DNA from: Candidatus Staskawiczbacteria bacterium
Lineage (GTDB): Bacteria; Patescibacteriota; Minisyncoccia; Minisyncoccales; Staskawiczbacteraceae
Assembly: GCA_903885445.1 (NCBI GenBank)
Contig: CAISIO010000006.1
Coordinates: 79,309-143,308 of the forward strand
Length of the DNA: 64,000 bases
Reading direction: 5' to 3'
Shown here: positions 1-64,000 of the stretch, one piece after another
Numbering within the stretch: position 1 is the stretch's first letter
How the letters are laid out: each line of letters begins with the position of its first letter
Notes under the pieces: model-generated
Told to the model about the DNA's origin: nothing
The model's database searches: none
The model's input: only the letters and a program-made list of their open reading frames with translations
Made by a program: the position numbers and the translations under genes

Positions 1-95
1 TTAGGCTTCAACCACTCCTCCCATATGTAATCTAGATACTCTTGCGTCGGGAACACCGACGCAGGCAGCCAACGACCCTCAACCATCTGAGGCAT
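1..95 (-). CDS. N-terminal fragment of a G+C-rich ORF that continues beyond the left window edge; function unknown
   Basis: ATG at 95 (minus) with AAAGGA 7 nt upstream. The frame stays open to position 1 (MPQMVEGRWLPASVFPTQEYLDYIWEEWLKP...). It is missing from the ORF track only because it is truncated. Composition matches 261..548. Confidence 0.35.
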   Translation of the reverse strand, partial: MPQMVEGRWLPASVFPTQEYLDYIWEEWLKP

Positions 96-156
96 TCAGT
101 TGTCCTTTCAACGAACAAACAAAGGTGCGCCTACTACTTTTCGACACTCCGATGAT

Positions 157-184
157 ATTATACCCCTTAAAAAAACATTGTCAA
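157..184 (-). promoter_or_regulatory. sigma70-like promoter for the truncated ORF at 95..1
   Basis: Minus strand reads TTGACA (184..179), a 16-nt spacer, then TATAAT (162..157). It lies in an AT-rich gap between two G+C-rich ORFs. Confidence 0.4.
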
Positions 185-195
185 TCTAAAATTAT

Positions 196-231
196 AAAAA
201 AAGACGGCCTGGCGTTCGCGGACGCCAGGCC
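196..231 (-). terminator. Rho-independent terminator downstream of ORF 261..548
   Basis: Perfect 10-bp inverted repeat GGCCTGGCGT/ACGCCAGGCC (206..231) with a 6-nt loop. On the minus strand it is followed by GTC and a run of seven T (202..196). Confidence 0.75.
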
Positions 232-260
232 AAAGAATGATTGGAGAGGGGTTGACTAGC

Positions 261-548
261 CTAGCTTCGGGGTCGCTGTCGCAGGTCAGGCCTCCTGCAT
301 AGGGTTTTCTGCCCCTCTTTACCGCGGCCGGAGGACTTCTGCCAGGCGGCCACGATCAAGCCCTGGATGTCTTCCGGCTCGACGGGACGGATGTTAGCCG
401 TGATTGCACTGGCCAGAGAGCGCAACACACTGTCACCCGGCCGTGCTCCTTTTGAAACACGTTCCCGAAGAAACACCGCTTCGGGAGTTTGGGGCAAACG
501 ATGAGTGCGCGGTTGAGACGCGGTTGCCGTAGCTGCCACAGTCGTCAT
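261..548 (-). CDS. G+C-rich 95-aa hypothetical protein with a weak carrier-protein-like GDSV(L) motif
   Basis: ORF-track ORF with AAGGA 6 nt upstream of the ATG at 548 and a terminator 30 nt after the stop. I recognise no family. The PGDSVLRSLASAI segment loosely resembles the GxDS(L/I) phosphopantetheine site of ACP/PCP. Confidence 0.55.
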   Translation of the reverse strand: MTTVAATATASQPRTHRLPQTPEAVFLRERVSKGARPGDSVLRSLASAITANIRPVEPEDIQGLIVAAWQKSSGRGKEGQKTLCRRPDLRQRPRS

Positions 549-627
549 GGATCGTCCTTTGTCCTAGTTCTACTCTGTTTCACTGATCACTAATGATACA
601 AGACGTGAGAACCCCCAAGAAACCCCG

Positions 628-696
628 CTAGATTGGATCACCTCCTTCCATGGAAGATTTCAACGAACTTAACCTCGAACACGATTGTTTCGCCAT
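628..696 (-). CDS. Candidate 22-aa mini-ORF (MAKQSCSRLSSLKSSMEGGDPI) in the leader of ORF 261..548
   Basis: AAGGAG (708..703), a 6-nt spacer, then ATG at 696; stop TAG at 630..628. It lies downstream of the promoter at 732..760. It is too short for the ORF track and there is no homology evidence. Confidence 0.25.
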   Translation of the reverse strand: MAKQSCSRLSSLKSSMEGGDPI

Positions 697-731
697 AGTC
701 GGCTCCTTCATCTAATGGCGCTTTCACAATT

Positions 732-760
732 ACTATAGCCCTTTCGTAAATTAATGTCAA
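732..760 (-). promoter_or_regulatory. sigma70-like promoter driving the mini-ORF and the 95-aa ORF
   Basis: Minus strand reads TTGACA (760..755), a 17-nt spacer, then TATAGT (737..732). Confidence 0.4.
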
Positions 761-799
761 TCTTTATTTCGAACCAAATAAAATGTATAATTTTTGAAT

Positions 800-1345
800 A
801 TGATTATAATAATTGGTTTGGGAAATCCCGGAGAACAATATAAAAACACTCGGCACAATATCGGGTTCATGGCAGTTGACGAGTTCGCGAAAAAAAATAG
901 TTTTCCCGAGTTTGAGTTGCAAAAAAAATCCAATGCGCTGGTTTCTGCAAGCAACGACATATTGCTGGCAAAGCCTCAGACATTTATGAACGATTCTGGC
1001 AAGGCAGTAAAAGAAATCTGTAAAAACAAAAAATCCGCGGACTTGATTATAATCCACGACGATATAGACCTGCCGTTGGGAAAAATAAAAATAGTAAAAG
1101 ACCGCGGTTCTGCCGGACACAAAGGAGTCGAGTCTATAATCCAAAACATCGGAAACGACGGATTAATAAGATTTAGAATTGGAATTGGTTCGGAAAATAA
1201 AGTTGAAGCAATGAAGGTTGTTTTGAAAAACTTCTCGACAGAAGAACAAAAAATACTAAACGAGGTTTTGAAAAAAATAGTCAGCGCCCTTGATTTATTT
1301 GTAGCCGAAGGATTGGAAAAAACAATGAATGAATATAATAAATAA
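800..1345 (+). CDS. pth: peptidyl-tRNA hydrolase
   Basis: MIIIIGLGNPGEQYKNTRHNIGF and the later IIHDDIDLPLGKIK..GSAGHKG blocks are typical Pth. The ORF-track start at 794 is TTG; the first ATG is at 800. Confidence 0.9.
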   Translation: MIIIIGLGNPGEQYKNTRHNIGFMAVDEFAKKNSFPEFELQKKSNALVSASNDILLAKPQTFMNDSGKAVKEICKNKKSADLIIIHDDIDLPLGKIKIVKDRGSAGHKGVESIIQNIGNDGLIRFRIGIGSENKVEAMKVVLKNFSTEEQKILNEVLKKIVSALDLFVAEGLEKTMNEYNK

Positions 1346-3377
1346 AGAGATAAACCAATTGCTGATAGTTGGCGTCACCCCCTATTTTCTGGATAAGGGG
1401 GTTTTATGGTATGAAGAAAACCTGCAAAAAATACTGACTGCTCGAGAGACGCAGCCGTTTTTTGCAGAGAATGTGATTTTTTTGCAGAAAGACCATAGTT
1501 TCCAGTTCGCGCAGTTTTTAAGAAAGCTTGATGAAATGGGGTACGAAAGGGTTTTCAAGGTTTCTGAACCAGGCGAGTTCTCCCAACGCGGAGGAATAGT
1601 TGATGTGTTCCCGATTAATTTGATGAACGCGATGCGTTTGGATTTTCTGGGAAACGAAGTTGACGCAATAAAAATATTGGAAGACATAAAAATTACTGAC
1701 GAAGAAAAATCAAAAGAAATTCTAAAGAAAAAATTAAAATCCCAAAAAATATTTTCGGAATTAAAAGGATTAAAACCGGGAGATTATTTGGTCCACTTAG
1801 ACCACGGCATAGGAAAATTTGTGGGGATAGAAAATTTTGAGATGCAAAGCACGAAATTCGAAATACAAATTGAAAATCGAGGAACCCTGACAGCGGCCAG
1901 AATAAATCCGGACGAAGAAAATCCTAAAAGCGAAAATGAATATTATGTTCTTGAATATGACAAAGAAGATAAATTGTATGTCCCGCTGGGATTGGAAAGA
2001 AAATTATCAAGGTATGTTGGTTTCCAGGATCCTAAGGTTTCCAGACTGGGCTCGTCCATTTGGCAGAAAACAAAGGGCGTAATAAAAGAAGCTGTTGAAA
2101 AGTTGGCAAAGGAATTATTGCAATTGTATGCGCAAAAAGAAACCGTAGAAAGAGCGCCGTATTCAGGAGATAAAGAGCTTGAATCGCAATTTAAGTCGGG
2201 TTTTGAGTTTCAGGAAACGCCAGACCAGCTCCAGGCGATTGAAGACATTAGAAAAGATTTGCAAAAAGCAAAACCAATGGACAGGATTGTCTGCGGAGAT
2301 GTGGGCTTTGGTAAAACAGAAGTGGCAATGCGCACTGCTTTGCTGGCTTCTATAAATAACAGGCAAACTGTTTTAATCTGCCCTACCACAATTTTGGCGA
2401 ATCAGCATTTCAATTCTTTCAGAAAAAGATTTGAGAACTTACCAGTAAGAATTGCACAGCTTTCGGGGCTTCAAACAAAAACCGAACAGAAAAAAGTTAT
2501 CAATGATTTGAAAGAAGGAAGAATAGATATTGTAATTGGCACACACCGTCTTTTGTCAAAAGATATCGGATTTAAAAACCTACAACTTTTAATTATTGAT
2601 GACGAACAAAAATTCGGCGTAAAACAAAAAGAAAGACTAAGACAATTAAAAACCAGCTTGGACGTTTTAAGCCTGTCGGCAACTCCTATTCCACGGACTA
2701 TTTATCTGGCGCTTTCTTCTTTGAAAAATATAAGTTTAATGCAAACTCCTCCAAATGGAAGGCAGGCAATAAAAACAGAGGTTTTAAAATATAAAACAAA
2801 AGCTGTTAAAAGAATAATCGACGAGGAATTAAAAAGAAAAGGCCAGGTTTTTTATTTGCACAACCGGGTCCAAACAATTGAAGCAAAAGTCAGAGAACTA
2901 AAAGAGCTCTGCCCGAAAGCGAAAATCAGCTCGATTCATGGAAGCATTGCAGAAAAACAATTAATAAGAATAATGGACGAATTTCAAAAAGAGAAGACAA
3001 ATGTTTTGGTTGCCACAACAATTATTGAAAACGGGCTAGATATTCCAAACGTAAACACAATTATAATAGAAGACTCCGCGCGACTAGGGCTTTCGCAGGC
3101 ACACCAGATAAGAGGCCGGGTTGGCAGGTCGGGCACAAAAAGTTTTGCCTATTTTATGTACAATGAAAAATCTTTAACTCCTTTAGTAAAAGATAGGTTA
3201 AAAGCTTTAGAAGACGCGCAGGAATTGGGAGCAGGATATAGAATCGCAATAAGAGACTTGGAATTGCGGGGAGCAGGAAATATTTTAGGCAAAGAGCAAT
3301 CTGGCGCCATAAACAAAATCGGTTTAAATTTGTATTCCCAAATGATCTCTGAAGCCATCGAAAAATTCAAACAATAA
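1329..3377 (+). CDS. mfd: transcription-repair coupling factor, short form (682 aa)
   Basis: CarD/RID-like GDYLVHLDHGIGKF. SF2 translocase motifs GDVGFGKTEVAMR, DEQKFGV and QIRGRVGRS. TRG-like RGAGNILGKEQSG. Confidence 0.85.
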   Translation: MNIINKEINQLLIVGVTPYFLDKGVLWYEENLQKILTARETQPFFAENVIFLQKDHSFQFAQFLRKLDEMGYERVFKVSEPGEFSQRGGIVDVFPINLMNAMRLDFLGNEVDAIKILEDIKITDEEKSKEILKKKLKSQKIFSELKGLKPGDYLVHLDHGIGKFVGIENFEMQSTKFEIQIENRGTLTAARINPDEENPKSENEYYVLEYDKEDKLYVPLGLERKLSRYVGFQDPKVSRLGSSIWQKTKGVIKEAVEKLAKELLQLYAQKETVERAPYSGDKELESQFKSGFEFQETPDQLQAIEDIRKDLQKAKPMDRIVCGDVGFGKTEVAMRTALLASINNRQTVLICPTTILANQHFNSFRKRFENLPVRIAQLSGLQTKTEQKKVINDLKEGRIDIVIGTHRLLSKDIGFKNLQLLIIDDEQKFGVKQKERLRQLKTSLDVLSLSATPIPRTIYLALSSLKNISLMQTPPNGRQAIKTEVLKYKTKAVKRIIDEELKRKGQVFYLHNRVQTIEAKVRELKELCPKAKISSIHGSIAEKQLIRIMDEFQKEKTNVLVATTIIENGLDIPNVNTIIIEDSARLGLSQAHQIRGRVGRSGTKSFAYFMYNEKSLTPLVKDRLKALEDAQELGAGYRIAIRDLELRGAGNILGKEQSGAINKIGLNLYSQMISEAIEKFKQ

Positions 3378-3409
3378 AAAAGAGGGGCGCTGGCTGTTTG
3401 CCAGTCCCC
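3371..3409 (-). terminator. Rho-independent terminator of the FabZ-like gene
   Basis: Imperfect hairpin GGGGcgCTGGC/GCCAGtCCCC (3384..3409) starting at the TAG stop. On the minus strand it is followed by TCTTTTTTAT. Confidence 0.6.
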
Positions 3410-3987
3410 TACGACTCTTGCTCAATCCTGCTCGGATCGAAGGCCACGAGCGATACAGAACCGATAGTTGCCTTTTTCTTTCCGCCCACCTTGGCGACCA
3501 TTCTTCCGCCCTCGATAAGGACGACCCCGCCTAATTCATCGGCGCTCAACTCAGCCCTCATCTCAAGGCAGACGGTTTCACCAGGACGAACAAATCCGCT
3601 GAACTTTGCGGAAGTTACCTCCCTGGCCGCCAACTTCTTGCCCTCCAGCATTTCGCTTATCTCCGGGTCGCGGTAGTGGAACAGAAAAACGCCGAGCAGC
3701 TGGAAGGCCATCTCAATGATATCAACCCCGCGGTGAACTCGCATGCCCTTTACGGGTTCATGCCCTTCGCAGAGCTTGTCCGTAACCTTGAAAGAACCCA
3801 CGACCGCTGTCTTCGTTATTCTGACCTCGTCGAGCAACAGCTTGTCCCCTTCGTGGAAGAGTATCTCCTGGATTTTCTGCTTGTCGACGATGATTTCCTT
3901 GACTTCCTCTTCTTTCGGGGGCTCTTCTTTCGGGGGCTCTTCTTTCGTCTTGTCTCCGCCAAAAGGCCAGAAATTAAACTTCTTCAT
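3409..3987 (-). CDS. G+C-rich FabZ/FabA-like hotdog-fold dehydratase homologue with an N-terminal PKEEP repeat
   Basis: ILFHEGDKLLLDEV and CEGHEPVKGMRVHRGVDIIEMAFQ align with the FabZ blocks LPHRxPFLLVDxV and GHFPxxPvMPGVLxiEaxAQ. The in-frame ATG at 3987 has GGAGAAG upstream, so the longer ORF-track N-terminus is rejected. Confidence 0.7.
   Translation of the reverse strand: MKKFNFWPFGGDKTKEEPPKEEPPKEEEVKEIIVDKQKIQEILFHEGDKLLLDEVRITKTAVVGSFKVTDKLCEGHEPVKGMRVHRGVDIIEMAFQLLGVFLFHYRDPEISEMLEGKKLAAREVTSAKFSGFVRPGETVCLEMRAELSADELGGVVLIEGGRMVAKVGGKKKATIGSVSLVAFDPSRIEQES
3907..3947. repeat. 15-nt tandem repeat, about 2.7 copies, inside the FabZ-like gene
   Basis: CTCTTCTTTCGGGGG occurs at 3907..3921 and 3922..3936, with a partial third copy to 3947. 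On the minus strand it encodes EEPPKEEPPKEEE. Confidence 0.9.
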
Positions 3988-4052
3988 GGGCTTCTCCGTG
4001 TATCTGGTTCGATGGCTGCTTGGTTGTACAAAGGGCTGCTTAACACACGATA

Positions 4053-4080
4053 ATAATACCACGAAATAATAAAAATGCAA
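4053..4080 (-). promoter_or_regulatory. Possible promoter of the FabZ-like gene
   Basis: Minus strand reads TTGCAT (4080..4075), a 16-nt spacer, then TATTAT (4058..4053), preceded by TGg (extended -10-like). Confidence 0.3.
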
Positions 4081-4158
4081 GGTCAATTATGTTCAAATTG
4101 AATTTATGTGCTATATTAAGAAAAACAAACGTATTAATAACTGGCAAATAAATAAAAA

Positions 4159-6195
4159 ATGAAAAGCTTAGTAATAGTTGAAAGTCCGACAAAAGCAAAG
4201 ACAATTCAGAAGTTTTTGGGAAGCGACTTTATTATTAAGTCGTCTTTTGGTCATGTAAGAGATTTACCAAAAAGAGAACTTGGAGTTGATGTTGAAAATG
4301 GATTCAAGCCAAAATATATTATACCGACAAAAGCCAAAAAGGTTGTCGCCGACCTTAAAAAAGAATCAAAAAATGCAGATGTTACCATACTGGCGACCGA
4401 CGAAGACCGCGAAGGAGAGTCCATTGCATGGCATTTGCAGGAAGCCTTAAAGTTAAAAGACCCTCAAAGAATTGTGTTCCACGAAATTACCAAAACCGCA
4501 ATTGAGCAGGCCTTAAAAACGCCGAGACACATTGATATTAATTTAGTGGACGCCCAGCAGGCGAGAAGAATTTTAGACAGGATTGTGGGTTACAAACTTT
4601 CACCGTTTTTGTGGAAAAAAGTCGCCAAAGGCCTTTCAGCCGGTAGGGTGCAATCGGTTGCCTTAAAACTGGTTGTCGAAAAAGAAAGGGAAATTGGGAA
4701 ATTTATCGCCGAGGAATACTGGAGCGTTGAAGCTTTACTTAAAAAATTGGGAAAAGAATTCAGCGCTTCGCTGATTAAAAATGGCGAGAAACCAATTGAG
4801 AAGTTAGAAATAAAAAACAAAACCGAAGCTGATAAAATTCTAAGTGAATTAAATAACGCAGGTTATATTGTTGAATCGGTAGAAAAAAAGGAAACGAAAA
4901 GATTCCCCGCTCCCCCTTTTACAACCAGCACTTTGCAACAGGCGGCCTGGCAAAGATTTAAATTTTCGGCAAAACAGACAATGATGTTGGCGCAAAGGCT
5001 TTATGAAGAAGGAAATATTACTTACCACAGGACCGATTCTTTAAATCTTTCTGAAATGTCTTTAAGCGCGGCAAAAGATTTTATATTGGGAAAATATGGC
5101 AAAGATTATTGGGCGGGGAAACCGGTGCACTACAAAACAAAATCGGCCGGAGCACAGGAGGCCCACGAAGCCATAAGGCCGGCTTACGCGGAAAAAAGCC
5201 CGGACACGCTAAAAGGAATAGACGCCAGGCAATTAAAACTTTACACCTTGATATGGCAGAGATTTATCGCATGCCAAATGACACATGCGACATTTGATTC
5301 CGTATCAGCGGATATTAAAGCAAACGATTATACTTTCCGCGCCAACGGCCAGACATTAAAATTTGAAGGATTTTTAAAAGTTTATCCGACAAAAACTGAA
5401 GAAACCGAGCTCCCGGATTTGGAAAAAAATGATAAGTTGGATCTTTCAAAACTGGACTCTATTCAGCATTTTACAGAACCTCCTGCGCGATACACCGAAG
5501 CCAGTTTGATTAAGGCTTTAGAAAAACACGGAGTTGGCAGGCCATCAACTTACGCTTCTATTTTGTCTGCCATCCAGGACAGGAATTATGTTTTCAAAAA
5601 CGACCAAAAACGCCTTTTCCCAAGCGAAATGGGTATAATAGTCAACGATGTTTTAGTGCAAAATTTTCCCGAAGTAGTTGATATTGATTTTACTGCAAAA
5701 ATGGAAAAGGAACTGGACGAGATTGCAGACGGTAAGGACACGTGGGAAAAAACCTGCAAAGATTTTTATACTCCTTTCGCCAAGAACCTGAAAGAGAAAT
5801 ATGAAGAAGTTATAAAAGCTGATTTGACTAAAAAAACCGACAAAGTATGTCCCAAATGCGGGGCTCCATTAATTGAACGACTCGGAAGATTCGGACGGTT
5901 TTACGCCTGCTCAAAGTTTCCGGAGTGCAAGCACACGGAGTCAGTTGAAGGCGACCCTGACACCCTGAATATTTTCTGTCCAAAATGCAAAGAAGGAAAA
6001 GTAACGGGCAAAAGAACTAAAAAAGGAAAAACGTTTTACGGATGCAATAAATTTCCAAAATGCGATTTCGCTTTATGGGATAAACCTGTAAACGAACTTT
6101 GCCCGAAGTGCGATTCTTTATTAATAGAAAAAGGCAAAAAGATTGTGAAGTGCTCGAATAAAGAATGCGATTACGTCAAAGATGCAAATAAATAA
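4159..6195 (+). CDS. topA: DNA topoisomerase I
   Basis: Toprim N-terminus LVIVESPTKAKTIQKFLG and DEDREGE. Catalytic-Tyr region ITYHRTDS. C-terminal CxxC zinc ribbons CPKCGAPL, CPKCKEG and CPKCDSL. Confidence 0.95.
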   Translation: MKSLVIVESPTKAKTIQKFLGSDFIIKSSFGHVRDLPKRELGVDVENGFKPKYIIPTKAKKVVADLKKESKNADVTILATDEDREGESIAWHLQEALKLKDPQRIVFHEITKTAIEQALKTPRHIDINLVDAQQARRILDRIVGYKLSPFLWKKVAKGLSAGRVQSVALKLVVEKEREIGKFIAEEYWSVEALLKKLGKEFSASLIKNGEKPIEKLEIKNKTEADKILSELNNAGYIVESVEKKETKRFPAPPFTTSTLQQAAWQRFKFSAKQTMMLAQRLYEEGNITYHRTDSLNLSEMSLSAAKDFILGKYGKDYWAGKPVHYKTKSAGAQEAHEAIRPAYAEKSPDTLKGIDARQLKLYTLIWQRFIACQMTHATFDSVSADIKANDYTFRANGQTLKFEGFLKVYPTKTEETELPDLEKNDKLDLSKLDSIQHFTEPPARYTEASLIKALEKHGVGRPSTYASILSAIQDRNYVFKNDQKRLFPSEMGIIVNDVLVQNFPEVVDIDFTAKMEKELDEIADGKDTWEKTCKDFYTPFAKNLKEKYEEVIKADLTKKTDKVCPKCGAPLIERLGRFGRFYACSKFPECKHTESVEGDPDTLNIFCPKCKEGKVTGKRTKKGKTFYGCNKFPKCDFALWDKPVNELCPKCDSLLIEKGKKIVKCSNKECDYVKDANK

Positions 6196-7930
6196 CGGCA
6201 TACAAAGGATCATAAACAAAAGTTCAGATCCCAAGCTTATTGAGGCTGTTTTTGAGTTTGCAAAAGAGGCGTACAAAGAAAGATCAAGGCCTTCCGGAGA
6301 AAATTATATTATGCATGCCGTAAAAGTGGCAACAACGCTTGATAAAATGGACCTCGATCCGACGACAATCGCTTTTGGTATTTTGCACGATATAATATAT
6401 GACGTTCCCGATTCCGCCAGAAAAGTTGAGATTAAAGAAATTGAAAAAAGATTTGGTAAGGAAATGGGCCATTTAGTGGAAAAAATTTCCGGCCTTAGCA
6501 AAATACGTTATTCTCTATCTGTCGGCATAAGAGATAAAAAAACATTCACCAGGGAAAAAATTGAAAACCTAAGAAGAATGTTTCTTGCTTTGTCGGAAGA
6601 CATAAGGGTGGTCTTAGTCGAACTTGTTTCAAGGCTGGATGAATTGGATATTTTGCACTATCTGCCCAAAGACAAGCAAATGTTGTATGCTCTAGAAACT
6701 TTGCAGATTTTCGTTCCGATTGCGAGCCGTCTGGGATTGTCCGAAATCAGAAGAAGCCTTGAAGATACCGCCTTTATGTATTTGTACCCGGAAAAATATA
6801 AATGGCTTAAAGAAAATATCAAAGAGCAGTATGAAGAAAGAGAGAAATATCTCAAAAAATTCATTCCCCATCTCCAAAAAATCTTTAAAAAAGAAAGAGT
6901 AAGAATTTTAGACATAAATTACAGGGTAAAATCTTATTGGAGCACATACCGAAAGCTTGCAAACCATGAAATGAACTTTAATAAAATCCACGACCTGATT
7001 GCGCTCAGGATAATTGCCCCTGATATTGAAAGCTGCTACCGGATTTTGGGCGTAGTGCATAAGCACTTTAAACCAATTTCCGAAGAAATAGATGACTATA
7101 TAGCAAAGCCTAAATCAAACGGCTACAGATCTTTGCACACCACTATTTTTTCGCAAGATGGAAAAATAACTGAAGTGCAGATAAGAACGGAAGAAATGCA
7201 AAGAGAAGCTGAATACGGCGTTTGCGCCCACTGGTCTTACAAAGAAAGAATCAATCTTAAAAAAGAGGGCGCAGATTTTGATTGGCTTAAAAATGTCCCT
7301 GATTTCTGGAAAACCTTTAAAATAGATTTTTTTACAAATAAAGTTTTCCCATTCACGCCAAAAGGAGACGTTATCGTTCTGCCGAAAAACTCAACGCCGG
7401 TTGACTTTGCGTATGCGGTGCATTCAGATATCGGCAACCATTGCGAATCGGCAAAGATCGGCGGAAAAATAGTTCCGCTTGACCATATTTTAGAAAATGG
7501 TGACCTGGTGGAAATCACCATAAATAAAAACAAAAAACCGTCAAAGGATTGGCTTAATTTTGTTAAAACGTCCCTGGCAAAGTCAAACATAAAAAAACTG
7601 ACCGGCGAAGAAGGATCAGCTTTGAGATTCCCCTTATCTATTCCCGGTTTTATAAAAAGAAAAATATCAGAAATTTCCGAGGCTTCAAGAAAAAAAAGAG
7701 AAGAAAAACAAAAAGTAGGAAAAGGGAAAATACGCCAGATATATCTGGCAGGACAAAAAGGAATTTATATACACATAGCCAAATGTTGCAATCCTCAGCC
7801 AGGAGATAAGGTGGGCGCGTATGTCCCCCAAAACAGGGCTCCGGCAATTTTACACCGGCTATCCTGCAATAATTTCAAGAAAATAGCCGAGAAATTCCCG
7901 GAAAAAATAATCGATGCTTCGTGGGAGTAG
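6182..7930 (+). CDS. RelA/SpoT-homologue (p)ppGpp synthetase/hydrolase
   Basis: HD hydrolase region (HAVKVA..GILHD). Synthetase block (YRSLHTTI, EVQIRT). TGS domain (FTPKGDVIVLPKNSTPVDFAYAVHSDIG). Confidence 0.9.
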   Translation: MQINNGIQRIINKSSDPKLIEAVFEFAKEAYKERSRPSGENYIMHAVKVATTLDKMDLDPTTIAFGILHDIIYDVPDSARKVEIKEIEKRFGKEMGHLVEKISGLSKIRYSLSVGIRDKKTFTREKIENLRRMFLALSEDIRVVLVELVSRLDELDILHYLPKDKQMLYALETLQIFVPIASRLGLSEIRRSLEDTAFMYLYPEKYKWLKENIKEQYEEREKYLKKFIPHLQKIFKKERVRILDINYRVKSYWSTYRKLANHEMNFNKIHDLIALRIIAPDIESCYRILGVVHKHFKPISEEIDDYIAKPKSNGYRSLHTTIFSQDGKITEVQIRTEEMQREAEYGVCAHWSYKERINLKKEGADFDWLKNVPDFWKTFKIDFFTNKVFPFTPKGDVIVLPKNSTPVDFAYAVHSDIGNHCESAKIGGKIVPLDHILENGDLVEITINKNKKPSKDWLNFVKTSLAKSNIKKLTGEEGSALRFPLSIPGFIKRKISEISEASRKKREEKQKVGKGKIRQIYLAGQKGIYIHIAKCCNPQPGDKVGAYVPQNRAPAILHRLSCNNFKKIAEKFPEKIIDASWE

Positions 7931-7972
7931 TCTTGAAAATCCCGGCAAAATAATATAATATAAGCGAAATAA

Positions 7973-8056
7973 GCCGAGGTGGCGGAACTGGCAGACGCAC
8001 GGGACTCAAAATCCCGCGATCGCAAGGTCATGAGGGTTCAATTCCCTCCCTCGGCA
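7973..8056 (+). tRNA. tRNA-Leu (anticodon CAA), type II with a long variable arm
   Basis: Acceptor GCCGAGG/CCTCGGC plus discriminator A. Anticodon stem CGGGA/TCCCG with loop CTCAAAA. T arm GAGGG-TTCAATT-CCCTC. CCA is not encoded. Confidence 0.9.
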
Positions 8057-8798
8057 CATCATATTCATCAAGCGGTTCAGGTATAATAATTTTTACCGTG
8101 CCGCTTTTTATTTTGTCTTTTAATTTGGGCAAATCATTTTTCCTGAAATCGCGATTCATATGCGTTAATGCCAAACATTTAACTTTATTTTCTTCGGCAA
8201 ATTTTATAGCAGAAACAATTGAGGAGTGACCAATTTTTTCCTGGTCATATAAATAAGTTTCCAAAACCAGCAGGTCTAATCCTTTATAAAAATCTGTCCC
8301 GGGTATCGGCGATCCATCTCCGCCATACGCATAAATATTATTCCCATCATCTATTTTTACGGCCAAGTTTTCTCCAGAATGAACCGTCTTTGCAAAAGAT
8401 AATTTTAAGTCTTGAAAATTTATCTGTTTATCGTCTTTTGACTCAACCAGGTTAATTTTATATTCAAATAGTTCCATAAACCCGCTGTAAATGGACTCCA
8501 TAAATCCTGCAAAATGGTCTTTTATGTTATTTTGGCAAATGATAGTAAGGTCTCTTTTCCTTCCGCCTTCCCACATCCTTAAAAGTAAAGCCGGCAATCC
8601 TAAAAAATGGTCGCCATGAATATGGCTTATACAGATTGCGTCCAAAAAATTTGGGTCTGGATTAAACTTCCACATTTGCCAAGGAATGGTAAAACCGCAG
8701 TCCAAAAGCAACTTGGTTTTATCTGTTAGAACCAAACTGGAATTATTGGGATAATTTTCATCAAACGCCTCGCCAACTCCTAAAAATATAACTTTCAT
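8028..8798 (-). CDS. metallo-beta-lactamase-fold hydrolase
   Basis: HIHGDH (HxHxDH) motif. The ATG at 8798 (MKVIFLGVGEAF) forms an ATGA overlap with the PAP2 stop. The 3' end overlaps tRNA-Leu on the opposite strand by 29 nt. Confidence 0.75.
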   Translation of the reverse strand: MKVIFLGVGEAFDENYPNNSSLVLTDKTKLLLDCGFTIPWQMWKFNPDPNFLDAICISHIHGDHFLGLPALLLRMWEGGRKRDLTIICQNNIKDHFAGFMESIYSGFMELFEYKINLVESKDDKQINFQDLKLSFAKTVHSGENLAVKIDDGNNIYAYGGDGSPIPGTDFYKGLDLLVLETYLYDQEKIGHSSIVSAIKFAEENKVKCLALTHMNRDFRKNDLPKLKDKIKSGTVKIIIPEPLDEYDVPREGIEPS

Positions 8799-9295
8799 GG
8801 GTTTATGTAATTTATTAGGCCCGCTAATGCCAGAGCAGATAATAACCCGGTCAAAACTCCCGCTAAAATATCGTGAAACCAATGGACTCCGCAAAAAACC
8901 CTGGCAACACCCACCAAGCAAGAACAAACGACAAATAATATCGCCAGGGGGACGCTATAAAAAAACAGATAGAAAGATGTCCCGAAAAGAAGAGCTGCGT
9001 GGCGCGAAGGAAAAGACGGATTTTTGGGAACAGGTATTAAAACTTTCGCACTTCTTAATTCAGCTGGCCTCTCTTCCTTGTAAAACAGATAAATTATTTT
9101 AGTTATGACAAAAGCTGCAAATAACCCTGAAAAAAATGGGTAAATAAACATCCTCCAATTTCCGGTGATTACCGTTGCGGCAAATAAAAAAATCAGCAAA
9201 ACATACAAAAAATACCTTGCGCAGAAAATTGCAAAACCATCAAGCAGTTTTGACTTATTGGCGAAACGGTTAATGTTTTTAAAAACTGAAAACAT
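8795..9295 (-). CDS. PAP2-family membrane phosphatase (BcrC-like)
   Basis: PAP2 motifs KEERP, PSRH and ARVFCGVHWFHD. Several hydrophobic segments. Confidence 0.8.
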   Translation of the reverse strand: MFSVFKNINRFANKSKLLDGFAIFCARYFLYVLLIFLFAATVITGNWRMFIYPFFSGLFAAFVITKIIYLFYKEERPAELRSAKVLIPVPKNPSFPSRHAALLFGTSFYLFFYSVPLAILFVVCSCLVGVARVFCGVHWFHDILAGVLTGLLSALALAGLINYINP

Positions 9296-9302
9296 TCATG
9301 AG

Positions 9303-10550
<1,248 letters not shown>

Positions 10551-10554
10551 AATT

Positions 10555-11115
10555 TTATCTTATTATTTTAATAGCATCTTTTGTTAAATCTATTATGGAC
10601 GAAGCATTCCTTTTTGGCAAATCGCCCTCGTCAATAATCAAAATATCTTCGCCTTCAAATTGAGACTTAATTTTCTCTATTTCGGTTAATGGATTTTCTC
10701 CGGAAATATTGGCAGATGTTTGGGCTAAGGGAAAATTAAATCCTTCAAAAATATTTTTTAACAAGTCATGGCCAGGAATTCTAATTCCGATAGATCCATC
10801 TTTATAAACCAAATCAGACAATATCTTATTTTTCGCCCTTACAATAATTGTGGTTTTGCTATCCTTTAAAAATTCTTCCGCGGGCTTATTAATTTCCGCA
10901 AATTCCCGCGCCATTTCAATATCTTTTACAAACACTGCTAATGGTTTTGGTTTATTTCTTTTTTTTATTTCAAAAATTTTTTCAACTGCTTTTCCATTTT
11001 TAGCGTCACAAACTAACCCATAAACAGTGTCTGTCGGCAGAACCAAAACTGCGCCGTTTTCCAGGGCAGTTATAATTTCTTTTAAATTTTCCTCACCTGC
11101 TTTCAGCGACTTCAT
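10555..11115 (-). CDS. tsaC: threonylcarbamoyl-AMP synthase (YrdC/Sua5 family)
   Basis: VLVLPTDTVYGLVCDA and AQTSANISG motifs. Confidence 0.85.
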   Translation of the reverse strand: MKSLKAGEENLKEIITALENGAVLVLPTDTVYGLVCDAKNGKAVEKIFEIKKRNKPKPLAVFVKDIEMAREFAEINKPAEEFLKDSKTTIIVRAKNKILSDLVYKDGSIGIRIPGHDLLKNIFEGFNFPLAQTSANISGENPLTEIEKIKSQFEGEDILIIDEGDLPKRNASSIIDLTKDAIKIIR

Positions 11116-11827
11116 CTTTCAAAAATTTTGAGCATTTTTCTATGTCATCAGGATTTCCAAAGTCCATCCAGCCGTCTTTCATCTCTATAACTTTTACTTT
11201 TCCCTCTTCCGCCAGAAGGGAAAGAACGTCCGTAAGTTCGTATTCTCCGCGTAGAGATTTTTCAATTAATGGCAACTTTTTAAAAACATCGCTCGTAAAT
11301 TTATAAAGCCCCGTGTTTATCAAATTCCCCACATATTCTTTTGGCTTTTCGATGATTTCTTTTAGCAAGTCTCCCTCTGTTATCAAAACTCCGTATTTTT
11401 CCGGGTTCTCATGAATTAATCCCGCAACATAATTAAAATCATCGTCCTTCTGCATCCTGTTTAAATCCGCTACAGAATACAAATTATCGCCGTAGATAGA
11501 TAAAAACTGTTTACCTTTTACAATATCTTTTACGCACATCAACGGGCAAGCCGTGCCATACATTTTCTCTTTAGGGCCTAAAATATCAAACTGGTTTACG
11601 ACTTTAGCTTTATATCCATAATCTTTCAAAAACTGCTCCATTAAATTACTGCTGAACCCCACAACCAAAATAAACTCTTCAAATCCTGCTGCAAGAAGAT
11701 TGTCTAGTACATAAGCCAAAAAAGGTTTTTCATTAACCTCTATTAAATGCTTGGATTTATCTTTTGTCAGCTCCTTCATGCGAGTTCCTTGACCCGCGGC
11801 TGCGATAACAACAGTTTTAATTGCCAT
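11093..11827 (-). CDS. sugar-phosphate nucleotidyltransferase
   Basis: IAAAGQGTRM (GxGTRx) signature. The ORF-track start at 11839 is TTG; the ATG at 11827 gives MAIKTVVIAAAG. Confidence 0.8.
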   Translation of the reverse strand: MAIKTVVIAAAGQGTRMKELTKDKSKHLIEVNEKPFLAYVLDNLLAAGFEEFILVVGFSSNLMEQFLKDYGYKAKVVNQFDILGPKEKMYGTACPLMCVKDIVKGKQFLSIYGDNLYSVADLNRMQKDDDFNYVAGLIHENPEKYGVLITEGDLLKEIIEKPKEYVGNLINTGLYKFTSDVFKKLPLIEKSLRGEYELTDVLSLLAEEGKVKVIEMKDGWMDFGNPDDIEKCSKFLKDEVAESR

Positions 11828-12386
11828 AACCCAATTCAAAGGCCTTAATATTCAAATCAAGATATTTTTCCGGAATAACATTTTTTATCGCCCGCAAAAC
11901 TGATTCCTTTTTCAATGGCAATAATTTTTTTACGACAGCGTATCCCAAAAGATAGAGGGTACAAACAATTTCATTTTGTAATTTTTCTTTGCAATCTTTT
12001 GAGGCGGACACTAAATAAAAATCCTTTTTAGTCTCGCCCAGCTGTTTTATTATGTCTTCTTTCGCGGGAGAATTTAAAAACGGCAAAAAATATTCATTGA
12101 CCAAAATTTTGGTTTGTTTGCCGGCTTTTGACGATTCCCTTAATCCCTCTAACGCTTCCAAGGCAAGAATTAAATCCGCGCTTCCGTTGGAAACCATAGG
12201 CGAATAAACTTTTTTACCGAATCTTATGTGCGCCTCAACGCTTCCGCCTCTTTGCGAAAGCCCGTGCAATTCAGACGATTTTATATCAAACCCCTCCACA
12301 AATGCGGCTTCATCCATCACTTGCAATAAAGTTATTATCCCCTGCCCGCCGACCCCTGCAATGATTATATTGAATGTTTTATCCAT
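11817..12386 (-). CDS. iorB: indolepyruvate/2-oxoacid:ferredoxin oxidoreductase, beta (gamma-domain) subunit
   Basis: NIIIAGVGGQGIITL block. The ATG at 12386 overlaps the iorA stop by 8 nt. Confidence 0.75.
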   Translation of the reverse strand: MDKTFNIIIAGVGGQGIITLLQVMDEAAFVEGFDIKSSELHGLSQRGGSVEAHIRFGKKVYSPMVSNGSADLILALEALEGLRESSKAGKQTKILVNEYFLPFLNSPAKEDIIKQLGETKKDFYLVSASKDCKEKLQNEIVCTLYLLGYAVVKKLLPLKKESVLRAIKNVIPEKYLDLNIKAFELGYGN

Positions 12387-13995
12387 TTTTTTGTCTGCGC
12401 GCCAAAAGCGCACATATTCTTTTACAAATTATTATTGAAACTTCGTCTTTTACTAAAAATTCTTTTATAGCCATTTCAAAATCTTGCGCGTTTATAGGGT
12501 CTAAAACTTTTATATTTTTCACTCCGCAGGCCTTTGCGATATCTTCTATTTTCACCTCTTCAACGATGTCTCCCATCAAAGTTTTTCCCATTCCAGGATT
12601 TACTTGGTGGCCGGTCATTGCTGTTATTCGGTTATCTAAAACCACAACTAATGGATTCGATCTGTTATAAACCGCGTTCACAAGAGCCGGAATTCCAGAA
12701 TGGAAAAAAGTTCCATCTCCCATCATTGAAATAACTTTCTGATTTGTGGATTTTTTTATTCCGTGGGAAATTCCCAAGCTTGCTCCCATTGAAAAAAGCG
12801 TGTCGTGCATGTTGTGCGGGGGAAGTCCCGCAATCATATTGCACCCGATATCTCCGCCAAAAATCGCATCGGGAGCAACTCTTTTTAAAACCGGAAAAAT
12901 ATACCAGTATGGGCAACCATCGCAAAGCCGGGCGGATCTTTTAGGCAAATTCAACGCAGGCGATTTATTATTAACAAATTTCTTGCCGGTTATTTTAGAC
13001 AAAGCAACGCATATTTTTTCTGAATTTAATTCTCCGGTTCCCGGTAAGACATTTTTCCCAAAAATATTCAATTTAAGATTCGTATCTTTTGCCAGAGCAG
13101 TAATTTCCTTTTCCAGATACGGATCCAATTCCTCGGCAACCAATATGCTTTTTTTATCTTTTATGAAATTAGCAACAATCTTTTTAGGAAACGGATAAAA
13201 AAAACTTAATTTTAAAACCGGCAAATCCAAACCCATCGTTTCCAGCGCCTCTAAAACATGCAAATATGAAATTCCTGAGGCGATTATTCCTGTCTTGTTT
13301 TTTCTTTTTGAAACCTTATTGGCTTTTGATTTTTCCGCAAATTGCCTGACCTTCTCAAGTTTTTCCAGCAATTCATTTTTCATTTCCATAGTCCGCGGAG
13401 GCATTGTGGAAAACTGGCGCGGATTTTTTATAAATTCACCAATGGGCCGTATGCCCGGCTTCCTTTCCCCAAAATTTACCGGCGATCTTTGATGCGCCAC
13501 TCTTGTGGTCGCGCGCAAAATTACCGGCACATTAAACTTTTCAGAAATTTCAAAACCAAGCATTGTGAAATCATAGCATTCCTGCGGATCAGACGGCTCT
13601 AAAACAGGTATTTTTCCTAAATAAGCGTAACCTCTGGAGTCTTGCTCTGATTGCGCCGAACTGTGGCAACCTGGGTCATCTCCAACAAAAATAACCATTG
13701 CTCCCTTTGTGCCCGTGTATGCTAAAGGAAACAAGCTATCAGAACAAACATTTATGCCAAAGCTCTTCATATTAACCAAAACTTTCAACCCCGAAAAACT
13801 GGCGCCGATTCCCGCTTCCAGTCCGGTTTTTTCGTTGGTTGACCACTCGGCATAAATTCCATTCTCTTTGGCGACTTTCCCGATTATATCTCCAATTTCA
13901 GCCGAAGGGCACCCCGGATATCCGGAAACAAACTGCACTCCGGCCGCCAGCGCGGCTTTAACTATTGCCTCATTCCCCAATAGAATTTTTTTCAT
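12379..13995 (-). CDS. iorA: indolepyruvate/2-oxoacid:ferredoxin oxidoreductase, alpha (TPP-binding) subunit
   Basis: N-terminal GNEAIVKAALAAGVQFVSGYPGCPSAEI and TPP block GDIGC..MGDGTFFHSG. Confidence 0.8.
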   Translation of the reverse strand: MKKILLGNEAIVKAALAAGVQFVSGYPGCPSAEIGDIIGKVAKENGIYAEWSTNEKTGLEAGIGASFSGLKVLVNMKSFGINVCSDSLFPLAYTGTKGAMVIFVGDDPGCHSSAQSEQDSRGYAYLGKIPVLEPSDPQECYDFTMLGFEISEKFNVPVILRATTRVAHQRSPVNFGERKPGIRPIGEFIKNPRQFSTMPPRTMEMKNELLEKLEKVRQFAEKSKANKVSKRKNKTGIIASGISYLHVLEALETMGLDLPVLKLSFFYPFPKKIVANFIKDKKSILVAEELDPYLEKEITALAKDTNLKLNIFGKNVLPGTGELNSEKICVALSKITGKKFVNNKSPALNLPKRSARLCDGCPYWYIFPVLKRVAPDAIFGGDIGCNMIAGLPPHNMHDTLFSMGASLGISHGIKKSTNQKVISMMGDGTFFHSGIPALVNAVYNRSNPLVVVLDNRITAMTGHQVNPGMGKTLMGDIVEEVKIEDIAKACGVKNIKVLDPINAQDFEMAIKEFLVKDEVSIIICKRICALLARRQKNG

Positions 13996-16461
13996 TTAAA
14001 TGACAATATTTATTAATTTATTTGGCACAAAGATTATTTTTTTGACTTCGGCTTCGCCGAGAAAGGCTTTTATTTTATCTGATGCCATAACCAGTTTTTC
14101 CGCTTCTTTTTGCGAAATTCCCGATTTGGCTTCTATCTTATCACGAACCTTGCCGTTTATTTGCACAATCAAAAGTATGTTTTTTTCTTCAATTAATTTT
14201 TCATCAAACTTTGGCCATTTTTGCTGGCTACACATTCCTTTTAATTCCGCGGTTTCCCAAAGTTCTTCTGCTAAGTGCGGAGCAAAGGGAGACAAAATTA
14301 TCAAAAAATATGACGAATCTTTCTTATCTAACCCTTTTTCTGAAACCTGCCAGGCATTAATAAATTCCATCATCGAGGAAACAGAAGTATTAAATTTCAT
14401 CAACTCAATATCTTCTGAGATTTTTTTGATTGTTTTGTGTAAAATCTTTTTCAGGCCCTCGTCTGTTTTTTCAGCTGTTATTTTATTTGTCGCTAAGTTA
14501 TAAACTTTTTCAATAAACCTTCTGCATCCCACAACTCCTTTCGTATCCCACGGAATCATTTGCTCAAACGGCCCCATAAACATTTCGTAAAGCCTAAGAG
14601 TATCTGCTCCGTATTGCTTTACAATTGTATCAGGATTTATAACATTTCCCTTGGATTTTGACATCTTAATTCCGCCTTCGCCCAAAACCATTCCGTGGGA
14701 AGTTCTTTTTTTATAAGGTTCTGCTCCAACCGTCGCAGGAACCGCTTTTATATCCCACAAAAATTTAAAAATAAACCTAGAATATAAAAGGTGCAAAGTC
14801 GTGTGCTCCATCCCGCCGTTATACCAATCAACCGGCATCCAATATTTTACTATTGATTCATCGGCTAATTTTTTACCGTTTTTTGGATCTGTGTATCGTA
14901 AATAATACCAGTTTGAACCGGCCCAATTCGGCATTGTGTCTGTTTCCCTTTGAGCTAAGCCTCCGCATTCCGGACATTTAATTTCCACCCATTTTTTAAT
15001 TGCAGAAAGCGGAGATTCGCCGGTGTCTGTCGGCACATATTTTTTCACATTAGGCAATTTAACCGGTAAATCTTTTTCTTCAACAGGACGCCAGCCTGCT
15101 TGCGGAGAGCCCCCCATCAAGGCGCATTTTTTACAATAAATCATTGGAATGGGCTCGCCCCAATAATGCTGGCGCGAAAAAACCCAATCCCTTAATTTAT
15201 AACTTACTTTTGGCTGGGCAAAACCTTTTGACGCAAGCCATAAAATTATCTGCGGTCTGGCTTCAATGGATTTTAACCCGTCAAATTGCATAGAGTTGTA
15301 AAGCGTGCCCTCACCTTCAAAACATTCCTCTGAGTTTTTAACTTTTTGCGCCAGCGCTTCGTCATCGGGCTTTATAGAGGTCCGCAAAGGAATGCTATAT
15401 TTTTTTGCCATCTTAAAATCCCTTTTATCATGCGCGTCAGCAAAAACAGCTCCGGTGCCATATTGCTCTAAAACAAAGTCAGCAGTCCACACCGGCATCT
15501 CTTCGTTGGTCGCCGGATTCCTGACCGTAATTCCTTTTAACTGCACTCCGGTTATGTCTTTATCCTGATTTGTCCTATCTATATCAGAACTGTTTTTTAC
15601 TTCCTCCCTGTATTTTAAAACCTCGTCTATATTCTCTATTTTATTTTTATACTTGTCTATAAAGGCGTGACCTGGTGCCAAAATCAAAAACGTCCCAGAG
15701 AATATTGTATCAATCCTGGTTGTAAAAACATCTAAAGTTTCTTCAATTCCTTCAACTTTAAACCTTAGCAAAGCTCCGTGTGATTCTCCAATCCAATCTT
15801 TCTGCTGTGTTTTAATTTTTTCCAAATAATCAACCTGGTCTAAATCTTTAATCAACCTGTCAGCATAATTGGTAATCTTTATCATCCACTGCTCTTTTTC
15901 CCTTTTCTCAACCTTTGTCCCGCACCTTTCGCATTTGCCGTCAATAACTTCTTCGTTTGCTAAACCAATTTTACATGAAGAACACCAGTTAATCGCAATC
16001 TTGTCTTTATATGCTAAACCGTTTTTAAACAGCTGGATAAAAATCCACTGCGTCCATTTGTAATATTTCGGGTCGGTTGTATTAATTTCGCGAGACCAGT
16101 CAAAAGACCAGCCCAAGCTTTTCATCTGACGTCTAAAATTATCAGTATTCTTTTTTGTAACAATAGACGGATGGACTCCTTTTTTAATGGCGTAATTTTC
16201 AGTGGGTAAACCAAAAGCGTCCCAACCCATTGGATACAGAACATTATAACCTTGCATCCTTCTCTTGCGGGCAACCACATCTAAAGCAGTGTAGCTCCGG
16301 CAATGGCCCACATGAAGCCCGTCTCCCGAAGGATACGGGAATTCCACCAAAAGGTAAAATTTCTTCTTTTTAGAGCCATTTTTGGCCTTAAAAGCGCCAG
16401 AATTGTACCATTTCTCCTGCCATTTCTCCTCTATTTTTTTCGGATTATATTTTGCTGACAT
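13996..16461 (-). CDS. leuS: leucyl-tRNA synthetase
   Basis: Class I motifs PSGDGLHVGH and KMSKSKGN. Editing-domain-sized insertion; 821 aa. Confidence 0.95.
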   Translation of the reverse strand: MSAKYNPKKIEEKWQEKWYNSGAFKAKNGSKKKKFYLLVEFPYPSGDGLHVGHCRSYTALDVVARKRRMQGYNVLYPMGWDAFGLPTENYAIKKGVHPSIVTKKNTDNFRRQMKSLGWSFDWSREINTTDPKYYKWTQWIFIQLFKNGLAYKDKIAINWCSSCKIGLANEEVIDGKCERCGTKVEKREKEQWMIKITNYADRLIKDLDQVDYLEKIKTQQKDWIGESHGALLRFKVEGIEETLDVFTTRIDTIFSGTFLILAPGHAFIDKYKNKIENIDEVLKYREEVKNSSDIDRTNQDKDITGVQLKGITVRNPATNEEMPVWTADFVLEQYGTGAVFADAHDKRDFKMAKKYSIPLRTSIKPDDEALAQKVKNSEECFEGEGTLYNSMQFDGLKSIEARPQIILWLASKGFAQPKVSYKLRDWVFSRQHYWGEPIPMIYCKKCALMGGSPQAGWRPVEEKDLPVKLPNVKKYVPTDTGESPLSAIKKWVEIKCPECGGLAQRETDTMPNWAGSNWYYLRYTDPKNGKKLADESIVKYWMPVDWYNGGMEHTTLHLLYSRFIFKFLWDIKAVPATVGAEPYKKRTSHGMVLGEGGIKMSKSKGNVINPDTIVKQYGADTLRLYEMFMGPFEQMIPWDTKGVVGCRRFIEKVYNLATNKITAEKTDEGLKKILHKTIKKISEDIELMKFNTSVSSMMEFINAWQVSEKGLDKKDSSYFLIILSPFAPHLAEELWETAELKGMCSQQKWPKFDEKLIEEKNILLIVQINGKVRDKIEAKSGISQKEAEKLVMASDKIKAFLGEAEVKKIIFVPNKLINIVI

Positions 16462-16508
16462 ATTTTAAAGTTTTTCTATTTTACCACAACTGGCTTGCAA
16501 CAAAAAGA

Positions 16509-16536
16509 TTGACAAACAATTTAAAAATACTATAGT
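16509..16536 (+). promoter_or_regulatory. sigma70-like promoter of the receiver-domain gene
   Basis: TTGACA (16509..16514), a 16-nt spacer, then TATAGT (16531..16536). Downstream: AAAGGAG, then 7 nt, then GTG at 16596. Confidence 0.45.
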
Positions 16537-16595
16537 AATATATTGCGTCAGAAATAGATCCGAACAAGTCTCCAACCAGACAAAGGAGCAAAACT

Positions 16596-16961
16596 GTGGC
16601 TGACATCCTGTTGGTAGAGCCCGCTGCGCAGGTCGTAGAATACCTGCTCGGCATGCTCGCTAGGCACAATGTAACTCAGGTGCCCGATGCCGCAATGGCA
16701 AGAAGTATCATGGCGGAAGGAAGGAAATTCGATCTCCTGATTACCGCCGATAACCTTCGCGGCCAGAGCGGCTTGGAACTGATCGGATGGACACGGACCC
16801 ACTGTCCGAGAGCCCTCCGCACTGTTCTCATGAGCCCCTCGGAGCCGCCCAGCCACAAGGCCCACGGCTTCGTCAAGAAGCCGAAGTACAGGGGCTTCGT
16901 GGCAATCGTCGACAGGCTACTAGCCAGTCAGCCGACACCCGCCACAATTCCAGCGGCCTAA
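16596..16961 (+). CDS. G+C-rich stand-alone response-regulator receiver (REC) domain protein, atypical acidic pocket
   Basis: REC layout: ILLVEP (beta1), FDLLITAD (beta3, D52), VLMSPS (beta4, S80), GFVKKP (beta5, K95-P96). No output domain. GTG start with a strong SD. Confidence 0.7.
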   Translation: MADILLVEPAAQVVEYLLGMLARHNVTQVPDAAMARSIMAEGRKFDLLITADNLRGQSGLELIGWTRTHCPRALRTVLMSPSEPPSHKAHGFVKKPKYRGFVAIVDRLLASQPTPATIPAA

Positions 16962-16985
16962 CAAGGCGCCGTTCATCGCACACCA

Positions 16986-17011
16986 GGGCCTCCCGCGAGG
17001 TCTCTTTTTTT
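16986..17011 (+). terminator. Rho-independent terminator of the receiver gene
   Basis: Hairpin GGGCCTC-CCGC-GAGGTCT (with G-U wobbles) followed by C and seven T. The T-tract abuts the tatD stop codon on the opposite strand. Confidence 0.6.
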
Positions 17012-17828
17012 ATATGGAGAATAATTTTTTGGCGTTTTTGGTGGTTGCAAGCGCAACTTCGTCAAAACTTATTCCCTTTAAATTAGCTATTTTTTGGACA
17101 ACATGTTTTACAAAAATCGGCTCGTTCCTCTTGTCTTTGCCTTCTGCCAACGGTGTTAAATATGGGCAATCAGTTTCAACCAAAATTCTATCTAACGGAG
17201 TTTTTATAATTACATCTTTTAAATCCAATTTATCTATTATTCCATTAATACCGATATAAAACCCTAAATCCATATATTGTTGCGCTTCTTCTATCGTCCC
17301 GGTAAAACAATGAATCACCCCTCGTAATTTACGTGCTTTTAAAATTTCGTATAAATCAGCAAATGCCATTCTGCAATGGACAATTACAGGTAGACTCAAT
17401 TCCTCCGCTAATTCTAACTGTTCTACAAAAACTTTTTTCTGCAACTCCTTAAACTTTTCAAGCCGTGCCGTTGTTTTTGGTTTGTAATAATAATCCAAAC
17501 CAATTTCGCCAATCGCCACCACCTTTTTAGACCTCGCTAGTTTTTTATATTTTTCTTTATCAAACTCTTCTCCAAGGGGCCGAAAAGCCCCTTCCTCCTC
17601 GTCCATTTTCAGCTTCAATAAATCCGTTTTAATATGAATCGGATGCATTCCGATGGCAGCAAAAATTCCCTCGCTGCTTTCGGCCAGCTCAACGGCCCGC
17701 TTTGAGGTTTCATATTTTGTACCGACATCGATACAAACAATGCCCTCTTTTTGAGCTCGTTTTATTACCTCTCCTCTATCAACATCGTATGCCTTAAAAT
17801 TTAAATGGCTATGTGTATCAGTCAACAT
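17010..17828 (-). CDS. tatD: TatD-family metal-dependent hydrolase/DNase
   Basis: MLTDTHSHLNF, EIGLDYYY, VIVHCR and ETDCPYLTP motifs. Confidence 0.9.
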   Translation of the reverse strand: MLTDTHSHLNFKAYDVDRGEVIKRAQKEGIVCIDVGTKYETSKRAVELAESSEGIFAAIGMHPIHIKTDLLKLKMDEEEGAFRPLGEEFDKEKYKKLARSKKVVAIGEIGLDYYYKPKTTARLEKFKELQKKVFVEQLELAEELSLPVIVHCRMAFADLYEILKARKLRGVIHCFTGTIEEAQQYMDLGFYIGINGIIDKLDLKDVIIKTPLDRILVETDCPYLTPLAEGKDKRNEPIFVKHVVQKIANLKGISFDEVALATTKNAKKLFSI

Positions 17829-17834
17829 ATTATA

Positions 17835-18515
17835 CTATTTTACTCTAACAAAGCCCTCTCTAATTTCTCCCTCTAAAAAATCTTCCACCTCGGTTTGGGT
17901 CTTTTCTTCGATTCTATCAACTTTTGACAACTCCTCTTCTACGTTACCCCAAAATGCCTGCAAAACGGCAAGGGCCCCTTCTTGTTTGGCCAAGGAAAAA
18001 AAGAAACCGAATATATATGTTTTCCTCGGACTGTTGCTGTCGGAGTAGATTACATCTTGAGCGAATGGTTTAGTCGAATTATCTAAGGAGATACAATCTA
18101 ATCCTAACTGCTTATTAGTAGAATCGATAACGCTTTCAAAAAAAGCATTTAGTGACTGTTCTATTTGCTTCCTTTGTTTAGACGACACATTTTTCGCCGG
18201 AGCGCTAAACATAATTTCCGGTTCTCTTGGGTGTTTATTCACTTTACCCACAAGTTCGGGCAATGTTGGAGCATTAGCCAAAGAGCCATCCTCTTGCACA
18301 TGGCCAGAACATGAACCTTCTGTTTTTATGCCCGACTTAGGAAATTCTCTCCTAGCTATCCTGTTGAGCCTCTTTAGTATACTCACGATTGGCTTGTCTG
18401 CGCAATCTAAGTCTTCCCAAAGCTCCTTTTCTTCCGGAGAAACGGGTAAAAAATTTTGCGCTTGTTCGGCTCTAGCCTCCTTAAATTTTTCCGGCATAAT
18501 TTTTTTATTTTGCAA
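17835..18515 (-). CDS. hypothetical protein (226 aa)
   Basis: Long ORF overlapping the metG stop by 11 nt. No motif recognised. Confidence 0.6.
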   Translation of the reverse strand: MQNKKIMPEKFKEARAEQAQNFLPVSPEEKELWEDLDCADKPIVSILKRLNRIARREFPKSGIKTEGSCSGHVQEDGSLANAPTLPELVGKVNKHPREPEIMFSAPAKNVSSKQRKQIEQSLNAFFESVIDSTNKQLGLDCISLDNSTKPFAQDVIYSDSNSPRKTYIFGFFFSLAKQEGALAVLQAFWGNVEEELSKVDRIEEKTQTEVEDFLEGEIREGFVRVK

Positions 18516-19935
18516 TCCTCGGAAATAAATTTTCTGACTTTTTTTCTTCTACTGCTTTTTTAATCCTCCCTGCGGTTTCGGGCAAAAACGGCTCAAGTAA
18601 AATTCCTATTTCTTTTATGGCAAATAATAAATCATTTATGACTTCGGAATTTTTTGTCTCCCAAAGCTTTTCCTCATTTATATATTTATCGCAATAACTT
18701 ATTATTTCCCACACAAGAGAAAGTGCTTCGTTAAATTTAAAACCTTCCACCGCTGAGATGTAACTCTTTTTTACCTCCTTAACCTTTCCGGAAATTTCCT
18801 TGCCTGGCTTCGATTCTTTAATTTCTAGCTTTCCTGCAATACCCAAGACTCTTGCCACCAGATTTCCAATTCCGCCAGCCAAATCAGAATTATATCTTTG
18901 CTCAAACTTTTCGTAGGTAAAATCGCCGTCTTCTGTTGGCACGATTTCCCGCAATAAATAATATCTTACTGCGTCGGTGCCGTATTTTTTGACCAAATCA
19001 AAAGGATTTACCACATTTCCAAGAGACTTAGACATTTTCTGACCTCCCGAAGTTATAAATCCGTGTATAAAAATTTGTTTTGACTGGGGGAGGCCCGCTG
19101 ATAAAAGCATCGCCTGCCACATTGAAGACTGCTGGCGAAGATTATCTTTTCCGGCAACCTGCAATCCAGGCCAAAATTCTTTAAACTTTTTCTTGTCTTC
19201 GGGCCAACCCAAGCACGAGATATAATTCACGAGCGCATCAAACCAAACATACATTACATGCTTATCATCTCCTGGCACCTCAACGCCCCACGGCATTTTT
19301 TCCTTTAATCTTGAAATGCTGAAATCCTCCAATCCTCTTTCGGTAAATCCCATAATCTCGTTGTACCTTTTTCCCGGGATGACAAATTCGGGATTATTTT
19401 TATAAAACGCCAAAAGCTTTTTTTGATATTTAGAATATCTAAAAAAATAATTTTCTTCTTCTATTATTTCTAACTCCAAATTAGGATGTATAGGGCATCT
19501 TCCATTAACAAGCTCTGATTCAGTTTTTTCCAATTCGCACCCAATGCAATATTTTATTTTATAATTTTTTAAATATATGTCCCCGTTTTTATCGCACAGC
19601 TTCCAAAATTCCTGGGCGGCCAGTTGGTGATGTTCGTCTGTTGTTCTTATAAAATTGTTGTAGCTTAAACCAAGCGCTTGTTTTAAATCGTCAAACTTTT
19701 TAGCATAAATATCGCAATATTCTTGAGGGCTTAAATTATTTTCCTGCGCCTTGCGGAAAATCTTTATTCCGTGTTCATCAACTCCTGTATTAAAAAATAC
19801 GTCTTCGCCTAAAGATTTATGATACCTTGCAACCACGTCCGCCTGGATTATTTCCAAAGCAAAACCAATATGCGGGTCGGCATTTACGTATGGCAAGGTT
19901 GTCGTTATGTAGAACTTTTTATTTTTGTCTGTCAT
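18505..19935 (-). CDS. metG: methionyl-tRNA synthetase
   Basis: TTTLPYVNADPHIGF (HIGH-type) and KMSKSLGN. CxxC knuckles CIGCE and GRCPIH. Confidence 0.95.
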   Translation of the reverse strand: MTDKNKKFYITTTLPYVNADPHIGFALEIIQADVVARYHKSLGEDVFFNTGVDEHGIKIFRKAQENNLSPQEYCDIYAKKFDDLKQALGLSYNNFIRTTDEHHQLAAQEFWKLCDKNGDIYLKNYKIKYCIGCELEKTESELVNGRCPIHPNLELEIIEEENYFFRYSKYQKKLLAFYKNNPEFVIPGKRYNEIMGFTERGLEDFSISRLKEKMPWGVEVPGDDKHVMYVWFDALVNYISCLGWPEDKKKFKEFWPGLQVAGKDNLRQQSSMWQAMLLSAGLPQSKQIFIHGFITSGGQKMSKSLGNVVNPFDLVKKYGTDAVRYYLLREIVPTEDGDFTYEKFEQRYNSDLAGGIGNLVARVLGIAGKLEIKESKPGKEISGKVKEVKKSYISAVEGFKFNEALSLVWEIISYCDKYINEEKLWETKNSEVINDLLFAIKEIGILLEPFLPETAGRIKKAVEEKKSENLFPRIAK

Positions 19936-19979
19936 AATATATGAATTATCTAATTCTATATCTTTTCAGCTAAATTTCA

Positions 19980-20426
19980 ATGATTTTACTAGTACACATG
20001 ATATTTGGGGCAGCGGTTGGCTCTGCAGTAAAAAGCATGCCAATCGCCATTACTTTAGCCCTTTTAAGCCACTATTTTTTAGACACGCTTCCGCACATTG
20101 AATATAGTGTCGTAAATATAGAGACCAGGCATTGGCGCAAAACGCTGCCAGATATTTTAAAAATACTTTTAGACTTTTGCTTAGGATTTTTCCTCATACT
20201 GTTGCTTTCAAAAAACCAGCCGATTATTTATATTTGCGCATTTATCGCAATGTTGCCTGATGGTTTTACAATCTTGAATCGTGCTATACCAAATAAAATA
20301 TCGGCTGCCCACGATAAACTCCACGAAAAAATACACTTTTTGAAACATAAAAAAATCTCCAATTTTTGGAGATTTTTTAATCAGGTTATTATTGTTATAA
20401 TTTCAATAATATTATTAAAACCCTAA
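19980..20426 (+). CDS. small integral membrane protein (YdjM/DUF457-like, tentative)
   Basis: 148 aa with four or more hydrophobic segments and conserved His residues (LSHYFLDTLPH). The family assignment is tentative. Confidence 0.55.
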   Translation: MILLVHMIFGAAVGSAVKSMPIAITLALLSHYFLDTLPHIEYSVVNIETRHWRKTLPDILKILLDFCLGFFLILLLSKNQPIIYICAFIAMLPDGFTILNRAIPNKISAAHDKLHEKIHFLKHKKISNFWRFFNQVIIVIISIILLKP

Positions 20427-21457
20427 TCTCCTTCTGAAACTTCTTCTCTTCTCTTTTCTAAAAACTCTTTTGTAAATTCATAGATAATGCCAAAAACGGG
20501 GACCGAAAAGATTACCCCCAAAAATCCGAACAGCTTCGCACCCACAAGCAGTGAAATTAAAACCAGGACCGGTGGGATATCGACCATCTTTTTCATTAAA
20601 AGGGGCGTTAAAAGATTGTTTTCAATCGACTGTATAGCCGTGGCGGCTATCAAAACATATAAGATTACAAACCACGACCCGGAAGAAACCGCAACAAATA
20701 CTATTAATAGGGCGGCAGTAATTAGGGGCCCTATATACGGGACAAAATTTAGAATTCCCGCCAGTAATGCCAAAATAAAAGCATATTTAATCCCAAAAAC
20801 ATAAAAAATAGCAAACGAGCCTACCCCCACGAATAGGCACGCTATGATTCTGGCGCCGAACCAGCCGGATACTTTCTGTTGGGACCTTTTGAAAAGCGCA
20901 GCAACATTTTCCTCATATTTTTTAGGGGATAAAAGAGTTAAAATTTTCTCCGGAGCAGAATTTTCTAAAGATAGAAAAAATGCCGCGGTTAAAATAAAAA
21001 TAGTGGAGTACACTCCTCCTAAAAACGCTGTTACTGCGCTAACGACTCCTTTGGAGCTTTGCGCCAAACCATTCATCAAAAGCTGGGTCAAATCGTTGAA
21101 TGTTTGGGTAGGGTCAATTCCCAACTGCTGTAAAATAGGATTTATTTGCTTGAAGTATTCCGGGAGGTGCTGAGAAAGCTGCCTTAGTTCAGAAATAAAA
21201 AGCGGCGCTGTTAAAAAAATCAGCAAGCCTAAAAGCCCGAAAATAGAAAAATATACCGCGAAAACCGCTAAAAATTTCGGCACCCATAATTTACGTAAAA
21301 AATTTATCGCGGGATCAAGCAGAACAGATACCGCCAGCGCAAAGAAAAACCAAAGGGCGATTTCCCTTGTAAGGTATATAAAATAGAAGATAAAAACCGT
21401 TATGAAAATTTTCGATATCGTTGCCCACGAAATATCTAAAACTTGCTCTTTTTCCAT
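20423..21457 (-). CDS. AI-2E (PerM) family transporter
   Basis: 344-aa polytopic protein with the typical AI-2E length and topology, and a C-terminal GVIFSVPVFG segment. Confidence 0.8.
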   Translation of the reverse strand: MEKEQVLDISWATISKIFITVFIFYFIYLTREIALWFFFALAVSVLLDPAINFLRKLWVPKFLAVFAVYFSIFGLLGLLIFLTAPLFISELRQLSQHLPEYFKQINPILQQLGIDPTQTFNDLTQLLMNGLAQSSKGVVSAVTAFLGGVYSTIFILTAAFFLSLENSAPEKILTLLSPKKYEENVAALFKRSQQKVSGWFGARIIACLFVGVGSFAIFYVFGIKYAFILALLAGILNFVPYIGPLITAALLIVFVAVSSGSWFVILYVLIAATAIQSIENNLLTPLLMKKMVDIPPVLVLISLLVGAKLFGFLGVIFSVPVFGIIYEFTKEFLEKRREEVSEGD

Positions 21458-21469
21458 AATTTAAAAAAT

Positions 21470-22750
21470 TTAAATTTTCAACAATTGCTTTAATTTTCCT
21501 GAATCTTTTTCTTCAACCGGACCAATAACCGCTAAGTTTAATTTTTCAGGTACAAATATATCTTCAGCGACTTTTTTTATATCACCTGCTGTAACTGCAT
21601 CGATTATTTTAAATTTTTCTTCCGGAGTCAAAATATTTTTTTCAAACAGTTCCTGTATTCCATAAAAAGATGCCTGGCTGTCAGAAGAGTCCAAAGACAA
21701 TGAAGTTATCCCCTTTAAATAATCTTTGGCTTTCTGCAATTCTTTTTCCGTAATTTTGTTATCTTTTAAATCTTTGTATTCCTGCAAAATCAATTCTACT
21801 GCTCTTTCTAAATTTTTATGGTCAATCCCGGCTTGCGTGACAAGATATCCTGTATCCGAGGTTTCGTCGGCTGAGGTATGTATTGAATAGGCCAGTCCAT
21901 TTCTTTCCCTGACTTTTATAAAAAGCCGAGAGCTCATATTCCCTCCTAAAATTATAGACAACAAGGCCAAGGCATACTTTCTTTCGTCGAACATATCATA
22001 TGCCCTAACTCCAAGGCAAAAATGCGTCTGGTCTGTTTTTTTATGATGCAACAAAATTCCCGGCTCTTTCTGCGATTCCGTTGCTTTCAGCTTCTGAGGT
22101 TCCACTGTTTTTTCAATACCTTTAAAATAATTTTTTACTTTATTTTCCATCTCCGCCGAATCAATCCCTCCGGCGACGCAAACAATGGTATTTGAGGCAG
22201 AATAATGAGTTTTATAATAATCGACCGCCTTTTTGCGGTTAAAGCTTAAAATATTTTCTTTCTCTCCAATAACCATCCATCCTGCCGGCTGGTCGCCATA
22301 CAAAAGTTTTTCCCACAGGTCGCCAATATACGACATTGGCGTATCCAAATACATATTTGCTTCTTCAACTATTACAGTCCTTTCCCTTTCGGCTTCTTTT
22401 TCATCAAACTTTGAATTTAAAAATATATCCGAAATCCAGTCCAAAGCTACGTCAACGTGCAATTTATCAACCTTCGCCCAAAATCCGGTTACTTCTTTTG
22501 AGGTGAAAGCATTATACTGTCCGCCAACAGAATCGAGCACTTCTGAAATCTGCAAAGTATTTGGTCTCTTTTCGGTTCCTTTAAAAAACATGTGCTCCAA
22601 AAAATGGGAAATCCCGTTTATGTCTTTTGTTTCATATTTGGAGCCCGTTCCAACCAATATCAAAACAGTAACGCTGTTAGCATTTTCCATCGGAACCGAC
22701 AAAATTCTCAATCCATTACCTAGGGTCGTCTTCTTATATAAGTTTGCCAT
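21470..22750 (-). CDS. M16-family zinc peptidase
   Basis: Inverted zinc motif HFLEHMFFKGT (HxxEH). Confidence 0.85.
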   Translation of the reverse strand: MANLYKKTTLGNGLRILSVPMENANSVTVLILVGTGSKYETKDINGISHFLEHMFFKGTEKRPNTLQISEVLDSVGGQYNAFTSKEVTGFWAKVDKLHVDVALDWISDIFLNSKFDEKEAERERTVIVEEANMYLDTPMSYIGDLWEKLLYGDQPAGWMVIGEKENILSFNRKKAVDYYKTHYSASNTIVCVAGGIDSAEMENKVKNYFKGIEKTVEPQKLKATESQKEPGILLHHKKTDQTHFCLGVRAYDMFDERKYALALLSIILGGNMSSRLFIKVRERNGLAYSIHTSADETSDTGYLVTQAGIDHKNLERAVELILQEYKDLKDNKITEKELQKAKDYLKGITSLSLDSSDSQASFYGIQELFEKNILTPEEKFKIIDAVTAGDIKKVAEDIFVPEKLNLAVIGPVEEKDSGKLKQLLKI

Positions 22751-24026
22751 TTATAAATTCTCTTAAATCTTTAATTTTAATCCTTTCCTGCTTCATTGCG
22801 TCGCGGTCTCTGACTGTCACGTCGCCGTTTTCTAATGTGTCAAAATCAATTGTTACGCAAAACGGAGTTCCAATTTCATCCTGGCTGTAATATCTCTTGC
22901 CGATATTTCCTCTGTCGTCAAAAGCGACTGAAAAGTCTTTCTTTAAATTATGATAAACTTCCTGCGCCTTCTTCACCAGTTCCGGCTTATTCTTTAAAAG
23001 TGGGAACACCGCCACTTTATATGGCGCCAATCTTGGTTTTAATTTTAAGACGACTCTATCCTCCTCTTCTTTATAAGCTTCAGAAAGGACTGCCAAAACA
23101 GACCTATCAACTCCAAAAGACGGCTCAATCACATGCGGATATAATTTTTCTCCCGCTTCAACGTCTTCATATGGCGGCTCTTTAAAATGGTTTTTTAAAT
23201 CAAAATCCGTGCGGTAAGCTAATCCATAAAGCTCTTTCTTGCCAAAAGGATAATCATATTCAAAATCAATTGTCTTCTTTGAATAATGCGCTCTTTCTCC
23301 ATCGGGGACATCCAGCTCGTGAATGTCTTTTTCTTTCAATCCCAGCTCATCTGTCATCCAAGACTGCATTTCTTTTCTCCACATCTCAAACGTTTCTTTC
23401 CAATCTTTTTCTTTTATAAAATACTCAATCTCCATTTGTTCAAACTCTCTTGTGCGGAAAATAAAGTTTCCCGGAGTTATTTCATTTCTGAAAGCCTTTC
23501 CAATTTGAGCTATTCCAAAAGGCAATTTTCTTCTTGTCGTATCCAAAACATTTTTAAAATCAACAAACATTGCCTGCGCGGTCTCGGGTCTGAAATAAAC
23601 TATACTCTCGTCATTTTCCACCGGTCCCAAAAAAGTCTTCAGCATTAAATTAAACTGTTTTGCTTCGGTTAATTCTCCTCCACAATCCGGACATTTGTTG
23701 CCCTCTACCAAATCTTTTCTGAATCTGTGATGGCATTTTTTACATTCAACCAATGGGTCTGTAAAATTTTCCAAGTGCCCGGACGCCTGCCAGACCCTTG
23801 TATTCATAATCAAAGCCGCATCTATACCAACCATGTCATCTCGCTGCTGAACAAATCTTTTCCACCACAAATTTTTTATATTGTTTTTCAGCTCAACTCC
23901 CAAGGGGCCGTAATCAAAGGAGTTAGCCAACCCGCCATAGATTTCCGAGCCGGGGAAAATAAAACCGCGCCTTTTGCACAAAGATACGATCTTATCCATT
24001 AATTCTGAATTAACTTCTTTTTTCAT
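22734..24026 (-). CDS. glyQS: glycyl-tRNA synthetase (homodimeric class II type)
   Basis: YFRPETAQAMF, GKAFRNEITP, FEQMEIEYF and GVDR motifs. Confidence 0.95.
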   Translation of the reverse strand: MKKEVNSELMDKIVSLCKRRGFIFPGSEIYGGLANSFDYGPLGVELKNNIKNLWWKRFVQQRDDMVGIDAALIMNTRVWQASGHLENFTDPLVECKKCHHRFRKDLVEGNKCPDCGGELTEAKQFNLMLKTFLGPVENDESIVYFRPETAQAMFVDFKNVLDTTRRKLPFGIAQIGKAFRNEITPGNFIFRTREFEQMEIEYFIKEKDWKETFEMWRKEMQSWMTDELGLKEKDIHELDVPDGERAHYSKKTIDFEYDYPFGKKELYGLAYRTDFDLKNHFKEPPYEDVEAGEKLYPHVIEPSFGVDRSVLAVLSEAYKEEEDRVVLKLKPRLAPYKVAVFPLLKNKPELVKKAQEVYHNLKKDFSVAFDDRGNIGKRYYSQDEIGTPFCVTIDFDTLENGDVTVRDRDAMKQERIKIKDLREFINGKLI

Positions 24027-24081
24027 ATGTTTTAAGTTTATGTAATCTTACCCTTTTGAGCTGGTAATTTCAATGTTAAAT

Positions 24082-24123
24082 AAAAAAAGGCGCCCCAGAG
24101 AGCGTCTTCGGCCCTAGAACGCC
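24082..24123 (-). terminator. Possible terminator of the 78-aa ORF (weak)
   Basis: A GC-rich segment ending in GGGGCGCC is followed on the minus strand by seven T (24088..24082). I could only draw short GGCG/CGCC or GGCGCC/GGCGCC pairings. Confidence 0.3.
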
Positions 24124-24140
24124 AAAATCCTAGAGCTAAT

Positions 24141-24377
24141 CTATTGAGGCGCCACACAGCTCCATTCTCCCACGGAAACCGGGAGCTGATTGTTGGGTTT
24201 TTGTCCGCCATCGTCGGCCGGCTTGTCCTCCTTGCTTTTGCGAGGATAGCTAACGCAAAATCTAAAACCCAACCCGCGGCAAGGGGAATTTTCGTCTCCG
24301 CCTCGATTCGCGCACGTGCGATTGTCGCATGCGACCCCTAAGGCAGCCCTCATCGGGTCTGTTATGACTCCGCTCAT
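24141..24377 (-). CDS. G+C-rich 78-aa protein with five Cys, no recognisable family
   Basis: GAGGAGG lies 6 nt upstream of the ATG at 24377, with a promoter-like element upstream. Cys at residues 17, 22, 33, 41 and 74. No signal peptide or TM segment is visible. Confidence 0.55.
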   Translation of the reverse strand: MSGVITDPMRAALGVACDNRTCANRGGDENSPCRGLGFRFCVSYPRKSKEDKPADDGGQKPNNQLPVSVGEWSCVAPQ

Positions 24378-24446
24378 CGCCGTACCTCCTCAACTAAAGA
24401 AGGTTCAAAGAGCAAATCGAAAGAGAAACTCTCAGCACGTTATATA

Positions 24447-24474
24447 ATTATGAACTTCGCAAAAAAGAAGTCAA
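24447..24474 (-). promoter_or_regulatory. Possible promoter of the 78-aa ORF
   Basis: Minus strand reads TTGACT (24474..24469), a 16-nt spacer, then CATAAT (24452..24447). Confidence 0.35.
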
Positions 24475-24475
24475 C

Positions 24476-24510
24476 AAAAAAACCGCGAAGTTATCCACCG
24501 CGGCTTTTTT
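24476..24510 (-). terminator. Possible terminator after the zinc-ribbon gene
   Basis: A 5-bp stem CCGCG/CGCGG with an 11-nt loop, flanked by an A7 run and a T6 run. Confidence 0.4.
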
Positions 24511-24517
24511 CTGGGTT

Positions 24518-24856
24518 TTATATTCCTAAACTGTTTATTTCATTAAAAGATTGGGTGATTGAATTAACAATTCCCAATGTCATCCAAATTGCGGCCAATA
24601 TTGATATCGCTGTTAAAATAATCGAGATAAAGCCGATTTTCCTTGACTCATAATCGCCCTGCTTTAAATATTTGACAGCATAAATAAGCCCGAAAGGGGG
24701 CAGAAAAAAGCTGACAAAATATACAATGGCTTGTTTGGTAAATGGTGCGCCAATGGGCTCGTCTTTTAATTGCTTTCCGCAAACAGGGCAAAAATTTGCA
24801 TCGGCTTTAACCACGGATTTACACGATGGACAAAACAATTCTATTTGGTTTTCCAT
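24518..24856 (-). CDS. zinc-ribbon membrane protein
   Basis: N-terminal CPSCKSVVKADANFCPVCG followed by two hydrophobic helices. Confidence 0.65.
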   Translation of the reverse strand: MENQIELFCPSCKSVVKADANFCPVCGKQLKDEPIGAPFTKQAIVYFVSFFLPPFGLIYAVKYLKQGDYESRKIGFISIILTAISILAAIWMTLGIVNSITQSFNEINSLGI

Positions 24857-24862
24857 ATATTT

Positions 24863-26527
24863 TTACTGCACTATTCCGCCACCGGAGTTAGCAAAATCAT
24901 CCGGCAAACTCGTGTCGACGCCGTTGTCTTGAGCTGTAATTATTGTATTTGTGAACTGGTTTTCGCCTGAAATTTGTACTTGGCCAATCAATGGCGCCGC
25001 CAATCCTTTTTGTGAAATATCCGGAGTTAAAGAAATCTGAAAAGAAAATGAAACAGGGTCTCCTTTCACGCCGGTGCCCGCTAAAATATCTCCCGCAGAC
25101 CAAACAATTTCACGGCTGGCAGAATCAAAAGAAAAATTCGACGACTCATCTTGCGGCATAATTTGGCCGGTCAAAGTTATATTTTTAGGCAAAACCGCCT
25201 TTACTTTTACATTTTTAGTATCGCTGAAATAATTTTTAATTTCCCAGTTTATCGTATACGTTGTTGCCTTTCCCGCTTTTGGCGGGATTGGACCGGAATT
25301 AGAAATATCGGAATTTTTATAAAATCCCGACTGTGAAATCACTAATCCTGAATTTACCTTTATCGAAAACTTCTGGGTAATCTGGGAAATATTTACTTCA
25401 TCGGCAATCACCGTATTACTTGGGTCTTGCCCCGAGGAATTCCAATCAGTTTTTACCTTAACGCTGAAATCAACCTCTCCCTGCTGCTGAACATCCAAAT
25501 GCCTCAATTGCGAAACCTGGCTGTTGTCCCAAACAATCATATTGTCGTTGTTTTGCGTCTGCCCGCCTTCATCTGCCTGTATAGTGGACAGATCCAAAGC
25601 CGAGCTATCTATTTTTGCCACCAAAAATAGATTGTCAAAAGGCGTAGACCCTATATTCCTAAAAAAAATCTGGTAATGGAGCGTTTCACCGGGAGAGGCG
25701 ACATAAGATGAGGAACCATTGACTGTTTGAGAAATATATAATAACGGCTGTATGGATTGCACATCTGCACTCACCTGCTTTATCACGATAAAGCTACCGT
25801 TTTGCCACATTCCCAGCGAAGCAGAAAAAGTTAAATTTTTATTTGTGTCAGCTGAAATGTTTCCGGTTATACTGATTCTTCCTCCCTGCGCCTTATTCAA
25901 AGTCGGCAACTTCCATTCCAGTCCATCTAAAGAGGAGGGAACGGACGAAACGAAATCAAAACCGGGGATAGAATCAACTTTTATACTAAGATTTTCTAAA
26001 GGATAATCTATGTTGGAAAAATAGTTTATTGAATACTGAAAATTTTTTCCTTTTTCAACTTTTGTCGGCAAATCAAAGTCCAAAGTAATCGGCGTCGAGT
26101 CAACTTTGGTTATAAAACTCGTGTTTGATTCATAAGGCGCAGTTATATTTTTCGGCACATAAGAAAGCGACGCTTTGACGGTTTTTAAGTCACCCTCTTT
26201 ACCTAGAAGCCGCGTTTTAAATTTTACTGATTCCTGGTTCCCCGGATATATGTCTTTTAAATTTTGCACAATCAATGTCCTGCCGTCTTCGGTTAAAGAA
26301 TTATCTGGCAAAACAAAAGTCAATTTGGCTTTTTCTAAAACAAAACTTCCGTTGTTTTTATATTGCACAGTATATTCAACCTCGTCTCCGGTCTTAGCGG
26401 AACTCGGCCCTAAAATTTCCAAACGCAAAATTTCTTTTGAAAATCCGCTTTCCCTATATAGCAGAAACGCCGCGAACGCCAAGACAATAATTACGGGTAT
26501 AACTAAAAAAATAATTTTTCTGTTCAT
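24863..26527 (-). CDS. membrane-anchored or secreted beta-rich repeat protein (hypothetical)
   Basis: N-terminal hydrophobic anchor IIFLVIPVIIVLAFAAFLLY. Long Ser/Thr/Asn-rich sequence typical of cell-surface proteins. Confidence 0.7.
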   Translation of the reverse strand: MNRKIIFLVIPVIIVLAFAAFLLYRESGFSKEILRLEILGPSSAKTGDEVEYTVQYKNNGSFVLEKAKLTFVLPDNSLTEDGRTLIVQNLKDIYPGNQESVKFKTRLLGKEGDLKTVKASLSYVPKNITAPYESNTSFITKVDSTPITLDFDLPTKVEKGKNFQYSINYFSNIDYPLENLSIKVDSIPGFDFVSSVPSSLDGLEWKLPTLNKAQGGRISITGNISADTNKNLTFSASLGMWQNGSFIVIKQVSADVQSIQPLLYISQTVNGSSSYVASPGETLHYQIFFRNIGSTPFDNLFLVAKIDSSALDLSTIQADEGGQTQNNDNMIVWDNSQVSQLRHLDVQQQGEVDFSVKVKTDWNSSGQDPSNTVIADEVNISQITQKFSIKVNSGLVISQSGFYKNSDISNSGPIPPKAGKATTYTINWEIKNYFSDTKNVKVKAVLPKNITLTGQIMPQDESSNFSFDSASREIVWSAGDILAGTGVKGDPVSFSFQISLTPDISQKGLAAPLIGQVQISGENQFTNTIITAQDNGVDTSLPDDFANSGGGIVQ

Positions 26528-26535
26528 GGATTAAA

Positions 26536-27708
26536 TTAGCTTAATTTTAGAAAATAATTTTTCAACCTTGAAATTTGCCAAATTAAAACAGCGTTAAACG
26601 TCAATATTATAACGAAAATAAGAATTAATGAGTTACCTCCCAAGAATATTCCTCCCATCATAGCGACTATAGAAGCTCCCATTGTAGTGACAATATTATC
26701 CATGGCAACGCCGACCAGGGCGTCTCCAATCCTTCCTTTTGGGTTTACTGTAAAGTTATGCACCACTATCATTTCTCCAATACAACCTATAACTCCTGCT
26801 AAAACTCCTGCAACCACAAAAGGTGTTCCGGTTATCGAGCAAAAAACTTCTACGGCTCTAACCATGCTTTCTGCTGCAAACAAGATGGCGATTCCGGAAA
26901 TAAACAAATAAAAAAGTATCGTCAGGGTAGACTTTTTATCATAATATTTTTCTTCTTTTTCTACCTCCTCAACTAATATATTGTCTCTTTTTGTTTTTCT
27001 AAAATAATACATAATAAATATGCACAAAAAGAAAATTACTAACCCAACCGGTTTTACTAATTGATAAAGGTCGCCCGATATGTTTCCTGGAGCGGCTTTA
27101 ACCTGGCCAAAAATTACCATCGAGATAATAACGATAGCCGTTAAGACCGTTAGAACATTAAGAATATCTAAAGAATTGTCTATCTCCGGGAGAGAAGGTT
27201 TTCTCTCGTGGTCTTTCATAGGTATAACTCTGCCCATTTTTGCAAATCCCGGTAGCATTGCCACAGACGTACCTTTTTTGTTTGCTAGGTTTTGCCTGAA
27301 GACGCACCATGCAGCGTGCATAATATTATAAATATTTGAGCCAAAAGTGGTTGAAGCCGCTATTATGGCAAAGCTTATTGCCAATTCATAGTTTTCTTTT
27401 AATAATCCCAAGCTTATAACTGCGGATACGATACCCAAAACCATGTCAGGAAAAGCAGTCCCTAGCGATTGTAAAAGACCGCTGGCAATCTTAGTCCTAC
27501 CGCTTAAGACTTCTGTTGTTTCCTCAATGACTTGCGCTATTCCTTTTAATACAAAAAAGGCTCCGACTATAGTAATCAATATAACGCTGGACATTCTTAC
27601 CCATAAAACGTTCTCCTCGCCCAAAAACCCTTCTAAATAAAAGCGTAAAAATGTCGCGCATATCACCAAAATTAAAATATGTACAAAATGGTTTTTAGAA
27701 ATTTTCAT
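26536..27708 (-). CDS. Ca2+/cation antiporter (CaCA)-like membrane protein
   Basis: Alpha-repeat-like GTAFPDMVLGIVSA and FGSNIYNIM. About 10 TM segments. Confidence 0.7.
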   Translation of the reverse strand: MKISKNHFVHILILVICATFLRFYLEGFLGEENVLWVRMSSVILITIVGAFFVLKGIAQVIEETTEVLSGRTKIASGLLQSLGTAFPDMVLGIVSAVISLGLLKENYELAISFAIIAASTTFGSNIYNIMHAAWCVFRQNLANKKGTSVAMLPGFAKMGRVIPMKDHERKPSLPEIDNSLDILNVLTVLTAIVIISMVIFGQVKAAPGNISGDLYQLVKPVGLVIFFLCIFIMYYFRKTKRDNILVEEVEKEEKYYDKKSTLTILFYLFISGIAILFAAESMVRAVEVFCSITGTPFVVAGVLAGVIGCIGEMIVVHNFTVNPKGRIGDALVGVAMDNIVTTMGASIVAMMGGIFLGGNSLILIFVIILTFNAVLIWQISRLKNYFLKLS

Positions 27709-27767
27709 AAACCTATAGGCATCGCTTTATTTTAACTGTTTCCATTATACCACTTACTACATAACAA

Positions 27768-28496
27768 CTAACAATGCGCTGGACAAAAAAAATGGACAGC
27801 GGTATCTGATATATCCTCCAATAATTTCTGGGAAGACGGCCCTACTTTTATTCTGGATATTGTTTGCCAATCTTTTTTTAAAATCAGCCTTAACACTTTT
27901 GCAACGTCTGAATTTATCTTGCGCGCGGCATTGTCGTGATTTAAGCATTTTTTGCAGATAACGCCTCCAGACTTGTTGGAAAAATATATATCTAACGGAT
28001 TAAGATTCGACCGGCAAGTGGCGCATTTGTCAACCTCTGGTTTATACCCAAGAAGAGAAAGAATATTCCACAAGAAATAGTAATAAATCCGTGCGCGCCT
28101 GCCTTTTTCTGCGTTTTGGTTGTTTAGCCTTGAGAATGTTTCCCTTAACAAGTTAAATATTTCTCTATCTTTTTCTTCGCCTTTTATAAAATCTTCCAAA
28201 ACTTCTCCCACAGCATTGGCGATTTTAAACTTTTCCAAATCCTGCGGAATAGTACTGAATTTCTCTATTGCCACCGCGTCTGTTAAAGTTTTCCGATTTC
28301 TCCCCTGGATAAATTCTATCTCCGACAAATTAAAAATATCAACTCCATTTCTTAGTTTGGAAGCGTTTTTTCTTATCGCTTTGGCAAAAATCTCCATCCG
28401 GCCGAACTCTTCGGTGAAAACAGAAAAATTCCTATTTGACTCGTTTATTTCTTTTTTTTTAAAAATAAAAGCTTTTGTTTTATAGCGGGTCGTCAT
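27768..28496 (-). CDS. recO: DNA repair protein RecO
   Basis: OB-fold N-terminus (KTKAFIFKKKEINESNRNFSVFT) and zinc finger CATCRS..CKKC. Confidence 0.85.
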   Translation of the reverse strand: MTTRYKTKAFIFKKKEINESNRNFSVFTEEFGRMEIFAKAIRKNASKLRNGVDIFNLSEIEFIQGRNRKTLTDAVAIEKFSTIPQDLEKFKIANAVGEVLEDFIKGEEKDREIFNLLRETFSRLNNQNAEKGRRARIYYYFLWNILSLLGYKPEVDKCATCRSNLNPLDIYFSNKSGGVICKKCLNHDNAARKINSDVAKVLRLILKKDWQTISRIKVGPSSQKLLEDISDTAVHFFCPAHC

Positions 28497-28501
28497 GGCG
28501 C

Positions 28502-29053
28502 TTATTTCAAGCCTCCTATTTTTTTTAAATATTCCGTCTCTCTCAAATGCTGTTTTCTTAACCCAGGATCCGCAATCGTCTTTTTTTCAGACTTTTTTAT
28601 TGTCTTTCTAAATTCCTCCTTTGTTATCGTTCGTCCAAGGCGATTAGGAATGTATTTCTTAACCAATTCCGACCTCTCGTTTCTGCTCAAACTTAGCCCT
28701 GACTGCCTTTCCGCCGTTAACGCTTTTTTGTCCGGAACCCTTAATTTATATTTCATAGCTCTTCTGCCAATCGCCGATTTTTCGCCAAACAAAAACGAGC
28801 CTTCTTGTTTTCGCTCCTGTACAACCCCCTGCTCTTTATTCAAATTTAAACCAACCCTTGGAGCATCCGGTCTGCTGGGCGACAACACCTCTTCTTTGGG
28901 CGTAGGAACGCTTATCGTTGACCTATTAGCAGAAAGGAAAGATTCGGCGGCGGCTGGCGCATTATGGCTTGGAAGCTTAAAAGAACTTCCCCCAGCTTTA
29001 GGCGATGGACGAGAAGGAATGCCGCGCGGCGGATTTATATTTGGCAATGGCAT
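28502..29053 (-). CDS. hypothetical basic protein (183 aa)
   Basis: ORF packed tightly between recO and ileS. Pro/Ser-rich N-terminus and Lys/Arg-rich C-terminus. Confidence 0.6.
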   Translation of the reverse strand: MPLPNINPPRGIPSRPSPKAGGSSFKLPSHNAPAAAESFLSANRSTISVPTPKEEVLSPSRPDAPRVGLNLNKEQGVVQERKQEGSFLFGEKSAIGRRAMKYKLRVPDKKALTAERQSGLSLSRNERSELVKKYIPNRLGRTITKEEFRKTIKKSEKKTIADPGLRKQHLRETEYLKKIGGLK

Positions 29054-29075
29054 ATTTTTATATTTAATTGTTTAA

Positions 29076-31907
29076 TTATTTTACAACGCTGACTTTGGCT
29101 GAAGTTGGGCCTTCTTGTTCTATAACAATAATCTCTCTTGCCCTGAATTCCTTCAACAAAAACTCTCTGTTTTTTTCCACCAGCACCCTTTCTCTTCTAG
29201 GTAAAAATAGTTCAACCGAAATTTTATCTTGCGGAACTAAATTCTGCTCTTTTCTTTGCGCCTGAACCAATCTTACTATTTCCCTCAATATCCTTTCATC
29301 TTCTAATTCTTCGGTAATGTTTGTGTCCAGTTCCACTTCGCCGTAAATTTTTCCGTCAAAAATAATTTCTTTGACATTTACTTCGTCTCTTATTAAATCC
29401 AGCAATTCTTTTTCTCCTTTAATTTTTAATTTATCGTTTTTTATTTTTAAAGACAAAAGCGGCTGTTTAACTTTTATTCCTTTGGCAATCCTTTCAGATA
29501 ACGCCAGATTAACGACCATCCTTACCTCGGACATCTCGAACAACAACTTTGACCCAAACACTGTTTTCTTCGATGATTTCGGCCAGCTTGCTAAGTGCAC
29601 GCTCTGTCTATCATCTGCCTCACGAGTCTGCTGAAAAATATATTCTGCGAAGAAAGGCATCGCCGGCGCCATAACTTTTGAAAGAGTATATAAAACATAT
29701 CTTATTATAGCAAGAGCTTCTTTTTTATCGTTGCCCTCTTCCTTAAATCTGTCTCTGCTTCTTCTCAAATACCAAACCGAGAAATCATCAATAAAATCTG
29801 TAAGCGGACGCACCGCAACATCCACTTTATAATTCTCATATCCTTCAGTTGAAGTTTTAATTAATTCTCCAAGGCGGGAGATAATCCACTGGTCAAGAAT
29901 GTTTCTGCTTTTATCGGATGCGGGCGTGCCATTTTTATAAAGCTCGTAAAAAGCCAACACATTATACAATCTGCTTATATTTTTCTTTGCAATTTCGTCA
30001 ACGCCTTTTTCAGAGAAAGAGAGATTGTCCGCTTGGACCACCGGAGAATTTAGCATATAAAACCTCATCGCATCGGCTCCGTATTTTTCCATTACAGTAG
30101 TTGGGTCGGGATAATTCTTCAATTTTTTAGACATCTTCTTCCCGTCTTCTGCCAAAACAATTCCAGTAACGATACAATTTTTAAATGCTTCTTTATTAAA
30201 CAGAGCCCCGGAAAGTACATGCATATAATAAAACCAGGCTCTAGTTTGGTCTTGTGCTTCCCCAATAAAATCTGCCGGGATTGTTCTCTTTGTGGCAAAC
30301 GGTACAGACCCCGAATCAAACCAAGTATCCAAAACATCCGGCACTCTTTTTGCCTCCCCTCCGCATTCGCATTTAAATAAAACCTCGTCAACAATATCTT
30401 TGTGCAAATCAAAAACTTTTGTTCCGCTGGCTTTTTCCAGCTCTGAAGCTGAAGCAAAAACAAATTCTTTTTTACACTTATTACACCTCCAAACAGGGAT
30501 TGTGTTTGCCCAAAATCGCTGGCGGGAAATAGACCAGTCGCGCGCGCCTCGCAACCATTGCCCGAATCTTCCTTCCTTTATATGCTCTGGCGACCAATTT
30601 ATTTTTTTTGCGATCTTTAATAACTTAGGTTTTATTTTTTCTACCGCCACAAACCAAGAGCTAGTTGCGTAATTTAAAAGCGCGGTATCGCATCTCCAGC
30701 AATGAGGATAAGAGTGCTCATATTTTTCAGAAGCAAACAGCAAACCTTTTTGCTCTAAATATTTTACTATTGTTAAATCTGCCTCGCGAATTTCTTCGGG
30801 CTTATCTTTTGCCCGAGGCTTTAAATCAAGTCCCGCAAACTCTCCCGTCTCTTCTTTAAAAGTTCCATCCATTTTTACGTGTTGCACAAACGGCAAATTT
30901 TCTTTCTTCCCAAGTGCCATGTCATCTGTTCCAAACGCAGAAGCAATGTGAACAATGCCCGTTCCGTCTTCTGTAGTCACAAAATCACCAGCATAAATTT
31001 TCCAGCCATTTTCCTTATTTTTCAAATTATCCGATTTCGAATAATTATCAAACAACGGCTCGTATTCCAGCCCAATCAAATCTTTCCCCAAAAAATCTTT
31101 GACATCATGTCCTGGATAGTTATATGAAGATCTTTTCACATCAACGTAATTTACACCAGCCCAATCAAATAATCGATATGTCTCTGCAGGATTAATCGCT
31201 AGGGCGACGTTTCCGGGCAGAGTCCAAGGAGTTGTTGTCCATGCTAATAAGTGCGTGTTTTCTGGCAAGCCACGCTTTTCTGGATTTTTAACTTTAAATT
31301 TTACAGTAGCTGATAAATCTTTTATGTCTTTATACCCTTCCGCGACTTCCCCCTGGCTAAGAGTAGTTTCACACCGCGGGCAAATATGCATAGACCTGTA
31401 GTCTTCATAAATAAGCCCCTTCTTATATAACTCCTTGAATGCCCACCATTCTGCCTGCATATATTCAAAATCCATTGTGCGGTAAGGATGCGCCATATCC
31501 GCCCACCTGCCAAATCGCGGGATTATTGTCTCCCACTCGTGCATAAAAGTAAAAATCCTCTCACGGCACAAATCGTTAAACTTTTTCACGCCCATTGCCA
31601 CAATTTCTTTTTTGGATTTTGTGCCAAGTTCTTTTTCAACAATGTTTTCAATGGGCAGACCATGGCAATCCCAGCCCCATTGCCTTTCAACATAAAATCC
31701 CTGCATTGTTTTATAGCGTGGAATGGCGTCTTTAATCACGCTTTGCAAAAGATGGCCGTAATGCGGAGTTCCGGTGGCAAAAGGCGGGCCATCATAAAAC
31801 ACAAAGGGTTTTTTATTTTTTGTCTGTTCCAAAGACTTCTCAAAGATTTTATTCTCCAGCCAAAACTTTAAAACTTTTTGTTCCTCTTCCGAAAAATTAT
31901 ATGACAT
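29076..31907 (-). CDS. ileS: isoleucyl-tRNA synthetase
   Basis: GTPHYGHLL (HIGH) and KMSKKLKN. The ATG at 31907 (MSYNFSEEEQ) is preferred over the extended ORF-track start. Confidence 0.95.
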   Translation of the reverse strand: MSYNFSEEEQKVLKFWLENKIFEKSLEQTKNKKPFVFYDGPPFATGTPHYGHLLQSVIKDAIPRYKTMQGFYVERQWGWDCHGLPIENIVEKELGTKSKKEIVAMGVKKFNDLCRERIFTFMHEWETIIPRFGRWADMAHPYRTMDFEYMQAEWWAFKELYKKGLIYEDYRSMHICPRCETTLSQGEVAEGYKDIKDLSATVKFKVKNPEKRGLPENTHLLAWTTTPWTLPGNVALAINPAETYRLFDWAGVNYVDVKRSSYNYPGHDVKDFLGKDLIGLEYEPLFDNYSKSDNLKNKENGWKIYAGDFVTTEDGTGIVHIASAFGTDDMALGKKENLPFVQHVKMDGTFKEETGEFAGLDLKPRAKDKPEEIREADLTIVKYLEQKGLLFASEKYEHSYPHCWRCDTALLNYATSSWFVAVEKIKPKLLKIAKKINWSPEHIKEGRFGQWLRGARDWSISRQRFWANTIPVWRCNKCKKEFVFASASELEKASGTKVFDLHKDIVDEVLFKCECGGEAKRVPDVLDTWFDSGSVPFATKRTIPADFIGEAQDQTRAWFYYMHVLSGALFNKEAFKNCIVTGIVLAEDGKKMSKKLKNYPDPTTVMEKYGADAMRFYMLNSPVVQADNLSFSEKGVDEIAKKNISRLYNVLAFYELYKNGTPASDKSRNILDQWIISRLGELIKTSTEGYENYKVDVAVRPLTDFIDDFSVWYLRRSRDRFKEEGNDKKEALAIIRYVLYTLSKVMAPAMPFFAEYIFQQTREADDRQSVHLASWPKSSKKTVFGSKLLFEMSEVRMVVNLALSERIAKGIKVKQPLLSLKIKNDKLKIKGEKELLDLIRDEVNVKEIIFDGKIYGEVELDTNITEELEDERILREIVRLVQAQRKEQNLVPQDKISVELFLPRRERVLVEKNREFLLKEFRAREIIVIEQEGPTSAKVSVVK

Positions 31908-31950
31908 TTTTTTGTCTTGCACCCTTCTTTTTAAAATATATAGAAGGCTG

Positions 31951-32529
31951 TTAATTGATTTCAATTAATTCTCCGCGTGTGATTCTTTTTTCGCCTTCGA
32001 CATTAATTATGCCATCCATACCTTTTAACACGGGCTCGCCGATTATTTTTCCCAACAGAAGCAGAAGCGGCGCCTGGTGGCTCACTATCAAAATATTTTT
32101 TTGCTTATATTTTTTGTTTATCTCCGAAAAAAAATCCCAAATTCTTTTTAATACATCTTCATAATTTTCTCCGCGAGGCGTCCGCTTCTTCAGCCTTTCT
32201 TTTTTACTGTTAAAATATTTCATAAATCCATCCTCATGCTTTCCATTGAATATTCCAAATCCCAATTCTCTCAGGCGCTTGTCAGCCCTGGGTTTAATTT
32301 TCAACGCCTTGCCGACAATCGCCGCGCTTTCTTTTGTCCTTAACAGAGGCGAATTAAAAATCAAATCGATTTTTTTATCCTTCAGCTTTTTCGCCGCGCT
32401 TTCAATCTGCCCCCTACCTTTTTTAGTTAACGCATTTTCAAACTTTTCCGGCCAGCAGGAAACAATCTGCTCAATGTTTGACCTGGCTTCCCCATGCCTC
32501 AAAATATAATATTTATTATTCAGCTTCAT
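31951..32529 (-). CDS. histidine phosphatase (phosphoglycerate-mutase-like) family protein
   Basis: YILRHGEARSN (RHG catalytic motif) and VSHQAPL. ATG at 32529. Confidence 0.8.
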   Translation of the reverse strand: MKLNNKYYILRHGEARSNIEQIVSCWPEKFENALTKKGRGQIESAAKKLKDKKIDLIFNSPLLRTKESAAIVGKALKIKPRADKRLRELGFGIFNGKHEDGFMKYFNSKKERLKKRTPRGENYEDVLKRIWDFFSEINKKYKQKNILIVSHQAPLLLLLGKIIGEPVLKGMDGIINVEGEKRITRGELIEIN

Positions 32530-32542
32530 CGTTTTATCACCT

Positions 32543-32866
32543 TCAATAATTTCTAATACATCTAAATCCATTAAAACAGTCGCCAATCGGACAGCTACAT
32601 TTATCTGTTATGCTTCCACTCCATTGTTTTTCCGACCCGATGGTACATATTATGCAAAACTTGCCCTTCCCGCAGGAATCAAAGTTGCGTGCATCATAAA
32701 AATCTCCTGCCTTAAATATTTTTACCGTTCCACCCGATATTAAACAGCCAAAATCTTGAACCGGATCCATGCGGTATGTTCTTTGACATATAGCATAACT
32801 TACAACCAAAATTAAAACTATAAATAATACAATCAACAGATAGTTTTTTTTAAAATTCATAAACAT
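32543..32866 (-). CDS. small secreted Cys-rich protein (hypothetical)
   Basis: N-terminal hydrophobic signal or anchor. Cysteine-rich mature part, including the FCIICT and CSCPIGDC clusters. Confidence 0.6.
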   Translation of the reverse strand: MFMNFKKNYLLIVLFIVLILVVSYAICQRTYRMDPVQDFGCLISGGTVKIFKAGDFYDARNFDSCGKGKFCIICTIGSEKQWSGSITDKCSCPIGDCFNGFRCIRNY

Positions 32867-34575
32867 TACATTTTTTCTAACGGATTAATTGCCAGCAACT
32901 TCATTCCGTTCTTCATCGTGGTAGCAAACGCATTTGTCAAAGCAATCTTATATGGAGAAAATTCGTCTCCTTTGTCCACAATTTTATTCTTGGCGTAATA
33001 ACGATTAAATATCCCGGCTAGTTCCGTAAGATACAAAACCAAAAAATGAGGCTCATAATTTTCGCTTGCCTGCAAAACTATCTCCGGAAAACGATATATT
33101 GCTTTTTCCAGTTCGGTAATTTCTTCTGGTATCTTTTTAAAAGAAGACTTTATTTTTTCAACTTTGGCTTTTCTCAAAACAGATTCTGCTCTTGTGTAAG
33201 AATATTGCAAATATGGTCCGGAATCGCCCTCAAAAGAAATCGATTTATCAAAGTCATAAATAATATCAGACCCGATTGACTGTTTTAAAATTGAATATTT
33301 TATCGCCCCAATAGCGACTTTTTCTGTAATTTCTTTTTTCTCTTCTTTTGACAGCTCTCTATCTTTAATTTTTTCTTTCACCAGTTCCTCAACTTTTTCT
33401 ATTAACGATTCTCCGGTGATAACTTTTCCGGTCCTTGAAGACATTTTCCCTTCCGGCAAACGCATCATCCCGTGACCGATGTGTTTTGTTCTTTCTGCTA
33501 ATTTTGGCGCGACCTTATCCATAGCGCAAAGCATAACCTTGAAATAATCATTTTGTTCATTTGCGGTAACAACCACCGATCTGTCATATTTATATTTTTT
33601 ATACTTAAATTCAGCCAACCCTAAGTCCTTTGCCTCATAAGTTGGCAATCCCTCAGAATTTATAAATACTCTTGTGTGAAGCCCATATCTTTCTCCCCTA
33701 AAAATAACCGCTCCATTTTCCCCTTTTTCAAAAATCCCGTCTCTTAATCCTTTCTCAACAATTTTCTTTCCCAAATCAACAACTTTGCTTTCAGGAATAA
33801 GCTCATCAAATTTAGTACCAAGTTTTTTATAAATATTTTCAAGATATTTTAAAGATTTCTCTCTCCCCTCCAAATATCTGCCCTCCGCGGAAAATGTCGA
33901 ATATTTTTTTTCTAAATCAACATTATAAATCTTTTTATTAATTTCTATAATTTCTTTTTTATCATTTTCATCATTTTTATATGCTAAATCGCCCTCGGCA
34001 TATGCTTGCCCCAATTCGAAAATACCAATTGGCAATATGCTTACATCGAAATTGCCATCTTTTTTAGACCTTTTAATCACTGCCCAGACAGCTTTTGCAA
34101 CGTTTAAGCCAATATCGCTTTGATAACAAACTCTCTTCACTTTCGCCCCACCAAACTCAAAAATTCGAGACAACGACTCCCCGACAGAATTGCTCATTAA
34201 ATGGCCTATATGGAATTCTTTAAATAAATTGGCATCGGTATAATCAATAATTATTTTCTTATTTTTTAACTCTTTTCCTCTTCCAAAATCATCATCAACT
34301 TTTTTTAACGAATCTAGAAATACTTTTTCTGAAATAAAAAAGTTAATAAAACCTGGCCCGGCAATTTCTATTTTTGAAAATAATTTGTTCTCGCCGATTT
34401 TTTGCTTTATCATCTCCGCGACTTCGCGCGGATTCTTTCCGATTTTTTTCGCCAAAATCAGAGCAACATTAGTTGAATAATCTCCATGGCTTTTATCATC
34501 AGAAATATCAACCGAAAAGTCCGGAGCTTCCGCTCTAACCGCTTTAAAAATTATTTTTTTTATTTCATCTCGCAT
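32866..34575 (-). CDS. argS: arginyl-tRNA synthetase
   Basis: FHIGHLMSN (HIGH-like) and a C-terminal DALR-type anticodon-binding region. An alternative ATG at 34602 would overlap the upstream gene. Confidence 0.93.
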   Translation of the reverse strand: MRDEIKKIIFKAVRAEAPDFSVDISDDKSHGDYSTNVALILAKKIGKNPREVAEMIKQKIGENKLFSKIEIAGPGFINFFISEKVFLDSLKKVDDDFGRGKELKNKKIIIDYTDANLFKEFHIGHLMSNSVGESLSRIFEFGGAKVKRVCYQSDIGLNVAKAVWAVIKRSKKDGNFDVSILPIGIFELGQAYAEGDLAYKNDENDKKEIIEINKKIYNVDLEKKYSTFSAEGRYLEGREKSLKYLENIYKKLGTKFDELIPESKVVDLGKKIVEKGLRDGIFEKGENGAVIFRGERYGLHTRVFINSEGLPTYEAKDLGLAEFKYKKYKYDRSVVVTANEQNDYFKVMLCAMDKVAPKLAERTKHIGHGMMRLPEGKMSSRTGKVITGESLIEKVEELVKEKIKDRELSKEEKKEITEKVAIGAIKYSILKQSIGSDIIYDFDKSISFEGDSGPYLQYSYTRAESVLRKAKVEKIKSSFKKIPEEITELEKAIYRFPEIVLQASENYEPHFLVLYLTELAGIFNRYYAKNKIVDKGDEFSPYKIALTNAFATTMKNGMKLLAINPLEKM

Positions 34576-34585
34576 TATTTTGTGT

Positions 34586-35227
34586 TTATTGTGAAATATC
34601 ATTTAAACCTTTTACGCCTTTTGATTTTAAAATCTCGACAATCCTATCCATATTTTTTGACGTAAAATTGAAAGGCACACTAATGGGAAAACTGCCACCT
34701 TTAAGGTATATAAGAACCGAACACTTCTTTTGGAAGAGGCTTTCCACTGATGAATAGCTTATACTTTTCGGTCTAAAAATTCTATTCCTTAACGGGCTAA
34801 TAGAGTCAGAGAAAACAAATCCTTCTTCCATAAGTATTATTTCTGACTTTGAAAAAACCATAAATAGCGCCAGAATTAATCCGACAGCTCCAATCGCACT
34901 TAGCGTCATAGGAAGAGAACCTCTTGCGCCCCATAAAGGAAGCGAAATAAATACCAATGAACCCACAAATATAAACACAATAATCGGCCAATTTGCGGCA
35001 AGATAGCTGACTCTTTCTCTGCCTATAACATTGCCGGCAGGGCCGTAATCTAATTGAGAAAAAACAAAAATAATAGCAGAACCAATAGCCAGCGCAAGAT
35101 ATATTACAAATATTATCGGGCTCCAAACAGACTCTTTTATTGTTATGTTAAAATCCCTGGCAGCATACAGCGCCGCCATCAGCAGGATGAAAATTACACC
35201 AGAAATATATGATATAATCTTTTTCAT
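34586..35227 (-). CDS. integral membrane protein (hypothetical)
   Basis: 213 aa with four hydrophobic helices followed by a soluble C-terminal domain. Confidence 0.6.
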   Translation of the reverse strand: MKKIISYISGVIFILLMAALYAARDFNITIKESVWSPIIFVIYLALAIGSAIIFVFSQLDYGPAGNVIGRERVSYLAANWPIIVFIFVGSLVFISLPLWGARGSLPMTLSAIGAVGLILALFMVFSKSEIILMEEGFVFSDSISPLRNRIFRPKSISYSSVESLFQKKCSVLIYLKGGSFPISVPFNFTSKNMDRIVEILKSKGVKGLNDISQ

Positions 35228-35233
35228 AAAAAA

Positions 35234-35911
35234 TTAACTTATAACCGTGCCAATAAATGGTTTATTATCTAAAAAATCTTCAAGGCGTTCCAGATTTTTC
35301 CCGTTTATCATTACAACTCTTAATTTCAACGTTGCAGCCAGTTTTGATGCTCGCGGGTCAAAGGGCATTGAAAGCCCGGGGATCCATTTGTCGCCGACAA
35401 TGCGCATAAAATTTTTCCAGTCAATTTCTTTTAGCGGATTAGCTCCCGGAAACTCGCTTGGATTTTTATCATAAACATAATCAACGTTTGTTAAGTTGAT
35501 TATGGTTTTGACTCCGTAATTTTTAGCTATCAAAACAGAGACGTAATCTGTTGACCAGCCTGGTTTATACCCTCCGCCAATTACAACATCTTTATTGGTT
35601 TTTATTTTTTTAGTCGGGTCTGTGATAATTTTTGGATATGCGTTTCCCAAAAACATTTGCTTTATAACTTCTGCGTTCAACCTTGAAATATTTATTCCCA
35701 TCCAATCTCTATCGGTATCTTTCGCGCCAAACTCCAAAAGCGCTTTTTGGTAAACCCTGCAAATTTTTCCTCCGCCCACCAAAATAAAAAACCTCTTTTG
35801 AGGAATATACTTTCCCAAAGTATGTTTAAAATTCTTCAAAAATCCCAAGTCTATTTCACCCGGCGCCACCAGCGACCCTCCCAACGAAATTATTATTGTT
35901 TCTTTATCCAT
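35234..35911 (-). CDS. pyrH: UMP kinase, archaeal-type (amino-acid-kinase fold)
   Basis: IIISLGGSLV, FILVGGGKICRVYQ and GGGYKPGWSTD blocks. Confidence 0.75.
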   Translation of the reverse strand: MDKETIIISLGGSLVAPGEIDLGFLKNFKHTLGKYIPQKRFFILVGGGKICRVYQKALLEFGAKDTDRDWMGINISRLNAEVIKQMFLGNAYPKIITDPTKKIKTNKDVVIGGGYKPGWSTDYVSVLIAKNYGVKTIINLTNVDYVYDKNPSEFPGANPLKEIDWKNFMRIVGDKWIPGLSMPFDPRASKLAATLKLRVVMINGKNLERLEDFLDNKPFIGTVIS

Positions 35912-36029
35912 ATTATCTCTTAGTTTAGCTTATTTTACCCAAAAATTAAAGGTTTTACGACCGCCTTCAGTATGTTCAGCACGTAAATATAAACTTGTCA
36001 ATGACAAATTTTTGTGGTATTATAGAGCA

Positions 36030-36476
36030 ATGAAGGTTTATTCGGAAAACAAAAAAGCGGGATTTGATTATGAGATTTTAGAACGCTTTGAGGCGGGGCT
36101 GGTTTTGTTTGGACAGGAAGTAAAATCAATAAAAACCGGGCATATAAATTTGGCGGGGGCTTATGTGGCTTTAAGGGGTGAAGAACCGTTTTTGGTGGGA
36201 GTAAAAGTGCCTCCGTACCAGCCAAATAACGCCGGAGCTGACTTTGGCGAGGAAAGGGAAAGGAAGGTTCTTTTGAACAAAAAAGAGATAAATTATTTGA
36301 TTGGGAAGACAAAAGTGAAGGGTTTTGCCTTGATACCCTTGAAAATTTATGATAACAATGGTAGAATAAAACTCGAATTCGGATTAGCTAAAGGAAAGAG
36401 AAAATACGACAAAAAAGAGAAAATAAAGAAACGGGACGCAGATAGAGAGGTTAATCGCGAATTATCACGGGAGTGA
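36030..36476 (+). CDS. smpB: SsrA-binding protein
   Basis: NKKAGFDYEILERFEAGLVLFGQEVKSIK and a basic C-terminal tail. The ATG at 36030 is preferred over the TTG at 36012. Confidence 0.92.
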   Translation: MKVYSENKKAGFDYEILERFEAGLVLFGQEVKSIKTGHINLAGAYVALRGEEPFLVGVKVPPYQPNNAGADFGEERERKVLLNKKEINYLIGKTKVKGFALIPLKIYDNNGRIKLEFGLAKGKRKYDKKEKIKKRDADREVNRELSRE

Positions 36477-36819
36477 TTGTTTCGACAGGTGCTCTTTGCT
36501 AAGATATGCAAACCCAGTATTCTGAAACCTGGTAAAACTTTCAGAAAAATCATAATTGCCAATTTATTTAATAGGCAACCAGCGTTAGCTTTAGCTTAAA
36601 TGCTGCATCTTCGCCATCAACTCCTGATAGGTGGGTCGAAGGTGTTATTTATCAGGATAGATAATTTTTTCTCCCCGAATAATTATCGAAAACAACCGGG
36701 GATAGGATATCAGAAATTTTTTCTATCCCGTACCTGATATTCAAACAAATAGGATAGAATAAGTTTGTAGAATTATTTTAGAAAGGCATTTGGACGGGAT
36801 TTCAATATCCCCACTTCCA
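36469..36819 (+). ncRNA. ssrA: tmRNA (SsrA), tag ANLFNRQPALALA
   Basis: 5' GGGAGUG pairs with 3' CACUUCC, including the G3-U alanine identity pair. T arm GGGAU-UUCAAUA-UCCCC (GACGGGAUUUCAAUAUCCCCA). Tag reading frame GCC..GCT TAA at 36558..36599. The gene directly follows smpB. Confidence 0.9.
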
Positions 36820-36840
36820 CATTAGTAATTAAAAAATCAA

Positions 36841-37347
36841 TTGGACAAAATTTTAGTAAACAATTTCATAAGGGCAAAAGAGGTGAGAGTGATTTCCGAA
36901 ACCGGAGAGCAAATTGGAATTATGAATATATTCGCGGCAATTGATTTGGCAAAATCAAAAGGGCTGGATTTAATCCAGGTTACAGAGAAAGTTGAACCGC
37001 CGGTCTGCAGGATCGCTGAATACGGGAAATATCTTTACACCCAGCAAAAGAAAGAAAAAAAGATGGCTAAGCCCAAGGGCGGAGAATTAAAAGAGATAAG
37101 ATTAACTTTTAATATTTCTCCTCATGATATGGAAACAAGGGCAAAGCAGGCGGAGAAATTTCTGAACGATGGAGACAAAGTTAAAATAAACATGTCGCTG
37201 AGAGGCAGGGAAAAAGCAATGGGACAATTTGCCACAGACAAAGTAAAATTATTTTTAAATAATTTAAATTCAATAATACCAATTAAAACTGAAAGGGAGC
37301 TAAAGCGTGAACCCAGAGGTTTCACTATGATAGTTTCTAAGCAGTAA
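36841..37347 (+). CDS. infC: translation initiation factor IF-3
   Basis: INNFIRAKEVRVISETGEQIGI N-domain and C-domain KEIRLTFNISPHDMETRAKQAEKFL. Non-ATG (TTG) start, as is common for infC. Confidence 0.9.
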   Translation: MDKILVNNFIRAKEVRVISETGEQIGIMNIFAAIDLAKSKGLDLIQVTEKVEPPVCRIAEYGKYLYTQQKKEKKMAKPKGGELKEIRLTFNISPHDMETRAKQAEKFLNDGDKVKINMSLRGREKAMGQFATDKVKLFLNNLNSIIPIKTERELKREPRGFTMIVSKQ

Positions 37348-37355
37348 TAATTAAA

Positions 37356-37544
37356 ATGAATAAAACAAAAAAGGCCTTGATAAAAAGGTTTAAAATTACA
37401 AAAACCGGTAAAATAATGCGTAGAGCAACCGGCCAAAACCATTATAGGTCAAAAAAGACCGGTGAAAAGAGAAGAAAAGGTCGTAAATGGATTGCGCTAG
37501 CTCCAAACGAGGCACATAAACTTAGGAAATATTTAACCAAGTAA
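37356..37544 (+). CDS. rpmI: 50S ribosomal protein L35
   Basis: MNKTKKALIKRFKITKTGKIMRR..HYRSKK; position between infC and rplT. Confidence 0.92.
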   Translation: MNKTKKALIKRFKITKTGKIMRRATGQNHYRSKKTGEKRRKGRKWIALAPNEAHKLRKYLTK

Positions 37545-37561
37545 TTTTTTTATAAAAAGAC

Positions 37562-37909
37562 ATGAGCAGAATTAAAAGAGCCGTACAAGCCAGAAAGCAC
37601 AGGAAAAATATAACAAAGCTTACAAAGGGCTTTAAGTACGGAAGAAAATCAAAATTTAAATTGGCAAAAGACGCATTAAGGCACGCGTGGACTTATGCGT
37701 ACAGAGACCGAAAAAACAAAAAAAGAACATTCAGAAATTTGTGGAACCTTCAGATAAACGCCTTAGCCCGCCAAAACGGAATCACATACAGCAGGCTTAT
37801 TAACGGATTAAAGAAAAACAAAATCGAACTAGACAGAAAGGTTTTATCAGAATTAGCCAACACATATCCTGAAGTATTTGTAAGAGTTTTAGAAGAAGCT
37901 AAAAAGTAA
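37562..37909 (+). CDS. rplT: 50S ribosomal protein L20
   Basis: MSRIKRAVQARKHRKNITKLTKGF..AYRDRKNKKR. Confidence 0.95.
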   Translation: MSRIKRAVQARKHRKNITKLTKGFKYGRKSKFKLAKDALRHAWTYAYRDRKNKKRTFRNLWNLQINALARQNGITYSRLINGLKKNKIELDRKVLSELANTYPEVFVRVLEEAKK

Positions 37910-37915
37910 ACTTTT

Positions 37916-37941
37916 AAAAAACCGCCTCCGGGCGGTTTTTT
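37916..37941. terminator. Bidirectional Rho-independent terminator between rplT and the NUDIX gene
   Basis: AAAAA-ACCGCC-TCCG-GGCGGT-TTTTT. Confidence 0.75.
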
Positions 37942-37952
37942 GTTTGACTAGT

Positions 37953-38417
37953 TTAATGGGCTATATTTTTAAAAATAAATTCATTTGCTTTTTGCAATAA
38001 CAATTTGGAATTTTTAAATGTCGTTTTTTTAACCGCCTCATCAATCGGAAGCCACAAAAAACCAGTGTGCTCTGAAGAAATTTTTATTTCCTTGGTGTTT
38101 GTTTCAGCAATGAAAAATACCACCAATTTAAATACCCATGGAGTTTTACCTTTCTTCCTGTCCGTCTCCGAAACACTATCTCTATACTGCCTAAAAAAGT
38201 ATTTTATGTACTGCTTAAAACCAGGCAAAATTTTCAAATCGGTTATTCCTGTTTCTTCCACTACCTCTCTTGCCAAGGTCTCTTCTTCGGTTTCCTTGCC
38301 CTCAATGTGGCCTTTCGGAAATTCCCAATGCCCGGTTGGGTAATGCAAAAGCAAAAACAAAGGCGTGTTGTTTTCCATTCTATATATGATTGCTCCCGCT
38401 GATTTTTCCCTTGGCAT
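37953..38417 (-). CDS. NUDIX hydrolase
   Basis: Nudix box GHIEGKETEEETLAREVVEETG. Confidence 0.85.
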   Translation of the reverse strand: MPREKSAGAIIYRMENNTPLFLLLHYPTGHWEFPKGHIEGKETEEETLAREVVEETGITDLKILPGFKQYIKYFFRQYRDSVSETDRKKGKTPWVFKLVVFFIAETNTKEIKISSEHTGFLWLPIDEAVKKTTFKNSKLLLQKANEFIFKNIAH

Positions 38418-38418
38418 A

Positions 38419-40143
38419 TTATTTCTTAAAATACTTTAACAAATCTTCAATCGGCAAGGTGTTGATTATATCTCCCTTTTCTGCCCAGCCGCGGCGCGCT
38501 TGAGAAACTCCGTATTCCATATAATCTAATTGTTCTTTCTTGTGTGCATCTGTATTAATTATCATTTTTACTCCTTCATTTTTAGCGCGGCGGATATATA
38601 AATCCCTCAGGTCTAATCTGGAAGAAGAATTAATTTCCAAAATCGTTCCGGTTTCTTTTGCAAGTTTTAATATTTTATCAAAATCAACTTGATACTCATC
38701 TCTCTGCCCTACAATTCTTCCGGTCGGGTGAGCTAAAATATCTATATTGGGATTTTTCATTGCTTTTTCAATCCGCGCCATCATTTCTTTTTTCTCCATT
38801 TTTAATATCGAATGCACGCCGGCAATCACGTAATCTAATTTTTCCAAAACCTCATCTTTTATATCTACCGAACCGTCTGCCATAATGTTTGCCTCGCATC
38901 CATGCAACACTTTAAACTTTTTTCCCTGCTTTTCAAGTTTCTCATTTATCTTTTTAATTGCCTCGTGTTGTTTTAATAATTGTTTCTCATCCAAGCCGTG
39001 TTCAATTTTTAAAAACTTTGTGTGGTCAGAAATGCCGATATATTCATATCCTAAATCCATCGCAGTCTTCGCCATTTGTTCTATAGAATCCTCTCCGCCA
39101 TCCCAATCAGAATGGCAGTGCAAGTCGCCCTTAATATCTTTTACATCAAATAATTTTGGCAATTTTCCCCGCAACGCGGCATCGATTTCTCCTTCATTTT
39201 CCCTCAACTCCGGCTCAATCCATGGGAGTCCAATGGCCTTATAGACATTTTCTTCTGTGACGCCAGCAATTTGTTTTTTACCTGCAAAAACGCCGTACTC
39301 TGAAAGTTTTAAACCCTTCTCAATGGCGATACGCCTGGTAGCAATATTATGGTCTTTGCTTCCCGTAAAATACTGCAAAGCAGAACCATAGCTTCTTTTT
39401 TGCACAATCCTTAAATCCATATCAAAACCTTCGCGCATTCTTATGGAAGCTTTTGTCCCGCCCTTAGCCCAAACCTTTTCTACGCCGGGAAGCTTCACAA
39501 AAAAATCCATAACTTTTGTAGGACTCTTTGAAACAACTAATATATCTACATCTCCAATTGTTTCTTTTCTTCTTCTTGTTGAGCCGGCGATACTTATTTG
39601 GTCAACTTCTTTCAAAAATTTTAATTTCTCTACAACACTTCTTGCAGTCGGCAAAATCTCATGCAACAAGAACCTTCCCTTATCTCTTTTTAGAAACTCT
39701 AACCCCTGCAAAATATTTTTCTCTGTTTTTTCGCCAAATCCGAAAAGCGGGGATATTTCATGGGCATTCGCAGCTTTTTCCAAGTCTTTTAAATTTTTAA
39801 CTCCCAATTTTTGGTAAAGCGTCCTTGCTTTTTTAGCTCCCATCCCCTCAACTCTTACCAATTCGTCTAAATCAATCGGAAGCTGTTTTTTAAATTTTTC
39901 GTATTGCTTAACTTTTCCTGTCTTCAGATACTCTTCAATATGGTCTGAAATCGCCTTTCCGACTCCGGGAATTTCCATTAGAGCCCTTATTCCTCCTTTC
40001 ACATAAACATCTCCGACATCTTCATTCAGCAACTCTAAAGAAATCGCCGCCCTCTCATATGCATATGGCTTAAAAGCCACGCCATCCATTCTAAGGAACC
40101 GCGCCATATCATTGAATATTTTTGCCAACTCTTGGTTTCTCAT
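38419..40143 (-). CDS. polX: DNA polymerase X family protein with a C-terminal PHP domain
   Basis: HhH region, Pol-beta nucleotidyltransferase GSTRRRKETIGDVDILV, and PHP DLHCHSDWDGG. The ATG at 40143 (MRNQELAKIF) is used; the ORF-track N-terminal extension overlaps the upstream gene. Confidence 0.85.
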   Translation of the reverse strand: MRNQELAKIFNDMARFLRMDGVAFKPYAYERAAISLELLNEDVGDVYVKGGIRALMEIPGVGKAISDHIEEYLKTGKVKQYEKFKKQLPIDLDELVRVEGMGAKKARTLYQKLGVKNLKDLEKAANAHEISPLFGFGEKTEKNILQGLEFLKRDKGRFLLHEILPTARSVVEKLKFLKEVDQISIAGSTRRRKETIGDVDILVVSKSPTKVMDFFVKLPGVEKVWAKGGTKASIRMREGFDMDLRIVQKRSYGSALQYFTGSKDHNIATRRIAIEKGLKLSEYGVFAGKKQIAGVTEENVYKAIGLPWIEPELRENEGEIDAALRGKLPKLFDVKDIKGDLHCHSDWDGGEDSIEQMAKTAMDLGYEYIGISDHTKFLKIEHGLDEKQLLKQHEAIKKINEKLEKQGKKFKVLHGCEANIMADGSVDIKDEVLEKLDYVIAGVHSILKMEKKEMMARIEKAMKNPNIDILAHPTGRIVGQRDEYQVDFDKILKLAKETGTILEINSSSRLDLRDLYIRRAKNEGVKMIINTDAHKKEQLDYMEYGVSQARRGWAEKGDIINTLPIEDLLKYFKK

Positions 40144-40151
40144 TAAATTAT

Positions 40152-40790
40152 TTACGGCCCTATTACCGGCTTTCCTAATATCACTTTTTCGTTTCCTTTT
40201 AGGGAGATATGCCTCCTTATTGGTATTAAAATTAATACGGACACAAAATTCAAAACGCTGACGGCCACAAAGAGTACTCCAAATCCAAGTGCTCCGGCAA
40301 TAATCCCTCCCAATCCGCCAGCTATGCCAGCTCCCGCTCCGATCGAAGTGCTTTCCATGCCCCATTCTAAGCCCTCCTTGCCCTTATCTATGTGCCTGGT
40401 AAAAATTGCCAGCCAGGAAGGAAGCGCCAACGCCATGCCGAAAGCGTACAAAATCTGGAGGAGATAAATATGCCACGGAGCCGAAGAAAGCATATAGCCG
40501 AGTGGCACAAAAGCCATTAAAAAATAACCGAAAACCATAAACCAAAAATCATCCCTCTCGCCTCTCTTCTTGTCTAAAAAATATCCTATAGGTATTTCAA
40601 TTAAAGATTTTGGTATCCAATAGAACAAAGCTGAAAAACCAGCGACTTCCGCCGCTATTAAAGGGTTTCCCATTGTTATGTTACGTAAAATAAATATGGC
40701 AAAAACCGGGGACAACAACCCCCATCCTAAATTAAGGAAAAAATCCGCGGTTATTAACGTTCTCACTATTTTGTTTATAATTTCTGGCAT
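40152..40790 (-). CDS. half-size MFS-like membrane protein (6 TM)
   Basis: MFS motif-A-like GYFLDKKRGERDDF between TM2 and TM3. Only about 212 aa. Confidence 0.55.
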   Translation of the reverse strand: MPEIINKIVRTLITADFFLNLGWGLLSPVFAIFILRNITMGNPLIAAEVAGFSALFYWIPKSLIEIPIGYFLDKKRGERDDFWFMVFGYFLMAFVPLGYMLSSAPWHIYLLQILYAFGMALALPSWLAIFTRHIDKGKEGLEWGMESTSIGAGAGIAGGLGGIIAGALGFGVLFVAVSVLNFVSVLILIPIRRHISLKGNEKVILGKPVIGP

Positions 40791-40866
40791 GATTTTTATT
40801 AAGAATGTTATTTTAGCATTATACTATATTGCAGGGGAAATCAAAAAGCCCCTTACGGGGCTTTTC

Positions 40867-41499
40867 CTAACGCTTTATTTTACTGTGGTGGAACTTCTTC
40901 GCTATTTCATCTATAAATTCCAGTGAAGTATTATCGTCAAAAAATTCTCTAGCCCAAGCCCACCATGGTCCTTGCGGGGGAGTTTTATATTTTTTGTGGT
41001 ATTCTACCGCCTGAAGAAAATTTTCAAGGCGGTCGGCTTGCTTAAAAAACCTCCCTTCTTTAGTCAGCCCTTTTTCATAATCATACCAAAGATGCATCAT
41101 TTCGCTTCTAAGATTTCTGGGCAAATCTTTGGTAATTTTTTCCAAAGCCTCTTTTTCTTTCTTGTACTTTTTATCCTTTAGTCTTTTTTTCTCTTTATCG
41201 GAAAACCTTGGCCAAGTCTTCATAAGCTCCCTCCTTTTTTTGGCATCTTTGGGCAAAATAGAGTCATAAGGCGTTGTATCGCCAGCGTAAACCTCGCATA
41301 TGTCATGAATCAAGGCGGTTTTCAAAAGCCTCTCTATATTAAGTTTTTTGTTACTGCCTAAAATCCAGGCCATCAACGAAGCTCTGAAAACATGGTCGGC
41401 TATGCTTTCCGGATTTTTAATATCGTTTATCACCCAGCCACGCCTCGGCATATCTTTCAGTTTGCCGACCTGAGTAAAAAAATTGATGAGGTCTTTCAT
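40867..41499 (-). CDS. HD-domain phosphohydrolase (YfbR-like)
   Basis: ESIADHVFR and LIHDICEVYAGD. Confidence 0.8.
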   Translation of the reverse strand: MKDLINFFTQVGKLKDMPRRGWVINDIKNPESIADHVFRASLMAWILGSNKKLNIERLLKTALIHDICEVYAGDTTPYDSILPKDAKKRRELMKTWPRFSDKEKKRLKDKKYKKEKEALEKITKDLPRNLRSEMMHLWYDYEKGLTKEGRFFKQADRLENFLQAVEYHKKYKTPPQGPWWAWAREFFDDNTSLEFIDEIAKKFHHSKIKR

Positions 41500-41501
41500 T
41501 T

Positions 41502-41978
41502 TTAATTTATTTCGTATTTTATATTCTTCACTTTGTAGGTTATCTTCATCGGAGAAGAAAGGACTATTTCATCTCCTATTTTGTGCCCCAAAAGAGCTCT
41601 GCCCACAGGAGATTCGTTACTAATTTTTCCTAGGGCGGGATTGGCTTCAAGCGTGCCCACAATGGTGAATTCGTCCTTCTGGCCGTCTACGTCTATTTTA
41701 ACCCTTGCTCCAAGCCCAACAACTCCTTGCTTATCTTTCGCAGGGCTTTTTATCAGTTCGTGGCGCTCTATAATATTTCTCAACTCATCGATCCTTGATC
41801 TTAAAAAACCTATATCCTCCTGGAAACTGACAAACTCAGGATTCAAATCTTCAGATTCTAAAATTTTCGGCGCCTCTAACACCAAATCTTTTTTATGCTC
41901 AAGCTCAAGGAGCTCTTCGTACTCTTTTTTAATTTCCTGCAATTTTTCCTTGGTTATGTAAAAAATTTTTCCATCCAT
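41502..41978 (-). CDS. greA: transcription elongation factor GreA
   Basis: Coiled-coil N-terminus and C-terminal ISNESPVGRALLGHKIGDEI. Confidence 0.9.
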   Translation of the reverse strand: MDGKIFYITKEKLQEIKKEYEELLELEHKKDLVLEAPKILESEDLNPEFVSFQEDIGFLRSRIDELRNIIERHELIKSPAKDKQGVVGLGARVKIDVDGQKDEFTIVGTLEANPALGKISNESPVGRALLGHKIGDEIVLSSPMKITYKVKNIKYEIN

Positions 41979-42030
41979 GTTGTTTGTTTAATATATAATG
42001 GTATTCCCGCTCATCCGAAATGTCAATACG

Positions 42031-43290
42031 CTAAAATAGAGTTTCTTGGTCCATTTCGCGCTTCTTGCCGGCCGATTTTTTATTTTCAGAAAAAATCTTA
42101 ATTTTTCCGTAGACTCCATCGTATCCAGGCTCAATAAAAACCTCCCCCTCGCGCATTTTAATAACAGCTTTTGCGATTTCCGGCGAAGATTTTTCTTTTA
42201 TTTCCTTTTCCGTTGAATCCAATAATATTTTAAATTCGTTTCCCAGGCCCCTGATCAAATTATTATAATTTACCGTGACTTCTTTTGATGCGACAGAAGT
42301 CCCTATTGCTTCGGCAATCACCTCATTTAAGGGAATCAAACTTTTAAACGGAATGGAATTTTTAGGAACAAATCCTTCCGGTCTGTCGGCTAATTCTTCA
42401 ACCCTATTTAAAACTCCTATAACGAGCGGTTTTCCACACCTCGGGCAGATATTATTGTATTTTTTAGATTGAGAGGGCTTTAAACTCAAGTCGCACAACC
42501 GGTGTCCGTCATAATGGTATTTTCCTTCTTCGGGAAAAAATTCAATGGTATATAAAAACTTTTTTTTGTTTTTTGTCTTCAACGCGTCCGCAATTCCCGC
42601 ATAGCTCAACTCCGTATCAAAAACATTTGCCTCTCTGCCGATTTTAGGCAAAGAGTGCGCGTCGCTGTTGGAAATCAAAGAAACTTTGTCCAATTGCGAC
42701 AATCTCCAATTCATTGCGGGGTCAGAAGACAACCCCGTTTCAACCGCGTAAATATATTTTGTATATTCCTCGAAGCATTCCTCCAAAGAATCAAATCCAG
42801 ACTTCGAACCGAAAACAGAAAACCACGGAGTCCAGATATGAGCGGGCACAACCAAACAATCTTTGTCCGCGGCCCAGGCAATTTTTGCCAATTCTTTCGC
42901 ATCCAGTCCCAAAATCGGCCTTCCGTCTGAATGCAAATTTCCAATTTTATTTAATTCAAAATTTATCTTTTCAACCGCTTCAATCGATGGCGCAAAAATA
43001 ACTATATGCACCTTCCTGACCTTGCCTGTTTTTTTATAAATACAGCTTATTTCTGAAGTTAAAATAAATCTCGTGGCAGAATCTGCCCCGCGCAGTTTAA
43101 AAAGCCCGGGCTCAGCCGACTCTAACTCTTTTTTTATTTCTTCAATCCATTTAGGGTGGGTAAAATCTCCTGTGCCTAAAACTTTAATTCCTTTTGTCGC
43201 TGCCCAACTGTCTAGGTTCGCTAAATTTATTGAAGGCGAAGTCGCCCTAGAATATTTGGAATGTATATGGAAATCAGCTGCAAATTTCAT
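42031..43290 (-). CDS. Endonuclease Q-like PHP-domain nuclease
   Basis: N-terminal ADFHIHSKYSRATS, mid-protein SNSDAHS and zinc finger CPRCGKPL. Architecture matches the EndoQ-type family. Confidence 0.65.
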   Translation of the reverse strand: MKFAADFHIHSKYSRATSPSINLANLDSWAATKGIKVLGTGDFTHPKWIEEIKKELESAEPGLFKLRGADSATRFILTSEISCIYKKTGKVRKVHIVIFAPSIEAVEKINFELNKIGNLHSDGRPILGLDAKELAKIAWAADKDCLVVPAHIWTPWFSVFGSKSGFDSLEECFEEYTKYIYAVETGLSSDPAMNWRLSQLDKVSLISNSDAHSLPKIGREANVFDTELSYAGIADALKTKNKKKFLYTIEFFPEEGKYHYDGHRLCDLSLKPSQSKKYNNICPRCGKPLVIGVLNRVEELADRPEGFVPKNSIPFKSLIPLNEVIAEAIGTSVASKEVTVNYNNLIRGLGNEFKILLDSTEKEIKEKSSPEIAKAVIKMREGEVFIEPGYDGVYGKIKIFSENKKSAGKKREMDQETLF

Positions 43291-43294
43291 TTTT

Positions 43295-44590
43295 TTATAT
43301 ATTTGGCGTTAATTTTATCAAACCAAACCTTCTCTTAGGATTGGCTTTATTATACGCATCCACGGCATCTTTAAAATTATGGCCTGAGCCGTACACCAAT
43401 AAGATTAATTTCTTTCCTCCAGTTTCTGTTTTAGAAATAAAATTTACCGCGGCATCTTCTCTCGGCCGAAAAGCAAAAGAGGCGAATCTTTTATTCGCCT
43501 CGACTAATTCGTTTTTACCTTCTAACGCCACCTGTTTTTCAACTTCTCTTAAAGCATCGACTGCTTTGTTAATGACAGTTTCGTCTTCGGCAGGATTTAT
43601 TTTTATCTTTCCATCAATTAATAGTTTGAGCTCAGCCCCAGCCCTGTAAATACCGTCCAAACTTAAAAGTTCATTTTTCCCCGAACGAGCATCTTCTAAT
43701 AGTTTAACTGCTTTTGCAAACTTTTCTTCCTCAGTTTTTTGATGCGACTCTTGGCCTATTCCATTCTCATCTTTTTTAAATTTTGGAGGATTTTTTTGAA
43801 AATATTTCTCCATTTTTTCCATTTCTTTAAAAAGAATATAACAATCGACTCCATCTGCTTTTCCTACCTCCATGCCGACGGCCGCTAGCATCGACAATCG
43901 CTCCAACTCTCTTGCTTTTACGCAAAAAGCTTCAACGGTCGGTTGTGTTTCGGATGTTTTTTTGCGGACATCGGAGATGTATGCCAGGTAGGATAAAAGA
44001 ATTTTTGTAGTATATCCCTCGACACATACCTCATCACAGGCTCCCCCTCCCTGAAGATCTAATGTAATTTTCTCGATATTTTTCTGGACAGCTATAACTT
44101 TTCTTTTGAAAAGGCTCCTTTCCACATCGCTTCCCGTCGGAGGCTCGTGCACTTGGCCAATGTGAATAATATATGGCCCCGTGCCGTTATCAATTTCCAT
44201 TTCCGCGGAAAAATTATTTTGTTCCGCGATTTTTTCCATATCAACTCCCGTTCTTTTCTCTATAATCTTTCCCTTGGAACCCTTTTCTACTTTTGAAACC
44301 TCTTTTCCTGATTTATATAATCCGGCTCCGCCTACGACCGCGGCAGCGCCGATGCCCACCAATTTCAAAAATCCCCTCCTGGTTAGTTTGGCCGGATGCG
44401 AGCTCAAAGTTTCTTCAGATTTATCGCACTCTATGGCCGATTCTAATTTATTGGTCATTTCCACGGCTTGGGCGATGTCATCCGCCGCGCGTCTCAAATC
44501 TTCGGTAATTCCTTCCCGATTTATAGTTTCTCTCTGCTCGTCGTCTTGTGTCGTCGATTGCTCCTGTTCTCCGGGCATTCTTTCATTCAT
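43295..44590 (-). CDS. hypothetical protein with an internal twin-arginine-like hydrophobic segment
   Basis: Acidic N-terminus, then LTRRGFLKLVGIGAAAVVGGAG. Later HIGQVHE and VYGSGHNF loosely recall TraB/GumN-type motifs. Confidence 0.65.
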   Translation of the reverse strand: MNERMPGEQEQSTTQDDEQRETINREGITEDLRRAADDIAQAVEMTNKLESAIECDKSEETLSSHPAKLTRRGFLKLVGIGAAAVVGGAGLYKSGKEVSKVEKGSKGKIIEKRTGVDMEKIAEQNNFSAEMEIDNGTGPYIIHIGQVHEPPTGSDVERSLFKRKVIAVQKNIEKITLDLQGGGACDEVCVEGYTTKILLSYLAYISDVRKKTSETQPTVEAFCVKARELERLSMLAAVGMEVGKADGVDCYILFKEMEKMEKYFQKNPPKFKKDENGIGQESHQKTEEEKFAKAVKLLEDARSGKNELLSLDGIYRAGAELKLLIDGKIKINPAEDETVINKAVDALREVEKQVALEGKNELVEANKRFASFAFRPREDAAVNFISKTETGGKKLILLVYGSGHNFKDAVDAYNKANPKRRFGLIKLTPNI

Positions 44591-45012
44591 ATTTTCTTTA
44601 AAAGCTCGCCAATTAAAAAATTTACAAAATCTTTCTTACTTACTAAAAATTCCGACAAATCGGCGCCCTTTTTAAGCTGGCGCGCCTTAAGGGATGGAAC
44701 AAACCAAAAAGTTTCCTCTAAATCTTGTTTTACGGCGTCAAAATACACAAATAAAAAATAAAGGCCGTTCTCTGCTTTAAAATTTTTGCCGCCAATCAGC
44801 TGGCCTATCTTATCCTCAAGTTTTCCGCCGCCGGGTCTCTCAATGCCGAGAATATCCAAAACAAGTGCTTCACTCTTGTAATCTCCTTTCTTTTCAACAG
44901 TCAAAACGGTCTTCAAATTTTCCGGCTTAAAAACAACCAGCCTGCCGCCGGACCCCAAAGAGATTAAATCAATAATTTTATTTTCAATTTCCTCTTGTAG
45001 GTTGTCTGTCAT
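44587..45012 (-). CDS. hypothetical protein (141 aa)
   Basis: ORF overlapping the downstream gene by 4 nt. No motif recognised. Confidence 0.6.
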   Translation of the reverse strand: MTDNLQEEIENKIIDLISLGSGGRLVVFKPENLKTVLTVEKKGDYKSEALVLDILGIERPGGGKLEDKIGQLIGGKNFKAENGLYFLFVYFDAVKQDLEETFWFVPSLKARQLKKGADLSEFLVSKKDFVNFLIGELLKKI

Positions 45013-45014
45013 CC

Positions 45015-45308
45015 TTAAATCTTAAAAACCTTATATCCTTCGTGGACTTTTTCATCTATTTTTATCCCGACAGAATCTCCCTTCTTGCCCGTTTTCACTT
45101 CTTTACGGTCAATTTGCATAGACCCGACTTCCTGGTCAAAATCAGTTTCTTGCCCGCCGACTACCCTTATTTTTTCGCCAACTTTCAAGGGCGAAGCTAA
45201 ATTAATAACCGCGACCTCAATATTGGAAAAATAATGGGTTATTTTCCCGATTAGTTTTTCTTTTTTTACGGTTTTACGAGCATTTTTTTTCGTTATTTTT
45301 TTTGCCAT
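45015..45308 (-). CDS. small EF-Tu-domain-2-like beta-barrel protein
   Basis: LKVGEKIRVVG and TGKKGDSVGIKI resemble the translation-factor domain II barrel. ATG at 45308 (MAKKITKK). Confidence 0.6.
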   Translation of the reverse strand: MAKKITKKNARKTVKKEKLIGKITHYFSNIEVAVINLASPLKVGEKIRVVGGQETDFDQEVGSMQIDRKEVKTGKKGDSVGIKIDEKVHEGYKVFKI

Positions 45309-45380
45309 GTTTTTATTTTTTAGCTTATATATCTTAGCTTCTGACTTTATATTAGCATTCTGTTGTTTTTTTTCAATCAA

Positions 45381-45545
45381 AAACCGCCTCAAATGAGGCG
45401 GGCTTTGATCGAGAGGGTTAATAATTCACAACGATCTTGGATGTTCTAGAGCCCAAATTCGGACAATGAATTTGGTATATGTTTATACCACGCTCGCTGG
45501 AAACTACTATGTCCTTGAGAATAAATCTCGCACCCTCTCATAAAT
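45381..45545 (-). ncRNA. Candidate structured small RNA or cis-leader (class unknown), including its terminator
   Basis: Promoter-like element just upstream. Closing helix GAGAGGGU (45539..45532) with ACCCUCUC (45418..45411). Internal hairpins CCAAATTC/GAATTTGG (45453..45475) and GGTATA/TATACC (45474..45489). Terminator CCGCCTC-ATTT-GAGGCGG plus TTTT at 45401..45381. Confidence 0.3.
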
Positions 45546-45548
45546 GCT

Positions 45549-45576
45549 ATTCTATTATAAAATATAAAAATGTCAA
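45549..45576 (-). promoter_or_regulatory. Promoter-like element directly downstream of tRNA-Arg
   Basis: Minus strand reads TTGACA (45576..45571), a 16-nt spacer, then TAGAAT (45554..45549). Confidence 0.35.
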
Positions 45577-45579
45577 CTG

Positions 45580-45651
45580 TGCCCCCAGCTGGATTCGAAC
45601 CAGCATCGCAGGCTTCGGAAGCCTAAATTCTATCCATTGAAATATGGGGGC
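45580..45651 (-). tRNA. tRNA-Arg (anticodon CCG)
   Basis: The 72-nt cloverleaf was checked by hand. Acceptor GCCCCCA/TGGGGGC. Anticodon stem TAGGC/GCCTG with loop TTCCGAA. T arm GCTGG-TTCGAAT-CCAGC. Discriminator A. Confidence 0.9.
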
Positions 45652-45654
45652 TTA

Positions 45655-46560
45655 TCAAAAAAATAAGGTTGTTAAATATCCGATTATGGCCAATAAGGCG
45701 ATTGGCGGCAATGCCGGAATGGGCTCTTTTTCCTTTGTAAAAATCCAGTAACTAAAAAATACGCCCGCTAAAGAAAAAAAGACAATAATAATAGCCTTTA
45801 AAAAACCCGAAGGGACTGCAGACACAGCCAGCAAGCTCGGAAAAACAACATCCCCGCCGCCTAAAATCATAAAGTTTCCGCCAATTTTTACATCTTTTAA
45901 TTTATTCTTCAAATGTTTAAATTCTTTCGGAATTATAAAACCTAAAATAACTTTTTTTCCAATCATTTCTTCAGCCATTAAAATCATATGCTTTGTTTTA
46001 TAAACTGCTATAAAATCATACACAGAGAAAATCAACAACAACGCTACGACGATTGACGGGATAAGGCTCAATCCTAAAAAGCTTGAGACCCCGGCTAAAC
46101 CCAATATCATTAAGACATCATGCACCCAGACTATCGGAAATTTCAGCCATAACACTATTAAAATGCCCATCACTAAAATGGCGGCAAGCGCGGGCAAAAA
46201 TAAGTTTAAAACTGTCATTCCTCCCCAAAAAACTGTCGTAATAAAAAATCCTTTATAAATTATCTCCTTGAATTTGCTCGCCTTTTTATTTTTTAATAAA
46301 ACAAAAAGCAAAACTAAAAAAGTAACGACTAAAAAGGAAACCAAAAAATACTGCAAAAAATTAGCCGGCAAATAAATTTTCTCCAGCCCGGCTAGTTTGT
46401 TCAATTGGAACGCTCCGACAACCGCAAAAACAGAGGCCAGCGAAAATAACCCTCCTTCAATTAAAAAAACTCTCCAAAACTTTTTCCGGCTCTCCCTTTC
46501 TATTTTTTTGTCTCTAATCATTTTTGGCGGTCTATATTTCATATGAAATAATTCTATCAA
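45655..46560 (-). CDS. presenilin/signal-peptide-peptidase-like (A22 family) intramembrane aspartyl protease homologue
   Basis: Polytopic protein carrying, in order, SVYDFIAVY (YD), ILGGGDVVFP (GxGD) and IPALPP (PAL). Confidence 0.7.
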   Translation of the reverse strand: MIELFHMKYRPPKMIRDKKIERESRKKFWRVFLIEGGLFSLASVFAVVGAFQLNKLAGLEKIYLPANFLQYFLVSFLVVTFLVLLFVLLKNKKASKFKEIIYKGFFITTVFWGGMTVLNLFLPALAAILVMGILIVLWLKFPIVWVHDVLMILGLAGVSSFLGLSLIPSIVVALLLIFSVYDFIAVYKTKHMILMAEEMIGKKVILGFIIPKEFKHLKNKLKDVKIGGNFMILGGGDVVFPSLLAVSAVPSGFLKAIIIVFFSLAGVFFSYWIFTKEKEPIPALPPIALLAIIGYLTTLFF

Positions 46561-46590
46561 AAAACCGCCTCAATTAAAAGGCGGTTTTTT
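46561..46590 (-). terminator. Rho-independent terminator after the NIF3-like gene
   Basis: ACCGCCT/AGGCGGT stem with an 8-nt loop, flanked by A and T runs. Confidence 0.65.
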
Positions 46591-46591
46591 A

Positions 46592-47539
46592 TTATTTAAC
46601 TCTGGAAAATCTAGTGAAGCCCGAGCAGGAAACAACTTCAATTCCTTGTTTTTCTAATTCATCTATAAATAGGTTCACTCCCAAAGAATCAGATGAAATA
46701 TGTCCAGCGATTACAATGTTAACATGGGCAAATTCTGCTTCTTTTTTATGCTCTTCGGAAACATGCATTCCCACTACAGTACCAACTCCGGCTTGCGCCA
46801 TTTTTTCATAAAGCTTGGGAGACCCTTCTGTCCCGCCGGTAATTTCTGACAAGGCAATTTTTCCGCAACGGTTTTCCGGCGATCCCACAAATATTTTTGG
46901 CCCGACTCCTATTTTCATGGCTTCTTTGTATTCGGGAATTTCCTTCAAAGCATCAATTAATTCGCCGACTTTTTCGGGGTTTCTGTCTTCAACAAAATTT
47001 TTCAAAAACTTAGCCGCCAAATTATCGCACGGAGTATGAGAATTCATCAAATTTATTTTCATTAATCTGGCTGCATCAACTGTTCTTTGGTGATTGGACG
47101 AATTAACATCTCTGGCAACTTCCGAAATTCTTTCTTTCATTAGGCCTTCTGCAACGTTTATGGGCACGCCGTAATAATTGCAAACGTCCGCCTGTAATTC
47201 CATAACATCTGCCAGCTGAGCAAGCCCTTTTCCCACAGGGTGATGCGCAATTACCAAATCAATACCGCCCAATTCCTTGGCGATTAAAATTTCTCCGGGC
47301 CCCACATCTATACCGACCAAAATTCTTTTAATCTCTTTATCGTCAGAAACATTATAAACTCCCGAATCCAAATAGGGATTTTCCAGCGACTCTTTATCAA
47401 ATTCATCTCTCTCCTTTCCCGATGTTTTATCAAACATTTTCTTTTTGCCATCCAAAAGTTTCTGGACGCCGTCCCTTCCCCTAAAATCGGAGTCAATACC
47501 CATTTTTACTGCCAACTTAAAAACGTCTTGCGTTTTCAT
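46592..47539 (-). CDS. NIF3-like dinuclear-metal-centre protein
   Basis: GIDLVIAHHP and C-terminal IAGHISSD motifs. Confidence 0.65.
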   Translation of the reverse strand: MKTQDVFKLAVKMGIDSDFRGRDGVQKLLDGKKKMFDKTSGKERDEFDKESLENPYLDSGVYNVSDDKEIKRILVGIDVGPGEILIAKELGGIDLVIAHHPVGKGLAQLADVMELQADVCNYYGVPINVAEGLMKERISEVARDVNSSNHQRTVDAARLMKINLMNSHTPCDNLAAKFLKNFVEDRNPEKVGELIDALKEIPEYKEAMKIGVGPKIFVGSPENRCGKIALSEITGGTEGSPKLYEKMAQAGVGTVVGMHVSEEHKKEAEFAHVNIVIAGHISSDSLGVNLFIDELEKQGIEVVSCSGFTRFSRVK

Positions 47540-47540
47540 A

Positions 47541-47666
47541 TTATTTTACCGGATTGAGCTTATTATACATTTCCTTAATAAGCTCTTCCTGCTTTTTTAC
47601 ATCTAAAAACTGGCGTCTTATCTGCGCCTTTTGTTTACGGATGAATATCCTGATTGATTTTGACAT
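47541..47666 (-). CDS. Possible 41-aa basic small protein
   Basis: ATG at 47666 to TAA at 47541 (MSKSIRIFIRKQKAQIRRQFLDVKKQEELIKEMYNKLNPVK). It fills an otherwise empty 226-nt gap. No clear SD and no homology. Confidence 0.25.
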   Translation of the reverse strand: MSKSIRIFIRKQKAQIRRQFLDVKKQEELIKEMYNKLNPVK

Positions 47667-47766
47667 TTTTTTATACATATTTTTATATACAAATCTATTT
47701 TAGCAAACAAAAAAAGACACTTCCTATGTCTTCTATACATTACCACGAATTAAGATAAAATGAAAG

Positions 47767-48987
47767 CTACCTGCTTTTTACCGCTTCTCGGGCGATTCGG
47801 CGGTCATCCCATGGAATTTTGCGTCCATTTCCAATGCACATCCATGGTTCAGACCCTTTTCCTGTGATGATAACAACATCTCCAGGTTTCGCAAGTTTCA
47901 TGGAGGTTTCAATGGCTTCTTTTCTATCTAATATTTTTTTTACATTTTCTCCTGCAGTTTCAGCAACCTGGTTAATAATTTCCATCGGGTTTTCATCATA
48001 AGGATCTTCATTGGTAATTATAATTACCTTGCAATATTTTTTTGCAATTTCTCCTAAAACTGGCCTTTTCCACTTGTCTCTCCCGCCTCCGCAAGAACCT
48101 AAAACACAAATTATTTTTTCATCTTTGAAGGTTTTATAAACCGCTTCCAGCTGATCTGGCGTATGAGCGTAGTCAACAATAGTCTTAATCGGGCTTTCGG
48201 AAATAACCTCCATCCTGCCCGAAATTCCCTTCGCCTTTTCCAAAGCTTTTTTGCAAACTTCCAAATTTATTTCATAAGCCTTGGCAACACAAATCGCCGC
48301 CAGTGCATTATAAATATTAAATTCTCCAAATAAATTAAGAGCAAACTTTTGCCCGCTAATTTCAAAACCAATGCCGTTCTCGGTACTTATATTTTTTACA
48401 TTTTTCATGCTGAATCCTATTTTTTTATTGGCGGGAATATCTATAAAATATTTCGCGTTTTCATCGTCGGCGTTTATCACGTGTATATTTTTTGTTGCTG
48501 TAAAAAGCTTCAGTTTCTCGCTTCGGTAGTTGCTGAAACCCCCGTGGCTTTCGATATGTTCTGGAGTTATATTTGTAAATACTGCTGTATCAAAATTTAC
48601 AAACTTATGTCGGAATTGCCTTATGCCTTCCGATGTAATCTCTAAAACAACAAAATTACAACCTGCTTTTTTTGCCTGGCCCAAAAATTTTTGGATTACA
48701 AGTCTGCCGGGCATTGTCATTTTATACTTATTTTCCCATTCTTTTTCTCCAATCTTAAATCTGATTGAAGACAAAGAAGCAACCTTATTGCCATTTTCCT
48801 CAAAAATCCTTGTTATAAAATCAGTTGTGGTTGACTTTCCGCTGGTTCCTGTAACCCCGATAATTTTCATCTTCTCACTCATTCCCGGAAACCCAAAAAT
48901 CACAGCCCCAAATAGAGCCCAGCAAAAATGATATCCTCTCAATAAAAACTTCGGTATAAACTTTTTCAACGCCTCTTTAAAATTCAT
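47767..48987 (-). CDS. Mur ligase family protein (MurE-like)
   Basis: P-loop GVTGTSGKSTT, then DYAHTPD and ITNEDPYDENP. The ATG at 48987 lies 1 nt after the upstream stop; the ORF-track start is GTG at 49008. Confidence 0.8.
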   Translation of the reverse strand: MNFKEALKKFIPKFLLRGYHFCWALFGAVIFGFPGMSEKMKIIGVTGTSGKSTTTDFITRIFEENGNKVASLSSIRFKIGEKEWENKYKMTMPGRLVIQKFLGQAKKAGCNFVVLEITSEGIRQFRHKFVNFDTAVFTNITPEHIESHGGFSNYRSEKLKLFTATKNIHVINADDENAKYFIDIPANKKIGFSMKNVKNISTENGIGFEISGQKFALNLFGEFNIYNALAAICVAKAYEINLEVCKKALEKAKGISGRMEVISESPIKTIVDYAHTPDQLEAVYKTFKDEKIICVLGSCGGGRDKWKRPVLGEIAKKYCKVIIITNEDPYDENPMEIINQVAETAGENVKKILDRKEAIETSMKLAKPGDVVIITGKGSEPWMCIGNGRKIPWDDRRIAREAVKSR

Positions 48988-48988
48988 T

Positions 48989-49396
48989 TTATTCGTGCAA
49001 TCCCGCACCTGGAGCGCGGCGAGTGCTCACATAACAAATGTATTTTGCCCCGGCCATGGCTACCCCCTCACAATTACCTGATAAAGTAGTCATGAAGTTA
49101 GAATCACGATAAATGATAGGCCCGGTTTCCACATTAAATTCGTCTCCTTGGTTTAATGTTATCTGATTATTAAATTCGACTTTTTTATTATTAACTAAAA
49201 CATAAACTTCTGTTGGCGTTATGGTGTCCGCCAAGCTTATATTGACCTCTAAAACAGCTTTTAGGCTTTCAACTACCGGCAACGAACTCGCTGGAACTCC
49301 CTGTTTGGCCGGCTTATTAAAATATCTGAAATAAACAAATCCGGCAGTGATTGCTAGCGCAATAATTATAAACGATAAAATCATACTTTTGTTCAT
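48989..49396 (-). CDS. small membrane-anchored protein (hypothetical)
   Basis: N-terminal anchor ILSFIIIALAITAGFVYF. 135 aa. Confidence 0.55.
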   Translation of the reverse strand: MNKSMILSFIIIALAITAGFVYFRYFNKPAKQGVPASSLPVVESLKAVLEVNISLADTITPTEVYVLVNNKKVEFNNQITLNQGDEFNVETGPIIYRDSNFMTTLSGNCEGVAMAGAKYICYVSTRRAPGAGLHE

Positions 49397-49408
49397 ATGA
49401 TGATTTGA

Positions 49409-51370
49409 TTATTGAGCGGTTATGGTTTGCGCTGAAAGGGGAAAATTAGAAACTCTAAAACCGTTGTACCAATCATTTGTAGAAAAATTATTTAACCCGC
49501 TATGCGGAAAATATCCGAGCGCAGATTTATCAGACCATAATAAATTATAATAAGCCACTGAAATATCTGTCGGGGATTTTGCCAGCCCGTAAATGTTTGT
49601 AAAGGCCATTCTTAGATATTTACCATTGCTGGAAACCGCTGTATCTTGCGGAATAGATGTCGAGATAGAGTCCGCGCCTGAAGAATTTTTTATAAAATTA
49701 TTGGCAGTTGCCTTTAAAATATAAGTTTGGGTTTTCCCGGCGGGAATCACTTCTTCATCATTAAAAGTTACAACCACAGAGCTTGTCCCATAGCCAATGC
49801 CGATATTGATTAAGCTTGAATATGAATTATTGACGTCATTTCCAATTAAGACCGCCCCTGTGTAATCGGTATTCCCTTTAAAAAATTTAAAATCATTCAA
49901 ATGCGGGAAACTTTTATTGGCATCGGTAATTGTTATGGAAAATATTATTTGCTTCACGGCAATATCCCCATTTTGATCGGCTCCGATGCTGAATGTATAA
50001 AGATCCGCGTTTGATCCGTTTGTTATGCTTGCGTTGGAAGAAACTGCTGTAAAAGTCGGCATGCTTCTAAACGTATATATACTGTTAACTGTAATACCAG
50101 CATCGGGCAAAGCAATGCCGCCGTAAGAAGCAGTCATATTGTTATAGCTAACGGCCGCTCCGTCAAATAGTTTCCCCTTGCTATCTACGGCTCTGACATA
50201 AGTTAGTATGGGCGCAATATTTATGTTTGTGCCGCTGGAATTAATGGTTGCGCCTAAATTATAAGAAAGTGTTACAGACACAGACGAGTTCAAAATAACG
50301 GGCGTATTAGTAGTAAAATCAAAAATATAGTTTTTACCGTCGTAGATAGCCGGTGCCGGCGCAGAAGATAGCGAAGCCTGAGTTGTAGTGTCAGACAAAC
50401 GTGCGTCTAATATCGGCAAAACGTTCTGGGAGCAAGGGACAACAAATTTTAAATTTGAAATATTATACGAATCTCCGCTTGCCGTAAACTTAAATTTTCC
50501 TGCGATAATTTTTTGGCTATTGGCAACTATTTTCGCCTGCGGAGTTGAGCTATCTTGGCTCACAGACAAAGAGCTTGAACCAAAAGTTATATTCTGGCTG
50601 GCCAAAACGGCGTTTAAATTAGTTCCTACAGCAGTCGCAGAAACCGCTGACTTTCCCGTCACTAAGGCGCCAGAATTAATTGTTGAGCTAAGAGGAATTG
50701 AAGAATTAACATCTCCAAATAATGACAAATCAATTGTTTGCCCTACAGGCAACTGGTAATCTATCAAAAAATAATTGTTATGCGAAACGGTGCTGACGGC
50801 CGCTGTTTTTTCGCTTCCATAAGCTATATACAATTTTGTAATATACTGGTTGGCGACATACAAGTTAGAGCCCACGGCCAGGTCAATCTGTATTTTTTTT
50901 AAATTTACAGCTTCCGATGTATTGTTTTTCAATAAAAAATCAGCCAACTTAAATTTTATCTGAGGCGCGGTGATTTTCTGGTCAGGATACGCCGAATTTC
51001 GCGACAACTCCAGAGTGCCGGTCAACGGCGCTGGCTTCAGTAAACCCGTGGTTATTTGGCCGCTGGGGGGGTTACTTGCTGGCGTTTGGACAACAGCCGA
51101 ACCGCTGTTAATAGCTTGCCTTGTCAGCGGTCCGACATAACCGGTTGGATTAATCTTTTGGTTCGCCTGGTATTTTTTAACTGCGCTTAAAGTTAAAGAA
51201 TAAAAATTGCCGGTCGCCTGCCCGGTTAAAAATCCTTTTCCGATTAAATACTGCTGGAGCTCTTTTACTCCACCGTTGTTGGTTAAGCCGTAATAAAGAT
51301 TCTGGCTAATTTCAGCCGAAACAAAAGCCGGTGCCAATAATAGTAATAAAACTAAATATATTTTTTTCAT
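49409..51370 (-). CDS. secreted protein with an N-terminal peptidoglycan-binding-like domain and a long Ser/Thr/Asn-rich region
   Basis: Signal peptide MKKIYLVLLLLLAPAFVSA. PG_binding_1-like VKELQQYLIGKGFL..LTLSAVKKYQANQ. Confidence 0.7.
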   Translation of the reverse strand: MKKIYLVLLLLLAPAFVSAEISQNLYYGLTNNGGVKELQQYLIGKGFLTGQATGNFYSLTLSAVKKYQANQKINPTGYVGPLTRQAINSGSAVVQTPASNPPSGQITTGLLKPAPLTGTLELSRNSAYPDQKITAPQIKFKLADFLLKNNTSEAVNLKKIQIDLAVGSNLYVANQYITKLYIAYGSEKTAAVSTVSHNNYFLIDYQLPVGQTIDLSLFGDVNSSIPLSSTINSGALVTGKSAVSATAVGTNLNAVLASQNITFGSSSLSVSQDSSTPQAKIVANSQKIIAGKFKFTASGDSYNISNLKFVVPCSQNVLPILDARLSDTTTQASLSSAPAPAIYDGKNYIFDFTTNTPVILNSSVSVTLSYNLGATINSSGTNINIAPILTYVRAVDSKGKLFDGAAVSYNNMTASYGGIALPDAGITVNSIYTFRSMPTFTAVSSNASITNGSNADLYTFSIGADQNGDIAVKQIIFSITITDANKSFPHLNDFKFFKGNTDYTGAVLIGNDVNNSYSSLINIGIGYGTSSVVVTFNDEEVIPAGKTQTYILKATANNFIKNSSGADSISTSIPQDTAVSSNGKYLRMAFTNIYGLAKSPTDISVAYYNLLWSDKSALGYFPHSGLNNFSTNDWYNGFRVSNFPLSAQTITAQ

Positions 51371-51371
51371 T

Positions 51372-52187
51372 TTAAGCTGCTATTTCTCGGTCAACTGCAC
51401 TATCAAAATCTTTCGCTATTTTTAAAACTAACCTCAAAAAACTTCCGTCTTTCTTCTTTTTCTGCTTTAGCGCCCCTTCATAGATACCGGCCCCCATACT
51501 TTTTATTCTTTCATCGTCCATGGGCATGTCATACTCATCAAAAAACTCTTTTAATTTTATCGCATCTGTTTCTGGGGCGCCGGTTAATCCTTCTAACCCG
51601 CCGCTCAAAGTTTGAACCTCATAAGAAAGTTTCGCTAAAGCAGCGTCGCCTCCCACTTTTTCTGCGACCGCAAGATAGCTCTCTTTAAACATTCCTGCTT
51701 TTGCTAAAAACGTGCCCGGCTTTGCCTCACGCGCATCTTCACCGGTTTTCCTTCCTTCGTCATAAACTTTCCTTTTTTCCGGATCGCTCAAGCATTCAAA
51801 GGCGTTTTGCATAATTTTAAATCTCTTCTCTGCGTCGGCCATACCCTCTGGAGCTTTGTCCTTCTGGCTATCCGGATGATTTTTTAAAACTCCCTTTCGA
51901 TGCGCCCTTTTTATTTCTTCGGCACTGGCATCCGGACTTATTCCTAAGTTTTCGTAAAAATCTTTAGAGTCTAAATTCGGTTCTGTTTCTGTTTTTTCCG
52001 CAGCTTCTTTGCGCGCTTCCGCGAGCTCTTCTGCTTTTTTCGCTGCTTCCGCCTCCTGTCTCCGCCTTACAGCCTCCGGATCGCTAACCTCGATTGGATA
52101 CGTTTCTTCCACGGGCGGCAAAACTTCAGCCACCGGCTCTTCATTTTCTTTTTCTGGTTCGGGCAAGCCTTCTGCTTTGTTTGTCAT
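51372..52187 (-). CDS. J-domain protein (not canonical DnaJ)
   Basis: DFYENLGISPDASAEEIKRAHRKGVLKNHPD carries the HPD tripeptide. No Gly/Phe region or zinc-finger region. Confidence 0.75.
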   Translation of the reverse strand: MTNKAEGLPEPEKENEEPVAEVLPPVEETYPIEVSDPEAVRRRQEAEAAKKAEELAEARKEAAEKTETEPNLDSKDFYENLGISPDASAEEIKRAHRKGVLKNHPDSQKDKAPEGMADAEKRFKIMQNAFECLSDPEKRKVYDEGRKTGEDAREAKPGTFLAKAGMFKESYLAVAEKVGGDAALAKLSYEVQTLSGGLEGLTGAPETDAIKLKEFFDEYDMPMDDERIKSMGAGIYEGALKQKKKKDGSFLRLVLKIAKDFDSAVDREIAA

Positions 52188-52216
52188 ATTCTATAAATTA
52201 TTTTATTTGTATTATA

Positions 52217-52777
52217 TTATCGCCCTAAGGTTTTTAACGCAAGCTTTATGCGTTCTTCTGAATCTTTTACACTAGCCGGAACACGAGCCAAGGAATCTTT
52301 TGCCTGCTGTTTGGAGAAACCAAGCTGCATTAAGGCGCCCTCTGCCTCGTCGGCTGAACCTTTTTTCTGCCCCAGCATTTTAATTTTTCCGGTTAATTCC
52401 AAAATTATTGTCATTGCTTTCTTAGAACCTATTCCCGGAATTCCCTCAAAAATTTTTTCGTCTTGCTTTAAGATTCTGTCTTTTATTTTATCTAAAGATC
52501 CCAGAGCCGAAATATCCAAAGCTGATTTTGGCCCTACTCCCCGTATATCCATTAATGTTTCAAAAAATTCCAACTCATCATAGGTCAAAAATCCGTACAA
52601 ATCTAATGCTTCCTCTTTTACGTTTTGATATGTAAAAACCTTGAGATTTTCCCCTATTTCTGGTAATCTGGATAAGTTCTGGCGGTTTAGAAAAACCTTG
52701 TAGCCAACGCCAGCTACTTCTAATATAATAAACTTATCCCGCTTCAAAATTATTTTCCCGTCTAAATAAGATATCAT
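52217..52777 (-). CDS. ruvA: Holliday junction DNA helicase subunit RuvA
   Basis: MISYLDGKII..VGYKV OB domain, and HhH GVGPKSALDI and IPGIGSKKA. ATG at 52777; the ORF-track extension is rejected. Confidence 0.9.
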   Translation of the reverse strand: MISYLDGKIILKRDKFIILEVAGVGYKVFLNRQNLSRLPEIGENLKVFTYQNVKEEALDLYGFLTYDELEFFETLMDIRGVGPKSALDISALGSLDKIKDRILKQDEKIFEGIPGIGSKKAMTIILELTGKIKMLGQKKGSADEAEGALMQLGFSKQQAKDSLARVPASVKDSEERIKLALKTLGR

Positions 52778-52796
52778 CGTATTATCTATATAGTAT

Positions 52797-54746
52797 ATGA
52801 AATTTAAGCTAAAATCAAAATTCAAGCCAACTGGCGACCAGCCAAGAGCCATAGAGCAGTTGACTAAAAATTTAAAATCCGGGGTCAAAGACCAGGTGCT
52901 TTTAGGCGTTACCGGATCGGGAAAAACTTTTACTTTAGCCAATGTCATCCAAAAAATACAAAAACCAACGCTAGTTATCTCGCCTAACAAAACCCTGGCC
53001 GCACAACTTTACCAGGAGTTTAAAGAGTTTTTCCCAAACAACGCGGTCCACTATTTCGTTTCTTATTATGATTATTACCAGCCCGAAGCATATATCCCGC
53101 AGTCAGATACATATATAGAGAAAGACGCAAAAATCAACGAAGAAATTGACCGCTTAAGGCATGCTGCTGTCCAAGATGTGACAATGAGAAGAGATGTCAT
53201 TGTGGTCGCTTCCGTTTCTTGTATATATAACATCGGCTCGCCGGAAAATTATGAAAACGTTTCTTTGGAGATAAAGCTAAACCAAAAAATAAAGCGAAAA
53301 GATTTTCTGGTACTTCTGAATAATTTACAGTATCAAAGAAACGACATTGATTTTAAGCCAGCCATGTTCAGGGTGCGCGGAGATATTGTTGAGATCTATG
53401 TCGTAACCGGAGAAAAAATATTAAGAGTGGAATTTGACGGTGATAAAATAGATAAAATTTCTGAAACCGCTCCAGGAGTTGGACAAAAATATAAATTGGC
53501 GGGAGAAAAAGTCAAATTATTCCCGGCTCATTTTTGGGTGACTCCGCAGGACAAAGTTAATATCGCCACAAATAATATCCGCCTGGAGCTAGAGCAAAGA
53601 TTGAAAGAATTAAAAAAACAAAATAAATTGTTGGAAGCCGAAAGATTGGAGCAAAAAACAAACTATGATTTGGAGATGTTAAAAGAAACCGGCTGGTGCC
53701 ACGGCATTGAAAATTATTCCAGCCACATGGAATTCAGAAAACCCGGCCAGGCGCCATTTTCTTTGGTTGATTATTTTAATTACTTCAATCCCGACGGCTC
53801 GTTAATTTTTATAGATGAATCACATATTTCGGTTTCTCAAATCCGTGCAATGTCAGTGCAGGATAAAATAAGAAAGCAGACTTTAATTGATTTCGGTTTC
53901 AGGTTACCATCGGCAATTGATAACCGACCTTTAACTTTTAAAGAGTTTGAGGAAAGGCAAAAACAAACAATTTATGTTTCTGCCACGCCTGCTATTTTTG
54001 AAAAACAAAAAGCAGGCAAAAATATCGCCGAACAAATAATAAGGCCAACGGGGCTTCTTGAGCCGTCAATTGAAATTAAAAAAACAGAAAACCAAATACA
54101 AGATTTAATAGAAGAGATTAAAAAGCAGGTTGCAAAAAAAGAAAGAGTGCTGGTAGTCACTCTAACTAAGCGACTGGCGGAAGAAATATCTAATTATTTA
54201 ACGGAAAGGGGAATCAAAACCCAATATCTGCACTCGGAAATTAAAACAATGGAACGGCCAGGGATTTTAAAAGATTTGCGGGAAGGAAAATATGACGTGC
54301 TAGTGGGAATAAATCTCTTGAGAGAGGGGATCGATTTGCCGGAAGTTTCTTTGGTAGCGATTTTAGACGCAGATAAAGAAGGGTTTTTAAGGAACGAGAC
54401 GACTTTAATTCAAACAATGGGCAGAGCAGCCAGACATATAAGCGGCCGCATAATTTTGTATGCCGACAAAACAACCGGCTCCATGCAATCAGCCATAAAT
54501 GAAATCACCAGAAGAAGAAAAATCCAGGAAGATTACAATAGAAAAAACAACATAACTCCTAAAACAATAATTTCAGACATTCGTGATTGGGGATTTTCCA
54601 AGAAAGAGGATATTAAAGAAGAGTTCGGATTTGTACACGATAAAAAACTTCTGGAAAAAGAAATGAAAATTGCCGCCAAAAATCTAGACTTTGAAAGGGC
54701 GGCTGAAATCAGAGACCTAATAAAAAAAACAAAAGAGCCCGCGTGA
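52797..54746 (+). CDS. uvrB: excinuclease ABC subunit B
   Basis: PTGDQPRAI, GVTGSGKTFT, DESH, and the C-terminal UVR motif LDFERAAEIRD. Confidence 0.95.
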   Translation: MKFKLKSKFKPTGDQPRAIEQLTKNLKSGVKDQVLLGVTGSGKTFTLANVIQKIQKPTLVISPNKTLAAQLYQEFKEFFPNNAVHYFVSYYDYYQPEAYIPQSDTYIEKDAKINEEIDRLRHAAVQDVTMRRDVIVVASVSCIYNIGSPENYENVSLEIKLNQKIKRKDFLVLLNNLQYQRNDIDFKPAMFRVRGDIVEIYVVTGEKILRVEFDGDKIDKISETAPGVGQKYKLAGEKVKLFPAHFWVTPQDKVNIATNNIRLELEQRLKELKKQNKLLEAERLEQKTNYDLEMLKETGWCHGIENYSSHMEFRKPGQAPFSLVDYFNYFNPDGSLIFIDESHISVSQIRAMSVQDKIRKQTLIDFGFRLPSAIDNRPLTFKEFEERQKQTIYVSATPAIFEKQKAGKNIAEQIIRPTGLLEPSIEIKKTENQIQDLIEEIKKQVAKKERVLVVTLTKRLAEEISNYLTERGIKTQYLHSEIKTMERPGILKDLREGKYDVLVGINLLREGIDLPEVSLVAILDADKEGFLRNETTLIQTMGRAARHISGRIILYADKTTGSMQSAINEITRRRKIQEDYNRKNNITPKTIISDIRDWGFSKKEDIKEEFGFVHDKKLLEKEMKIAAKNLDFERAAEIRDLIKKTKEPA

Positions 54747-54771
54747 GCGGACTCTTTTTGATAGTGGTTAA

Positions 54772-56343
54772 TTAAGCTACTTTTCTACTTTTGCGCTGCT
54801 TTTTAACCTGGGTTATCGCTTTTTTCATTTGCTTTTTGCGCTGCTTTTTTTCCACTTTTGTCTTGTCTTCAACCGGTTCTAACACAGGCTTAGGTTGTTC
54901 TACCAATTTTTCTGCTTTATAAGATTCCACCGCTTGCGCTATTATTTCTTTGGCGCAAGTTTGTTTTACTTCTTGCAGCCTCCTCTTCCCTTCACTAATT
55001 TTTGCATCAACTATTGCTACCGCACGTTCTTTTATTTTTTTATCGGGGTTTTCCGCCACCCACGTGTTAATATCCTCCTTGCTTCCGTCAGACTCCAAAG
55101 ACGTTTTACCGTCTGCAGATGGTATTACTACTGCAGTAAATCCAAAAAGCCTTTTAAGCCAGCCCCTTATTTTTGCATCCTCCGGCTTCAGGCCCGCATT
55201 TACCAGGCCCGCGAAAACGTCTTCAGATATGCTTAATTTTTTCATTTTTTGTTCAAGGTGCGCCTTAAACTCCGACGAGCCTTGTCCTTTTAACCGGACT
55301 TTGTCTTTATCAGAAAGCCGCGCCCAGCAAGTTGCGACCGACTTGGAACGCTCTTTTTCGTGAATCATTTCCTCTGCCTGCGCTATTGTCTTTTGCCTGT
55401 ATTCTTCAATCGCTTTTTTACCCACTAAAACCGTCATCCCTTTATCTCTTTCCCTTTTATATGCCATTTCGTTTCTTTCCCTGGCTAAATGCCTATGTTC
55501 TCCCGCTTCATTTTCTGTAAGATTTCTAAAAGATTCTACGGCCCTTCTCGGGTCCCTACCTATCACTCCTGAATCGGACAAAAATTCCGCCGCTTTTTCT
55601 TTGGCAGCTTTTATTGCTTCTGTTAATTTTTTGATCTCCGCATCAATAACTGGTCCAGCCTCCGCTTCTGCTAGCGGACCTCCTCTTGAAACCTCTGTCC
55701 TTCTCTCTTTCGCACCTTTAAGCTCTTGATATGTTTTTCCTATTTTTTCCCTGGGTTCCTGCATAGATTGCCTTGGTGTTGGAGCCTCTCCAACGGACTC
55801 TTCGCCCGACTTCTCAATTTCTTTTTTAACTAAATTTGCGCCCTCAGTTTGCACATGATATGCAATGGTTGTAATTGCTTTATCAAAAGCATCCTCGTTA
55901 AACTTTTCCCCGTAGGCGATTTGCAGTTCCTTCAAAAGAGCGGCTTGATCAACGCTTCCTTCGCTAAGCAACCTCCCCAACACCGCACCCTTATAACGAT
56001 CATCTTGTTTAGAAGGATCATTCTCGTCTTTTTCTTTTTGCCTTTCTGTATATTCGCTAAGTTTATCCATTAACTTTTTTACAAGCTCTTCATCGTCCGG
56101 CAAAATAATGTCTTTTCCTTTTTGCTCTACTACTTCAGCTTTCGCCGAGCCAAAAGTATCGCCCACCGCTTTCGTGTGATCAGTGTTCATTTGTTCAAGC
56201 GCAGCAACCGTATTTTCTGTTTTGGCATCCCGATTAATGCTGTCTGAATTAACATCATTAAATTCTTCTCCCTGTAAATTATTAATTAGACCGCTCCCGG
56301 ATTCCTGATCTGGTTCTCTCGGGCCCGTTTCTTTTGATGCCAT
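54772..56343 (-). CDS. hypothetical highly charged (Lys/Glu-rich) protein, 523 aa
   Basis: Long ORF with no recognisable motif, a very basic C-terminal tail, and a composition somewhat richer in G+C than its neighbours. Confidence 0.65.
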   Translation of the reverse strand: MASKETGPREPDQESGSGLINNLQGEEFNDVNSDSINRDAKTENTVAALEQMNTDHTKAVGDTFGSAKAEVVEQKGKDIILPDDEELVKKLMDKLSEYTERQKEKDENDPSKQDDRYKGAVLGRLLSEGSVDQAALLKELQIAYGEKFNEDAFDKAITTIAYHVQTEGANLVKKEIEKSGEESVGEAPTPRQSMQEPREKIGKTYQELKGAKERRTEVSRGGPLAEAEAGPVIDAEIKKLTEAIKAAKEKAAEFLSDSGVIGRDPRRAVESFRNLTENEAGEHRHLARERNEMAYKRERDKGMTVLVGKKAIEEYRQKTIAQAEEMIHEKERSKSVATCWARLSDKDKVRLKGQGSSEFKAHLEQKMKKLSISEDVFAGLVNAGLKPEDAKIRGWLKRLFGFTAVVIPSADGKTSLESDGSKEDINTWVAENPDKKIKERAVAIVDAKISEGKRRLQEVKQTCAKEIIAQAVESYKAEKLVEQPKPVLEPVEDKTKVEKKQRKKQMKKAITQVKKQRKSRKVA

Positions 56344-56408
56344 ATTTTTTTAGAAAATAAATTTTATATTATTCTTAATTTTACCACCAGCAAAAAAAAC
56401 AGTCAAAT

Positions 56409-56436
56409 AAAAAAAGAAGCCGGTCGTCAGACCAGC
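56409..56436 (-). terminator. Rho-independent terminator of the radical SAM gene
   Basis: Minus strand reads GCTGGTC-TGAC-GACCGGC followed by TTCTTTTTTT. A second perfect hairpin GGCTCAA/TTGAGCC lies at 56440..56457, between the stop and the terminator. Confidence 0.7.
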
Positions 56437-56463
56437 CTGGGCTCAAAAGGTTGAGCCTATGTT

Positions 56464-58185
56464 TCAATTAGAAGGAGTAATAAACCGGCAAGGCGTAAGC
56501 CCGGGGTGAAGCTTAACGGCTGCCTCATTGCCTTCGTAAAAAGTCGGCGGCTCGTAGGTCCAGCCAGATGCCAAGCGCCTTTCTTCACGAAGAATCTTAT
56601 ACCAGACAAACGGCCCGCCGAGCAAAGAGAATATACGGCTCTTGAACCCAAGCACGCGGTGCATTTCGCCCAACAGCACAGACATCTTGGCGTACATTGC
56701 CGGGTTGCGTCGGTAGTACAACCTTGCGCCCGCAACCATGGCAATATATGTTGTTGCCAAATCACGGGCTTCCCATAAATAACGGTCGCGGATACGCTTA
56801 TCGGGATGGTTGCGATAGCGTTCAAGACCGGCCAGCGTAGTCCGCGCAACACGGGCAACGCTTGGCCCATTGACGGCAAAATCGAGACGGAAAGCTTCCA
56901 GAAGCATTTTTGTCTCGTCACCCGGTGGGATGTGCGGATGGCGGTAGTTTAGAATGAACTGCCCGTGAACGTCAGCCGGATTAACCTCAGAATCAGCCTT
57001 CATCAACCCGCGGGCGGTGAGTTCGGCGTGGAGCGGGGTACCGGCAGCGGGAGTGTAAAGCATAAACTGGTGGAAATCTGTGTCGTATCTCGACGCATAT
57101 TTTATCGCGGCACCGATATTCTGGGGCGTATGTTCGTCCAAAGCAATGATTGTCGAGCCCAACACGCGAATACCGTGTGACTGAAGGTCCTTCACCAACG
57201 CAAACGCGTCAATGCCCTCCAGTTTTTGGTACTGGCTGTTTTCGCCTTCCAGTCCCATCCACACCCACGAGATTCCAAGCCGGACAAGCTCGTCCATTGT
57301 GTACGAACGAATCACGTTCGCAGAGCTGAACACGTACAGGCTCCACGACTTGTTGTGAGCCTCCATCAGTTCCAGCAGACGCATGGCTCGCTTGCGGTGG
57401 AGCAGGAAATTCTCGTCCATAACAAAGAACGATCGAATTTTCATGGTCTGCTCAAGCTGACACATGACATCGAATAGTTCTTCTCCACTCTCGTAGAACT
57501 GGACGCATTTCCCCTTTCCGCCGAACATGGCCGAAGTAGAACAGAAATTGCATCCCAATGGACATCCAACTGACGGGAGTAATGTTGCCGCCACTTCGCC
57601 CTTTAGCTTGATTCCAACGCATCGCCCGCCCATGCCTGACTTGATCAGCGGATGGCGAATCGGGGTGTTCTCGTCTTCGCCAAGATATCTGCGGAACCAA
57701 CGCACTCCTTCACCCTGGACGACAATATCTGCGTCGATTTTCTCGCCCAAGTCGAGTACATTGGCTATGTGCCCGCCAACGACTATCACCGCTTTTGGCT
57801 GATAATACCGAATCCACTCGCACATCTTGCGGACCTTGCGGATATTGGGCCAGATAGAGGAAATACCAATGATATCATACTGTCTGCTTTGTAGCTCCTG
57901 TATAAAGCGCCTTCGCGTCGGAAAATCCAGTAAAGTGCACGGCGCGGTAATATTAGCCTGGATAAGCATCAAGCCCCAGCTTCGATGGAACATCCGCAAA
58001 GAGAAGGGTCCCTGCTCGCGAGTAACCTGGTTCTGATAGAGTTCCATCGGGTTGATGGCTCGACTTCCATACTCGTCGTCTCGGGCGTACGGCCCGAAGA
58101 CACTGGTCAAAAGGACTTTCGCCCCTGTCCCGAGCGGATGCGGTTGCACCTCTGTTTCTTCTGCGCTGATTTTTATGGCTGACAT
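56464..58185 (-). CDS. G+C-rich class-B (B12-binding domain) radical SAM enzyme
   Basis: N-terminal Rossmann-like B12-binding region (YDIIGISSIW, AVIVVGGHIAN) followed by the CxxxCxxC cluster CPLGCNFC. GAGGAG lies 6 nt upstream of the ATG at 58185. Confidence 0.85.
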   Translation of the reverse strand: MSAIKISAEETEVQPHPLGTGAKVLLTSVFGPYARDDEYGSRAINPMELYQNQVTREQGPFSLRMFHRSWGLMLIQANITAPCTLLDFPTRRRFIQELQSRQYDIIGISSIWPNIRKVRKMCEWIRYYQPKAVIVVGGHIANVLDLGEKIDADIVVQGEGVRWFRRYLGEDENTPIRHPLIKSGMGGRCVGIKLKGEVAATLLPSVGCPLGCNFCSTSAMFGGKGKCVQFYESGEELFDVMCQLEQTMKIRSFFVMDENFLLHRKRAMRLLELMEAHNKSWSLYVFSSANVIRSYTMDELVRLGISWVWMGLEGENSQYQKLEGIDAFALVKDLQSHGIRVLGSTIIALDEHTPQNIGAAIKYASRYDTDFHQFMLYTPAAGTPLHAELTARGLMKADSEVNPADVHGQFILNYRHPHIPPGDETKMLLEAFRLDFAVNGPSVARVARTTLAGLERYRNHPDKRIRDRYLWEARDLATTYIAMVAGARLYYRRNPAMYAKMSVLLGEMHRVLGFKSRIFSLLGGPFVWYKILREERRLASGWTYEPPTFYEGNEAAVKLHPGLTPCRFITPSN

Positions 58186-58280
58186 TGCAAACTCCTCATA
58201 GAAAACAGTTGTCTTCCGTATTTTGCGGGTTTATGCCCGCATTTTGTTAAGGTTCGGAAATCGGTCAAAACTGCTCCTTA

Positions 58281-58309
58281 AATATACCACTTGGGATATC
58301 CTATTGCAA
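58281..58309 (-). promoter_or_regulatory. Possible promoter of the radical SAM gene
   Basis: Minus strand reads TTGCAA (58309..58304), a 17-nt spacer, then TATATT (58286..58281). Confidence 0.35.
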
Positions 58310-58351
58310 AAAAAAATATTATATGATATTATCTTATTATTATAAGAAACT

Positions 58352-58615
58352 ATGGCAATAACAAAATCAGCTAAAAAAGCAGCAAGGCAATCCAAAAAAA
58401 GGAACGTTCAGAATGTCGCGTATAAAGACGCGATAAAAAAACTTGTGAAAGAAGCGCGCGCTTTAGTTTTGGCAAAAAAAATAGCAGAAGCTAAAAAACT
58501 TTTGCCGGAAATATATAAAGCCTTCGATAAGGCCGCGAAGATAGGAGTGATTAAAAAGAATAACGCCTCAAGGCATAAGTCGCGACTGACAAAATTAATA
58601 GACAAAAAAATCTAG
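58352..58615 (+). CDS. rpsT: 30S ribosomal protein S20
   Basis: MAITKSAKKAARQSKKRNVQN..KNNASRHKSRL. Confidence 0.92.
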   Translation: MAITKSAKKAARQSKKRNVQNVAYKDAIKKLVKEARALVLAKKIAEAKKLLPEIYKAFDKAAKIGVIKKNNASRHKSRLTKLIDKKI

Positions 58616-58634
58616 GACTAGCCTAGATTTTTTG
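58610..58634 (+). terminator. Terminator of rpsT
   Basis: ATCTAGG-ACTAG-CCTAGAT stem-loop containing the stop codon, followed by a T run. Confidence 0.55.
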
Positions 58635-58643
58635 TTTTATTTA

Positions 58644-59588
58644 CTAAATTTCGGAGAGCAGTAAATCCAAAGCTAATTCCGGTTCAATCTTTCCTGTTTT
58701 AATATCTGAATCTATCTGAAAAATCTTCCGGTAGATTTTTTTTAGTTTTTCCATTGAAAATTGATTGCACAAGTAAAAACTTTTTTGGACAACGAAAGGA
58801 TGAAGCCCGGATTTTTTTGCGATTAGATTATACGGCGTGTTCGATTCCTGAAGTTCTTTAATTATTAAAAGATTTCTAAATTGGTATGCAATCATGGAAA
58901 GCAAATAAAGAGAATTATCTCCTCCTTCCAAATGTTTATGCAACAAAAACAGGGCTTGTTTTTTGTCTTTTGAGGCCAGTGCGTCAATTGTTTTGAAAAT
59001 ATCATTTTCTATGCCGGGTTTTACCAGCAATTCAACATCTTCTTTTTTTATAATATTTCCTGCTTTGTAATTTGATAACTTGCTTATTTCGTTTGCCATT
59101 TTCCACAAATCATTTTTCACAAATTCGCACAGCAAATCCAAAGCATCTGCATTTATTTTTACTTTATTTTTTTCAAATTCACAGACAACCCATTTTTTCA
59201 GCAAGGCCGGCTGCAGGCAATTAAACTCCTGACATTTGGCATATTTCTGCAAAGCCTTATAAAATCTAGTCCTTTTATCCGGCGCGTTATCTTCATAAAT
59301 AATTACGATGTCTTTTATCTCTTCCAAGCTTTTTACATTCTCCAAAAAATCTTCCTGGAACTTCTCCTCATCAAAAGTGTTTTTTAAAAGTATCAACTTT
59401 TTTTCGGCAAACATTGAAGTGATTTTAAAGTTGCTGTAAAAATCTTTAAAATCTTTTTCTCTCGCGTCAATATAAATCAAATTCAGCCCAGATTTGTGGA
59501 CTTTTTTATAACCGTCAATTATTTCCTCCAGTTTCTTTTTTGCCCGATAAGAATCCTCGCCGTATATAAAATATATCATTTTTGGCAT
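58644..59588 (-). CDS. holA: DNA polymerase III delta subunit
   Basis: IYFIYGEDSYRAKKKLEEI N-terminus and HolA-like length. The start is ambiguous between 59588 and 59579; 59579 would form an ATGA overlap with the mutM stop. Confidence 0.8.
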   Translation of the reverse strand: MPKMIYFIYGEDSYRAKKKLEEIIDGYKKVHKSGLNLIYIDAREKDFKDFYSNFKITSMFAEKKLILLKNTFDEEKFQEDFLENVKSLEEIKDIVIIYEDNAPDKRTRFYKALQKYAKCQEFNCLQPALLKKWVVCEFEKNKVKINADALDLLCEFVKNDLWKMANEISKLSNYKAGNIIKKEDVELLVKPGIENDIFKTIDALASKDKKQALFLLHKHLEGGDNSLYLLSMIAYQFRNLLIIKELQESNTPYNLIAKKSGLHPFVVQKSFYLCNQFSMEKLKKIYRKIFQIDSDIKTGKIEPELALDLLLSEI

Positions 59589-60448
59589 TGAGGGCAAAAG
59601 AAGGTGCTTCTGCCACCAAATTTTATTCTTTTTATTTTTGTTCCGCACCTCTCGCATTTTTGCCCCTCCTTTTTATATACTTTCCGCTCATCGTCAAAAT
59701 CTCCTTTAGTTCCATCGGGCTTTCTGTAATCAGAAAAACTTTCGCCGCCCAAATCAACTCCCAACTGCAAAACTTTTTTTATGGATTGAAAAAGCAGTTT
59801 TAATTCCGCATCGGTTAGCTTAATCGCGCTCTTTTCAGGATTTATTTTTGCCTGCCATAATATTTCGCTGGAATAGATATTTCCAATTCCGGAAAGAACC
59901 ACAGGATCCATTAAAACCTGTTTTATTCTCCCTTTTTTATTTTTTAAAACCTCTTTAAGTTTTTCTAAATTAAAATCTTTATCCAACGGCTCCGGGCCTA
60001 AATTTGTAAATTCCTTAGAATTTAATAATTCGCCTGTTTTCCATAATTCAACTTTGGCAAATTTCCTTGCGTCAGATAACGCTATTTTATTCCCGTCATC
60101 TAAAAAGAAAACTACGTGAAGAAAACGGTTATATGGGTCGTTTAGCGGACCTTCGCTTACTGGCGTCCACTTTCCGCCTGATAATTTCCAATCTCCCACC
60201 AACAGATGTCCGGTCATTTTTTGGTGAACCAAAAGCGAATAGTTACCTGACAAATCAAAAATTATATTTTTCGCCCGGCGCCAAATATTTTTAATCTTTT
60301 TATTTTTTATTTCTTTTTTAAATTGTTCAAACCTTTTAGGCCTTTTAACTATTTTCTCCCAGTCGGACCAAACATCAACAAAGGCCCTTTTAAGGACCTT
60401 TGATTTTAAACCGTCAACTGTTGTCTGCACCTCCGGCAATTCCGGCAT
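59576..60448 (-). CDS. mutM: formamidopyrimidine-DNA glycosylase
   Basis: MPELPEV N-terminus, H2TH region, and C-terminal zinc finger CERCGTKI..CPQC. Confidence 0.9.
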   Translation of the reverse strand: MPELPEVQTTVDGLKSKVLKRAFVDVWSDWEKIVKRPKRFEQFKKEIKNKKIKNIWRRAKNIIFDLSGNYSLLVHQKMTGHLLVGDWKLSGGKWTPVSEGPLNDPYNRFLHVVFFLDDGNKIALSDARKFAKVELWKTGELLNSKEFTNLGPEPLDKDFNLEKLKEVLKNKKGRIKQVLMDPVVLSGIGNIYSSEILWQAKINPEKSAIKLTDAELKLLFQSIKKVLQLGVDLGGESFSDYRKPDGTKGDFDDERKVYKKEGQKCERCGTKIKRIKFGGRSTFFCPQCQK

Positions 60449-60449
60449 A

Positions 60450-61046
60450 TTATATGTTTTCTTCTACGTTATTTATATTTTTTGGTTTTGACTTGCCGTA
60501 TTTTGTAATTTTCTGCTTAAAATCATCTAACTCTTTCCTCAGCTGGACGGTCTCCGCCTCTTTATTTTTTACGCTGCTCTGTAGGCTTTCCGACTCGTCA
60601 ATCAATCTTTTTAATTCTATAGTCCTGTTTTCTACTTTTTGCTCTAACGCGTTGATTGTCTCTTCTAATTCCTTGGTCCTGGCCTGTACTTTAATGCCGA
60701 CTTCCTTTTCTGTGTTGGCGCCTTGTTCGCGGCTTGCATTAAGCTCGTCGGCTATATCATTAAAAACCTTTGCCAAGTCAGCTAATTCGTCTTTGGTTTC
60801 TAGATAAACCCTGCTGGACAAGTTTCCCCTGCTTAATTCGGTCGCCTTGCTTAATAATTTCTTGATGGGAGACGAAAGATTCTGTCCGATCATTAGGCCG
60901 AAGAAAAATATGTAAATCGCGAGAAGCAAAACAACGATATAGAAACCGACCCCTATTTGTTCCCCGCCCACAGCTATAAGAGCGACTATGGCAAAAATAC
61001 CGACTAAAATTATAGGAATTGCGATTTTATATGTGAGTCTAGCCAT
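60450..61046 (-). CDS. HAMP-domain membrane protein with a coiled-coil tail
   Basis: Two TM helices, then HAMP PIKKLLSKATELSRGNLSSRVYLETKDELADLAKVFNDIADEL. Confidence 0.7.
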   Translation of the reverse strand: MARLTYKIAIPIILVGIFAIVALIAVGGEQIGVGFYIVVLLLAIYIFFFGLMIGQNLSSPIKKLLSKATELSRGNLSSRVYLETKDELADLAKVFNDIADELNASREQGANTEKEVGIKVQARTKELEETINALEQKVENRTIELKRLIDESESLQSSVKNKEAETVQLRKELDDFKQKITKYGKSKPKNINNVEENI

Positions 61047-61059
61047 ATCAACAAAATTT

Positions 61060-61950
61060 TTAATTTTTAATTTGAGATAAACGATTAATCAGAGAACTAA
61101 AATCTAATTTTAAGAAAACCTGCTCAACTTTATTTTGGTCAAAGTTCCCAAACTTGCAATTTTCAATCTTAAAATCAATTTCAACGTCTTTTTTCATTTG
61201 GGATAATTCGCGCGACATTATCGCAGACTCTTTATTTTGTTTCAACATTTCTTTTACTTTCGGTTTTAAAACCGCCGTGTCCGTTGAAAGCTCGCCATAC
61301 AAATTTTCAATGCTCCCGTATTTTTGTATTATTTCAGCCGCTGTTTTCTTGCCTATTCCCTCAACTCCCGGAATATTATCAGACGGGTCTCCGGTCAGCG
61401 CCTTAAAATCAACCATCTGCTCAGGGCTTACTCCAAACCTTTCTATTACCTTGCCCGTGTCATAAATTACAGTATCTTTTATGCCCTTTCCTAAAGTATA
61501 AACTTTTATATTATTATTTACCAGTTGAAGATTATCTAGGTCTCCAGATAAAATATAAACTTCCAAATCTTTATTCTGTTCCACTGTTTTTACACAAATC
61601 GTGGCAATCAAATCATCCGCCTCAACTCCTTCTTTAGCAAAAACAGGGATTCCAAAAGCTTCCAAAACCTCCTTTGTAATCGGTATTTGGGAAATAATTC
61701 CCGACGGAGTAGCCGGCCTTTGAGCTTTATAATCTTTAAACATTTCATGCCTGAATGTCGGCATTTTTGTATCAAAACAGGCAACTATATAATCTGGCTT
61801 TAAATCATTTATGGCTTTAAACATAGTCAACAAATACCCATAAACCGCTCCGGTTTCCTGCCCGGATTTATTTGTTAGCGGCGGCAACGCATGAAACGCC
61901 CTGTGCAACAGCGCATTAGAATCAATAATAATTAGTCTTCTCTTTTCCAT
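61060..61950 (-). CDS. 5'-3' exonuclease (Pol I N-terminal/FEN-like domain only)
   Basis: LLHRAFHAL, and GDPSDNIPGVEGIGKKTA (H3TH). Confidence 0.88.
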   Translation of the reverse strand: MEKRRLIIIDSNALLHRAFHALPPLTNKSGQETGAVYGYLLTMFKAINDLKPDYIVACFDTKMPTFRHEMFKDYKAQRPATPSGIISQIPITKEVLEAFGIPVFAKEGVEADDLIATICVKTVEQNKDLEVYILSGDLDNLQLVNNNIKVYTLGKGIKDTVIYDTGKVIERFGVSPEQMVDFKALTGDPSDNIPGVEGIGKKTAAEIIQKYGSIENLYGELSTDTAVLKPKVKEMLKQNKESAIMSRELSQMKKDVEIDFKIENCKFGNFDQNKVEQVFLKLDFSSLINRLSQIKN

Positions 61951-61961
61951 TATTTATTTTA

Positions 61962-62411
61962 TCATATTTTAAAACTAATTTCTCTTTTATATTTATCAAT
62001 AAATTTAAAATCAATCATCGTTATATTTCCCGGAAGAATTTTTTTGATTTTTTCAGGCCATTCTATTGCCACGATACTTTCCGGATTTTCAATAATTTCT
62101 TTTAATCCTAATTCCAAAATATCTTTTTCGTTTTTTAGTCTATAACAATCTATGTGGTAAAAATTTGAGAAAGTTTTAGGCTTTATAATTTTAAAATGTT
62201 TTAAAATTACATACGTGGGGCTTAATATTTTTTCTTTAATACCTAATCCTTTGGAAAATCCTTGCAAAAAAGTTGTTTTGCCTCCGCCAAGATTTCCGCT
62301 TAAACCCAAAACAACTGCTGATTTTTCTAATGGGATTTTAATAATCTTTTTTGCAAAATCCTCACCTAATTTTTGAGTTTGTTTGTGGCTCGTGGTTATG
62401 TATTTTTTCAT
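61962..62411 (-). CDS. tsaE: tRNA t6A biosynthesis ATPase TsaE
   Basis: LSGNLGGGKTTFLQG P-loop and HIDCYRL. Confidence 0.88.
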   Translation of the reverse strand: MKKYITTSHKQTQKLGEDFAKKIIKIPLEKSAVVLGLSGNLGGGKTTFLQGFSKGLGIKEKILSPTYVILKHFKIIKPKTFSNFYHIDCYRLKNEKDILELGLKEIIENPESIVAIEWPEKIKKILPGNITMIDFKFIDKYKREISFKI

Positions 62412-62467
62412 CTGTGGATTAAAATATTTGACTAAAAAAACTAATTCGTTTAGGGTATTATAAACCT

Positions 62468-63166
62468 ATGGAATTACAAGAATCAAAACAAATTATCAGC
62501 GAAGCTAAAAATGTCTACCTAATAACTTCTGGCAACCCCGAAGCGATTGCTTCTACATTGGCTCTTTTTTATACTTTAAAGCAACAGGGCAAGAATGTAA
62601 ACCTAGTCATAGATGCCCTGCCTGAAAATCTAAAATTTTTGGCTCCGTCTTTAGATTTTATTTCTTATCCCAAAAACTTTGTGATTTCTGTTCCAAGCAA
62701 TATTGCTCAAGTGTCGCAAGTCTATTACGAAAAAAATCCCGACGCCTTAAAAATACACCTGACGCTGGAAAGTGGTAATATAAAGAAAGATAATATTTCT
62801 TTTTATTTTTCAGAAACAAAACCAGATCTTATTATAACCGCCGGCGTCAAAGATTATTCCGAAGAATTGTCCGACAAATTAAATTCTTTCGGCTTTTTAC
62901 TGGATTCTCCAATTTTAAATATCGACAATGGGCAGGATAATAAAAAATTTGGTAAAATAAATTTAATAGGCGACAACTCTATTCCGGAAATAATTATTGG
63001 CTTGGCGGAAAACTTAACTAAAGAATCCGCGGCTTGCCTTCTGACTGGGCTGGTAATTTATACGGAAAATTTTAAAACCAAACTTACGGCCGAAATATTC
63101 CAAATAGTCGCAGATTTAATGAAAAAAGGGGCGGATTTAAAAGAAATAACAAATAGTATTAAGTAA
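62468..63166 (+). CDS. DHH/NrnA-like protein with degenerate catalytic motifs (tentative)
   Basis: The N-terminal layout resembles the NrnA DHH domain (VYLITSGNPEAIASTLALFYTLKQQGKNV). The DHH and DxD motifs are not evident. Confidence 0.45.
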   Translation: MELQESKQIISEAKNVYLITSGNPEAIASTLALFYTLKQQGKNVNLVIDALPENLKFLAPSLDFISYPKNFVISVPSNIAQVSQVYYEKNPDALKIHLTLESGNIKKDNISFYFSETKPDLIITAGVKDYSEELSDKLNSFGFLLDSPILNIDNGQDNKKFGKINLIGDNSIPEIIIGLAENLTKESAACLLTGLVIYTENFKTKLTAEIFQIVADLMKKGADLKEITNSIK

Positions 63167-63174
63167 CTCAAAAA

Positions 63175-64000
63175 ATGGAGGAAACAAAAAAGTTATTGGG
63201 GTCTGTGGCGATTTCTCCAAAAATAGTTGAAGAAACAGAGGCCCAGGTTAAAGACATCGGCGGATTTAAAAAGAAAATCGAAGAATATCTAGTCGAGAAT
63301 GTAACACAGCTTTTGGACGTTGTTTTATACGGAGCGATAACTCTTGGCGCGTCTGACATCCATATTGAGCCGCAGGAAAAAGACGCGAGATTAAGAATAA
63401 GATTAGACGGCATCTTACAGGATGTTGTTTTTTTTGAACAAAGCGCATACCACCATTTGCTTAGCCGTTTAAAACTCCTTTCAAAATTAAAACTAAATAT
63501 CACAGATAAACCCCAAGACGGCAGATTCACAATTATAGTGGGCGAATTGCTTATTGAAATAAGAACCTCCAGCCTGCCGGCAGAATATGGAGAATCAATT
63601 GTGATGAGAATTTTAAACCCGAAAAGCTTAATTTCTTTAGATGACTTAGGCTTAAGGGACGATCTTTATAAAACCTTTAAAAGCGAAATCGAAAAGCCTA
63701 ATGGGATGATAATTGTGACCGGACCGACCGGATCTGGAAAAACAACCACGCTTTACGCATTTTTGAAGAAGATACAAAACCCGGAAATTAAAATTATAAC
63801 AATTGAAGACCCCATCGAATATCATCTAACAGGAGTTTCCCAGACGCAAGTAGCTCCCGAAAAAGGATATGACTTTTCCGACGGATTAAGGTCAATTGTA
63901 CGGCAAGACCCGGATGTTATTCTAGTTGGTGAAATCAGAGATTTGGAAACATCAAAAATTGCCCTGCAAGCAGCTTTAACCGGCCACTTGGTTTTATCCA
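63175..64000 (+). CDS. type II/IV secretion ATPase (PilB/GspE family), truncated by the window end
   Basis: By-hand translation from the ATG at 63175 gives GASDIHIEP, RIRLDG and Walker A VTGPTGSGKTTT. The frame is open to position 64000. Confidence 0.85.
   Translation, partial: MEETKKLLGSVAISPKIVEETEAQVKDIGGFKKKIEEYLVENVTQLLDVVLYGAITLGASDIHIEPQEKDARLRIRLDGILQDVVFFEQSAYHHLLSRLKLLSKLKLNITDKPQDGRFTIIVGELLIEIRTSSLPAEYGESIVMRILNPKSLISLDDLGLRDDLYKTFKSEIEKPNGMIIVTGPTGSGKTTTLYAFLKKIQNPEIKIITIEDPIEYHLTGVSQTQVAPEKGYDFSDGLRSIVRQDPDVILVGEIRDLETSKIALQAALTGHLVLS

Follow-up and report, generated by a model that had tools for sequence, protein, structure and literature searches.

The window, the whole 64,000-nucleotide stretch of DNA analyzed here, has as its backbone the chromosome of Candidatus Staskawiczbacteria (Parcubacteria, CPR/Patescibacteria), an AT-rich, tiny uncultured bacterium. 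Sliding-window GC combined with merged-island detection placed the backbone at ~38-39% GC and revealed five segments exceeding 50% GC, located at 1-~730, ~3384-4050, ~16540-17010, ~24075-24450, and ~56410-58260. The GC3 of individual ORFs was bimodal, with the 59 backbone ORFs at 0.21-0.45 (median 0.385) and the 5 complete island ORFs at 0.59-0.70. Island GC ranged from 0.52 to 0.61 across units, and the profile at four-fold degenerate sites was alike among them (A 13-21%, C 29-44%, G 24-29%, and T 11-25%, compared to roughly 28/20/23/29 in the backbone). In dinucleotide signature, islands and backbone were a distance of 151 apart, while size-matched backbone samples gave 39 ± 13 with a maximum of 81. 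The compositional switch that a preliminary description had reported at these five segments was borne out by sliding-window GC, per-ORF GC3, and dinucleotide distance alike.

The islands lie, as had been claimed, only in intergenic gaps: upstream of pth, and between mfd and topA, leuS and tatD, GlyRS and a zinc-ribbon gene, and a 523-aa ORF and S20. The genes around them are all housekeeping genes (pth, mfd, topA, RelA/SpoT, leuS, tatD, MetRS, GlyRS, UvrB, S20, and the Pol III delta subunit), with no integrase or recombinase among those adjoining the islands. No convincing flanking direct repeats or terminal inverted repeats were found around the islands, nor was a tRNA found adjoining any of them, in agreement with the reported lack of mobile-element hallmarks. 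A classical integrase-mediated genomic island was rejected on these features and the distance of the tRNAs and tmRNA. Six transcription units were assigned to the five islands; a single ORF per island had been described, which did not hold for island 1, where a truncated ORF and a 95-aa ORF are found. The units and their predicted signals, with the tRNA and tmRNA genes of the window, are as follows.

1..184, minus strand: unit 1a, truncated ORF with ATG at 95, leaving the window at its start (promoter scan and sequence)
184-179 and 162-157, minus strand: unit 1a predicted promoter, TTGACA and TATAAT with a 16-nt spacer
195..760, minus strand: unit 1b, 95-aa ORF at 261-548, GC 0.61
760-732, minus strand: unit 1b predicted promoter, TTGACA-N17-TATAGT
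549-728, minus strand: unit 1b 5'UTR, ~180 nt, including GGAAGGAGGTGATCC
205-232, minus strand: unit 1b predicted terminator hairpin, then T-tract
3384..4095, minus strand: unit 2, FabZ-like hotdog gene at 3409-3987, 192 aa from ATG, GC3 0.67
4053-4095, minus strand: unit 2 promoter-like sequences, 9/12 consensus or extended -10 only
3384-3409, minus strand: unit 2 predicted terminator hairpin, with T-tract abutting the mfd stop codon
7973-8057: tRNA, far from all islands
16509..17011, plus strand: unit 3, 121-aa atypical receiver ORF at 16596-16961, GTG start, GC3 0.70
16509-16536, plus strand: unit 3 predicted promoter, TTGACA-N16-TATAGT; SD AAGGAG
16986-17003, plus strand: unit 3 predicted terminator, then T-tract
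24072..24474, minus strand: unit 4, 78-aa five-Cys ORF at 24141-24377, GC3 0.59
24474-24447, minus strand: unit 4 predicted promoter, TTGACT-N16-CATAAT; SD GAGGAGG
24085-24136, minus strand: unit 4 predicted terminator, two hairpins then U7 tract
36469-36822: tmRNA, far from all islands
45579-45651: tRNA, far from all islands
56410..58309, minus strand: unit 5, 573-aa B12-binding radical SAM ORF at 56464-58185, GC3 0.61
58309-58281, minus strand: unit 5 predicted promoter, TTGCAA-N17-TGgTATATT; SD GAGGAG
56410-56458, minus strand: unit 5 predicted terminator, two hairpins then U-tract, z = -4.95

Every complete unit was predicted to have a sigma-70-like promoter and, at its end, a hairpin with a T-tract, in keeping with the description of the units as self-contained. 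At their 3' ends, 5/5 complete units have stems of 7-10 bp that run into a U-tract; these include the 24.1-kb island, which had wrongly been reported to lack a clear terminator and whose hairpin and U7 tract resemble those of the other islands. The near-consensus promoter claimed for each island was recovered by the promoter scan for units 1a (12/12 consensus), 1b (11/12), and 3 (11/12). By-eye reading gave 10/12 for units 4 and 5, with a TG extension also in unit 5, and the claim failed for island 2. These units are like integron cassettes in size, in holding a single ORF, and in having structure at the 3' end. Integron cassettes, however, are promoterless, carry attC, and are arrayed beside an integron integrase, whereas the window units have their own promoters and short stems with U-tracts and are dispersed over 58 kb with no integrase nearby, and the integron cassette was rejected as an identity.

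Such near-consensus promoters and clean terminators give the islands a designed look, as might be expected of an artefact, whether a chimeric assembly or binning error or an engineered construct with expression cassettes. Each island nonetheless has backbone sequence on both flanks within the same contig, and further evidence against this reading came from relatives, as described below.

The product calls of the preliminary description held for the class-B radical SAM enzyme, the FabZ-like hotdog protein, the 95-aa ORF, and the five-Cys ORF of 78 aa, and for the orphan receiver as a putative, atypical one. The ORF of unit 1a begins MPQMVEGRWLPASVFPTQEYLDYIWEEWLKP... and is cut by the window start. 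The ORF of unit 1b has GC1/GC2/GC3 of 0.64/0.58/0.61, a weak codon-position coding signal. Neither the 95-aa ORF nor the 78-aa ORF of unit 4 matched Pfam or NCBIfam, and neither had relatives in the fetched related loci or in viral contigs. Contigs L083 and L084 do carry a divergent small gene upstream of pth, positioned as is unit 1b and sharing its promoter type and an SD-like motif. The 5'UTR of unit 1b showed no unusual structure (z = +1.4) and no Rfam match. No island matched Rfam in the gathering scan of the whole window or in the E-value scans of islands 1 and 4, the best E-value for island 4 being an unconvincing 0.46.

The ORF of unit 5 matched PF02310 (B12-binding) with 37.1 bits (cut-off 32.1) and PF04055 (Radical_SAM) with 33.9 bits (cut-off 29.5), and its translation has the CxxxCxxC cluster motif as CPLGCNFC. 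By domains and motif, the predicted product of island 5 is a class B (cobalamin-binding) radical SAM enzyme. No NCBIfam equivalog was reached, the best being HpnJ at 61.8 bits with a cut-off of 577.6. The closest homologues share 66-79% amino acid identity, and every named one comes from Planctomycetota; two are on contigs of 67% GC. At the DNA level, identity was 76% and limited to the CDS. Synonymous differences from the closest homologue were 155 in the direction of A/T in the window and G/C in the other, and 7 in the opposite direction, and GC3 was 0.61 in the window versus 0.87-0.96 in the relatives. This intermediate value, which is not the donor composition, also speaks against an artefact. 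No viral relatives of the gene were found in viral contigs. As judged from these comparisons, the B12-radical-SAM gene has clearly crossed phyla, with Planctomycetota as the donor lineage, and its synonymous change is strongly AT-directed.

The gene of unit 2 matched Pfam FabA at E = 6e-4 with 20 bits, under the cut-off of 23. The NCBIfam FabZ models scored 24-25 bits versus equivalog cut-offs of 113 and 155, and with scores so far below these a FabZ orthologue was rejected as its identity. The AlphaFold model of the protein had a pLDDT of 81.4, its top PDB matches were all FabZ, and its TM score to PDB 3d6x was 0.78 (target-normalised). His76 and Glu92, the catalytic pair, are invariant in the family alignment. 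On this model, the product of island 2 is a FabZ-like hotdog protein with a predicted catalytic His/Glu pair.

A search of 5.8 billion proteins returned 8 homologues besides the window copy, and both of the two whose contigs were examined lie in CPR synteny at the same slot. The mfd-topA slot is filled likewise in at least 12 related contigs, and the gap is 30-60 bp in ~13 contigs. Pairwise identity of the FabZ-like alleles was 25-68% and uncorrelated with that of the adjacent Mfd (rho = 0.03); contigs L089 and L122, for instance, are 90% identical in Mfd but only 34% in the FabZ-like protein. This uncoupling points to a turnover of alleles while the slot stays fixed. The GC3 excess of the alleles was continuous, from -0.06 to +0.34. 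The window, L121, and L122 have the same junction with the mfd stop codon, again unlike what an artefact would leave. No viral relatives of the FabZ-like gene were found in viral contigs.

The receiver ORF of unit 3 scored 15.6 bits with Pfam Response_reg PF00072, versus a cut-off of 30.2, and had just 29 homologues at E <= 1e-3 among 1.84 billion representatives searched. Its acidic pocket is EP, the acceptor column holds Ala with Asp one position on, and the KP motif keeps its conserved Lys. An invariant C-terminal motif, EPxxHxAxxFxxKP, is common to the window receiver and to the receivers at the tatD-leuS slot of L009, L024, L039, L046, and L037, and several members of this subfamily are likewise without the acceptor Asp. 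The island 3 gene fits an atypical receiver subfamily defined by this motif. Receivers at the slot range in GC3 from 0.35 to 0.70, and in L004, L007, L018, L025, and L026 the tatD-leuS gap is ~100 bp and holds only a terminator and the leuS promoter. No GC-rich donor emerged for either the FabZ-like gene or the receiver, and the nearest relatives of each occupy the same slot within AT-rich CPR backbones. By sequence comparison these two are highly divergent GC-rich alleles of accessory families circulating at these Staskawiczbacteria slots; descent in situ with a compositional shift may also apply to them.

The similarity of the units in GC and four-fold profile might instead reflect a single foreign peptide- or lipid-modification pathway from one GC-rich donor (e.g. 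a planctomycete), later dispersed or inserted piecemeal, and a radical SAM enzyme, a hotdog dehydratase, and a Cys-rich small ORF can in principle be read as a RiPP/lipid toolkit. The gene affinities differ, however: planctomycete relatives exist for the radical SAM gene only, the FabZ-like homologues examined sit in CPR synteny, and the receiver belongs to a subfamily of the CPR slot. Next to the radical SAM homologues of planctomycetes lie DnaJ/GrpE/HSP70, PRA-CH, and unknown genes, with no FabZ-like or receiver neighbours, and the slots of relatives are filled independently of one another. The dispersed foreign pathway proposed earlier is unsupported, and we consider it very improbable.

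We then compared the window genome with relatives, none of which exceeded 85% LeuS or Mfd identity; LeuS was up to 84% identical to that of Staskawiczbacteria MAGs from unrelated studies. The backbone gene order was kept in >100 independently assembled contigs, and the island slots compared were either empty, as at tatD-leuS and mfd-topA in many syntenic relatives, or held other GC-rich single genes. The cassette architecture recurs in MAGs and contigs from Lac Pavin, Rifle, Danish soils, Alinen, SPRUCE, groundwater, and many JGI metagenomes. Finding the same architecture in dozens of independently assembled relatives from so many separate sites all but rules out an artefact of assembly or construction, and we give it hardly any credence. 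The organization had also been thought untypical of natural islands, which is wrong for this lineage, where such cassettes are the norm.

Among core-family ORFs, 0/312 and 0/224 were at least 0.12 over the locus median GC3, while 27-52% of rare ORFs were so in most prevalence bins. A lineage-wide comparison of 83 GC-rich and 771 typical ORFs from ~85 related contigs showed an upstream gap of 60 nt or more for 81% of the GC-rich versus 32% of the typical ORFs. Where this gap reached 100 nt or more, promoters of at least 10/12 were found for 61% versus 12%, and of at least 11/12 for 35% versus 2% (p = 5e-8). Terminator-like sites were found for 30% versus 9%, and the median ORF length was 123 aa versus 272 aa. 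The GC-rich ORFs across these contigs are short and, by their predicted signals, monocistronic.

Relatives with the same genes at the same sites, which the preliminary description had named as a sign of ancient native genes, were found in part, as the families of islands 2 and 3 recur at their slots. GC-richness alone is therefore no proof of recent foreign origin. A further case is csrA, which is not in the window and which is GC-rich at one fixed site in 25/25 related contigs. Its four-fold GC exceeded that of leuS in all 25 (p = 6e-8), its synonymous identity was 0.355 (chance 0.28; leuS 0.394), indicating saturated four-fold sites, and its identity tracks that of LeuS (rho = 0.40). Since csrA is GC-rich despite this saturation, GC-richness is not a simple clock of recent transfer, and plain acquisition followed by amelioration cannot account for csrA unless re-import is frequent.

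These observations could be explained by a native GC-rich class, in which short, monocistronic, strongly promoted genes of ~50-60% GC are kept so by transcript selection or a mutation/repair bias. Most islands would then be vertical slot residents and the radical SAM gene alone foreign, its GC3 of 0.61 being the class level and not a stage of amelioration. In keeping with this, csrA and all window island genes share one A-poor, C-rich four-fold profile, near-consensus promoters are tightly associated with GC-richness, in trinucleotide bias the GC-rich class seems nearer to the backbone than to Planctomycetes, and an accessory gene embedded in an operon at 17835-18515 has typical backbone composition. 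The recurrence of the FabZ-like and receiver families at their slots points the same way. Their GC3 ranges, however, show no fixed level, and the uncoupling of FabZ-like from Mfd identity is at odds with vertical residence. S20, a ribosomal protein and presumably highly expressed, is not GC-rich, and motif avoidance, as a sign of a selective agent at the RNA level, was not found. We know of no mechanism for a gene-specific GC shift of 20-30 points, which also counts against such a class. Moreover, the 52-aa core of csrA has matches of up to 100% identity in the csrA of 41 phage-like IMG/VR contigs, whose local GC of ~0.49 agrees with the gene's own. The presence of csrA on phage-like contigs of matching GC indicates that an external GC-richer pool exists, and recurrent re-import could mimic maintenance. 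We regard the native class as rather unlikely.

Hypervariable islets, or flexible slots, are found in marine picocyanobacteria and SAR11, where core order is conserved and divergent alleles are apparently exchanged via conserved flanks. The units described here similarly place variable accessory genes at fixed positions among core genes, but those islets are multi-gene, whereas here single genes of 0.35-1.9 kb, GC-richer than the core, carry their own strong predicted expression signals.

Morons are independent transcription units of lambdoid and other phages, with their own promoter and terminator and a deviating GC, inserted between genes adjacent in relatives (PMC3594210). The window units are similar in having one gene with its own predicted sigma-70 promoter and factor-independent terminator, in a GC3 unlike that of their neighbours, and in the lack of a recombinase or repeat signature; those at tatD-leuS and mfd-topA are likewise inserted between genes adjacent in relatives, and phage-like contigs share with the relatives one family of this class, csrA. 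They differ in that the replicon is a cellular housekeeping chromosome instead of a phage or prophage, the units have a higher GC and not merely a different one, and some slots hold recurrent divergent alleles (FabZ-like, receiver); for the FabZ-like, radical SAM, 78-aa, and 95-aa ORFs no viral relatives were found. In architecture the window units resemble morons, but they are not members of the moron family.

For Patescibacteria, passages of one study describe HGT of individual genes, mostly within Patescibacteria with occasional donors of other phyla, and propose DNA uptake via pili and competence genes (PMC12455944). The units here appear similar in being gene-sized transfers into streamlined CPR genomes. 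Those passages are silent on promoter-plus-terminator cassettes, fixed syntenic slots, and GC-rich composition with near-consensus promoters, and a planctomycete donor has 0 occurrences in the main text of that study.

We favor, with moderate confidence, the interpretation that the islands are autonomous single-gene accessory units drawn from a flexible, GC-richer pool into hypervariable intergenic slots of a rigidly syntenic chromosome, as independent acquisitions or alleles. Repeated gene-sized HGT, as first suggested, is clearly supported for the radical SAM gene from Planctomycetota, and the other genes fit as members of the flexible pool. Under this interpretation, a pool with G+C above the ~38% of the core would supply the cassettes, and their DNA would enter by uptake, CPR bacteria being thought naturally competent. 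The insertion point would have a terminator upstream and a promoter downstream, and the DNA would integrate by illegitimate recombination or by recombination aided by homology in the conserved flanks, with no integrase, tRNA site, or repeat signature involved. The streamlined genome would then keep only those self-expressing units that had landed in such gaps.

Five segments of the window, whose mean GC is 39%, rise abruptly above 50% GC when analyzed by sliding-window GC and island detection. They carry six transcription units, two of them within the first island. The islands and the promoters found for each unit, by promoter scan (consensus matches) or by reading the sequence, are as follows.

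1 to ~730: island 1, with unit 1a (truncated ORF; promoter 12/12 match to consensus) and unit 1b (95-aa ORF; promoter 11/12)
~3384-4050: island 2, with unit 2 (FabZ-like gene; promoter 9/12, or an extended -10 as read)
~16540-17010: island 3, with unit 3 (receiver gene; promoter 11/12)
~24075-24450: island 4, with unit 4 (78-aa ORF; promoter read as TTGACT-N16-CATAAT)
~56410-58260: island 5, with unit 5 (B12-radical-SAM gene; promoter read as TTGCAA-N17-TGgTATATT)

The contrast with the AT-rich backbone, first described by eye, held up. Greedy ORF calling gave a GC3 of 0.59-0.70 for the five complete island ORFs against 0.21-0.45 (median 0.385) for 59 backbone ORFs, a bimodal distribution. At four-fold degenerate sites the island genes had one common profile (A 13-21%, C 29-44%, G 24-29%, T 11-25%), as compared to roughly 28/20/23/29 for A/C/G/T in the backbone. 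GC was also raised in the untranslated parts of the units, at 42-55% in the 5'UTRs and 54-71% in the 3'UTRs, and the compositional switch fell near the -10 element or transcription start at one edge and at the terminator at the other. A dinucleotide signature, tried as a GC-independent test of foreignness, was non-discriminating, as the csrA genes of relatives, which served as a long-residence control, looked equally foreign. A candidate sixth island at 40.2-40.5 kb was rejected, as the mild GC rise there stems from a Gly/Ala-rich membrane protein (212-aa ORF, 40152-40790, minus strand) and no cassette is present. The adjacent 648-aa PolX/PHP-like ORF (38419-40365, minus strand) as listed overlaps the 212-aa ORF by ~210 nt, and its true start is probably an internal Met near 40143.

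A hairpin followed by a run of ~7 U ends all five complete units, including that of the 24.1-kb island, which the preliminary description had excepted as having no clear terminator. Its assignment of a near-consensus promoter to every unit was overstated for unit 2. Its report of no flanking direct repeats and no adjacent tRNA was borne out: a repeat search found neither direct nor terminal inverted repeats at the islands, and none of the mapped tRNAs or the tmRNA of the window adjoins one. The neighbors are all housekeeping genes (pth, mfd, topA, RelA/SpoT, SHMT, leuS, tatD, MetRS, GlyRS, UvrB, S20, and the Pol III delta subunit). By blastn, no DNA was common to different islands and no island copies were found elsewhere; the only matches were self-matches, two short ones to FabZ-like sequence, and the coding region of the planctomycete radical SAM gene.

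The leaders around island 1 have features of their own. The 5'UTR of unit 1b holds a perfect complement of the 16S rRNA 3'-end, or super-SD (633-650, minus strand, GGAAGGAGGTGATCC), from which no start codon lies at the usual spacing, and an exact 11-mer, GTTCGTTGAAA, is common to the unit 1a and 1b leaders (106-116 and 658-668). The extended -10 of pth (TGTATAAT, 784-791) lies only 8 nt upstream of the ATG at 800, with no Shine-Dalgarno sequence, which suggests that the pth mRNA would be leaderless (site 784-802).

We also considered whether the islands might be structured RNAs. At gathering cut-offs, Rfam matched only the tmRNA and two tRNAs in the window and none of the islands; islands 1 and 4 had no convincing match even when scanned at relaxed thresholds, and the long 5'UTR of unit 1b folded no better than shuffled sequence. 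The tmRNA gene (36469-36822, plus strand; 114.8 bits) is only ~36% GC, so structured RNAs of this genome are not GC-rich, which argues further against this reading. The RNA explanation was therefore rejected in favor of protein-coding cassettes, with the coding status of the 95-aa and 78-aa ORFs less secure because of their weak codon-position signal.

A search with LeuS recovered dozens of MAGs of Candidatus Staskawiczbacteria (Parcubacteria, CPR), which came from unrelated projects and had LeuS identities of no more than 84%, and a search with Mfd added 80 further metagenome contigs. Gene order around leuS and mfd is conserved in these relatives, and the gaps holding the window islands differ in content among them. 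The tatD-leuS gap is ~100 bp in five relatives, containing a terminator, the leuS promoter, and nothing else; in others it is 0.4-1.4 kb and filled by differing, mostly GC-richer genes. The mfd-topA gap is 30-60 bp in ~13 contigs; in others, dprA and/or various GC-richer genes lie directly downstream of mfd. The dprA gene (~288 aa, of typical AT-rich composition) occupies this position in many relatives (L087, L089, L090, L092, L096, L099, L108, L110, L119, L124, and L129) and is absent from it in the window (3378-4158). In some relatives the island 4 slot, between GlyRS and a 554-aa gene, holds GC-richer genes (GC3 0.46-0.60) that by eye carry sequence motifs of purine biosynthesis, PurN-like at L020:1124-1726 and L024:1969-2556 and PurD-like at L043:1059-2366. 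Not all accessory genes here are GC-rich. A 226-aa ORF of backbone-like composition (17835-18515, minus strand; GC3 0.39) stands where relatives have csrA, overlaps both neighbor genes and is thus embedded in an operon; it had no Pfam or NCBIfam match and no homologue in syntenic relatives.

The GC-rich ORFs of the lineage were accessory. In core families (at least 20 syntenic contigs), 0 of 312 and 0 of 224 ORFs exceeded the local GC3 median by 0.12, as compared to 27-52% of rare ORFs in most prevalence bins. We then compared the architecture of 83 GC-rich and 771 typical ORFs from ~85 contigs and the window.

Architecture of GC-rich and typical ORFs in the window and related contigs
Median length: GC-rich, 123 aa; typical, 272 aa
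Gap of 60 nt or more upstream: GC-rich, 81%; typical, 32%
Promoter match of at least 10/12 (among ORFs whose gap is 100 nt or longer): GC-rich, 61%; typical, 12%
Promoter match of at least 11/12 (among ORFs whose gap is 100 nt or longer): GC-rich, 35%; typical, 2%
Downstream terminator-like site: GC-rich, 30%; typical, 9% (12% with a gap)

For promoter matches, the two groups differed with p = 5e-8. The organization of the window, which had been called untypical of natural islands, is therefore the norm of this lineage. An artefact of assembly or construction, raised earlier as one way to account for scattered single-gene units, is very unlikely given the same architecture in the contigs of many relatives. 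The feature is real and natural.

The FabZ-like gene illustrates the behavior of a single slot. The structure model of its product has the FabZ fold, and a His/Glu pair is invariant in the family alignment, while its score falls below every curated cut-off in Pfam and NCBIfam. Only eight homologues besides the window copy were found among 5.8 billion proteins. The two whose contigs were fetched both lie between mfd and topA on AT-rich CPR contigs, and at least 10 further contigs have a member of the family that is placed and oriented alike; none was found in a scan of viral contigs. Pairwise identity of the alleles (25-68%) was uncorrelated with that of the adjacent Mfd (60-90%; rho = 0.03), an example being L089 and L122, with Mfd 90% and FabZ-like proteins 34% identical. 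The excess of GC3 over mfd ranged from -0.06 to +0.34 and was highest in the L108 (+0.34) and window (+0.31) alleles. The alleles of the window, L121, and L122 differ, yet in all three the T-tract of the terminator adjoins the mfd stop codon at an identical nucleotide. These observations indicate that very divergent FabZ-like alleles turn over at one fixed slot.

A search of 1.84 billion cluster representatives with the receiver of island 3 gave 29 matches at E <= 1e-3. Five relatives (L009, L024, L037, L039, and L046) have single-domain receivers, identically oriented, in this tatD-leuS slot, and these share with the window copy an invariant C-terminal motif, EPxxHxAxxFxxKP; GC3 in the family ranges from 0.35 to 0.70. 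In several members, the window copy included, the acidic pocket is missing, as is the canonical acceptor Asp, and these members are probably phosphorylation-independent. No relatives of the 95-aa and 78-aa ORFs were found in Pfam, NCBIfam, the fetched loci, or viral contigs. In L083 and L084, a small divergent gene upstream of pth is positionally equivalent to the 95-aa ORF unit and has a unit 1b-type promoter and, as in unit 1b, a GAAGGAGGTGAT motif in a long leader (at L084:~7120-7140 in the latter). A likeness of the 95-aa ORF to a 90-aa family of the mfd slot (MTTV...AERFVSAGAR; L087, L106, and L132) was not significant by tblastn.

The gene of island 5 has a different history. Its B12-binding and radical SAM domains both score above Pfam cut-offs, CPLGCNFC is present, and no NCBIfam family names its reaction. 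The best non-self matches are 66-79% identical, and all named matches are from Planctomycetota (Pirellulales, Thermoguttaceae, Phycisphaerae, and Planctomycetaceae). Identity at the DNA level is 76%, within the coding region only. Judged from these matches, the gene is an inter-phylum import from Planctomycetota, the one clear case of the gene-sized horizontal transfer that had been proposed for the islands; it was not found in the viral-contig scan. The contigs of two of the closest matches are 67% GC, and among codons for the same residue, 155 had A/T in the window and G/C in the relative, as compared to 7 of the reverse. Either synonymous change has run strongly towards AT, or else the donor was of only moderate GC. 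A 525-aa GC-rich ORF (L021:131-1708, minus strand; GC3 0.69) in a Rifle Staskawiczbacteria MAG starts with ...LRVESLEPRQMLAG, an N-terminal motif that we take to be typical of planctomycete secreted proteins, and may be a second planctomycete-derived gene in the lineage. Parcubacteria were co-enriched with Planctomycetes in a lake-water incubation (PMC9040852), which would make a planctomycete donor ecologically plausible.

The island products had been proposed as a parts list for a single peptide- or lipid-modification pathway. This reading is not supported: the affinities of the genes differ, the slots are filled independently in relatives, and the genes next to the planctomycete homologues of the radical SAM gene are for chaperones or PRA-CH or are unknown.

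The csrA gene, which is absent from the window, bears on composition as a guide to the age of such genes. A single conserved site upstream of tatD holds it in 25 Staskawiczbacteria contigs (L005, L009, L011-L013, L015-L018, L021, L023, L027, L029-L031, L033, L035, L036, L040-L042, L048, L049, L052, and L058, e.g. L058:8223-8477). It is always GC-rich (GC3 0.41-0.76), with four-fold GC above that of leuS in 25/25 contigs (p = 6e-8). The core is 85-98% identical among most of the contigs, and csrA identity followed LeuS identity with rho = 0.40. Four-fold-site identity was 0.355 for csrA (chance 0.28) and 0.394 for leuS (chance 0.27), such that the two are equally saturated. Had csrA come from a single ancient acquisition, it should by now have ameliorated; saturated yet GC-rich, it has either had its GC-richness actively maintained or been repeatedly re-imported. 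Support for re-import comes from 41 IMG/VR contigs (L167-L207), several of them 200-527 kb long, whose csrA is up to 100% identical over the 52-aa core. Their mean local GC (0.49) matches the csrA mean (0.50), and the csrA flanks look phage-like (AAA ATPase, NYN, ParB-N, PD-(D/E)XK, and many unknown ORFs).

The csrA anomaly indicates that a high GC content in this lineage is a mark of belonging to a class of genes that is flexible, strongly promoted, and possibly phage-linked, and not necessarily a mark of recency. We advance as a less likely reading the broader proposal that Staskawiczbacteria, and perhaps other CPR, keep a second compositional gene class 15-30 GC3 points above the AT-rich core over the long term. 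The members of such a class may be short and monocistronic, each with a near-consensus sigma-70 promoter and an intrinsic terminator, csrA (25/25) being a case, and may be continuously exchanged with large phages carrying the identical csrA core. No specific depletion of endoribonuclease-type motifs was seen in GC-rich genes.

One further GC-rich cassette family, of ~165-210 aa with a Trp-rich C-terminus, occupies different slots in different genomes (L008:3900-4870, L023:15900-16790, L029:10150-11050, and L013:3840-4610). A 5'UTR hairpin is common to the L008 and L029 copies, the 3'UTRs hold repeated UUGGA/CUUUGGAC motifs that resemble putative CsrA-binding sites, and an element, TAGGCKAATMTKKCC, is conserved after the terminator in 4/4 loci and is not found in the window. 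The whole transcription unit and this element seem to move together.

In architecture the window units appear to match the definition of phage morons, which carry a promoter and a terminator of their own and a GC content unlike that of their neighbors and lie between genes adjacent in relatives (PMC3594210), although morons are phage-borne and these units lie on a cellular chromosome. A study of Patescibacteria describes gene-sized HGT, mostly from other Patescibacteria, and proposes uptake via competence genes and pili (PMC12455944); unlike what is seen in the window, the passages drawn on here describe no cassette architecture, fixed slots, or tie between near-consensus promoters and GC-richness. 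HGT islets as such are a known kind of event; the new details that merit pursuit are how the units are built, how regular this is across the lineage, the connection to planctomycetes, and the anomaly of csrA. The description that fits the islands best is that of accessory cassettes, moron-like in build, which occupy hypervariable slots of a CPR chromosome; among them are one demonstrable import from planctomycetes and two or more alleles of families resident at the slots.

Members of the CPR/Patescibacteria are ultra-small, uncultured, and dependent on hosts, and to our knowledge little has been established about their routes of gene gain or the identities of their hosts. The window reveals a simple, recurrent form of gene placement that bears no recombinase signature, in which single self-expressing cassettes sit in fixed gaps of a frozen gene order. 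The clear planctomycete origin of the radical SAM gene is a concrete hint, and one open to testing, that these bacteria may associate physically with Planctomycetes. The csrA gene adds a caution on methods, as atypical GC is no reliable transfer date here and composition-based HGT detectors may misjudge recency. If the second gene class is true, the islands would mark an expression-linked or phage-linked class rather than the scars of recent HGT.

Follow-up and report, generated by a model that had tools for sequence, protein, structure and literature searches.

Layout of the locus

The window analysed here, a 64,000-nt stretch of a Candidatus Staskawiczbacteria genome, begins with a region of elevated G+C content (53–57% over positions ~150–700 versus ~37% for the whole window), and three distinct perfect hairpins of at least 8 bp lie within positions 1–800, where 0.1 were expected (P ~0.0005). 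Every element listed for this region in a preliminary description was found on the minus strand, in or close to its described place, and the proposal of two consecutive units, each with its own promoter, was supported.

The first promoter, P1 (732..760), is of the sigma-70 type with 11 of 12 consensus positions (TTGACA-N17-TATAGT) and lies back-to-back with the divergent neighbour pth, encoding peptidyl-tRNA hydrolase (794..1345, plus strand). Transcription is predicted to start at ~725, and the promoter-to-ORF distance gives a leader (5′ UTR) of ~177 nt (549..725). Within this leader is a mini-ORF of 22 codons plus stop (MAKQSCSRLSSLKSSMEGGDPI, 628..696), with an RBS (AAGGAG, 708..703) placed 6 nt before its ATG at 696; an alternative in-frame ATG at 711 would extend the product to 27 aa. 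The 3′ end of the mini-ORF includes a 13-nt motif complementary to the 3′ tail of 16S rRNA (AAGGAGGTGATCC, 635..647; the anti-16S motif). A spacer of 79 nt then separates the mini-ORF from a 95-aa ORF (261..548; stop codon TAG at 263..261), which has the RBS AAAGGA (555..560) 6 nt ahead of its ATG at 548 and in which PGDSVLRSLASAI forms residues 37–49. The ORF also contains a perfect 8-bp hairpin (UCCCGAAG...CUUCGGGA, 463..486) that encodes QTPEAVFLRE and, like the anti-16S motif, had been overlooked in the preliminary description. It is followed by a 3′ UTR (233..260), in which a C/U-rich stretch (CCCCUCUCC, 251..243) is a possible pairing partner of the leader motif, and by an intrinsic terminator (196..231) consisting of a perfect 10-bp G+C-rich stem (231..222/215..206), a 6-nt loop and seven T residues (202..196). 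Beyond the terminator, promoter P2 (157..184; TTGACA-N16-TATAAT) matches all 12 consensus positions and is placed to drive the next gene, a partial ORF with an RBS (AAAGGA, 108..103) of which the first 31 codons from an ATG at 95 are present before it leaves the window (1..95, minus strand). This partial ORF holds a perfect 8-bp hairpin of its own (TGCGTCGG/CCGACGCA, 43..63).

Positions 196–760 of the minus strand would form a self-contained single-gene transcription unit with promoter, leader, modest RBS, ORF and strong terminator. The same layout recurs in related loci, for the fetching of which pth served as anchor. The position equivalent to P1 is occupied by a promoter in 26 of 27 family entries and leaders are typically 70–270 nt long; the arrangement AAAGGA-N6-ATG (in-frame 'KGIIM') is shared with L040, L042, L056 and L081; and a terminator lies 20–60 nt past the stop codon in all 21 related loci listed. 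In relatives, lepB (signal peptidase I) has a separate promoter beyond the terminator.

Coding evidence for the 95-aa ORF

G+C content shows no codon-position periodicity across the ORF, and an ORF of this length arises in 13–33% of shuffled sequences, so that its length alone is no evidence for a gene. Searches of 5.8 billion proteins and of 1.84 billion cluster representatives showed the ORF to be an orphan, and an exhaustive phmmer search with the window protein returned only the query itself. A homologue was found by a metagenome scan in locus L053, which the window ORF matched at E = 2.6e-5 in a phmmer search of 1312 six-frame segments. In the alignment of the two, which spans 86 codons, 32 residues are identical, half of them (16) specified by different codons; nucleotide identity at codon positions 1, 2 and 3 is 0.53, 0.56 and 0.40, the third position being least conserved; and the in-frame pair scores 22.8 bits versus at most 8 bits for every other pair of frames. 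The hairpin at 463..486 is the sole stretch that also matches L053 at the DNA level, and is retained there with one G-U pair.

The connection to a wider family appeared only after L053 had been included, a first profile built from eight hand-picked relatives having given the window ORF E = 4. A family HMM constructed without the window ORF ranked it first among 1064 window segments (E = 7.5e-6, full-length alignment); when L053 was removed as well, E was only 0.27, and L053 itself matches the core family at E = 0.05. Scores of this size make for a marginal connection between the core family and the proteins of the window and L053. Together, the frame-specific conservation with L053 and the match to the leave-out profile bear out the earlier description of the 95-aa ORF as a real gene. 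Within the family, each of the 27 ORFs gathered by the iterated profile is encoded on the lepB strand, the reverse strand having yielded none, and close pairs display coding-type substitution, purifying selection and an in-frame indel: L003 and L030 differ at 25, 23 and 50 first, second and third codon positions, with 27 synonymous changes, and L006 and L007 at 13, 7 and 20. When the 5.8-billion-protein set was searched twice with profiles, almost nothing beyond the seed sequences was recovered, and only ~8 of the called proteins in it belong to the family. Taken as a whole, the locus is best explained, we think with fair probability, by an unannotated, fast-evolving gene for a small basic protein, positioned upstream of lepB in a transcription unit of its own.

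The same island could be read as a structured non-coding RNA gene with the 95-aa ORF as a by-product of G+C-rich sequence. The chance-range ORF length, the missing periodicity and the orphan status of the ORF in protein databases fit such a reading, as do the G+C-rich patch between promoter and terminator in an A+T-rich genome and the excess of perfect hairpins; in addition, each of the 19 family transcripts folds more stably than its shuffles (mean z = -3.3) and the UTR blocks of L042 and L056 are better conserved than the ORF body. The antisense sequences, however, fold nearly as well as the sense (transcript-wide z of -2.5 versus -3.3), and scores that are negative on both strands are not specific. 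Neither the window nor any of seven related loci gave an Rfam match at the gathering score, and even at E ≤ 10 there was only noise in positions 1–1000. Set against a non-coding RNA are also the frame specificity and third-position bias of the L053 comparison, the substitution pattern and in-frame indel of the close pairs, a profile that singles out the ORF, and the conserved RBS arrangement; we regard it as very unlikely.

Genomic context

The family gene is found directly upstream of lepB in Ca. Staskawiczbacteria and neighbouring Parcubacteria, usually filling the divergent lepB–pth gap, and most Staskawiczbacteria loci have a G+C-rich unit upstream of pth. At L010 and L012 it adjoins lepB although pth is not adjacent. 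The next gene on the strand is lepB, recognised by its PIRYFLFQPF motif, in 19 of 20 family loci. As equivalent units sit right upstream of lepB in relatives, the ORF that leaves the window from the ATG at 95 is most likely lepB, with P2 as its promoter. Seven of the eight best phmmer matches of the 31-aa fragment were LepB segments, none of them significant (E ≥ 0.4), and a LepB N-terminal HMM gave no significant match to the fragment.

With lepB the most likely occupant of the left edge, nothing foreign is expected further leftwards. The preliminary description had suggested that the main body of a foreign island might be found to the left; this did not hold up, since dozens of related CPR loci have an equivalent unit at the corresponding place, commonly followed by lepB, and phage and plasmid collections yielded no match to the unit. 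It is synteny that places ordinary backbone genes to the left. The unit is nevertheless both compositionally distinct and accessory, as had been described, being missing from 16 of 52 related lepB–pth loci; third-position G+C averages 0.54 in the island ORFs versus 0.31 in lepB at the same loci. A repeated or mobile element was also considered and rejected: self-BLAST within the window found no second copy of the unit, and a search for a tandem array was negative. The G+C-rich islands of the window are mutually unrelated, each with different genes.

Properties of the protein family

The family consists of small, unannotated proteins of 64–106 aa, all 30 members having a pI of 9.3–12 (11.5 for the window protein). 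Helices are predicted in the window protein at residues 22–32, 39–51 and 58–72, followed by a basic tail that includes the motif KTLCRR. Its AF2 model is of low confidence (pLDDT 58), with three helices that match the aligned family positions, while the core member P0005 was modelled with a pLDDT of 82–92 over residues 1–65 in the topology strand-helix-helix-strand-helix, followed by a disordered tail. The motif C[KR][KR] occurs in the tails of 11 of the 30 members versus 22% of equally basic controls; it was rejected as a family signature and is a subfamily trait only.

Residues 37–49 of the window protein had been likened to the phosphopantetheine-attachment site of carrier proteins. On that interpretation the protein would be a phosphopantetheine carrier, and the mini-ORF possibly a precursor peptide, in a horizontally acquired biosynthetic island continuing to the left. 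The protein is indeed small and helical, a GDS tripeptide (residues 38–40) precedes a predicted helix, the region is rich in G+C, and the window has other G+C-rich ORFs that the preliminary description took as putatively FabZ-like and rSAM. Carrier proteins are acidic four-helix bundles. By contrast, the window protein is strongly basic and has three predicted helices rather than four; PF00550 at E ≤ 1 gave no match for it or for any of the 30 members (sets of 25 and 10 scanned); and the Foldseek list had an acyl carrier protein structure no higher than rank 50 (E = 7.3, rmsd 8 Å). Ser40 (GDSVL) falls in a variable family column and aligns to a non-serine in L053 (...PEAVHERL...), the sole close homologue. 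Profile and fold checks thus gave no PP-binding similarity, and the syntenic slot next to lepB, the absence of phage or plasmid matches and the lack of conservation of the mini-ORF (see below) also count against such an island. The carrier and biosynthetic-island reading is largely refuted, and we give it almost no credence.

The weak Foldseek matches were chiefly to homeodomain and winged-helix DNA binders. We infer that the protein comprises a three-helix HTH-like core and a disordered tail rich in Arg, Lys, Cys and His, and our best guess is that it binds nucleic acid, probably DNA. As there was no significant fold or family match, the terms 'HTH' and 'DNA binding' refer here to topology, charge and sub-threshold matches.

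Those sub-threshold matches raise the question of origin. The gene might be a relic of, or have been domesticated from, an IS630/Tc1-type element, with nothing of the transposase left but its N-terminal DNA-binding domain, and a foreign origin would account for the G+C content. HTH_33 (PF13592), HTH_Tnp_Tc3_2 (PF01498), HTH_32 and HTH_ABP1_N recur below threshold, the best matches to NCBIfam transpos_IS630 and to the PDB CENP-B-type domain of Abp1 reached E = 0.016 and E = 0.07, so that weak matches recur across several libraries; the likeness extends to the predicted three-helix topology and the pattern '...L..L...F...FG..V....V.RLL..G'. The patchy presence of the unit among related loci favours such an origin. 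A 12-nt A+T-rich inverted repeat also flanks the unit (185–196/786–797); being short and A+T-rich, it is probably a chance match. Curated thresholds, however, were never reached: the best family scores were 13.1 bits for HTH_33 (cut-off 25) and 12.4 bits for HTH_Tnp_Tc3_2 (cut-off 31.5), and neither profile matched the window protein itself. Unlike these transposase domains, the family protein stands alone, with neither a DDE catalytic domain nor a second ORF, has an additional disordered basic tail, and is encoded at a fixed chromosomal position as one copy per locus (and one in the window). The unit has kept its own promoter, RBS and terminator in a constant slot and orientation across many species, and close pairs are under purifying selection. 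An insertion-sequence relic is accordingly improbable; it concerns the origin of the gene and would be compatible with a small basic protein encoded upstream of lepB.

A complement of the 16S rRNA tail in the leader

The anti-16S motif (647..635) is a perfect 13-nt complement of the 3′ tail of 16S rRNA as commonly given, the window itself being without an rRNA gene. It occurs just once in the window, where 0.05 occurrences would be expected even with one mismatch, and other window genes show at most 7 nt of complementarity to the 16S tail. It lies 87 nt upstream of the ATG at 548 and has no ATG, GTG or TTG within 4–12 nt (ATC TAG comes next). Because the plus strand at ~635–647 reads GGATCACCTCCTT, the region was also tested as an rRNA end or other known RNA; a 16S rRNA 3′ end was rejected, Rfam being empty and the helix-45 region missing upstream.

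The sequence GGAGGTGAT is present in the leaders of 13 of 104 related loci, always on the lepB-side strand and never on the opposite one. In L005, L042 and L056 the leader motif is ~25 nt from the predicted 5′ end and there is no upstream ORF. Other relatives likewise have none, or have one of 9–22 codons, unrelated in sequence, that ends in or just past the motif; in L006 and L007 the motif is the actual RBS, and in the window the upstream ORF reads through it. A comparison of these leaders indicates that the conserved feature is the anti-16S motif rather than the mini-ORF peptide, for which a test of conservation had earlier been proposed. The short upstream ORF would be at most a variable regulatory accessory.

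Lacking a usable start codon, the anti-16S motif probably acts as a decoy Shine-Dalgarno sequence, at which a 30S subunit or a ribosome bound close to the 5′ end would shield the mRNA from decay that depends on that end. A similar role is reportedly played by STAB-SD, said to have been described by Agaisse and Lereclus in 1996 as a 5′ mRNA stabiliser of Bacillus thuringiensis cryIIIA. The leader resembles STAB-SD in having a Shine-Dalgarno-like 16S complement in the 5′ UTR, far from the start codon and apparently not initiating the main ORF, and in several relatives its motif is ~25 nt from the predicted 5′ end. It differs in that the complementarity is much longer (13 nt) and in the upstream ORF that traverses or ends in the motif in the window and three relatives. 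By this analogy, the anti-16S motif is probably an mRNA-stabilising decoy. Translation of the upstream ORF through the motif complicates a simple 30S-decoy model for the window. High synonymous-site G+C and the perfect hairpins may likewise stabilise and structure the mRNA against the A+T-rich background of the genome. In B. subtilis, ribosomes at the strong Shine-Dalgarno sequence of hbs mRNA block RNase J1 (PMC5737220).

Possible pairing between the UTRs

For some relatives, base-pairing of the motif with a 16S-tail mimic in the 3′ UTR is a possible alternative or additional role. Pairing between 5′ and 3′ UTRs has precedents in the mRNAs of S. aureus icaR (PMC3868564) and of B. subtilis hbs (PMC5737220). 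Explicit 3′ UTRs were used in the pairing test, automatic terminator finding having picked T-runs inside ORFs. In the window, the duplex of the two UTRs has an energy of -17.8 kcal/mol, equalled or bettered by 8% of shuffles, and the MFE fold pairs both regions. The sequence GAUCACCUC is carried in the 3′ UTR by L042, L056 and L081, where the cognate pairing beats 99.6% of shuffles; pairing was matched by 0.2–0.4% of shuffles for L042 and L056 and by 3.6% for L005, and was not significant in the shuffle test for the window, L048, L055 or L030. As in icaR and hbs, a C/U-rich, anti-Shine-Dalgarno-like element of the 3′ UTR complements a Shine-Dalgarno-like element of the 5′ UTR, strongly so in L042, L056 and L081; unlike in those mRNAs, the element paired in the leader is distinct from the ORF's own RBS, and the pairing is clade-specific.

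These features could be taken to make the RNA the main actor, its leader titrating or recruiting 30S subunits, or closing an mRNA loop with the 16S-tail mimic of the 3′ UTR, the opening of which would control expression, and to make the protein secondary. The perfect 13-nt match far exceeds what an RBS needs, the UTRs are 88–95% identical where the ORF core is non-alignable, and the significant cognate pairings and the icaR and hbs precedents point the same way. Against this, the motif is found in no more than 13 of the 104 loci, pairing in the window and in three of the relatives does not reach significance, and the ORFs are constrained at the protein level. We consider a primarily RNA-based function distinctly unlikely by comparison with a gene whose product is the small basic protein.

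Rapid turnover and implications

Two genomes that are ~91% identical have ORF cores that cannot be aligned, as if a helical core of ~65 codons had been wholly replaced. Conservation around this core extends over promoter and leader, 16S-tail complement included, over the opening and closing codons of the ORF, over a 3′ UTR containing the 16S-tail mimic, and over the terminator. On these sequences the family is evolving very fast. The replacement of a core within conserved flanks suggests that alleles are exchanged or that some determinant of specificity is under diversifying selection. In its strongest form, this would make the slot upstream of lepB a hypervariable cassette gene, with the orphan protein of the window as one allele, a reading that we hold to be doubtful. 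A 630-nt indel between L066 and L077 was examined as well and set aside, since it falls within the gene of a large secreted protein that is unrelated.

If such a cassette exists, the specificity concerned might lie, for example, in the episymbiotic interaction of CPR bacteria with hosts, with phages or with their own DNA, and the mRNA would be a chassis whose ends are built to engage or imitate the anti-Shine-Dalgarno tail of the ribosome. The answer to the original question is negative, there being neither a carrier protein nor a sign of a leftward gene cluster; what seemed a foreign biosynthetic fragment appears to be a lineage-specific small gene that is mostly missed by annotation pipelines. 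For CPR/Patescibacteria genomes, small genes of this kind form a blind spot. The unit offers a testable example of what may be Bacillus-type mRNA stabilisation in an uncultivated phylum, and its different protein cores inside conserved UTRs provide a concrete case for the study of small-protein turnover and diversification.

Anatomy of the left-edge unit

Every element listed in the preliminary description is present on the minus strand of positions 1–800. Read in that direction, a promoter (TTGACA-N17-TATAGT; 760..732) is followed by an AAGGAG ribosome binding site (RBS; 708..703) 6 nt before the ATG at 696 of a 22-codon mini-ORF (696 to 628; 27 aa if the in-frame ATG at 711 is used instead); 79 nt of spacer; a 95-aa ORF (548..261); and a terminator with a perfect 10-bp stem and a run of seven T (231..196). 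A second promoter of perfect consensus (184..157) precedes an open frame that starts at ATG 95, includes an 8-bp hairpin at 43..63 and runs off the window. G+C content is 53–57% across approximately positions 150–700, the window mean being ~37%; and a third perfect hairpin, previously overlooked, lies within the 95-aa ORF (463..486), making three in 800 nt where 0.1 would be expected.

Two repeats were also recorded. A 17-nt direct repeat (88% identical; 464–480 and 613–629) gives the leader a segment, just past the anti-16S motif described below, that resembles the 3' arm of the intra-ORF hairpin; the resemblance may be coincidental or may offer a different pairing. The entire unit is enclosed by an inverted repeat of 12 A+T-rich nt (92% complementary; 185–196/786–797), noted because an insertion-sequence relic had been considered; in DNA so rich in A+T it is probably a coincidence.

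A known RNA was tested for first, because the plus strand resembles the 3' end of 16S rRNA and because, in A+T-rich genomes, a G+C-rich patch is frequently an RNA gene. Rfam matched one tmRNA (36469–36822, +) and two tRNAs, tRNA-Leu(CAA) (7973–8057, +) and tRNA-Arg(CCG) (45579–45651, −), all outside positions 1–1000, with no rRNA or RNase P RNA in the window. Positions 1–1000 gave no match even at E ≤ 10, and the related loci gave none either. The window holds no second copy of the unit, and no tandem array was found at it.

A small-protein gene, most likely directly upstream of lepB

ORFs of at least 95 aa arise in 13–33% of shuffles, so length alone is no evidence for a gene; the ORF has no codon-position periodicity in G+C, and its product is an orphan: searches of 5.8 billion proteins and of 1.84 billion cluster representatives returned only the protein itself. 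The neighbouring pth gene (794..1345, +) was used as query to collect 28 genome and 80 metagenome loci (numbered with the prefix L). The window comes from a relative of Ca. Staskawiczbacteria (Patescibacteria/CPR). Most close loci carry a G+C-rich patch of 300–700 nt directly upstream of pth, and blastn found no similarity between these patches and that of the window. The far-side neighbour of the patch in relatives is signal peptidase I (lepB; …IRYFLFQPFIV…). lepB stands back-to-back with pth in 52 loci, 36 of them with a long spacer (median ~660 nt) that reaches a G+C peak of at least 0.48 in 32 cases; the other 16 have a spacer of just 63–160 nt and lack the unit. Where other genes lie between pth and lepB (L010, L012), the small gene is still directly upstream of lepB-hisS.

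The partial ORF at the window edge (…EYLDYIWEEWLKP) is similar to the N-terminal region of LepB (…KYLSFAWELVKIA…), and seven of its eight best phmmer matches were LepB segments, none significant. The gene left of the unit is most likely lepB, a call made with a caveat since it draws on synteny and the LepB-like matches fall short of significance. With lepB the next gene in 19 of 20 family loci, and no similarity of the unit to phage or plasmid records at the DNA or protein level, the earlier proposal of a foreign island reaching further left is unsupported.

The ORFs of the relatives behave as real genes by their pattern of divergence: L003 and L030 differ 25/23/50 at codon positions 1/2/3, 27 of their codon changes being synonymous and a single indel keeping the frame, and L006 and L007 differ 13/7/20. 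The window ORF has one detectable homologue, L053 (phmmer E = 2.6e-5 in a search of 1312 six-frame segments from syntenic regions), in which RYPQTPEAKFLRG, EAWEKSTSRS and KPRCKK pair with RLPQTPEAVFLRE, AAWQKSSGRG and KTLCRR of the window. Aligned codon by codon, the two share 32 of 86 residues, half of them specified by different codons; nucleotide identity at the three codon positions is 0.53/0.56/0.40, and the in-frame score is 22.8 bits against at most 8 for the other eight frame pairs. A profile iterated from this pair drew in 27 ORFs, every one of them from the lepB strand; when it was rebuilt without the window ORF, that ORF came out on top of the 1064 segments of a six-frame translation of the whole window (E = 7.5e-6, full-length alignment). 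The link to the core family runs via L053 (E = 0.27 without it), which itself reaches the core at E = 0.05. Homology of the window ORF to the core family is likely, and agrees with its position, strand, size, AAAGGA-N6-ATG arrangement, basic tail and predicted helices.

G+C at codon positions 1/2/3 is 0.54/0.46/0.54 in the island ORFs and 0.45/0.36/0.31 in lepB of the same loci; at the third position each island ORF exceeds any lepB fragment, and the G+C richness is therefore not merely a matter of amino-acid content.

Several loci merit separate mention. In L031 (227–409) and L034 (203–373; both numbered within the region upstream of pth), the window's nearest relatives by pth identity, basic ORFs of 56–60 aa on the lepB strand alone fill the slot; like many family members, they have VH or AH at the C-terminus, and these may be truncated or more diverged versions. 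A more distant lineage has upstream of pth a very large secreted repeat protein (1639 aa in L012), unrelated to the small gene, with a 630-nt in-frame indel in L066 (350–983) by comparison with L077/L079. In primary metagenome assemblies, L001 (586 nt; an ENA contig identical to window 166..751) and L030 (639 nt) are short contigs of the G+C-rich unit alone. The transition from A+T-rich to G+C-rich sequence seems to be where assemblies break, and this may in part be why these genes are seldom annotated.

The window has further G+C-rich islands: 3409–4086 (−), directly after mfd, with a 225-aa ORF previously named FabZ-like; 16481–17010, with a 121-aa receiver-domain-like ORF (+, 16596–16961); 24141–24377, with a 78-aa ORF (−); and 56464–58185, with a 573-aa ORF (−) previously named rSAM. 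The ORFs of the last three are unrelated, and the family profile matched none of them.

A predicted helix-turn-helix-like basic protein

Family members (n = 30) are 64–106 aa long with a pI of 9.3–12. An AF2 model of the core member P0005, based on an alignment of eight sequences, has a pLDDT of 82–92 over residues 1–65 and comprises a short strand; helices 13–26, 33–47 and 53–68, the last two separated by another short strand; and a disordered basic tail. Folded alone, the window protein gave a poor model (pLDDT 58) with helices 22–32, 39–51 and 58–72, as placed by the alignment. Foldseek returned nothing significant from PDB or BFVD (best E 0.16–0.33), the weak matches being mainly homeodomains, winged helices and a TEA domain. 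Pfam, NCBIfam, PHROGs and PADLOC gave no match above threshold; the recurrent sub-threshold theme was an IS630/Tc1/pogo-type HTH (HTH_33, HTH_Tnp_Tc3_2, HTH_32, HTH_ABP1_N, transpos_IS630, PDB 1iuf). PP-binding was absent even there. Since, in addition, the pI is basic, Ser40 is not conserved and three helices are predicted, the suggestion of a phosphopantetheine carrier protein was rejected. Our best guess at a function is nucleic-acid binding through the helix-turn-helix-like core and basic tail.

An anti-16S motif in the leader

Within the last codons of the mini-ORF, AAGGAGGTGATCC (647..635) complements the 16S rRNA 3' tail perfectly over 13 nt. It had been overlooked; it is unique in the window, where 0.05 occurrences would be expected even with one mismatch allowed, and ordinary window genes have at most 7 nt of such complementarity upstream of their starts. 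The promoter-leader-ORF-terminator layout is alike in 27 family entries (recognisable promoter in 26), and 3' ends read in 21 loci follow it. The mini-ORF has no equivalent in L053, L005, L042 or L056, and in L048, L055 and L063 the upstream ORFs are unrelated, 9–17 codons long, and end within or just past the motif; a conserved peptide is not supported by the relatives compared. The recurrent element is the motif: on the lepB strand, 13 of 104 loci have GGAGGTGAT, mostly as AAGGAGGTGATC(C), and on the other strand none does; solely in L006/L007 is it the actual RBS.

Among known devices the nearest counterpart is the STAB-SD element, which Agaisse and Lereclus reportedly described in 1996. 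In a related case, ribosomes at a strong SD shield the hbs mRNA of B. subtilis against RNase J1 (PMC5737220). All 19 family transcripts compared folded better than shuffles, with a mean z of −3.3; the antisense strands come close at −2.5, and shuffling of compositionally patchy sequence inflates such values. This weakly supports selection of the mRNA for stability.

A second possibility is that the motif pairs with the 3' UTR. Between stop codon and terminator, L042, L056 and L081 carry GAUCACCUC, a 16S-tail mimic; their 3' UTR sequence CUGAUCACCUC(U)UUUUCC is complementary to AAGGAGGUGAUC, which the same mRNA carries in its leader, and the cognate pairing is better than 99.6% of shuffles. Such pairing is marginal in the window, where 8% of shuffles do equally well, and three other loci tested against shuffles lack it.

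The leaders of L003, L030, L042, L056 and L063 share a conserved hairpin, ACAGAGAAG-RGGCA-CUUUUCUGU, immediately before the RBS; in L006/L007 it follows the first ORF, and neither the window nor L053 has it.

Hypervariability of the unit

The most interesting feature of the unit is its hypervariability, which accounts for the orphan status of the window protein. L042 (JGI Ga0172379_10009466) and L056 (Ga0074195_1001349) are ~91% identical across ~6 kb, and the single stretch that does not align, ~200 nt (L042 2226–2422), is the core of the small ORF. Flanking it at 88–95% identity are the promoter, the leader with its motif, and the leader hairpin, RBS and first 5 codons; and, on the other side, the last ~15 codons, 3' UTR, terminator and lepB promoter. 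For most locus pairs lepB aligns at ~70% and the unit not at all. Some loci (L006/L007, L008, L013) have two tandem ORFs, and unequal crossing-over between paralogues is therefore one possible source of the variation; diversifying selection is another.

The unit is an accessory, lineage-specific and fast-evolving small-protein gene with an unusual leader. Its family is undescribed but of a known kind: a small basic protein, predicted to be HTH-like, from an mRNA with a putative decoy-SD leader. The cassette-like variation and the pairing of a 16S-tail complement with a 16S-tail mimic would give the finding more weight if they are functional.

Follow-up and report, generated by a model that had tools for sequence, protein, structure and literature searches.

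A FabZ-derived hotdog protein family of Patescibacteria in a conserved slot beside topA, and the putative in-place replacement of one of its alleles

Introduction

The closest described relatives of the gene discussed here are the FabZ dehydratases, in which a positive patch of conserved Lys and Arg residues docks the acidic ACP (PMC10139942). A lineage-specific form of this enzyme, amxFabZ, is a FabZ variant encoded in the ladderane cluster of anammox bacteria (PMC10139942). Regarding the hosts, CPR bacteria and Parcubacteria have been reported to be devoid of fatty-acid and lipid synthesis (PMC7242380, PMC5220378), and some Parcubacteria (Nealsonbacteria) have part of FAS II but not the ACP machinery (PMC7242380). 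Gene transfer in Patescibacteria has been reported to take place mainly between Patescibacteria themselves (PMC12455944). As for FabZ in Patescibacteria or CPR, a literature search returned nothing specific.

The window, that is, the whole 64-kb stretch of DNA that was analysed, contains a FabZ-like hotdog gene between mfd and topA. Taken as a whole, the account that we favour, with moderate confidence, is that this gene encodes a FabZ-derived dehydratase or hydratase of Patescibacteria that would act on scavenged acyl chains, that it resides in an ancestral slot, and that its allele has been replaced at this locus.

Gene Model and Expression Signals

The features of the locus are collected in Table 1. 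The start codon of the hotdog gene is the ATG at 3987, and the homologues share the equivalent MK... beginning. A longer ORF of 225 aa, which starts at a TTG and reaches 4086, was rejected as the hotdog gene because of the starts of the homologues and the position of the ribosome-binding site. Likewise, the plus-strand ORFs found inside the gene (3398-3676, 3676-4053 and 3743-4069) were dismissed as antisense by-products of a G+C-rich gene. The promoter-like match falls in an A+T-rich spacer that precedes the G+C-rich 5' leader of the hotdog gene.

Table 1. Features of the hotdog locus, in window coordinates.
Feature	Position	Strand	Basis
Short mfd, 682 aa; convergent neighbour and conserved flank of the slot	1329..3377	+	tblastn and Pfam of syntenic loci
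Intrinsic-terminator-like hairpin (3410-3383) and U-tract (3381-3376)	3376..3410	-	RNA fold, sequence reading
G+C-rich islet of ~670 bp: terminator, coding sequence and 5' leader	3378..4045		Composition profile, blastn
FabZ-like hotdog gene, 192 aa	3409..3987	-	ORF list
Perfect 15-nt tandem repeat, 2.7 copies	3907..3947	-	Tandem Repeats Finder
Shine-Dalgarno-like GGAGAA, six nt 5' of the ATG at 3987	3992..3997	-	Sequence reading
Sigma-70-like promoter match, TGAACA / 18 nt / TATTAT, consensus match only (9/12)	4066..4095	-	Promoter scan
topA; divergent neighbour and conserved flank of the slot	4159..6195	+	tblastn and Pfam of syntenic loci

A previous sequence-only reading had assigned the gene a terminator of its own at the stop codon, which is confirmed by the hairpin fold together with the U-tract. 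The hairpin begins within the UAG stop of the hotdog gene (3411-3409) and has a folding energy of -17.3 kcal/mol (centroid -16.4; z = -2.4 relative to shuffled sequences). It is formed by a 10-bp interrupted stem and then UCUUUUUU, in agreement with an intrinsic (Rho-independent) terminator, and the structure occupies the entire 31-nt gap up to the convergent stop codon of mfd (3375-3377). A simple terminator scanner missed this hairpin because of its internal bulge.

Fold and Active Site

The AF2 model, which was built on the family alignment, has a hotdog fold (pLDDT 81, pTM 0.75), and the central helix wrapped by an antiparallel sheet is seen both in the model and in the Foldseek comparison. 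In the search against the PDB, the best 50 matches listed by Foldseek are all FabZ, with TM-scores (target) of 0.70-0.78 and 19-29% identity, and no thioesterase or MaoC structure occurs among them. Similarly, when the family profile was compared with the PDB sequences, all 21 matches were FabZ, the best being E. coli FabZ (E = 8e-14). In the profile-to-PDB alignment, His76 (CEGHEP) corresponds to His54 of E. coli FabZ and Glu92 (DIIEMAFQ) to Glu68; both residues are invariant in 17 family members, and the more distant members P0194 and P0191 have an Asp at the position of Glu92. The FabZ-like hotdog protein with a His/Glu dyad that had been read from the letters is thus borne out by the model, by Foldseek and by the profile-to-PDB alignment, and the HMM and structure comparisons did not return a non-dehydratase hotdog family as the best match, as the PDB matches (50 best listed structures and 21 sequences) are all FabZ.

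The identity of the protein as a canonical FabZ was rejected. With the NCBIfam FabZ equivalogs TIGR01750 and NF000582, the window protein reaches 24.3 bits for the former (cut-off 155) and 24.6 bits for the latter (cut-off 113), and four further family members score 24-52 bits, all well under those cut-offs. Regarding the FabA-like family of Pfam (PF07977), the window protein obtains 20 bits, below the gathering score of 23; this model is matched by 13 of the 17 relatives at E < 0.01 (best 2.3e-9), and therefore the kinship with the FabA-like superfamily is not in doubt. The thioesterase models (4HBT and acyl-ACP thioesterase) gave no match among the 17 family members, and the MaoC model is matched by one of them (E = 0.0015).

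A Family Found in Patescibacteria

The family is defined here by a length of 165-200 aa, a basic N-terminal extension and the motifs [FP]-H-R-G-x-x-L-L-D, C-x-G-H, R-G-V-[DE] and E-M-A-[AF]-Q. The searches covered databases of 5.8 billion and 1.84 billion proteins, with 35 representatives at E <= 1e-30 in the latter. With the family profile, approximately 60 clusters obtain 92-248 bits, whereas ordinary FabZ proteins reach at most 66 bits, so that a clear score gap parts the family from real FabZ; the window protein itself scores 227 bits. All the members with a source name come from Patescibacteria, such as Candidatus Staskawiczbacteria. These searches show a small FabZ-derived family that is found only in Patescibacteria (Paceibacteria or Staskawiczbacteria-type genomes).

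All the invariant columns of the family are present in the window protein, with Cys73, Arg86 and Gly87 among the invariant residues, and a minor deviation is seen in HEGDK in place of the consensus HRGRM. The Cys is located three residues before the catalytic His (C-x-G-H), at a position where FabZ has a Phe; the 17 aligned members all have it, and so does most of the wider family. The invariant Arg replaces the Pro of the FabZ 'PGV' motif. In addition, the tunnel Gly, seven residues past the Glu, is retained in the family, and in the AF2 model the sheet has additional C-terminal strands compared to FabZ. The N-terminal extension comprises 15-40 residues, with a median net charge of +3, and is rich in hydrophobic and aromatic residues. 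A membrane-binding amphipathic helix in this extension was considered and is unsupported statistically, since its amphipathicity is only marginally above that of shuffled controls (mean z = 0.7).

The proteins of this family evolve fast, as the closest relatives are 57-62% identical among themselves in the hotdog protein, and the proteins of their flanking genes are 73-85% identical to those of the window. The idea of a defence gene, raised by this fast evolution in a conserved slot, was dropped because the PADLOC defence models matched neither the hotdog protein nor the proteins of the other islets.

Genomic Slot and Ancestry

The gene had been described from the window alone as inserted between mfd and topA, and this description does not hold: in all 16 distinct related loci, which come from assemblies of different samples, a homologue occupies the same slot in the same orientation, with 28-55% protein identity to the window copy. 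The slot is divergent from topA (dprA-topA in some lineages) and convergent with mfd-pth. When the neighbourhoods of the homologues were examined, as the same reading had advised, the order topA, hotdog gene, mfd-pth was found throughout the 16 loci, some of them having pth alone beside the hotdog gene and mfd elsewhere. Moreover, the hotdog tree and a topA tree of the same loci agree in their deep clades. Because all 16 loci share the arrangement and the deep clades match, the hotdog gene is, on synteny and phylogeny, an ancestral and vertically inherited resident of this slot in the Paceibacteria-type clade, predating the divergence of its lineages.

Foreign Composition and Probable Allele Replacement

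The claim that the gene is compositionally foreign is upheld by its GC3 and its codon usage. The hotdog gene has a GC of 0.53 and a GC3 of 0.67, compared to a GC3 of 0.36-0.40 in the flanking pth, mfd, topA, relA and SHMT, and its GC3 excess over the housekeeping flanks is +0.29 in the window and between -0.04 and +0.09 in 15 relatives. The codon usage also departs from that of the host, with a cosine of 0.69 for the hotdog gene and of at least 0.81 for host genes of similar size. The G+C content of the islet ranges from 0.50 to 0.55, against 0.39 in the genome.

As seen by blastn, the window flanks are 74-78% identical to four related loci (L008, L002, L001 and L004). This DNA homology runs to the mfd stop codon (3371-3382) and resumes at 4146-4168, just before the start of topA; between both breaks, a 45-nt motif is the sole blastn alignment with the relatives. 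In the hotdog tree, the window copy stands apart from L001 and L008, though topA groups with them, the support being weak. The closest homologue among 5.8 billion proteins is 50% identical (53-55% when re-aligned to the loci), and no closer G+C-rich donor, above 55% identity, was found among them.

The likeliest explanation, as read from composition, homology breaks and tree, is that the window allele, and not the gene of the slot, is foreign, having come from a G+C-richer Patescibacterium and taken the place of the resident copy. The resident allele would have been swapped, together with its leader and terminator, for the copy of an unsampled, G+C-richer member of the family. Such a replacement within the family fits the report that gene exchange is mostly internal to Patescibacteria (PMC12455944). 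A long branch could mimic a replacement: the tree support within the subgroup is weak, the family is fast-evolving everywhere, and this artefact, although less likely, keeps some weight because no donor above 55% identity is present in the databases.

The incoming copy may later have gained a 15-nt in-frame duplication, which would have lengthened the linker, acidic and rich in Pro, that follows the N-terminal motif. A 15-nt unit repeated about 2.7 times in the N-terminal part had already been noticed in the sequence, and Tandem Repeats Finder recovers it (3907-3947; period 15, 100% matches, score 82). In the coding strand, the unit reads AAA GAA GAG CCC CCG, giving KEEPP KEEPP KEE, and within the 64-kb window it is unique to this position. 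The 18-aa segment with the repeat is an insertion in the linker that joins the basic and aromatic N-terminal motif (MKKFNFWPF...) to the first strand of the core, absent from the other family members and homologues compared, and the confidence of the AF2 model is low at this linker. At this position, the relative P0194 carries a distinct Pro/Glu-rich insertion; therefore, the linker tolerates length changes. The perfect identity of the copies suggests that the repeat is recent, and changes in its copy number would remain in frame.

The hotdog gene is accompanied by three further G+C-rich single-gene islets in the 64 kb (1-740, ~16540-17010 and ~56400-58290), each with a terminator-like hairpin. 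The product of the largest of them, 52 kb from the hotdog gene, is a B12-binding radical SAM protein with 66-79% identity to proteins of Planctomycetota, and therefore foreign DNA does enter the host genome. The relatives carry similar G+C-rich islets at other sites. When junctions or repeats shared among the four islets were searched, as expected of a mobile element or an attC-like site, only chance 10-12-mers were found.

These islets also bear on a decidedly improbable alternative, in which a native allele would have diverged and gained G+C where it stands, for instance by biased gene conversion or by selection on codons or mRNA. Several relatives do have a small positive GC3 excess, of up to +0.09, and the family evolves rapidly in all lineages. 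However, the +0.29 shift of GC3 is limited to 670 bp, the non-coding leader and terminator included, the genes a few bases off remain at 0.36-0.40, and the other three islets of the window share this composition, one of them being plainly foreign. An assembly chimera, in which a genome piece of another population was stitched into the contig, is suggested by the metagenomic source and by the compositionally sharp edges of the segment, but it is highly improbable, as the segment holds an entire gene whose family, slot and orientation are all the expected ones, its terminator directly adjoins the stop codon of mfd with synteny continuing on both flanks, four such islets occur within one 151-kb contig and others in relatives from other assemblies, and a join would need shared k-mers at both edges, none of which were found between islets.

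In-place replacement of the allele, if correct, makes the window a clear case in which an allele of foreign composition has displaced the resident copy of a core gene in a streamlined genome, and the swap, together with the Planctomycetota-derived islet, bears on the extent and the partners of gene exchange in these symbionts.

Pathway Context and Function

No other gene of fatty-acid synthesis had been noticed near the dehydratase, and within the 64 kb this is borne out by the Pfam domains and by the ACP search. Among the ORFs of the window that could not be named by eye, Pfam detected no ketosynthase, SDR reductase, enoyl reductase, acyltransferase, ACP or ACP synthase domain; the other large genes, among them those of aminoacyl-tRNA synthetases, UvrB and PolX, are housekeeping genes recognised by eye, several of which an annotated syntenic locus confirms. 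A tblastn search with the ACPs of E. coli and B. subtilis gave no match in the window and the related loci, 337 kb in total.

Considering the catalytic activity, it is most likely that the hotdog protein still dehydrates (3R)-3-hydroxyacyl thioesters or hydrates 2-enoyl thioesters, because it retains the FabZ fold together with the His, the Glu on the central helix, the oxyanion Gly and a tunnel Gly; the His, the Glu/Asp and both Gly residues persist throughout the family, even at 28% identity. The reaction would consist of the syn-elimination or the addition of water on a 3-hydroxyacyl or 2-enoyl thioester at the dimer interface. The substrates would be scavenged acyl chains, in lipid salvage or remodelling, outside a de novo elongation cycle; this role is proposed because the clade is reported to be without fatty-acid synthesis and no FAS II or ACP gene is found nearby.

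Instead of an acidic ACP, the carrier may be CoA or some non-canonical partner, since several of the ACP-docking residues of FabZ seem to be missing or charge-reversed and a basic N-terminal extension, rich in hydrophobic and aromatic residues, is found instead. In the alignments, R100 of E. coli FabZ pairs with a conserved Lys of the family, Ser/Asn and Gly are found opposite K102 and R103, a Glu is found opposite R126, and R121 and R122 belong to an insert present only in FabZ, with no counterpart in the family; these correspondences come from a sequence alignment through loops and are suggestive only.

A bolder version of this proposal, which is tentative and seems unlikely, holds that the protein is a dedicated, ACP-independent lipid-salvage enzyme of Paceibacteria, tethered or targeted by its basic N-terminal segment and with the Cys and Arg serving a new substrate or carrier, and that the slot works as a recombination cassette. 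If so, the enzyme would be one missing step in the rebuilding of CPR membranes from host lipids, and a slot bracketed by the conserved topA and mfd would let Patescibacteria exchange alleles.

The retention of dehydratase or hydratase chemistry has to be weighed against its loss, in which the protein would have become a Cys-dependent enzyme of acyl-transfer or thioesterase type, or else a non-catalytic protein binding lipids or a partner. The invariant Cys three residues before the His, where FabZ has a Phe, the invariant Arg at the position of the FabZ Pro and the lack of a pathway context all point in this direction. However, the catalytic and Gly residues are kept down to 28% identity, as expected for retained catalysis of the FabZ type, and no member matches a thioesterase family, making this alternative unlikely.

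It is also improbable that the gene is an ordinary housekeeping FabZ, with the other FAS II genes located elsewhere in the genome. This reading draws on FabZ being the best match by profile and by fold with its dyad kept, on the partial FAS II of some Parcubacteria (PMC7242380) and on the view being limited to 64 kb of the genome. It is opposed by the 24 bits of the window protein against cut-offs of 113-155, with other members reaching 45-52, and by the clear gap in score between the family and real FabZ. The Cys and Arg of the family, its N-terminal extension and its apparently altered basic-patch residues do not fit an ordinary FabZ either, nor do the absence of any ACP or FAS gene in the window and in the 337 kb of related loci, and the general report of Parcubacteria without fatty-acid synthesis (PMC5220378). 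A FabZ-derived dehydratase or hydratase for scavenged acyl chains remains our preferred reading and, regarding how CPR and Patescibacteria supply their membranes with lipids in the absence of fatty-acid synthesis, it makes this family a concrete and clonable candidate for lipid remodelling.

Comparison with Known Systems

Compared to the FabZ enzymes of E. coli (6N3P), C. jejuni (3D6X) and P. falciparum (1Z6B), the family has in common the hotdog fold, an LPHR-like motif in the N-terminal strand and the PGD motif, as well as the catalytic His in the G-H-x-P loop and the Glu seven residues before the tunnel Gly on the central helix. It differs from them in its low identity, of only 20-28%, in scores far under the equivalog cut-offs, in the basic N-terminal extension, the Cys in place of Phe, the Arg in place of the Pro of 'PGV', a longer C-terminal sheet in the model and the lack of FAS II neighbours. 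Dehydratases of the ApeI/ApeP type (PF22818, PF22817) are another related group, for which a few family members have weak precomputed matches; these are inconsistent, with one of the 17 members at E < 0.01, and no aryl-polyene cluster is found nearby.

The amxFabZ of anammox bacteria resembles the family in being lineage-specific, in keeping the His/Glu dyad and, as the alignments suggest for the family, in having lost conserved Lys/Arg residues of the ACP patch (PMC10139942). However, amxFabZ is encoded among lipid genes, in a cluster that includes an ACP of its own, and its tunnel is blocked by an Ile in place of the Gly (PMC10139942), whereas the family of Patescibacteria keeps the tunnel Gly and has no adjoining ACP or lipid genes.

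Regarding the islet, its counterparts are the horizontally transferred single-gene islets described in Patescibacteria, which likewise consist of one gene of deviant composition together with signals of its own, and whose donors are reported to be mostly other Patescibacteria (PMC12455944). The window gene differs from those islets in that it appears to replace a homologue in an ancestral slot, adding no new function.

Other G+C-rich islets of the window

Besides the islet carrying the hotdog gene (the FabZ-like gene between mfd and topA), other G+C-rich segments were found (table). One of them holds the B12-binding radical SAM gene and has a GC of 0.53, a GC3 of 0.61 and its own terminator. 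The top homologues of its product belong to Planctomycetota (Phycisphaerae, Pirellulales and Thermoguttaceae), with 66-79% identity, which indicates that the gene was transferred across phyla into this Patescibacterium. Regarding its family, the best NCBIfam matches are weak and of the hopanoid/lipid type (HpnJ, HpnR and ladderane rSAM).

The 121-aa ORF is flanked by leuS and tatD, has a GC3 of 0.70 and is followed downstream by a hairpin and then a T-run. At its N-terminus the product resembles a response-regulator receiver domain, and Pfam gave no match for this ORF. Likewise, no family matches were obtained for the segment at the window start, and the equivalent place in relatives is occupied by other G+C-rich genes, as in the related locus L008 (13266-14170). 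As the window lacks rRNA genes, none of the G+C-rich islets corresponds to one. The Cys- and Gly-rich ORF, also lacking a family match, is not an ACP.

Features of the window and islets of related Patescibacteria loci (L numbers; coordinates within each locus)
Feature	Location	Coordinates	Strand	Remarks
G+C-rich segment (0.49-0.57)	window	1-740		upstream of pth
ORF, 95 aa	window	261-548	-	in segment 1-740
ORF, 31 aa	window	ends at base 1		in segment 1-740
Terminator-like hairpin	window	~198-232		in segment 1-740
tRNA-Leu(CAA)	window	7973-8057	+	
ORF, 121 aa, G+C-rich	window	16596-16961	+	islet ~16540-17010
Cys- and Gly-rich ORF, 78 aa	window	24141-24377	-	stretch mildly G+C-enriched (0.44)
tmRNA	window	36469-36822	+	115 bits
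tRNA-Arg(CCG)	window	45579-45651	-	
B12-binding radical SAM protein, 573 aa	window	56464-58185	-	islet ~56400-58290
G+C-rich single-gene islets	L005	~1600-2600, ~11400		A+T-rich background
G+C-rich single-gene islet	L006	12618-13502		A+T-rich background
G+C-rich single-gene islets	L008	13266-14170, 17315-18604		A+T-rich background
G+C-rich single-gene islet	L014	~5800-6800		A+T-rich background

Comparison with related genomes

In some relatives, topA and the hotdog gene are separated by dprA (L005 9038-9919, L008 8927-9868 and also L006), which is absent from this gap in the window (3988-4158) and from the same position in L001. A 13-nt near-tandem (CACGATAATAATAC, 1.9 copies, 4046-4071) coincides exactly with the 5' boundary of the hotdog islet, where G+C-rich DNA meets A+T-rich DNA; it may be a scar left at the junction or have arisen by chance. 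The Mfd of this clade is short (~655-680 aa; window 1329-3377 (+) and homologues in L001-L017), being covered in Pfam by UvrB_inter, CarD_TRCF_RID, DEAD and Helicase_C only, and mfd overlaps pth by 17 nt. The single-gene islets of the relatives include one with a 429-aa purD-like gene (L008), and carrying small foreign islets seems to be generally characteristic of this clade.
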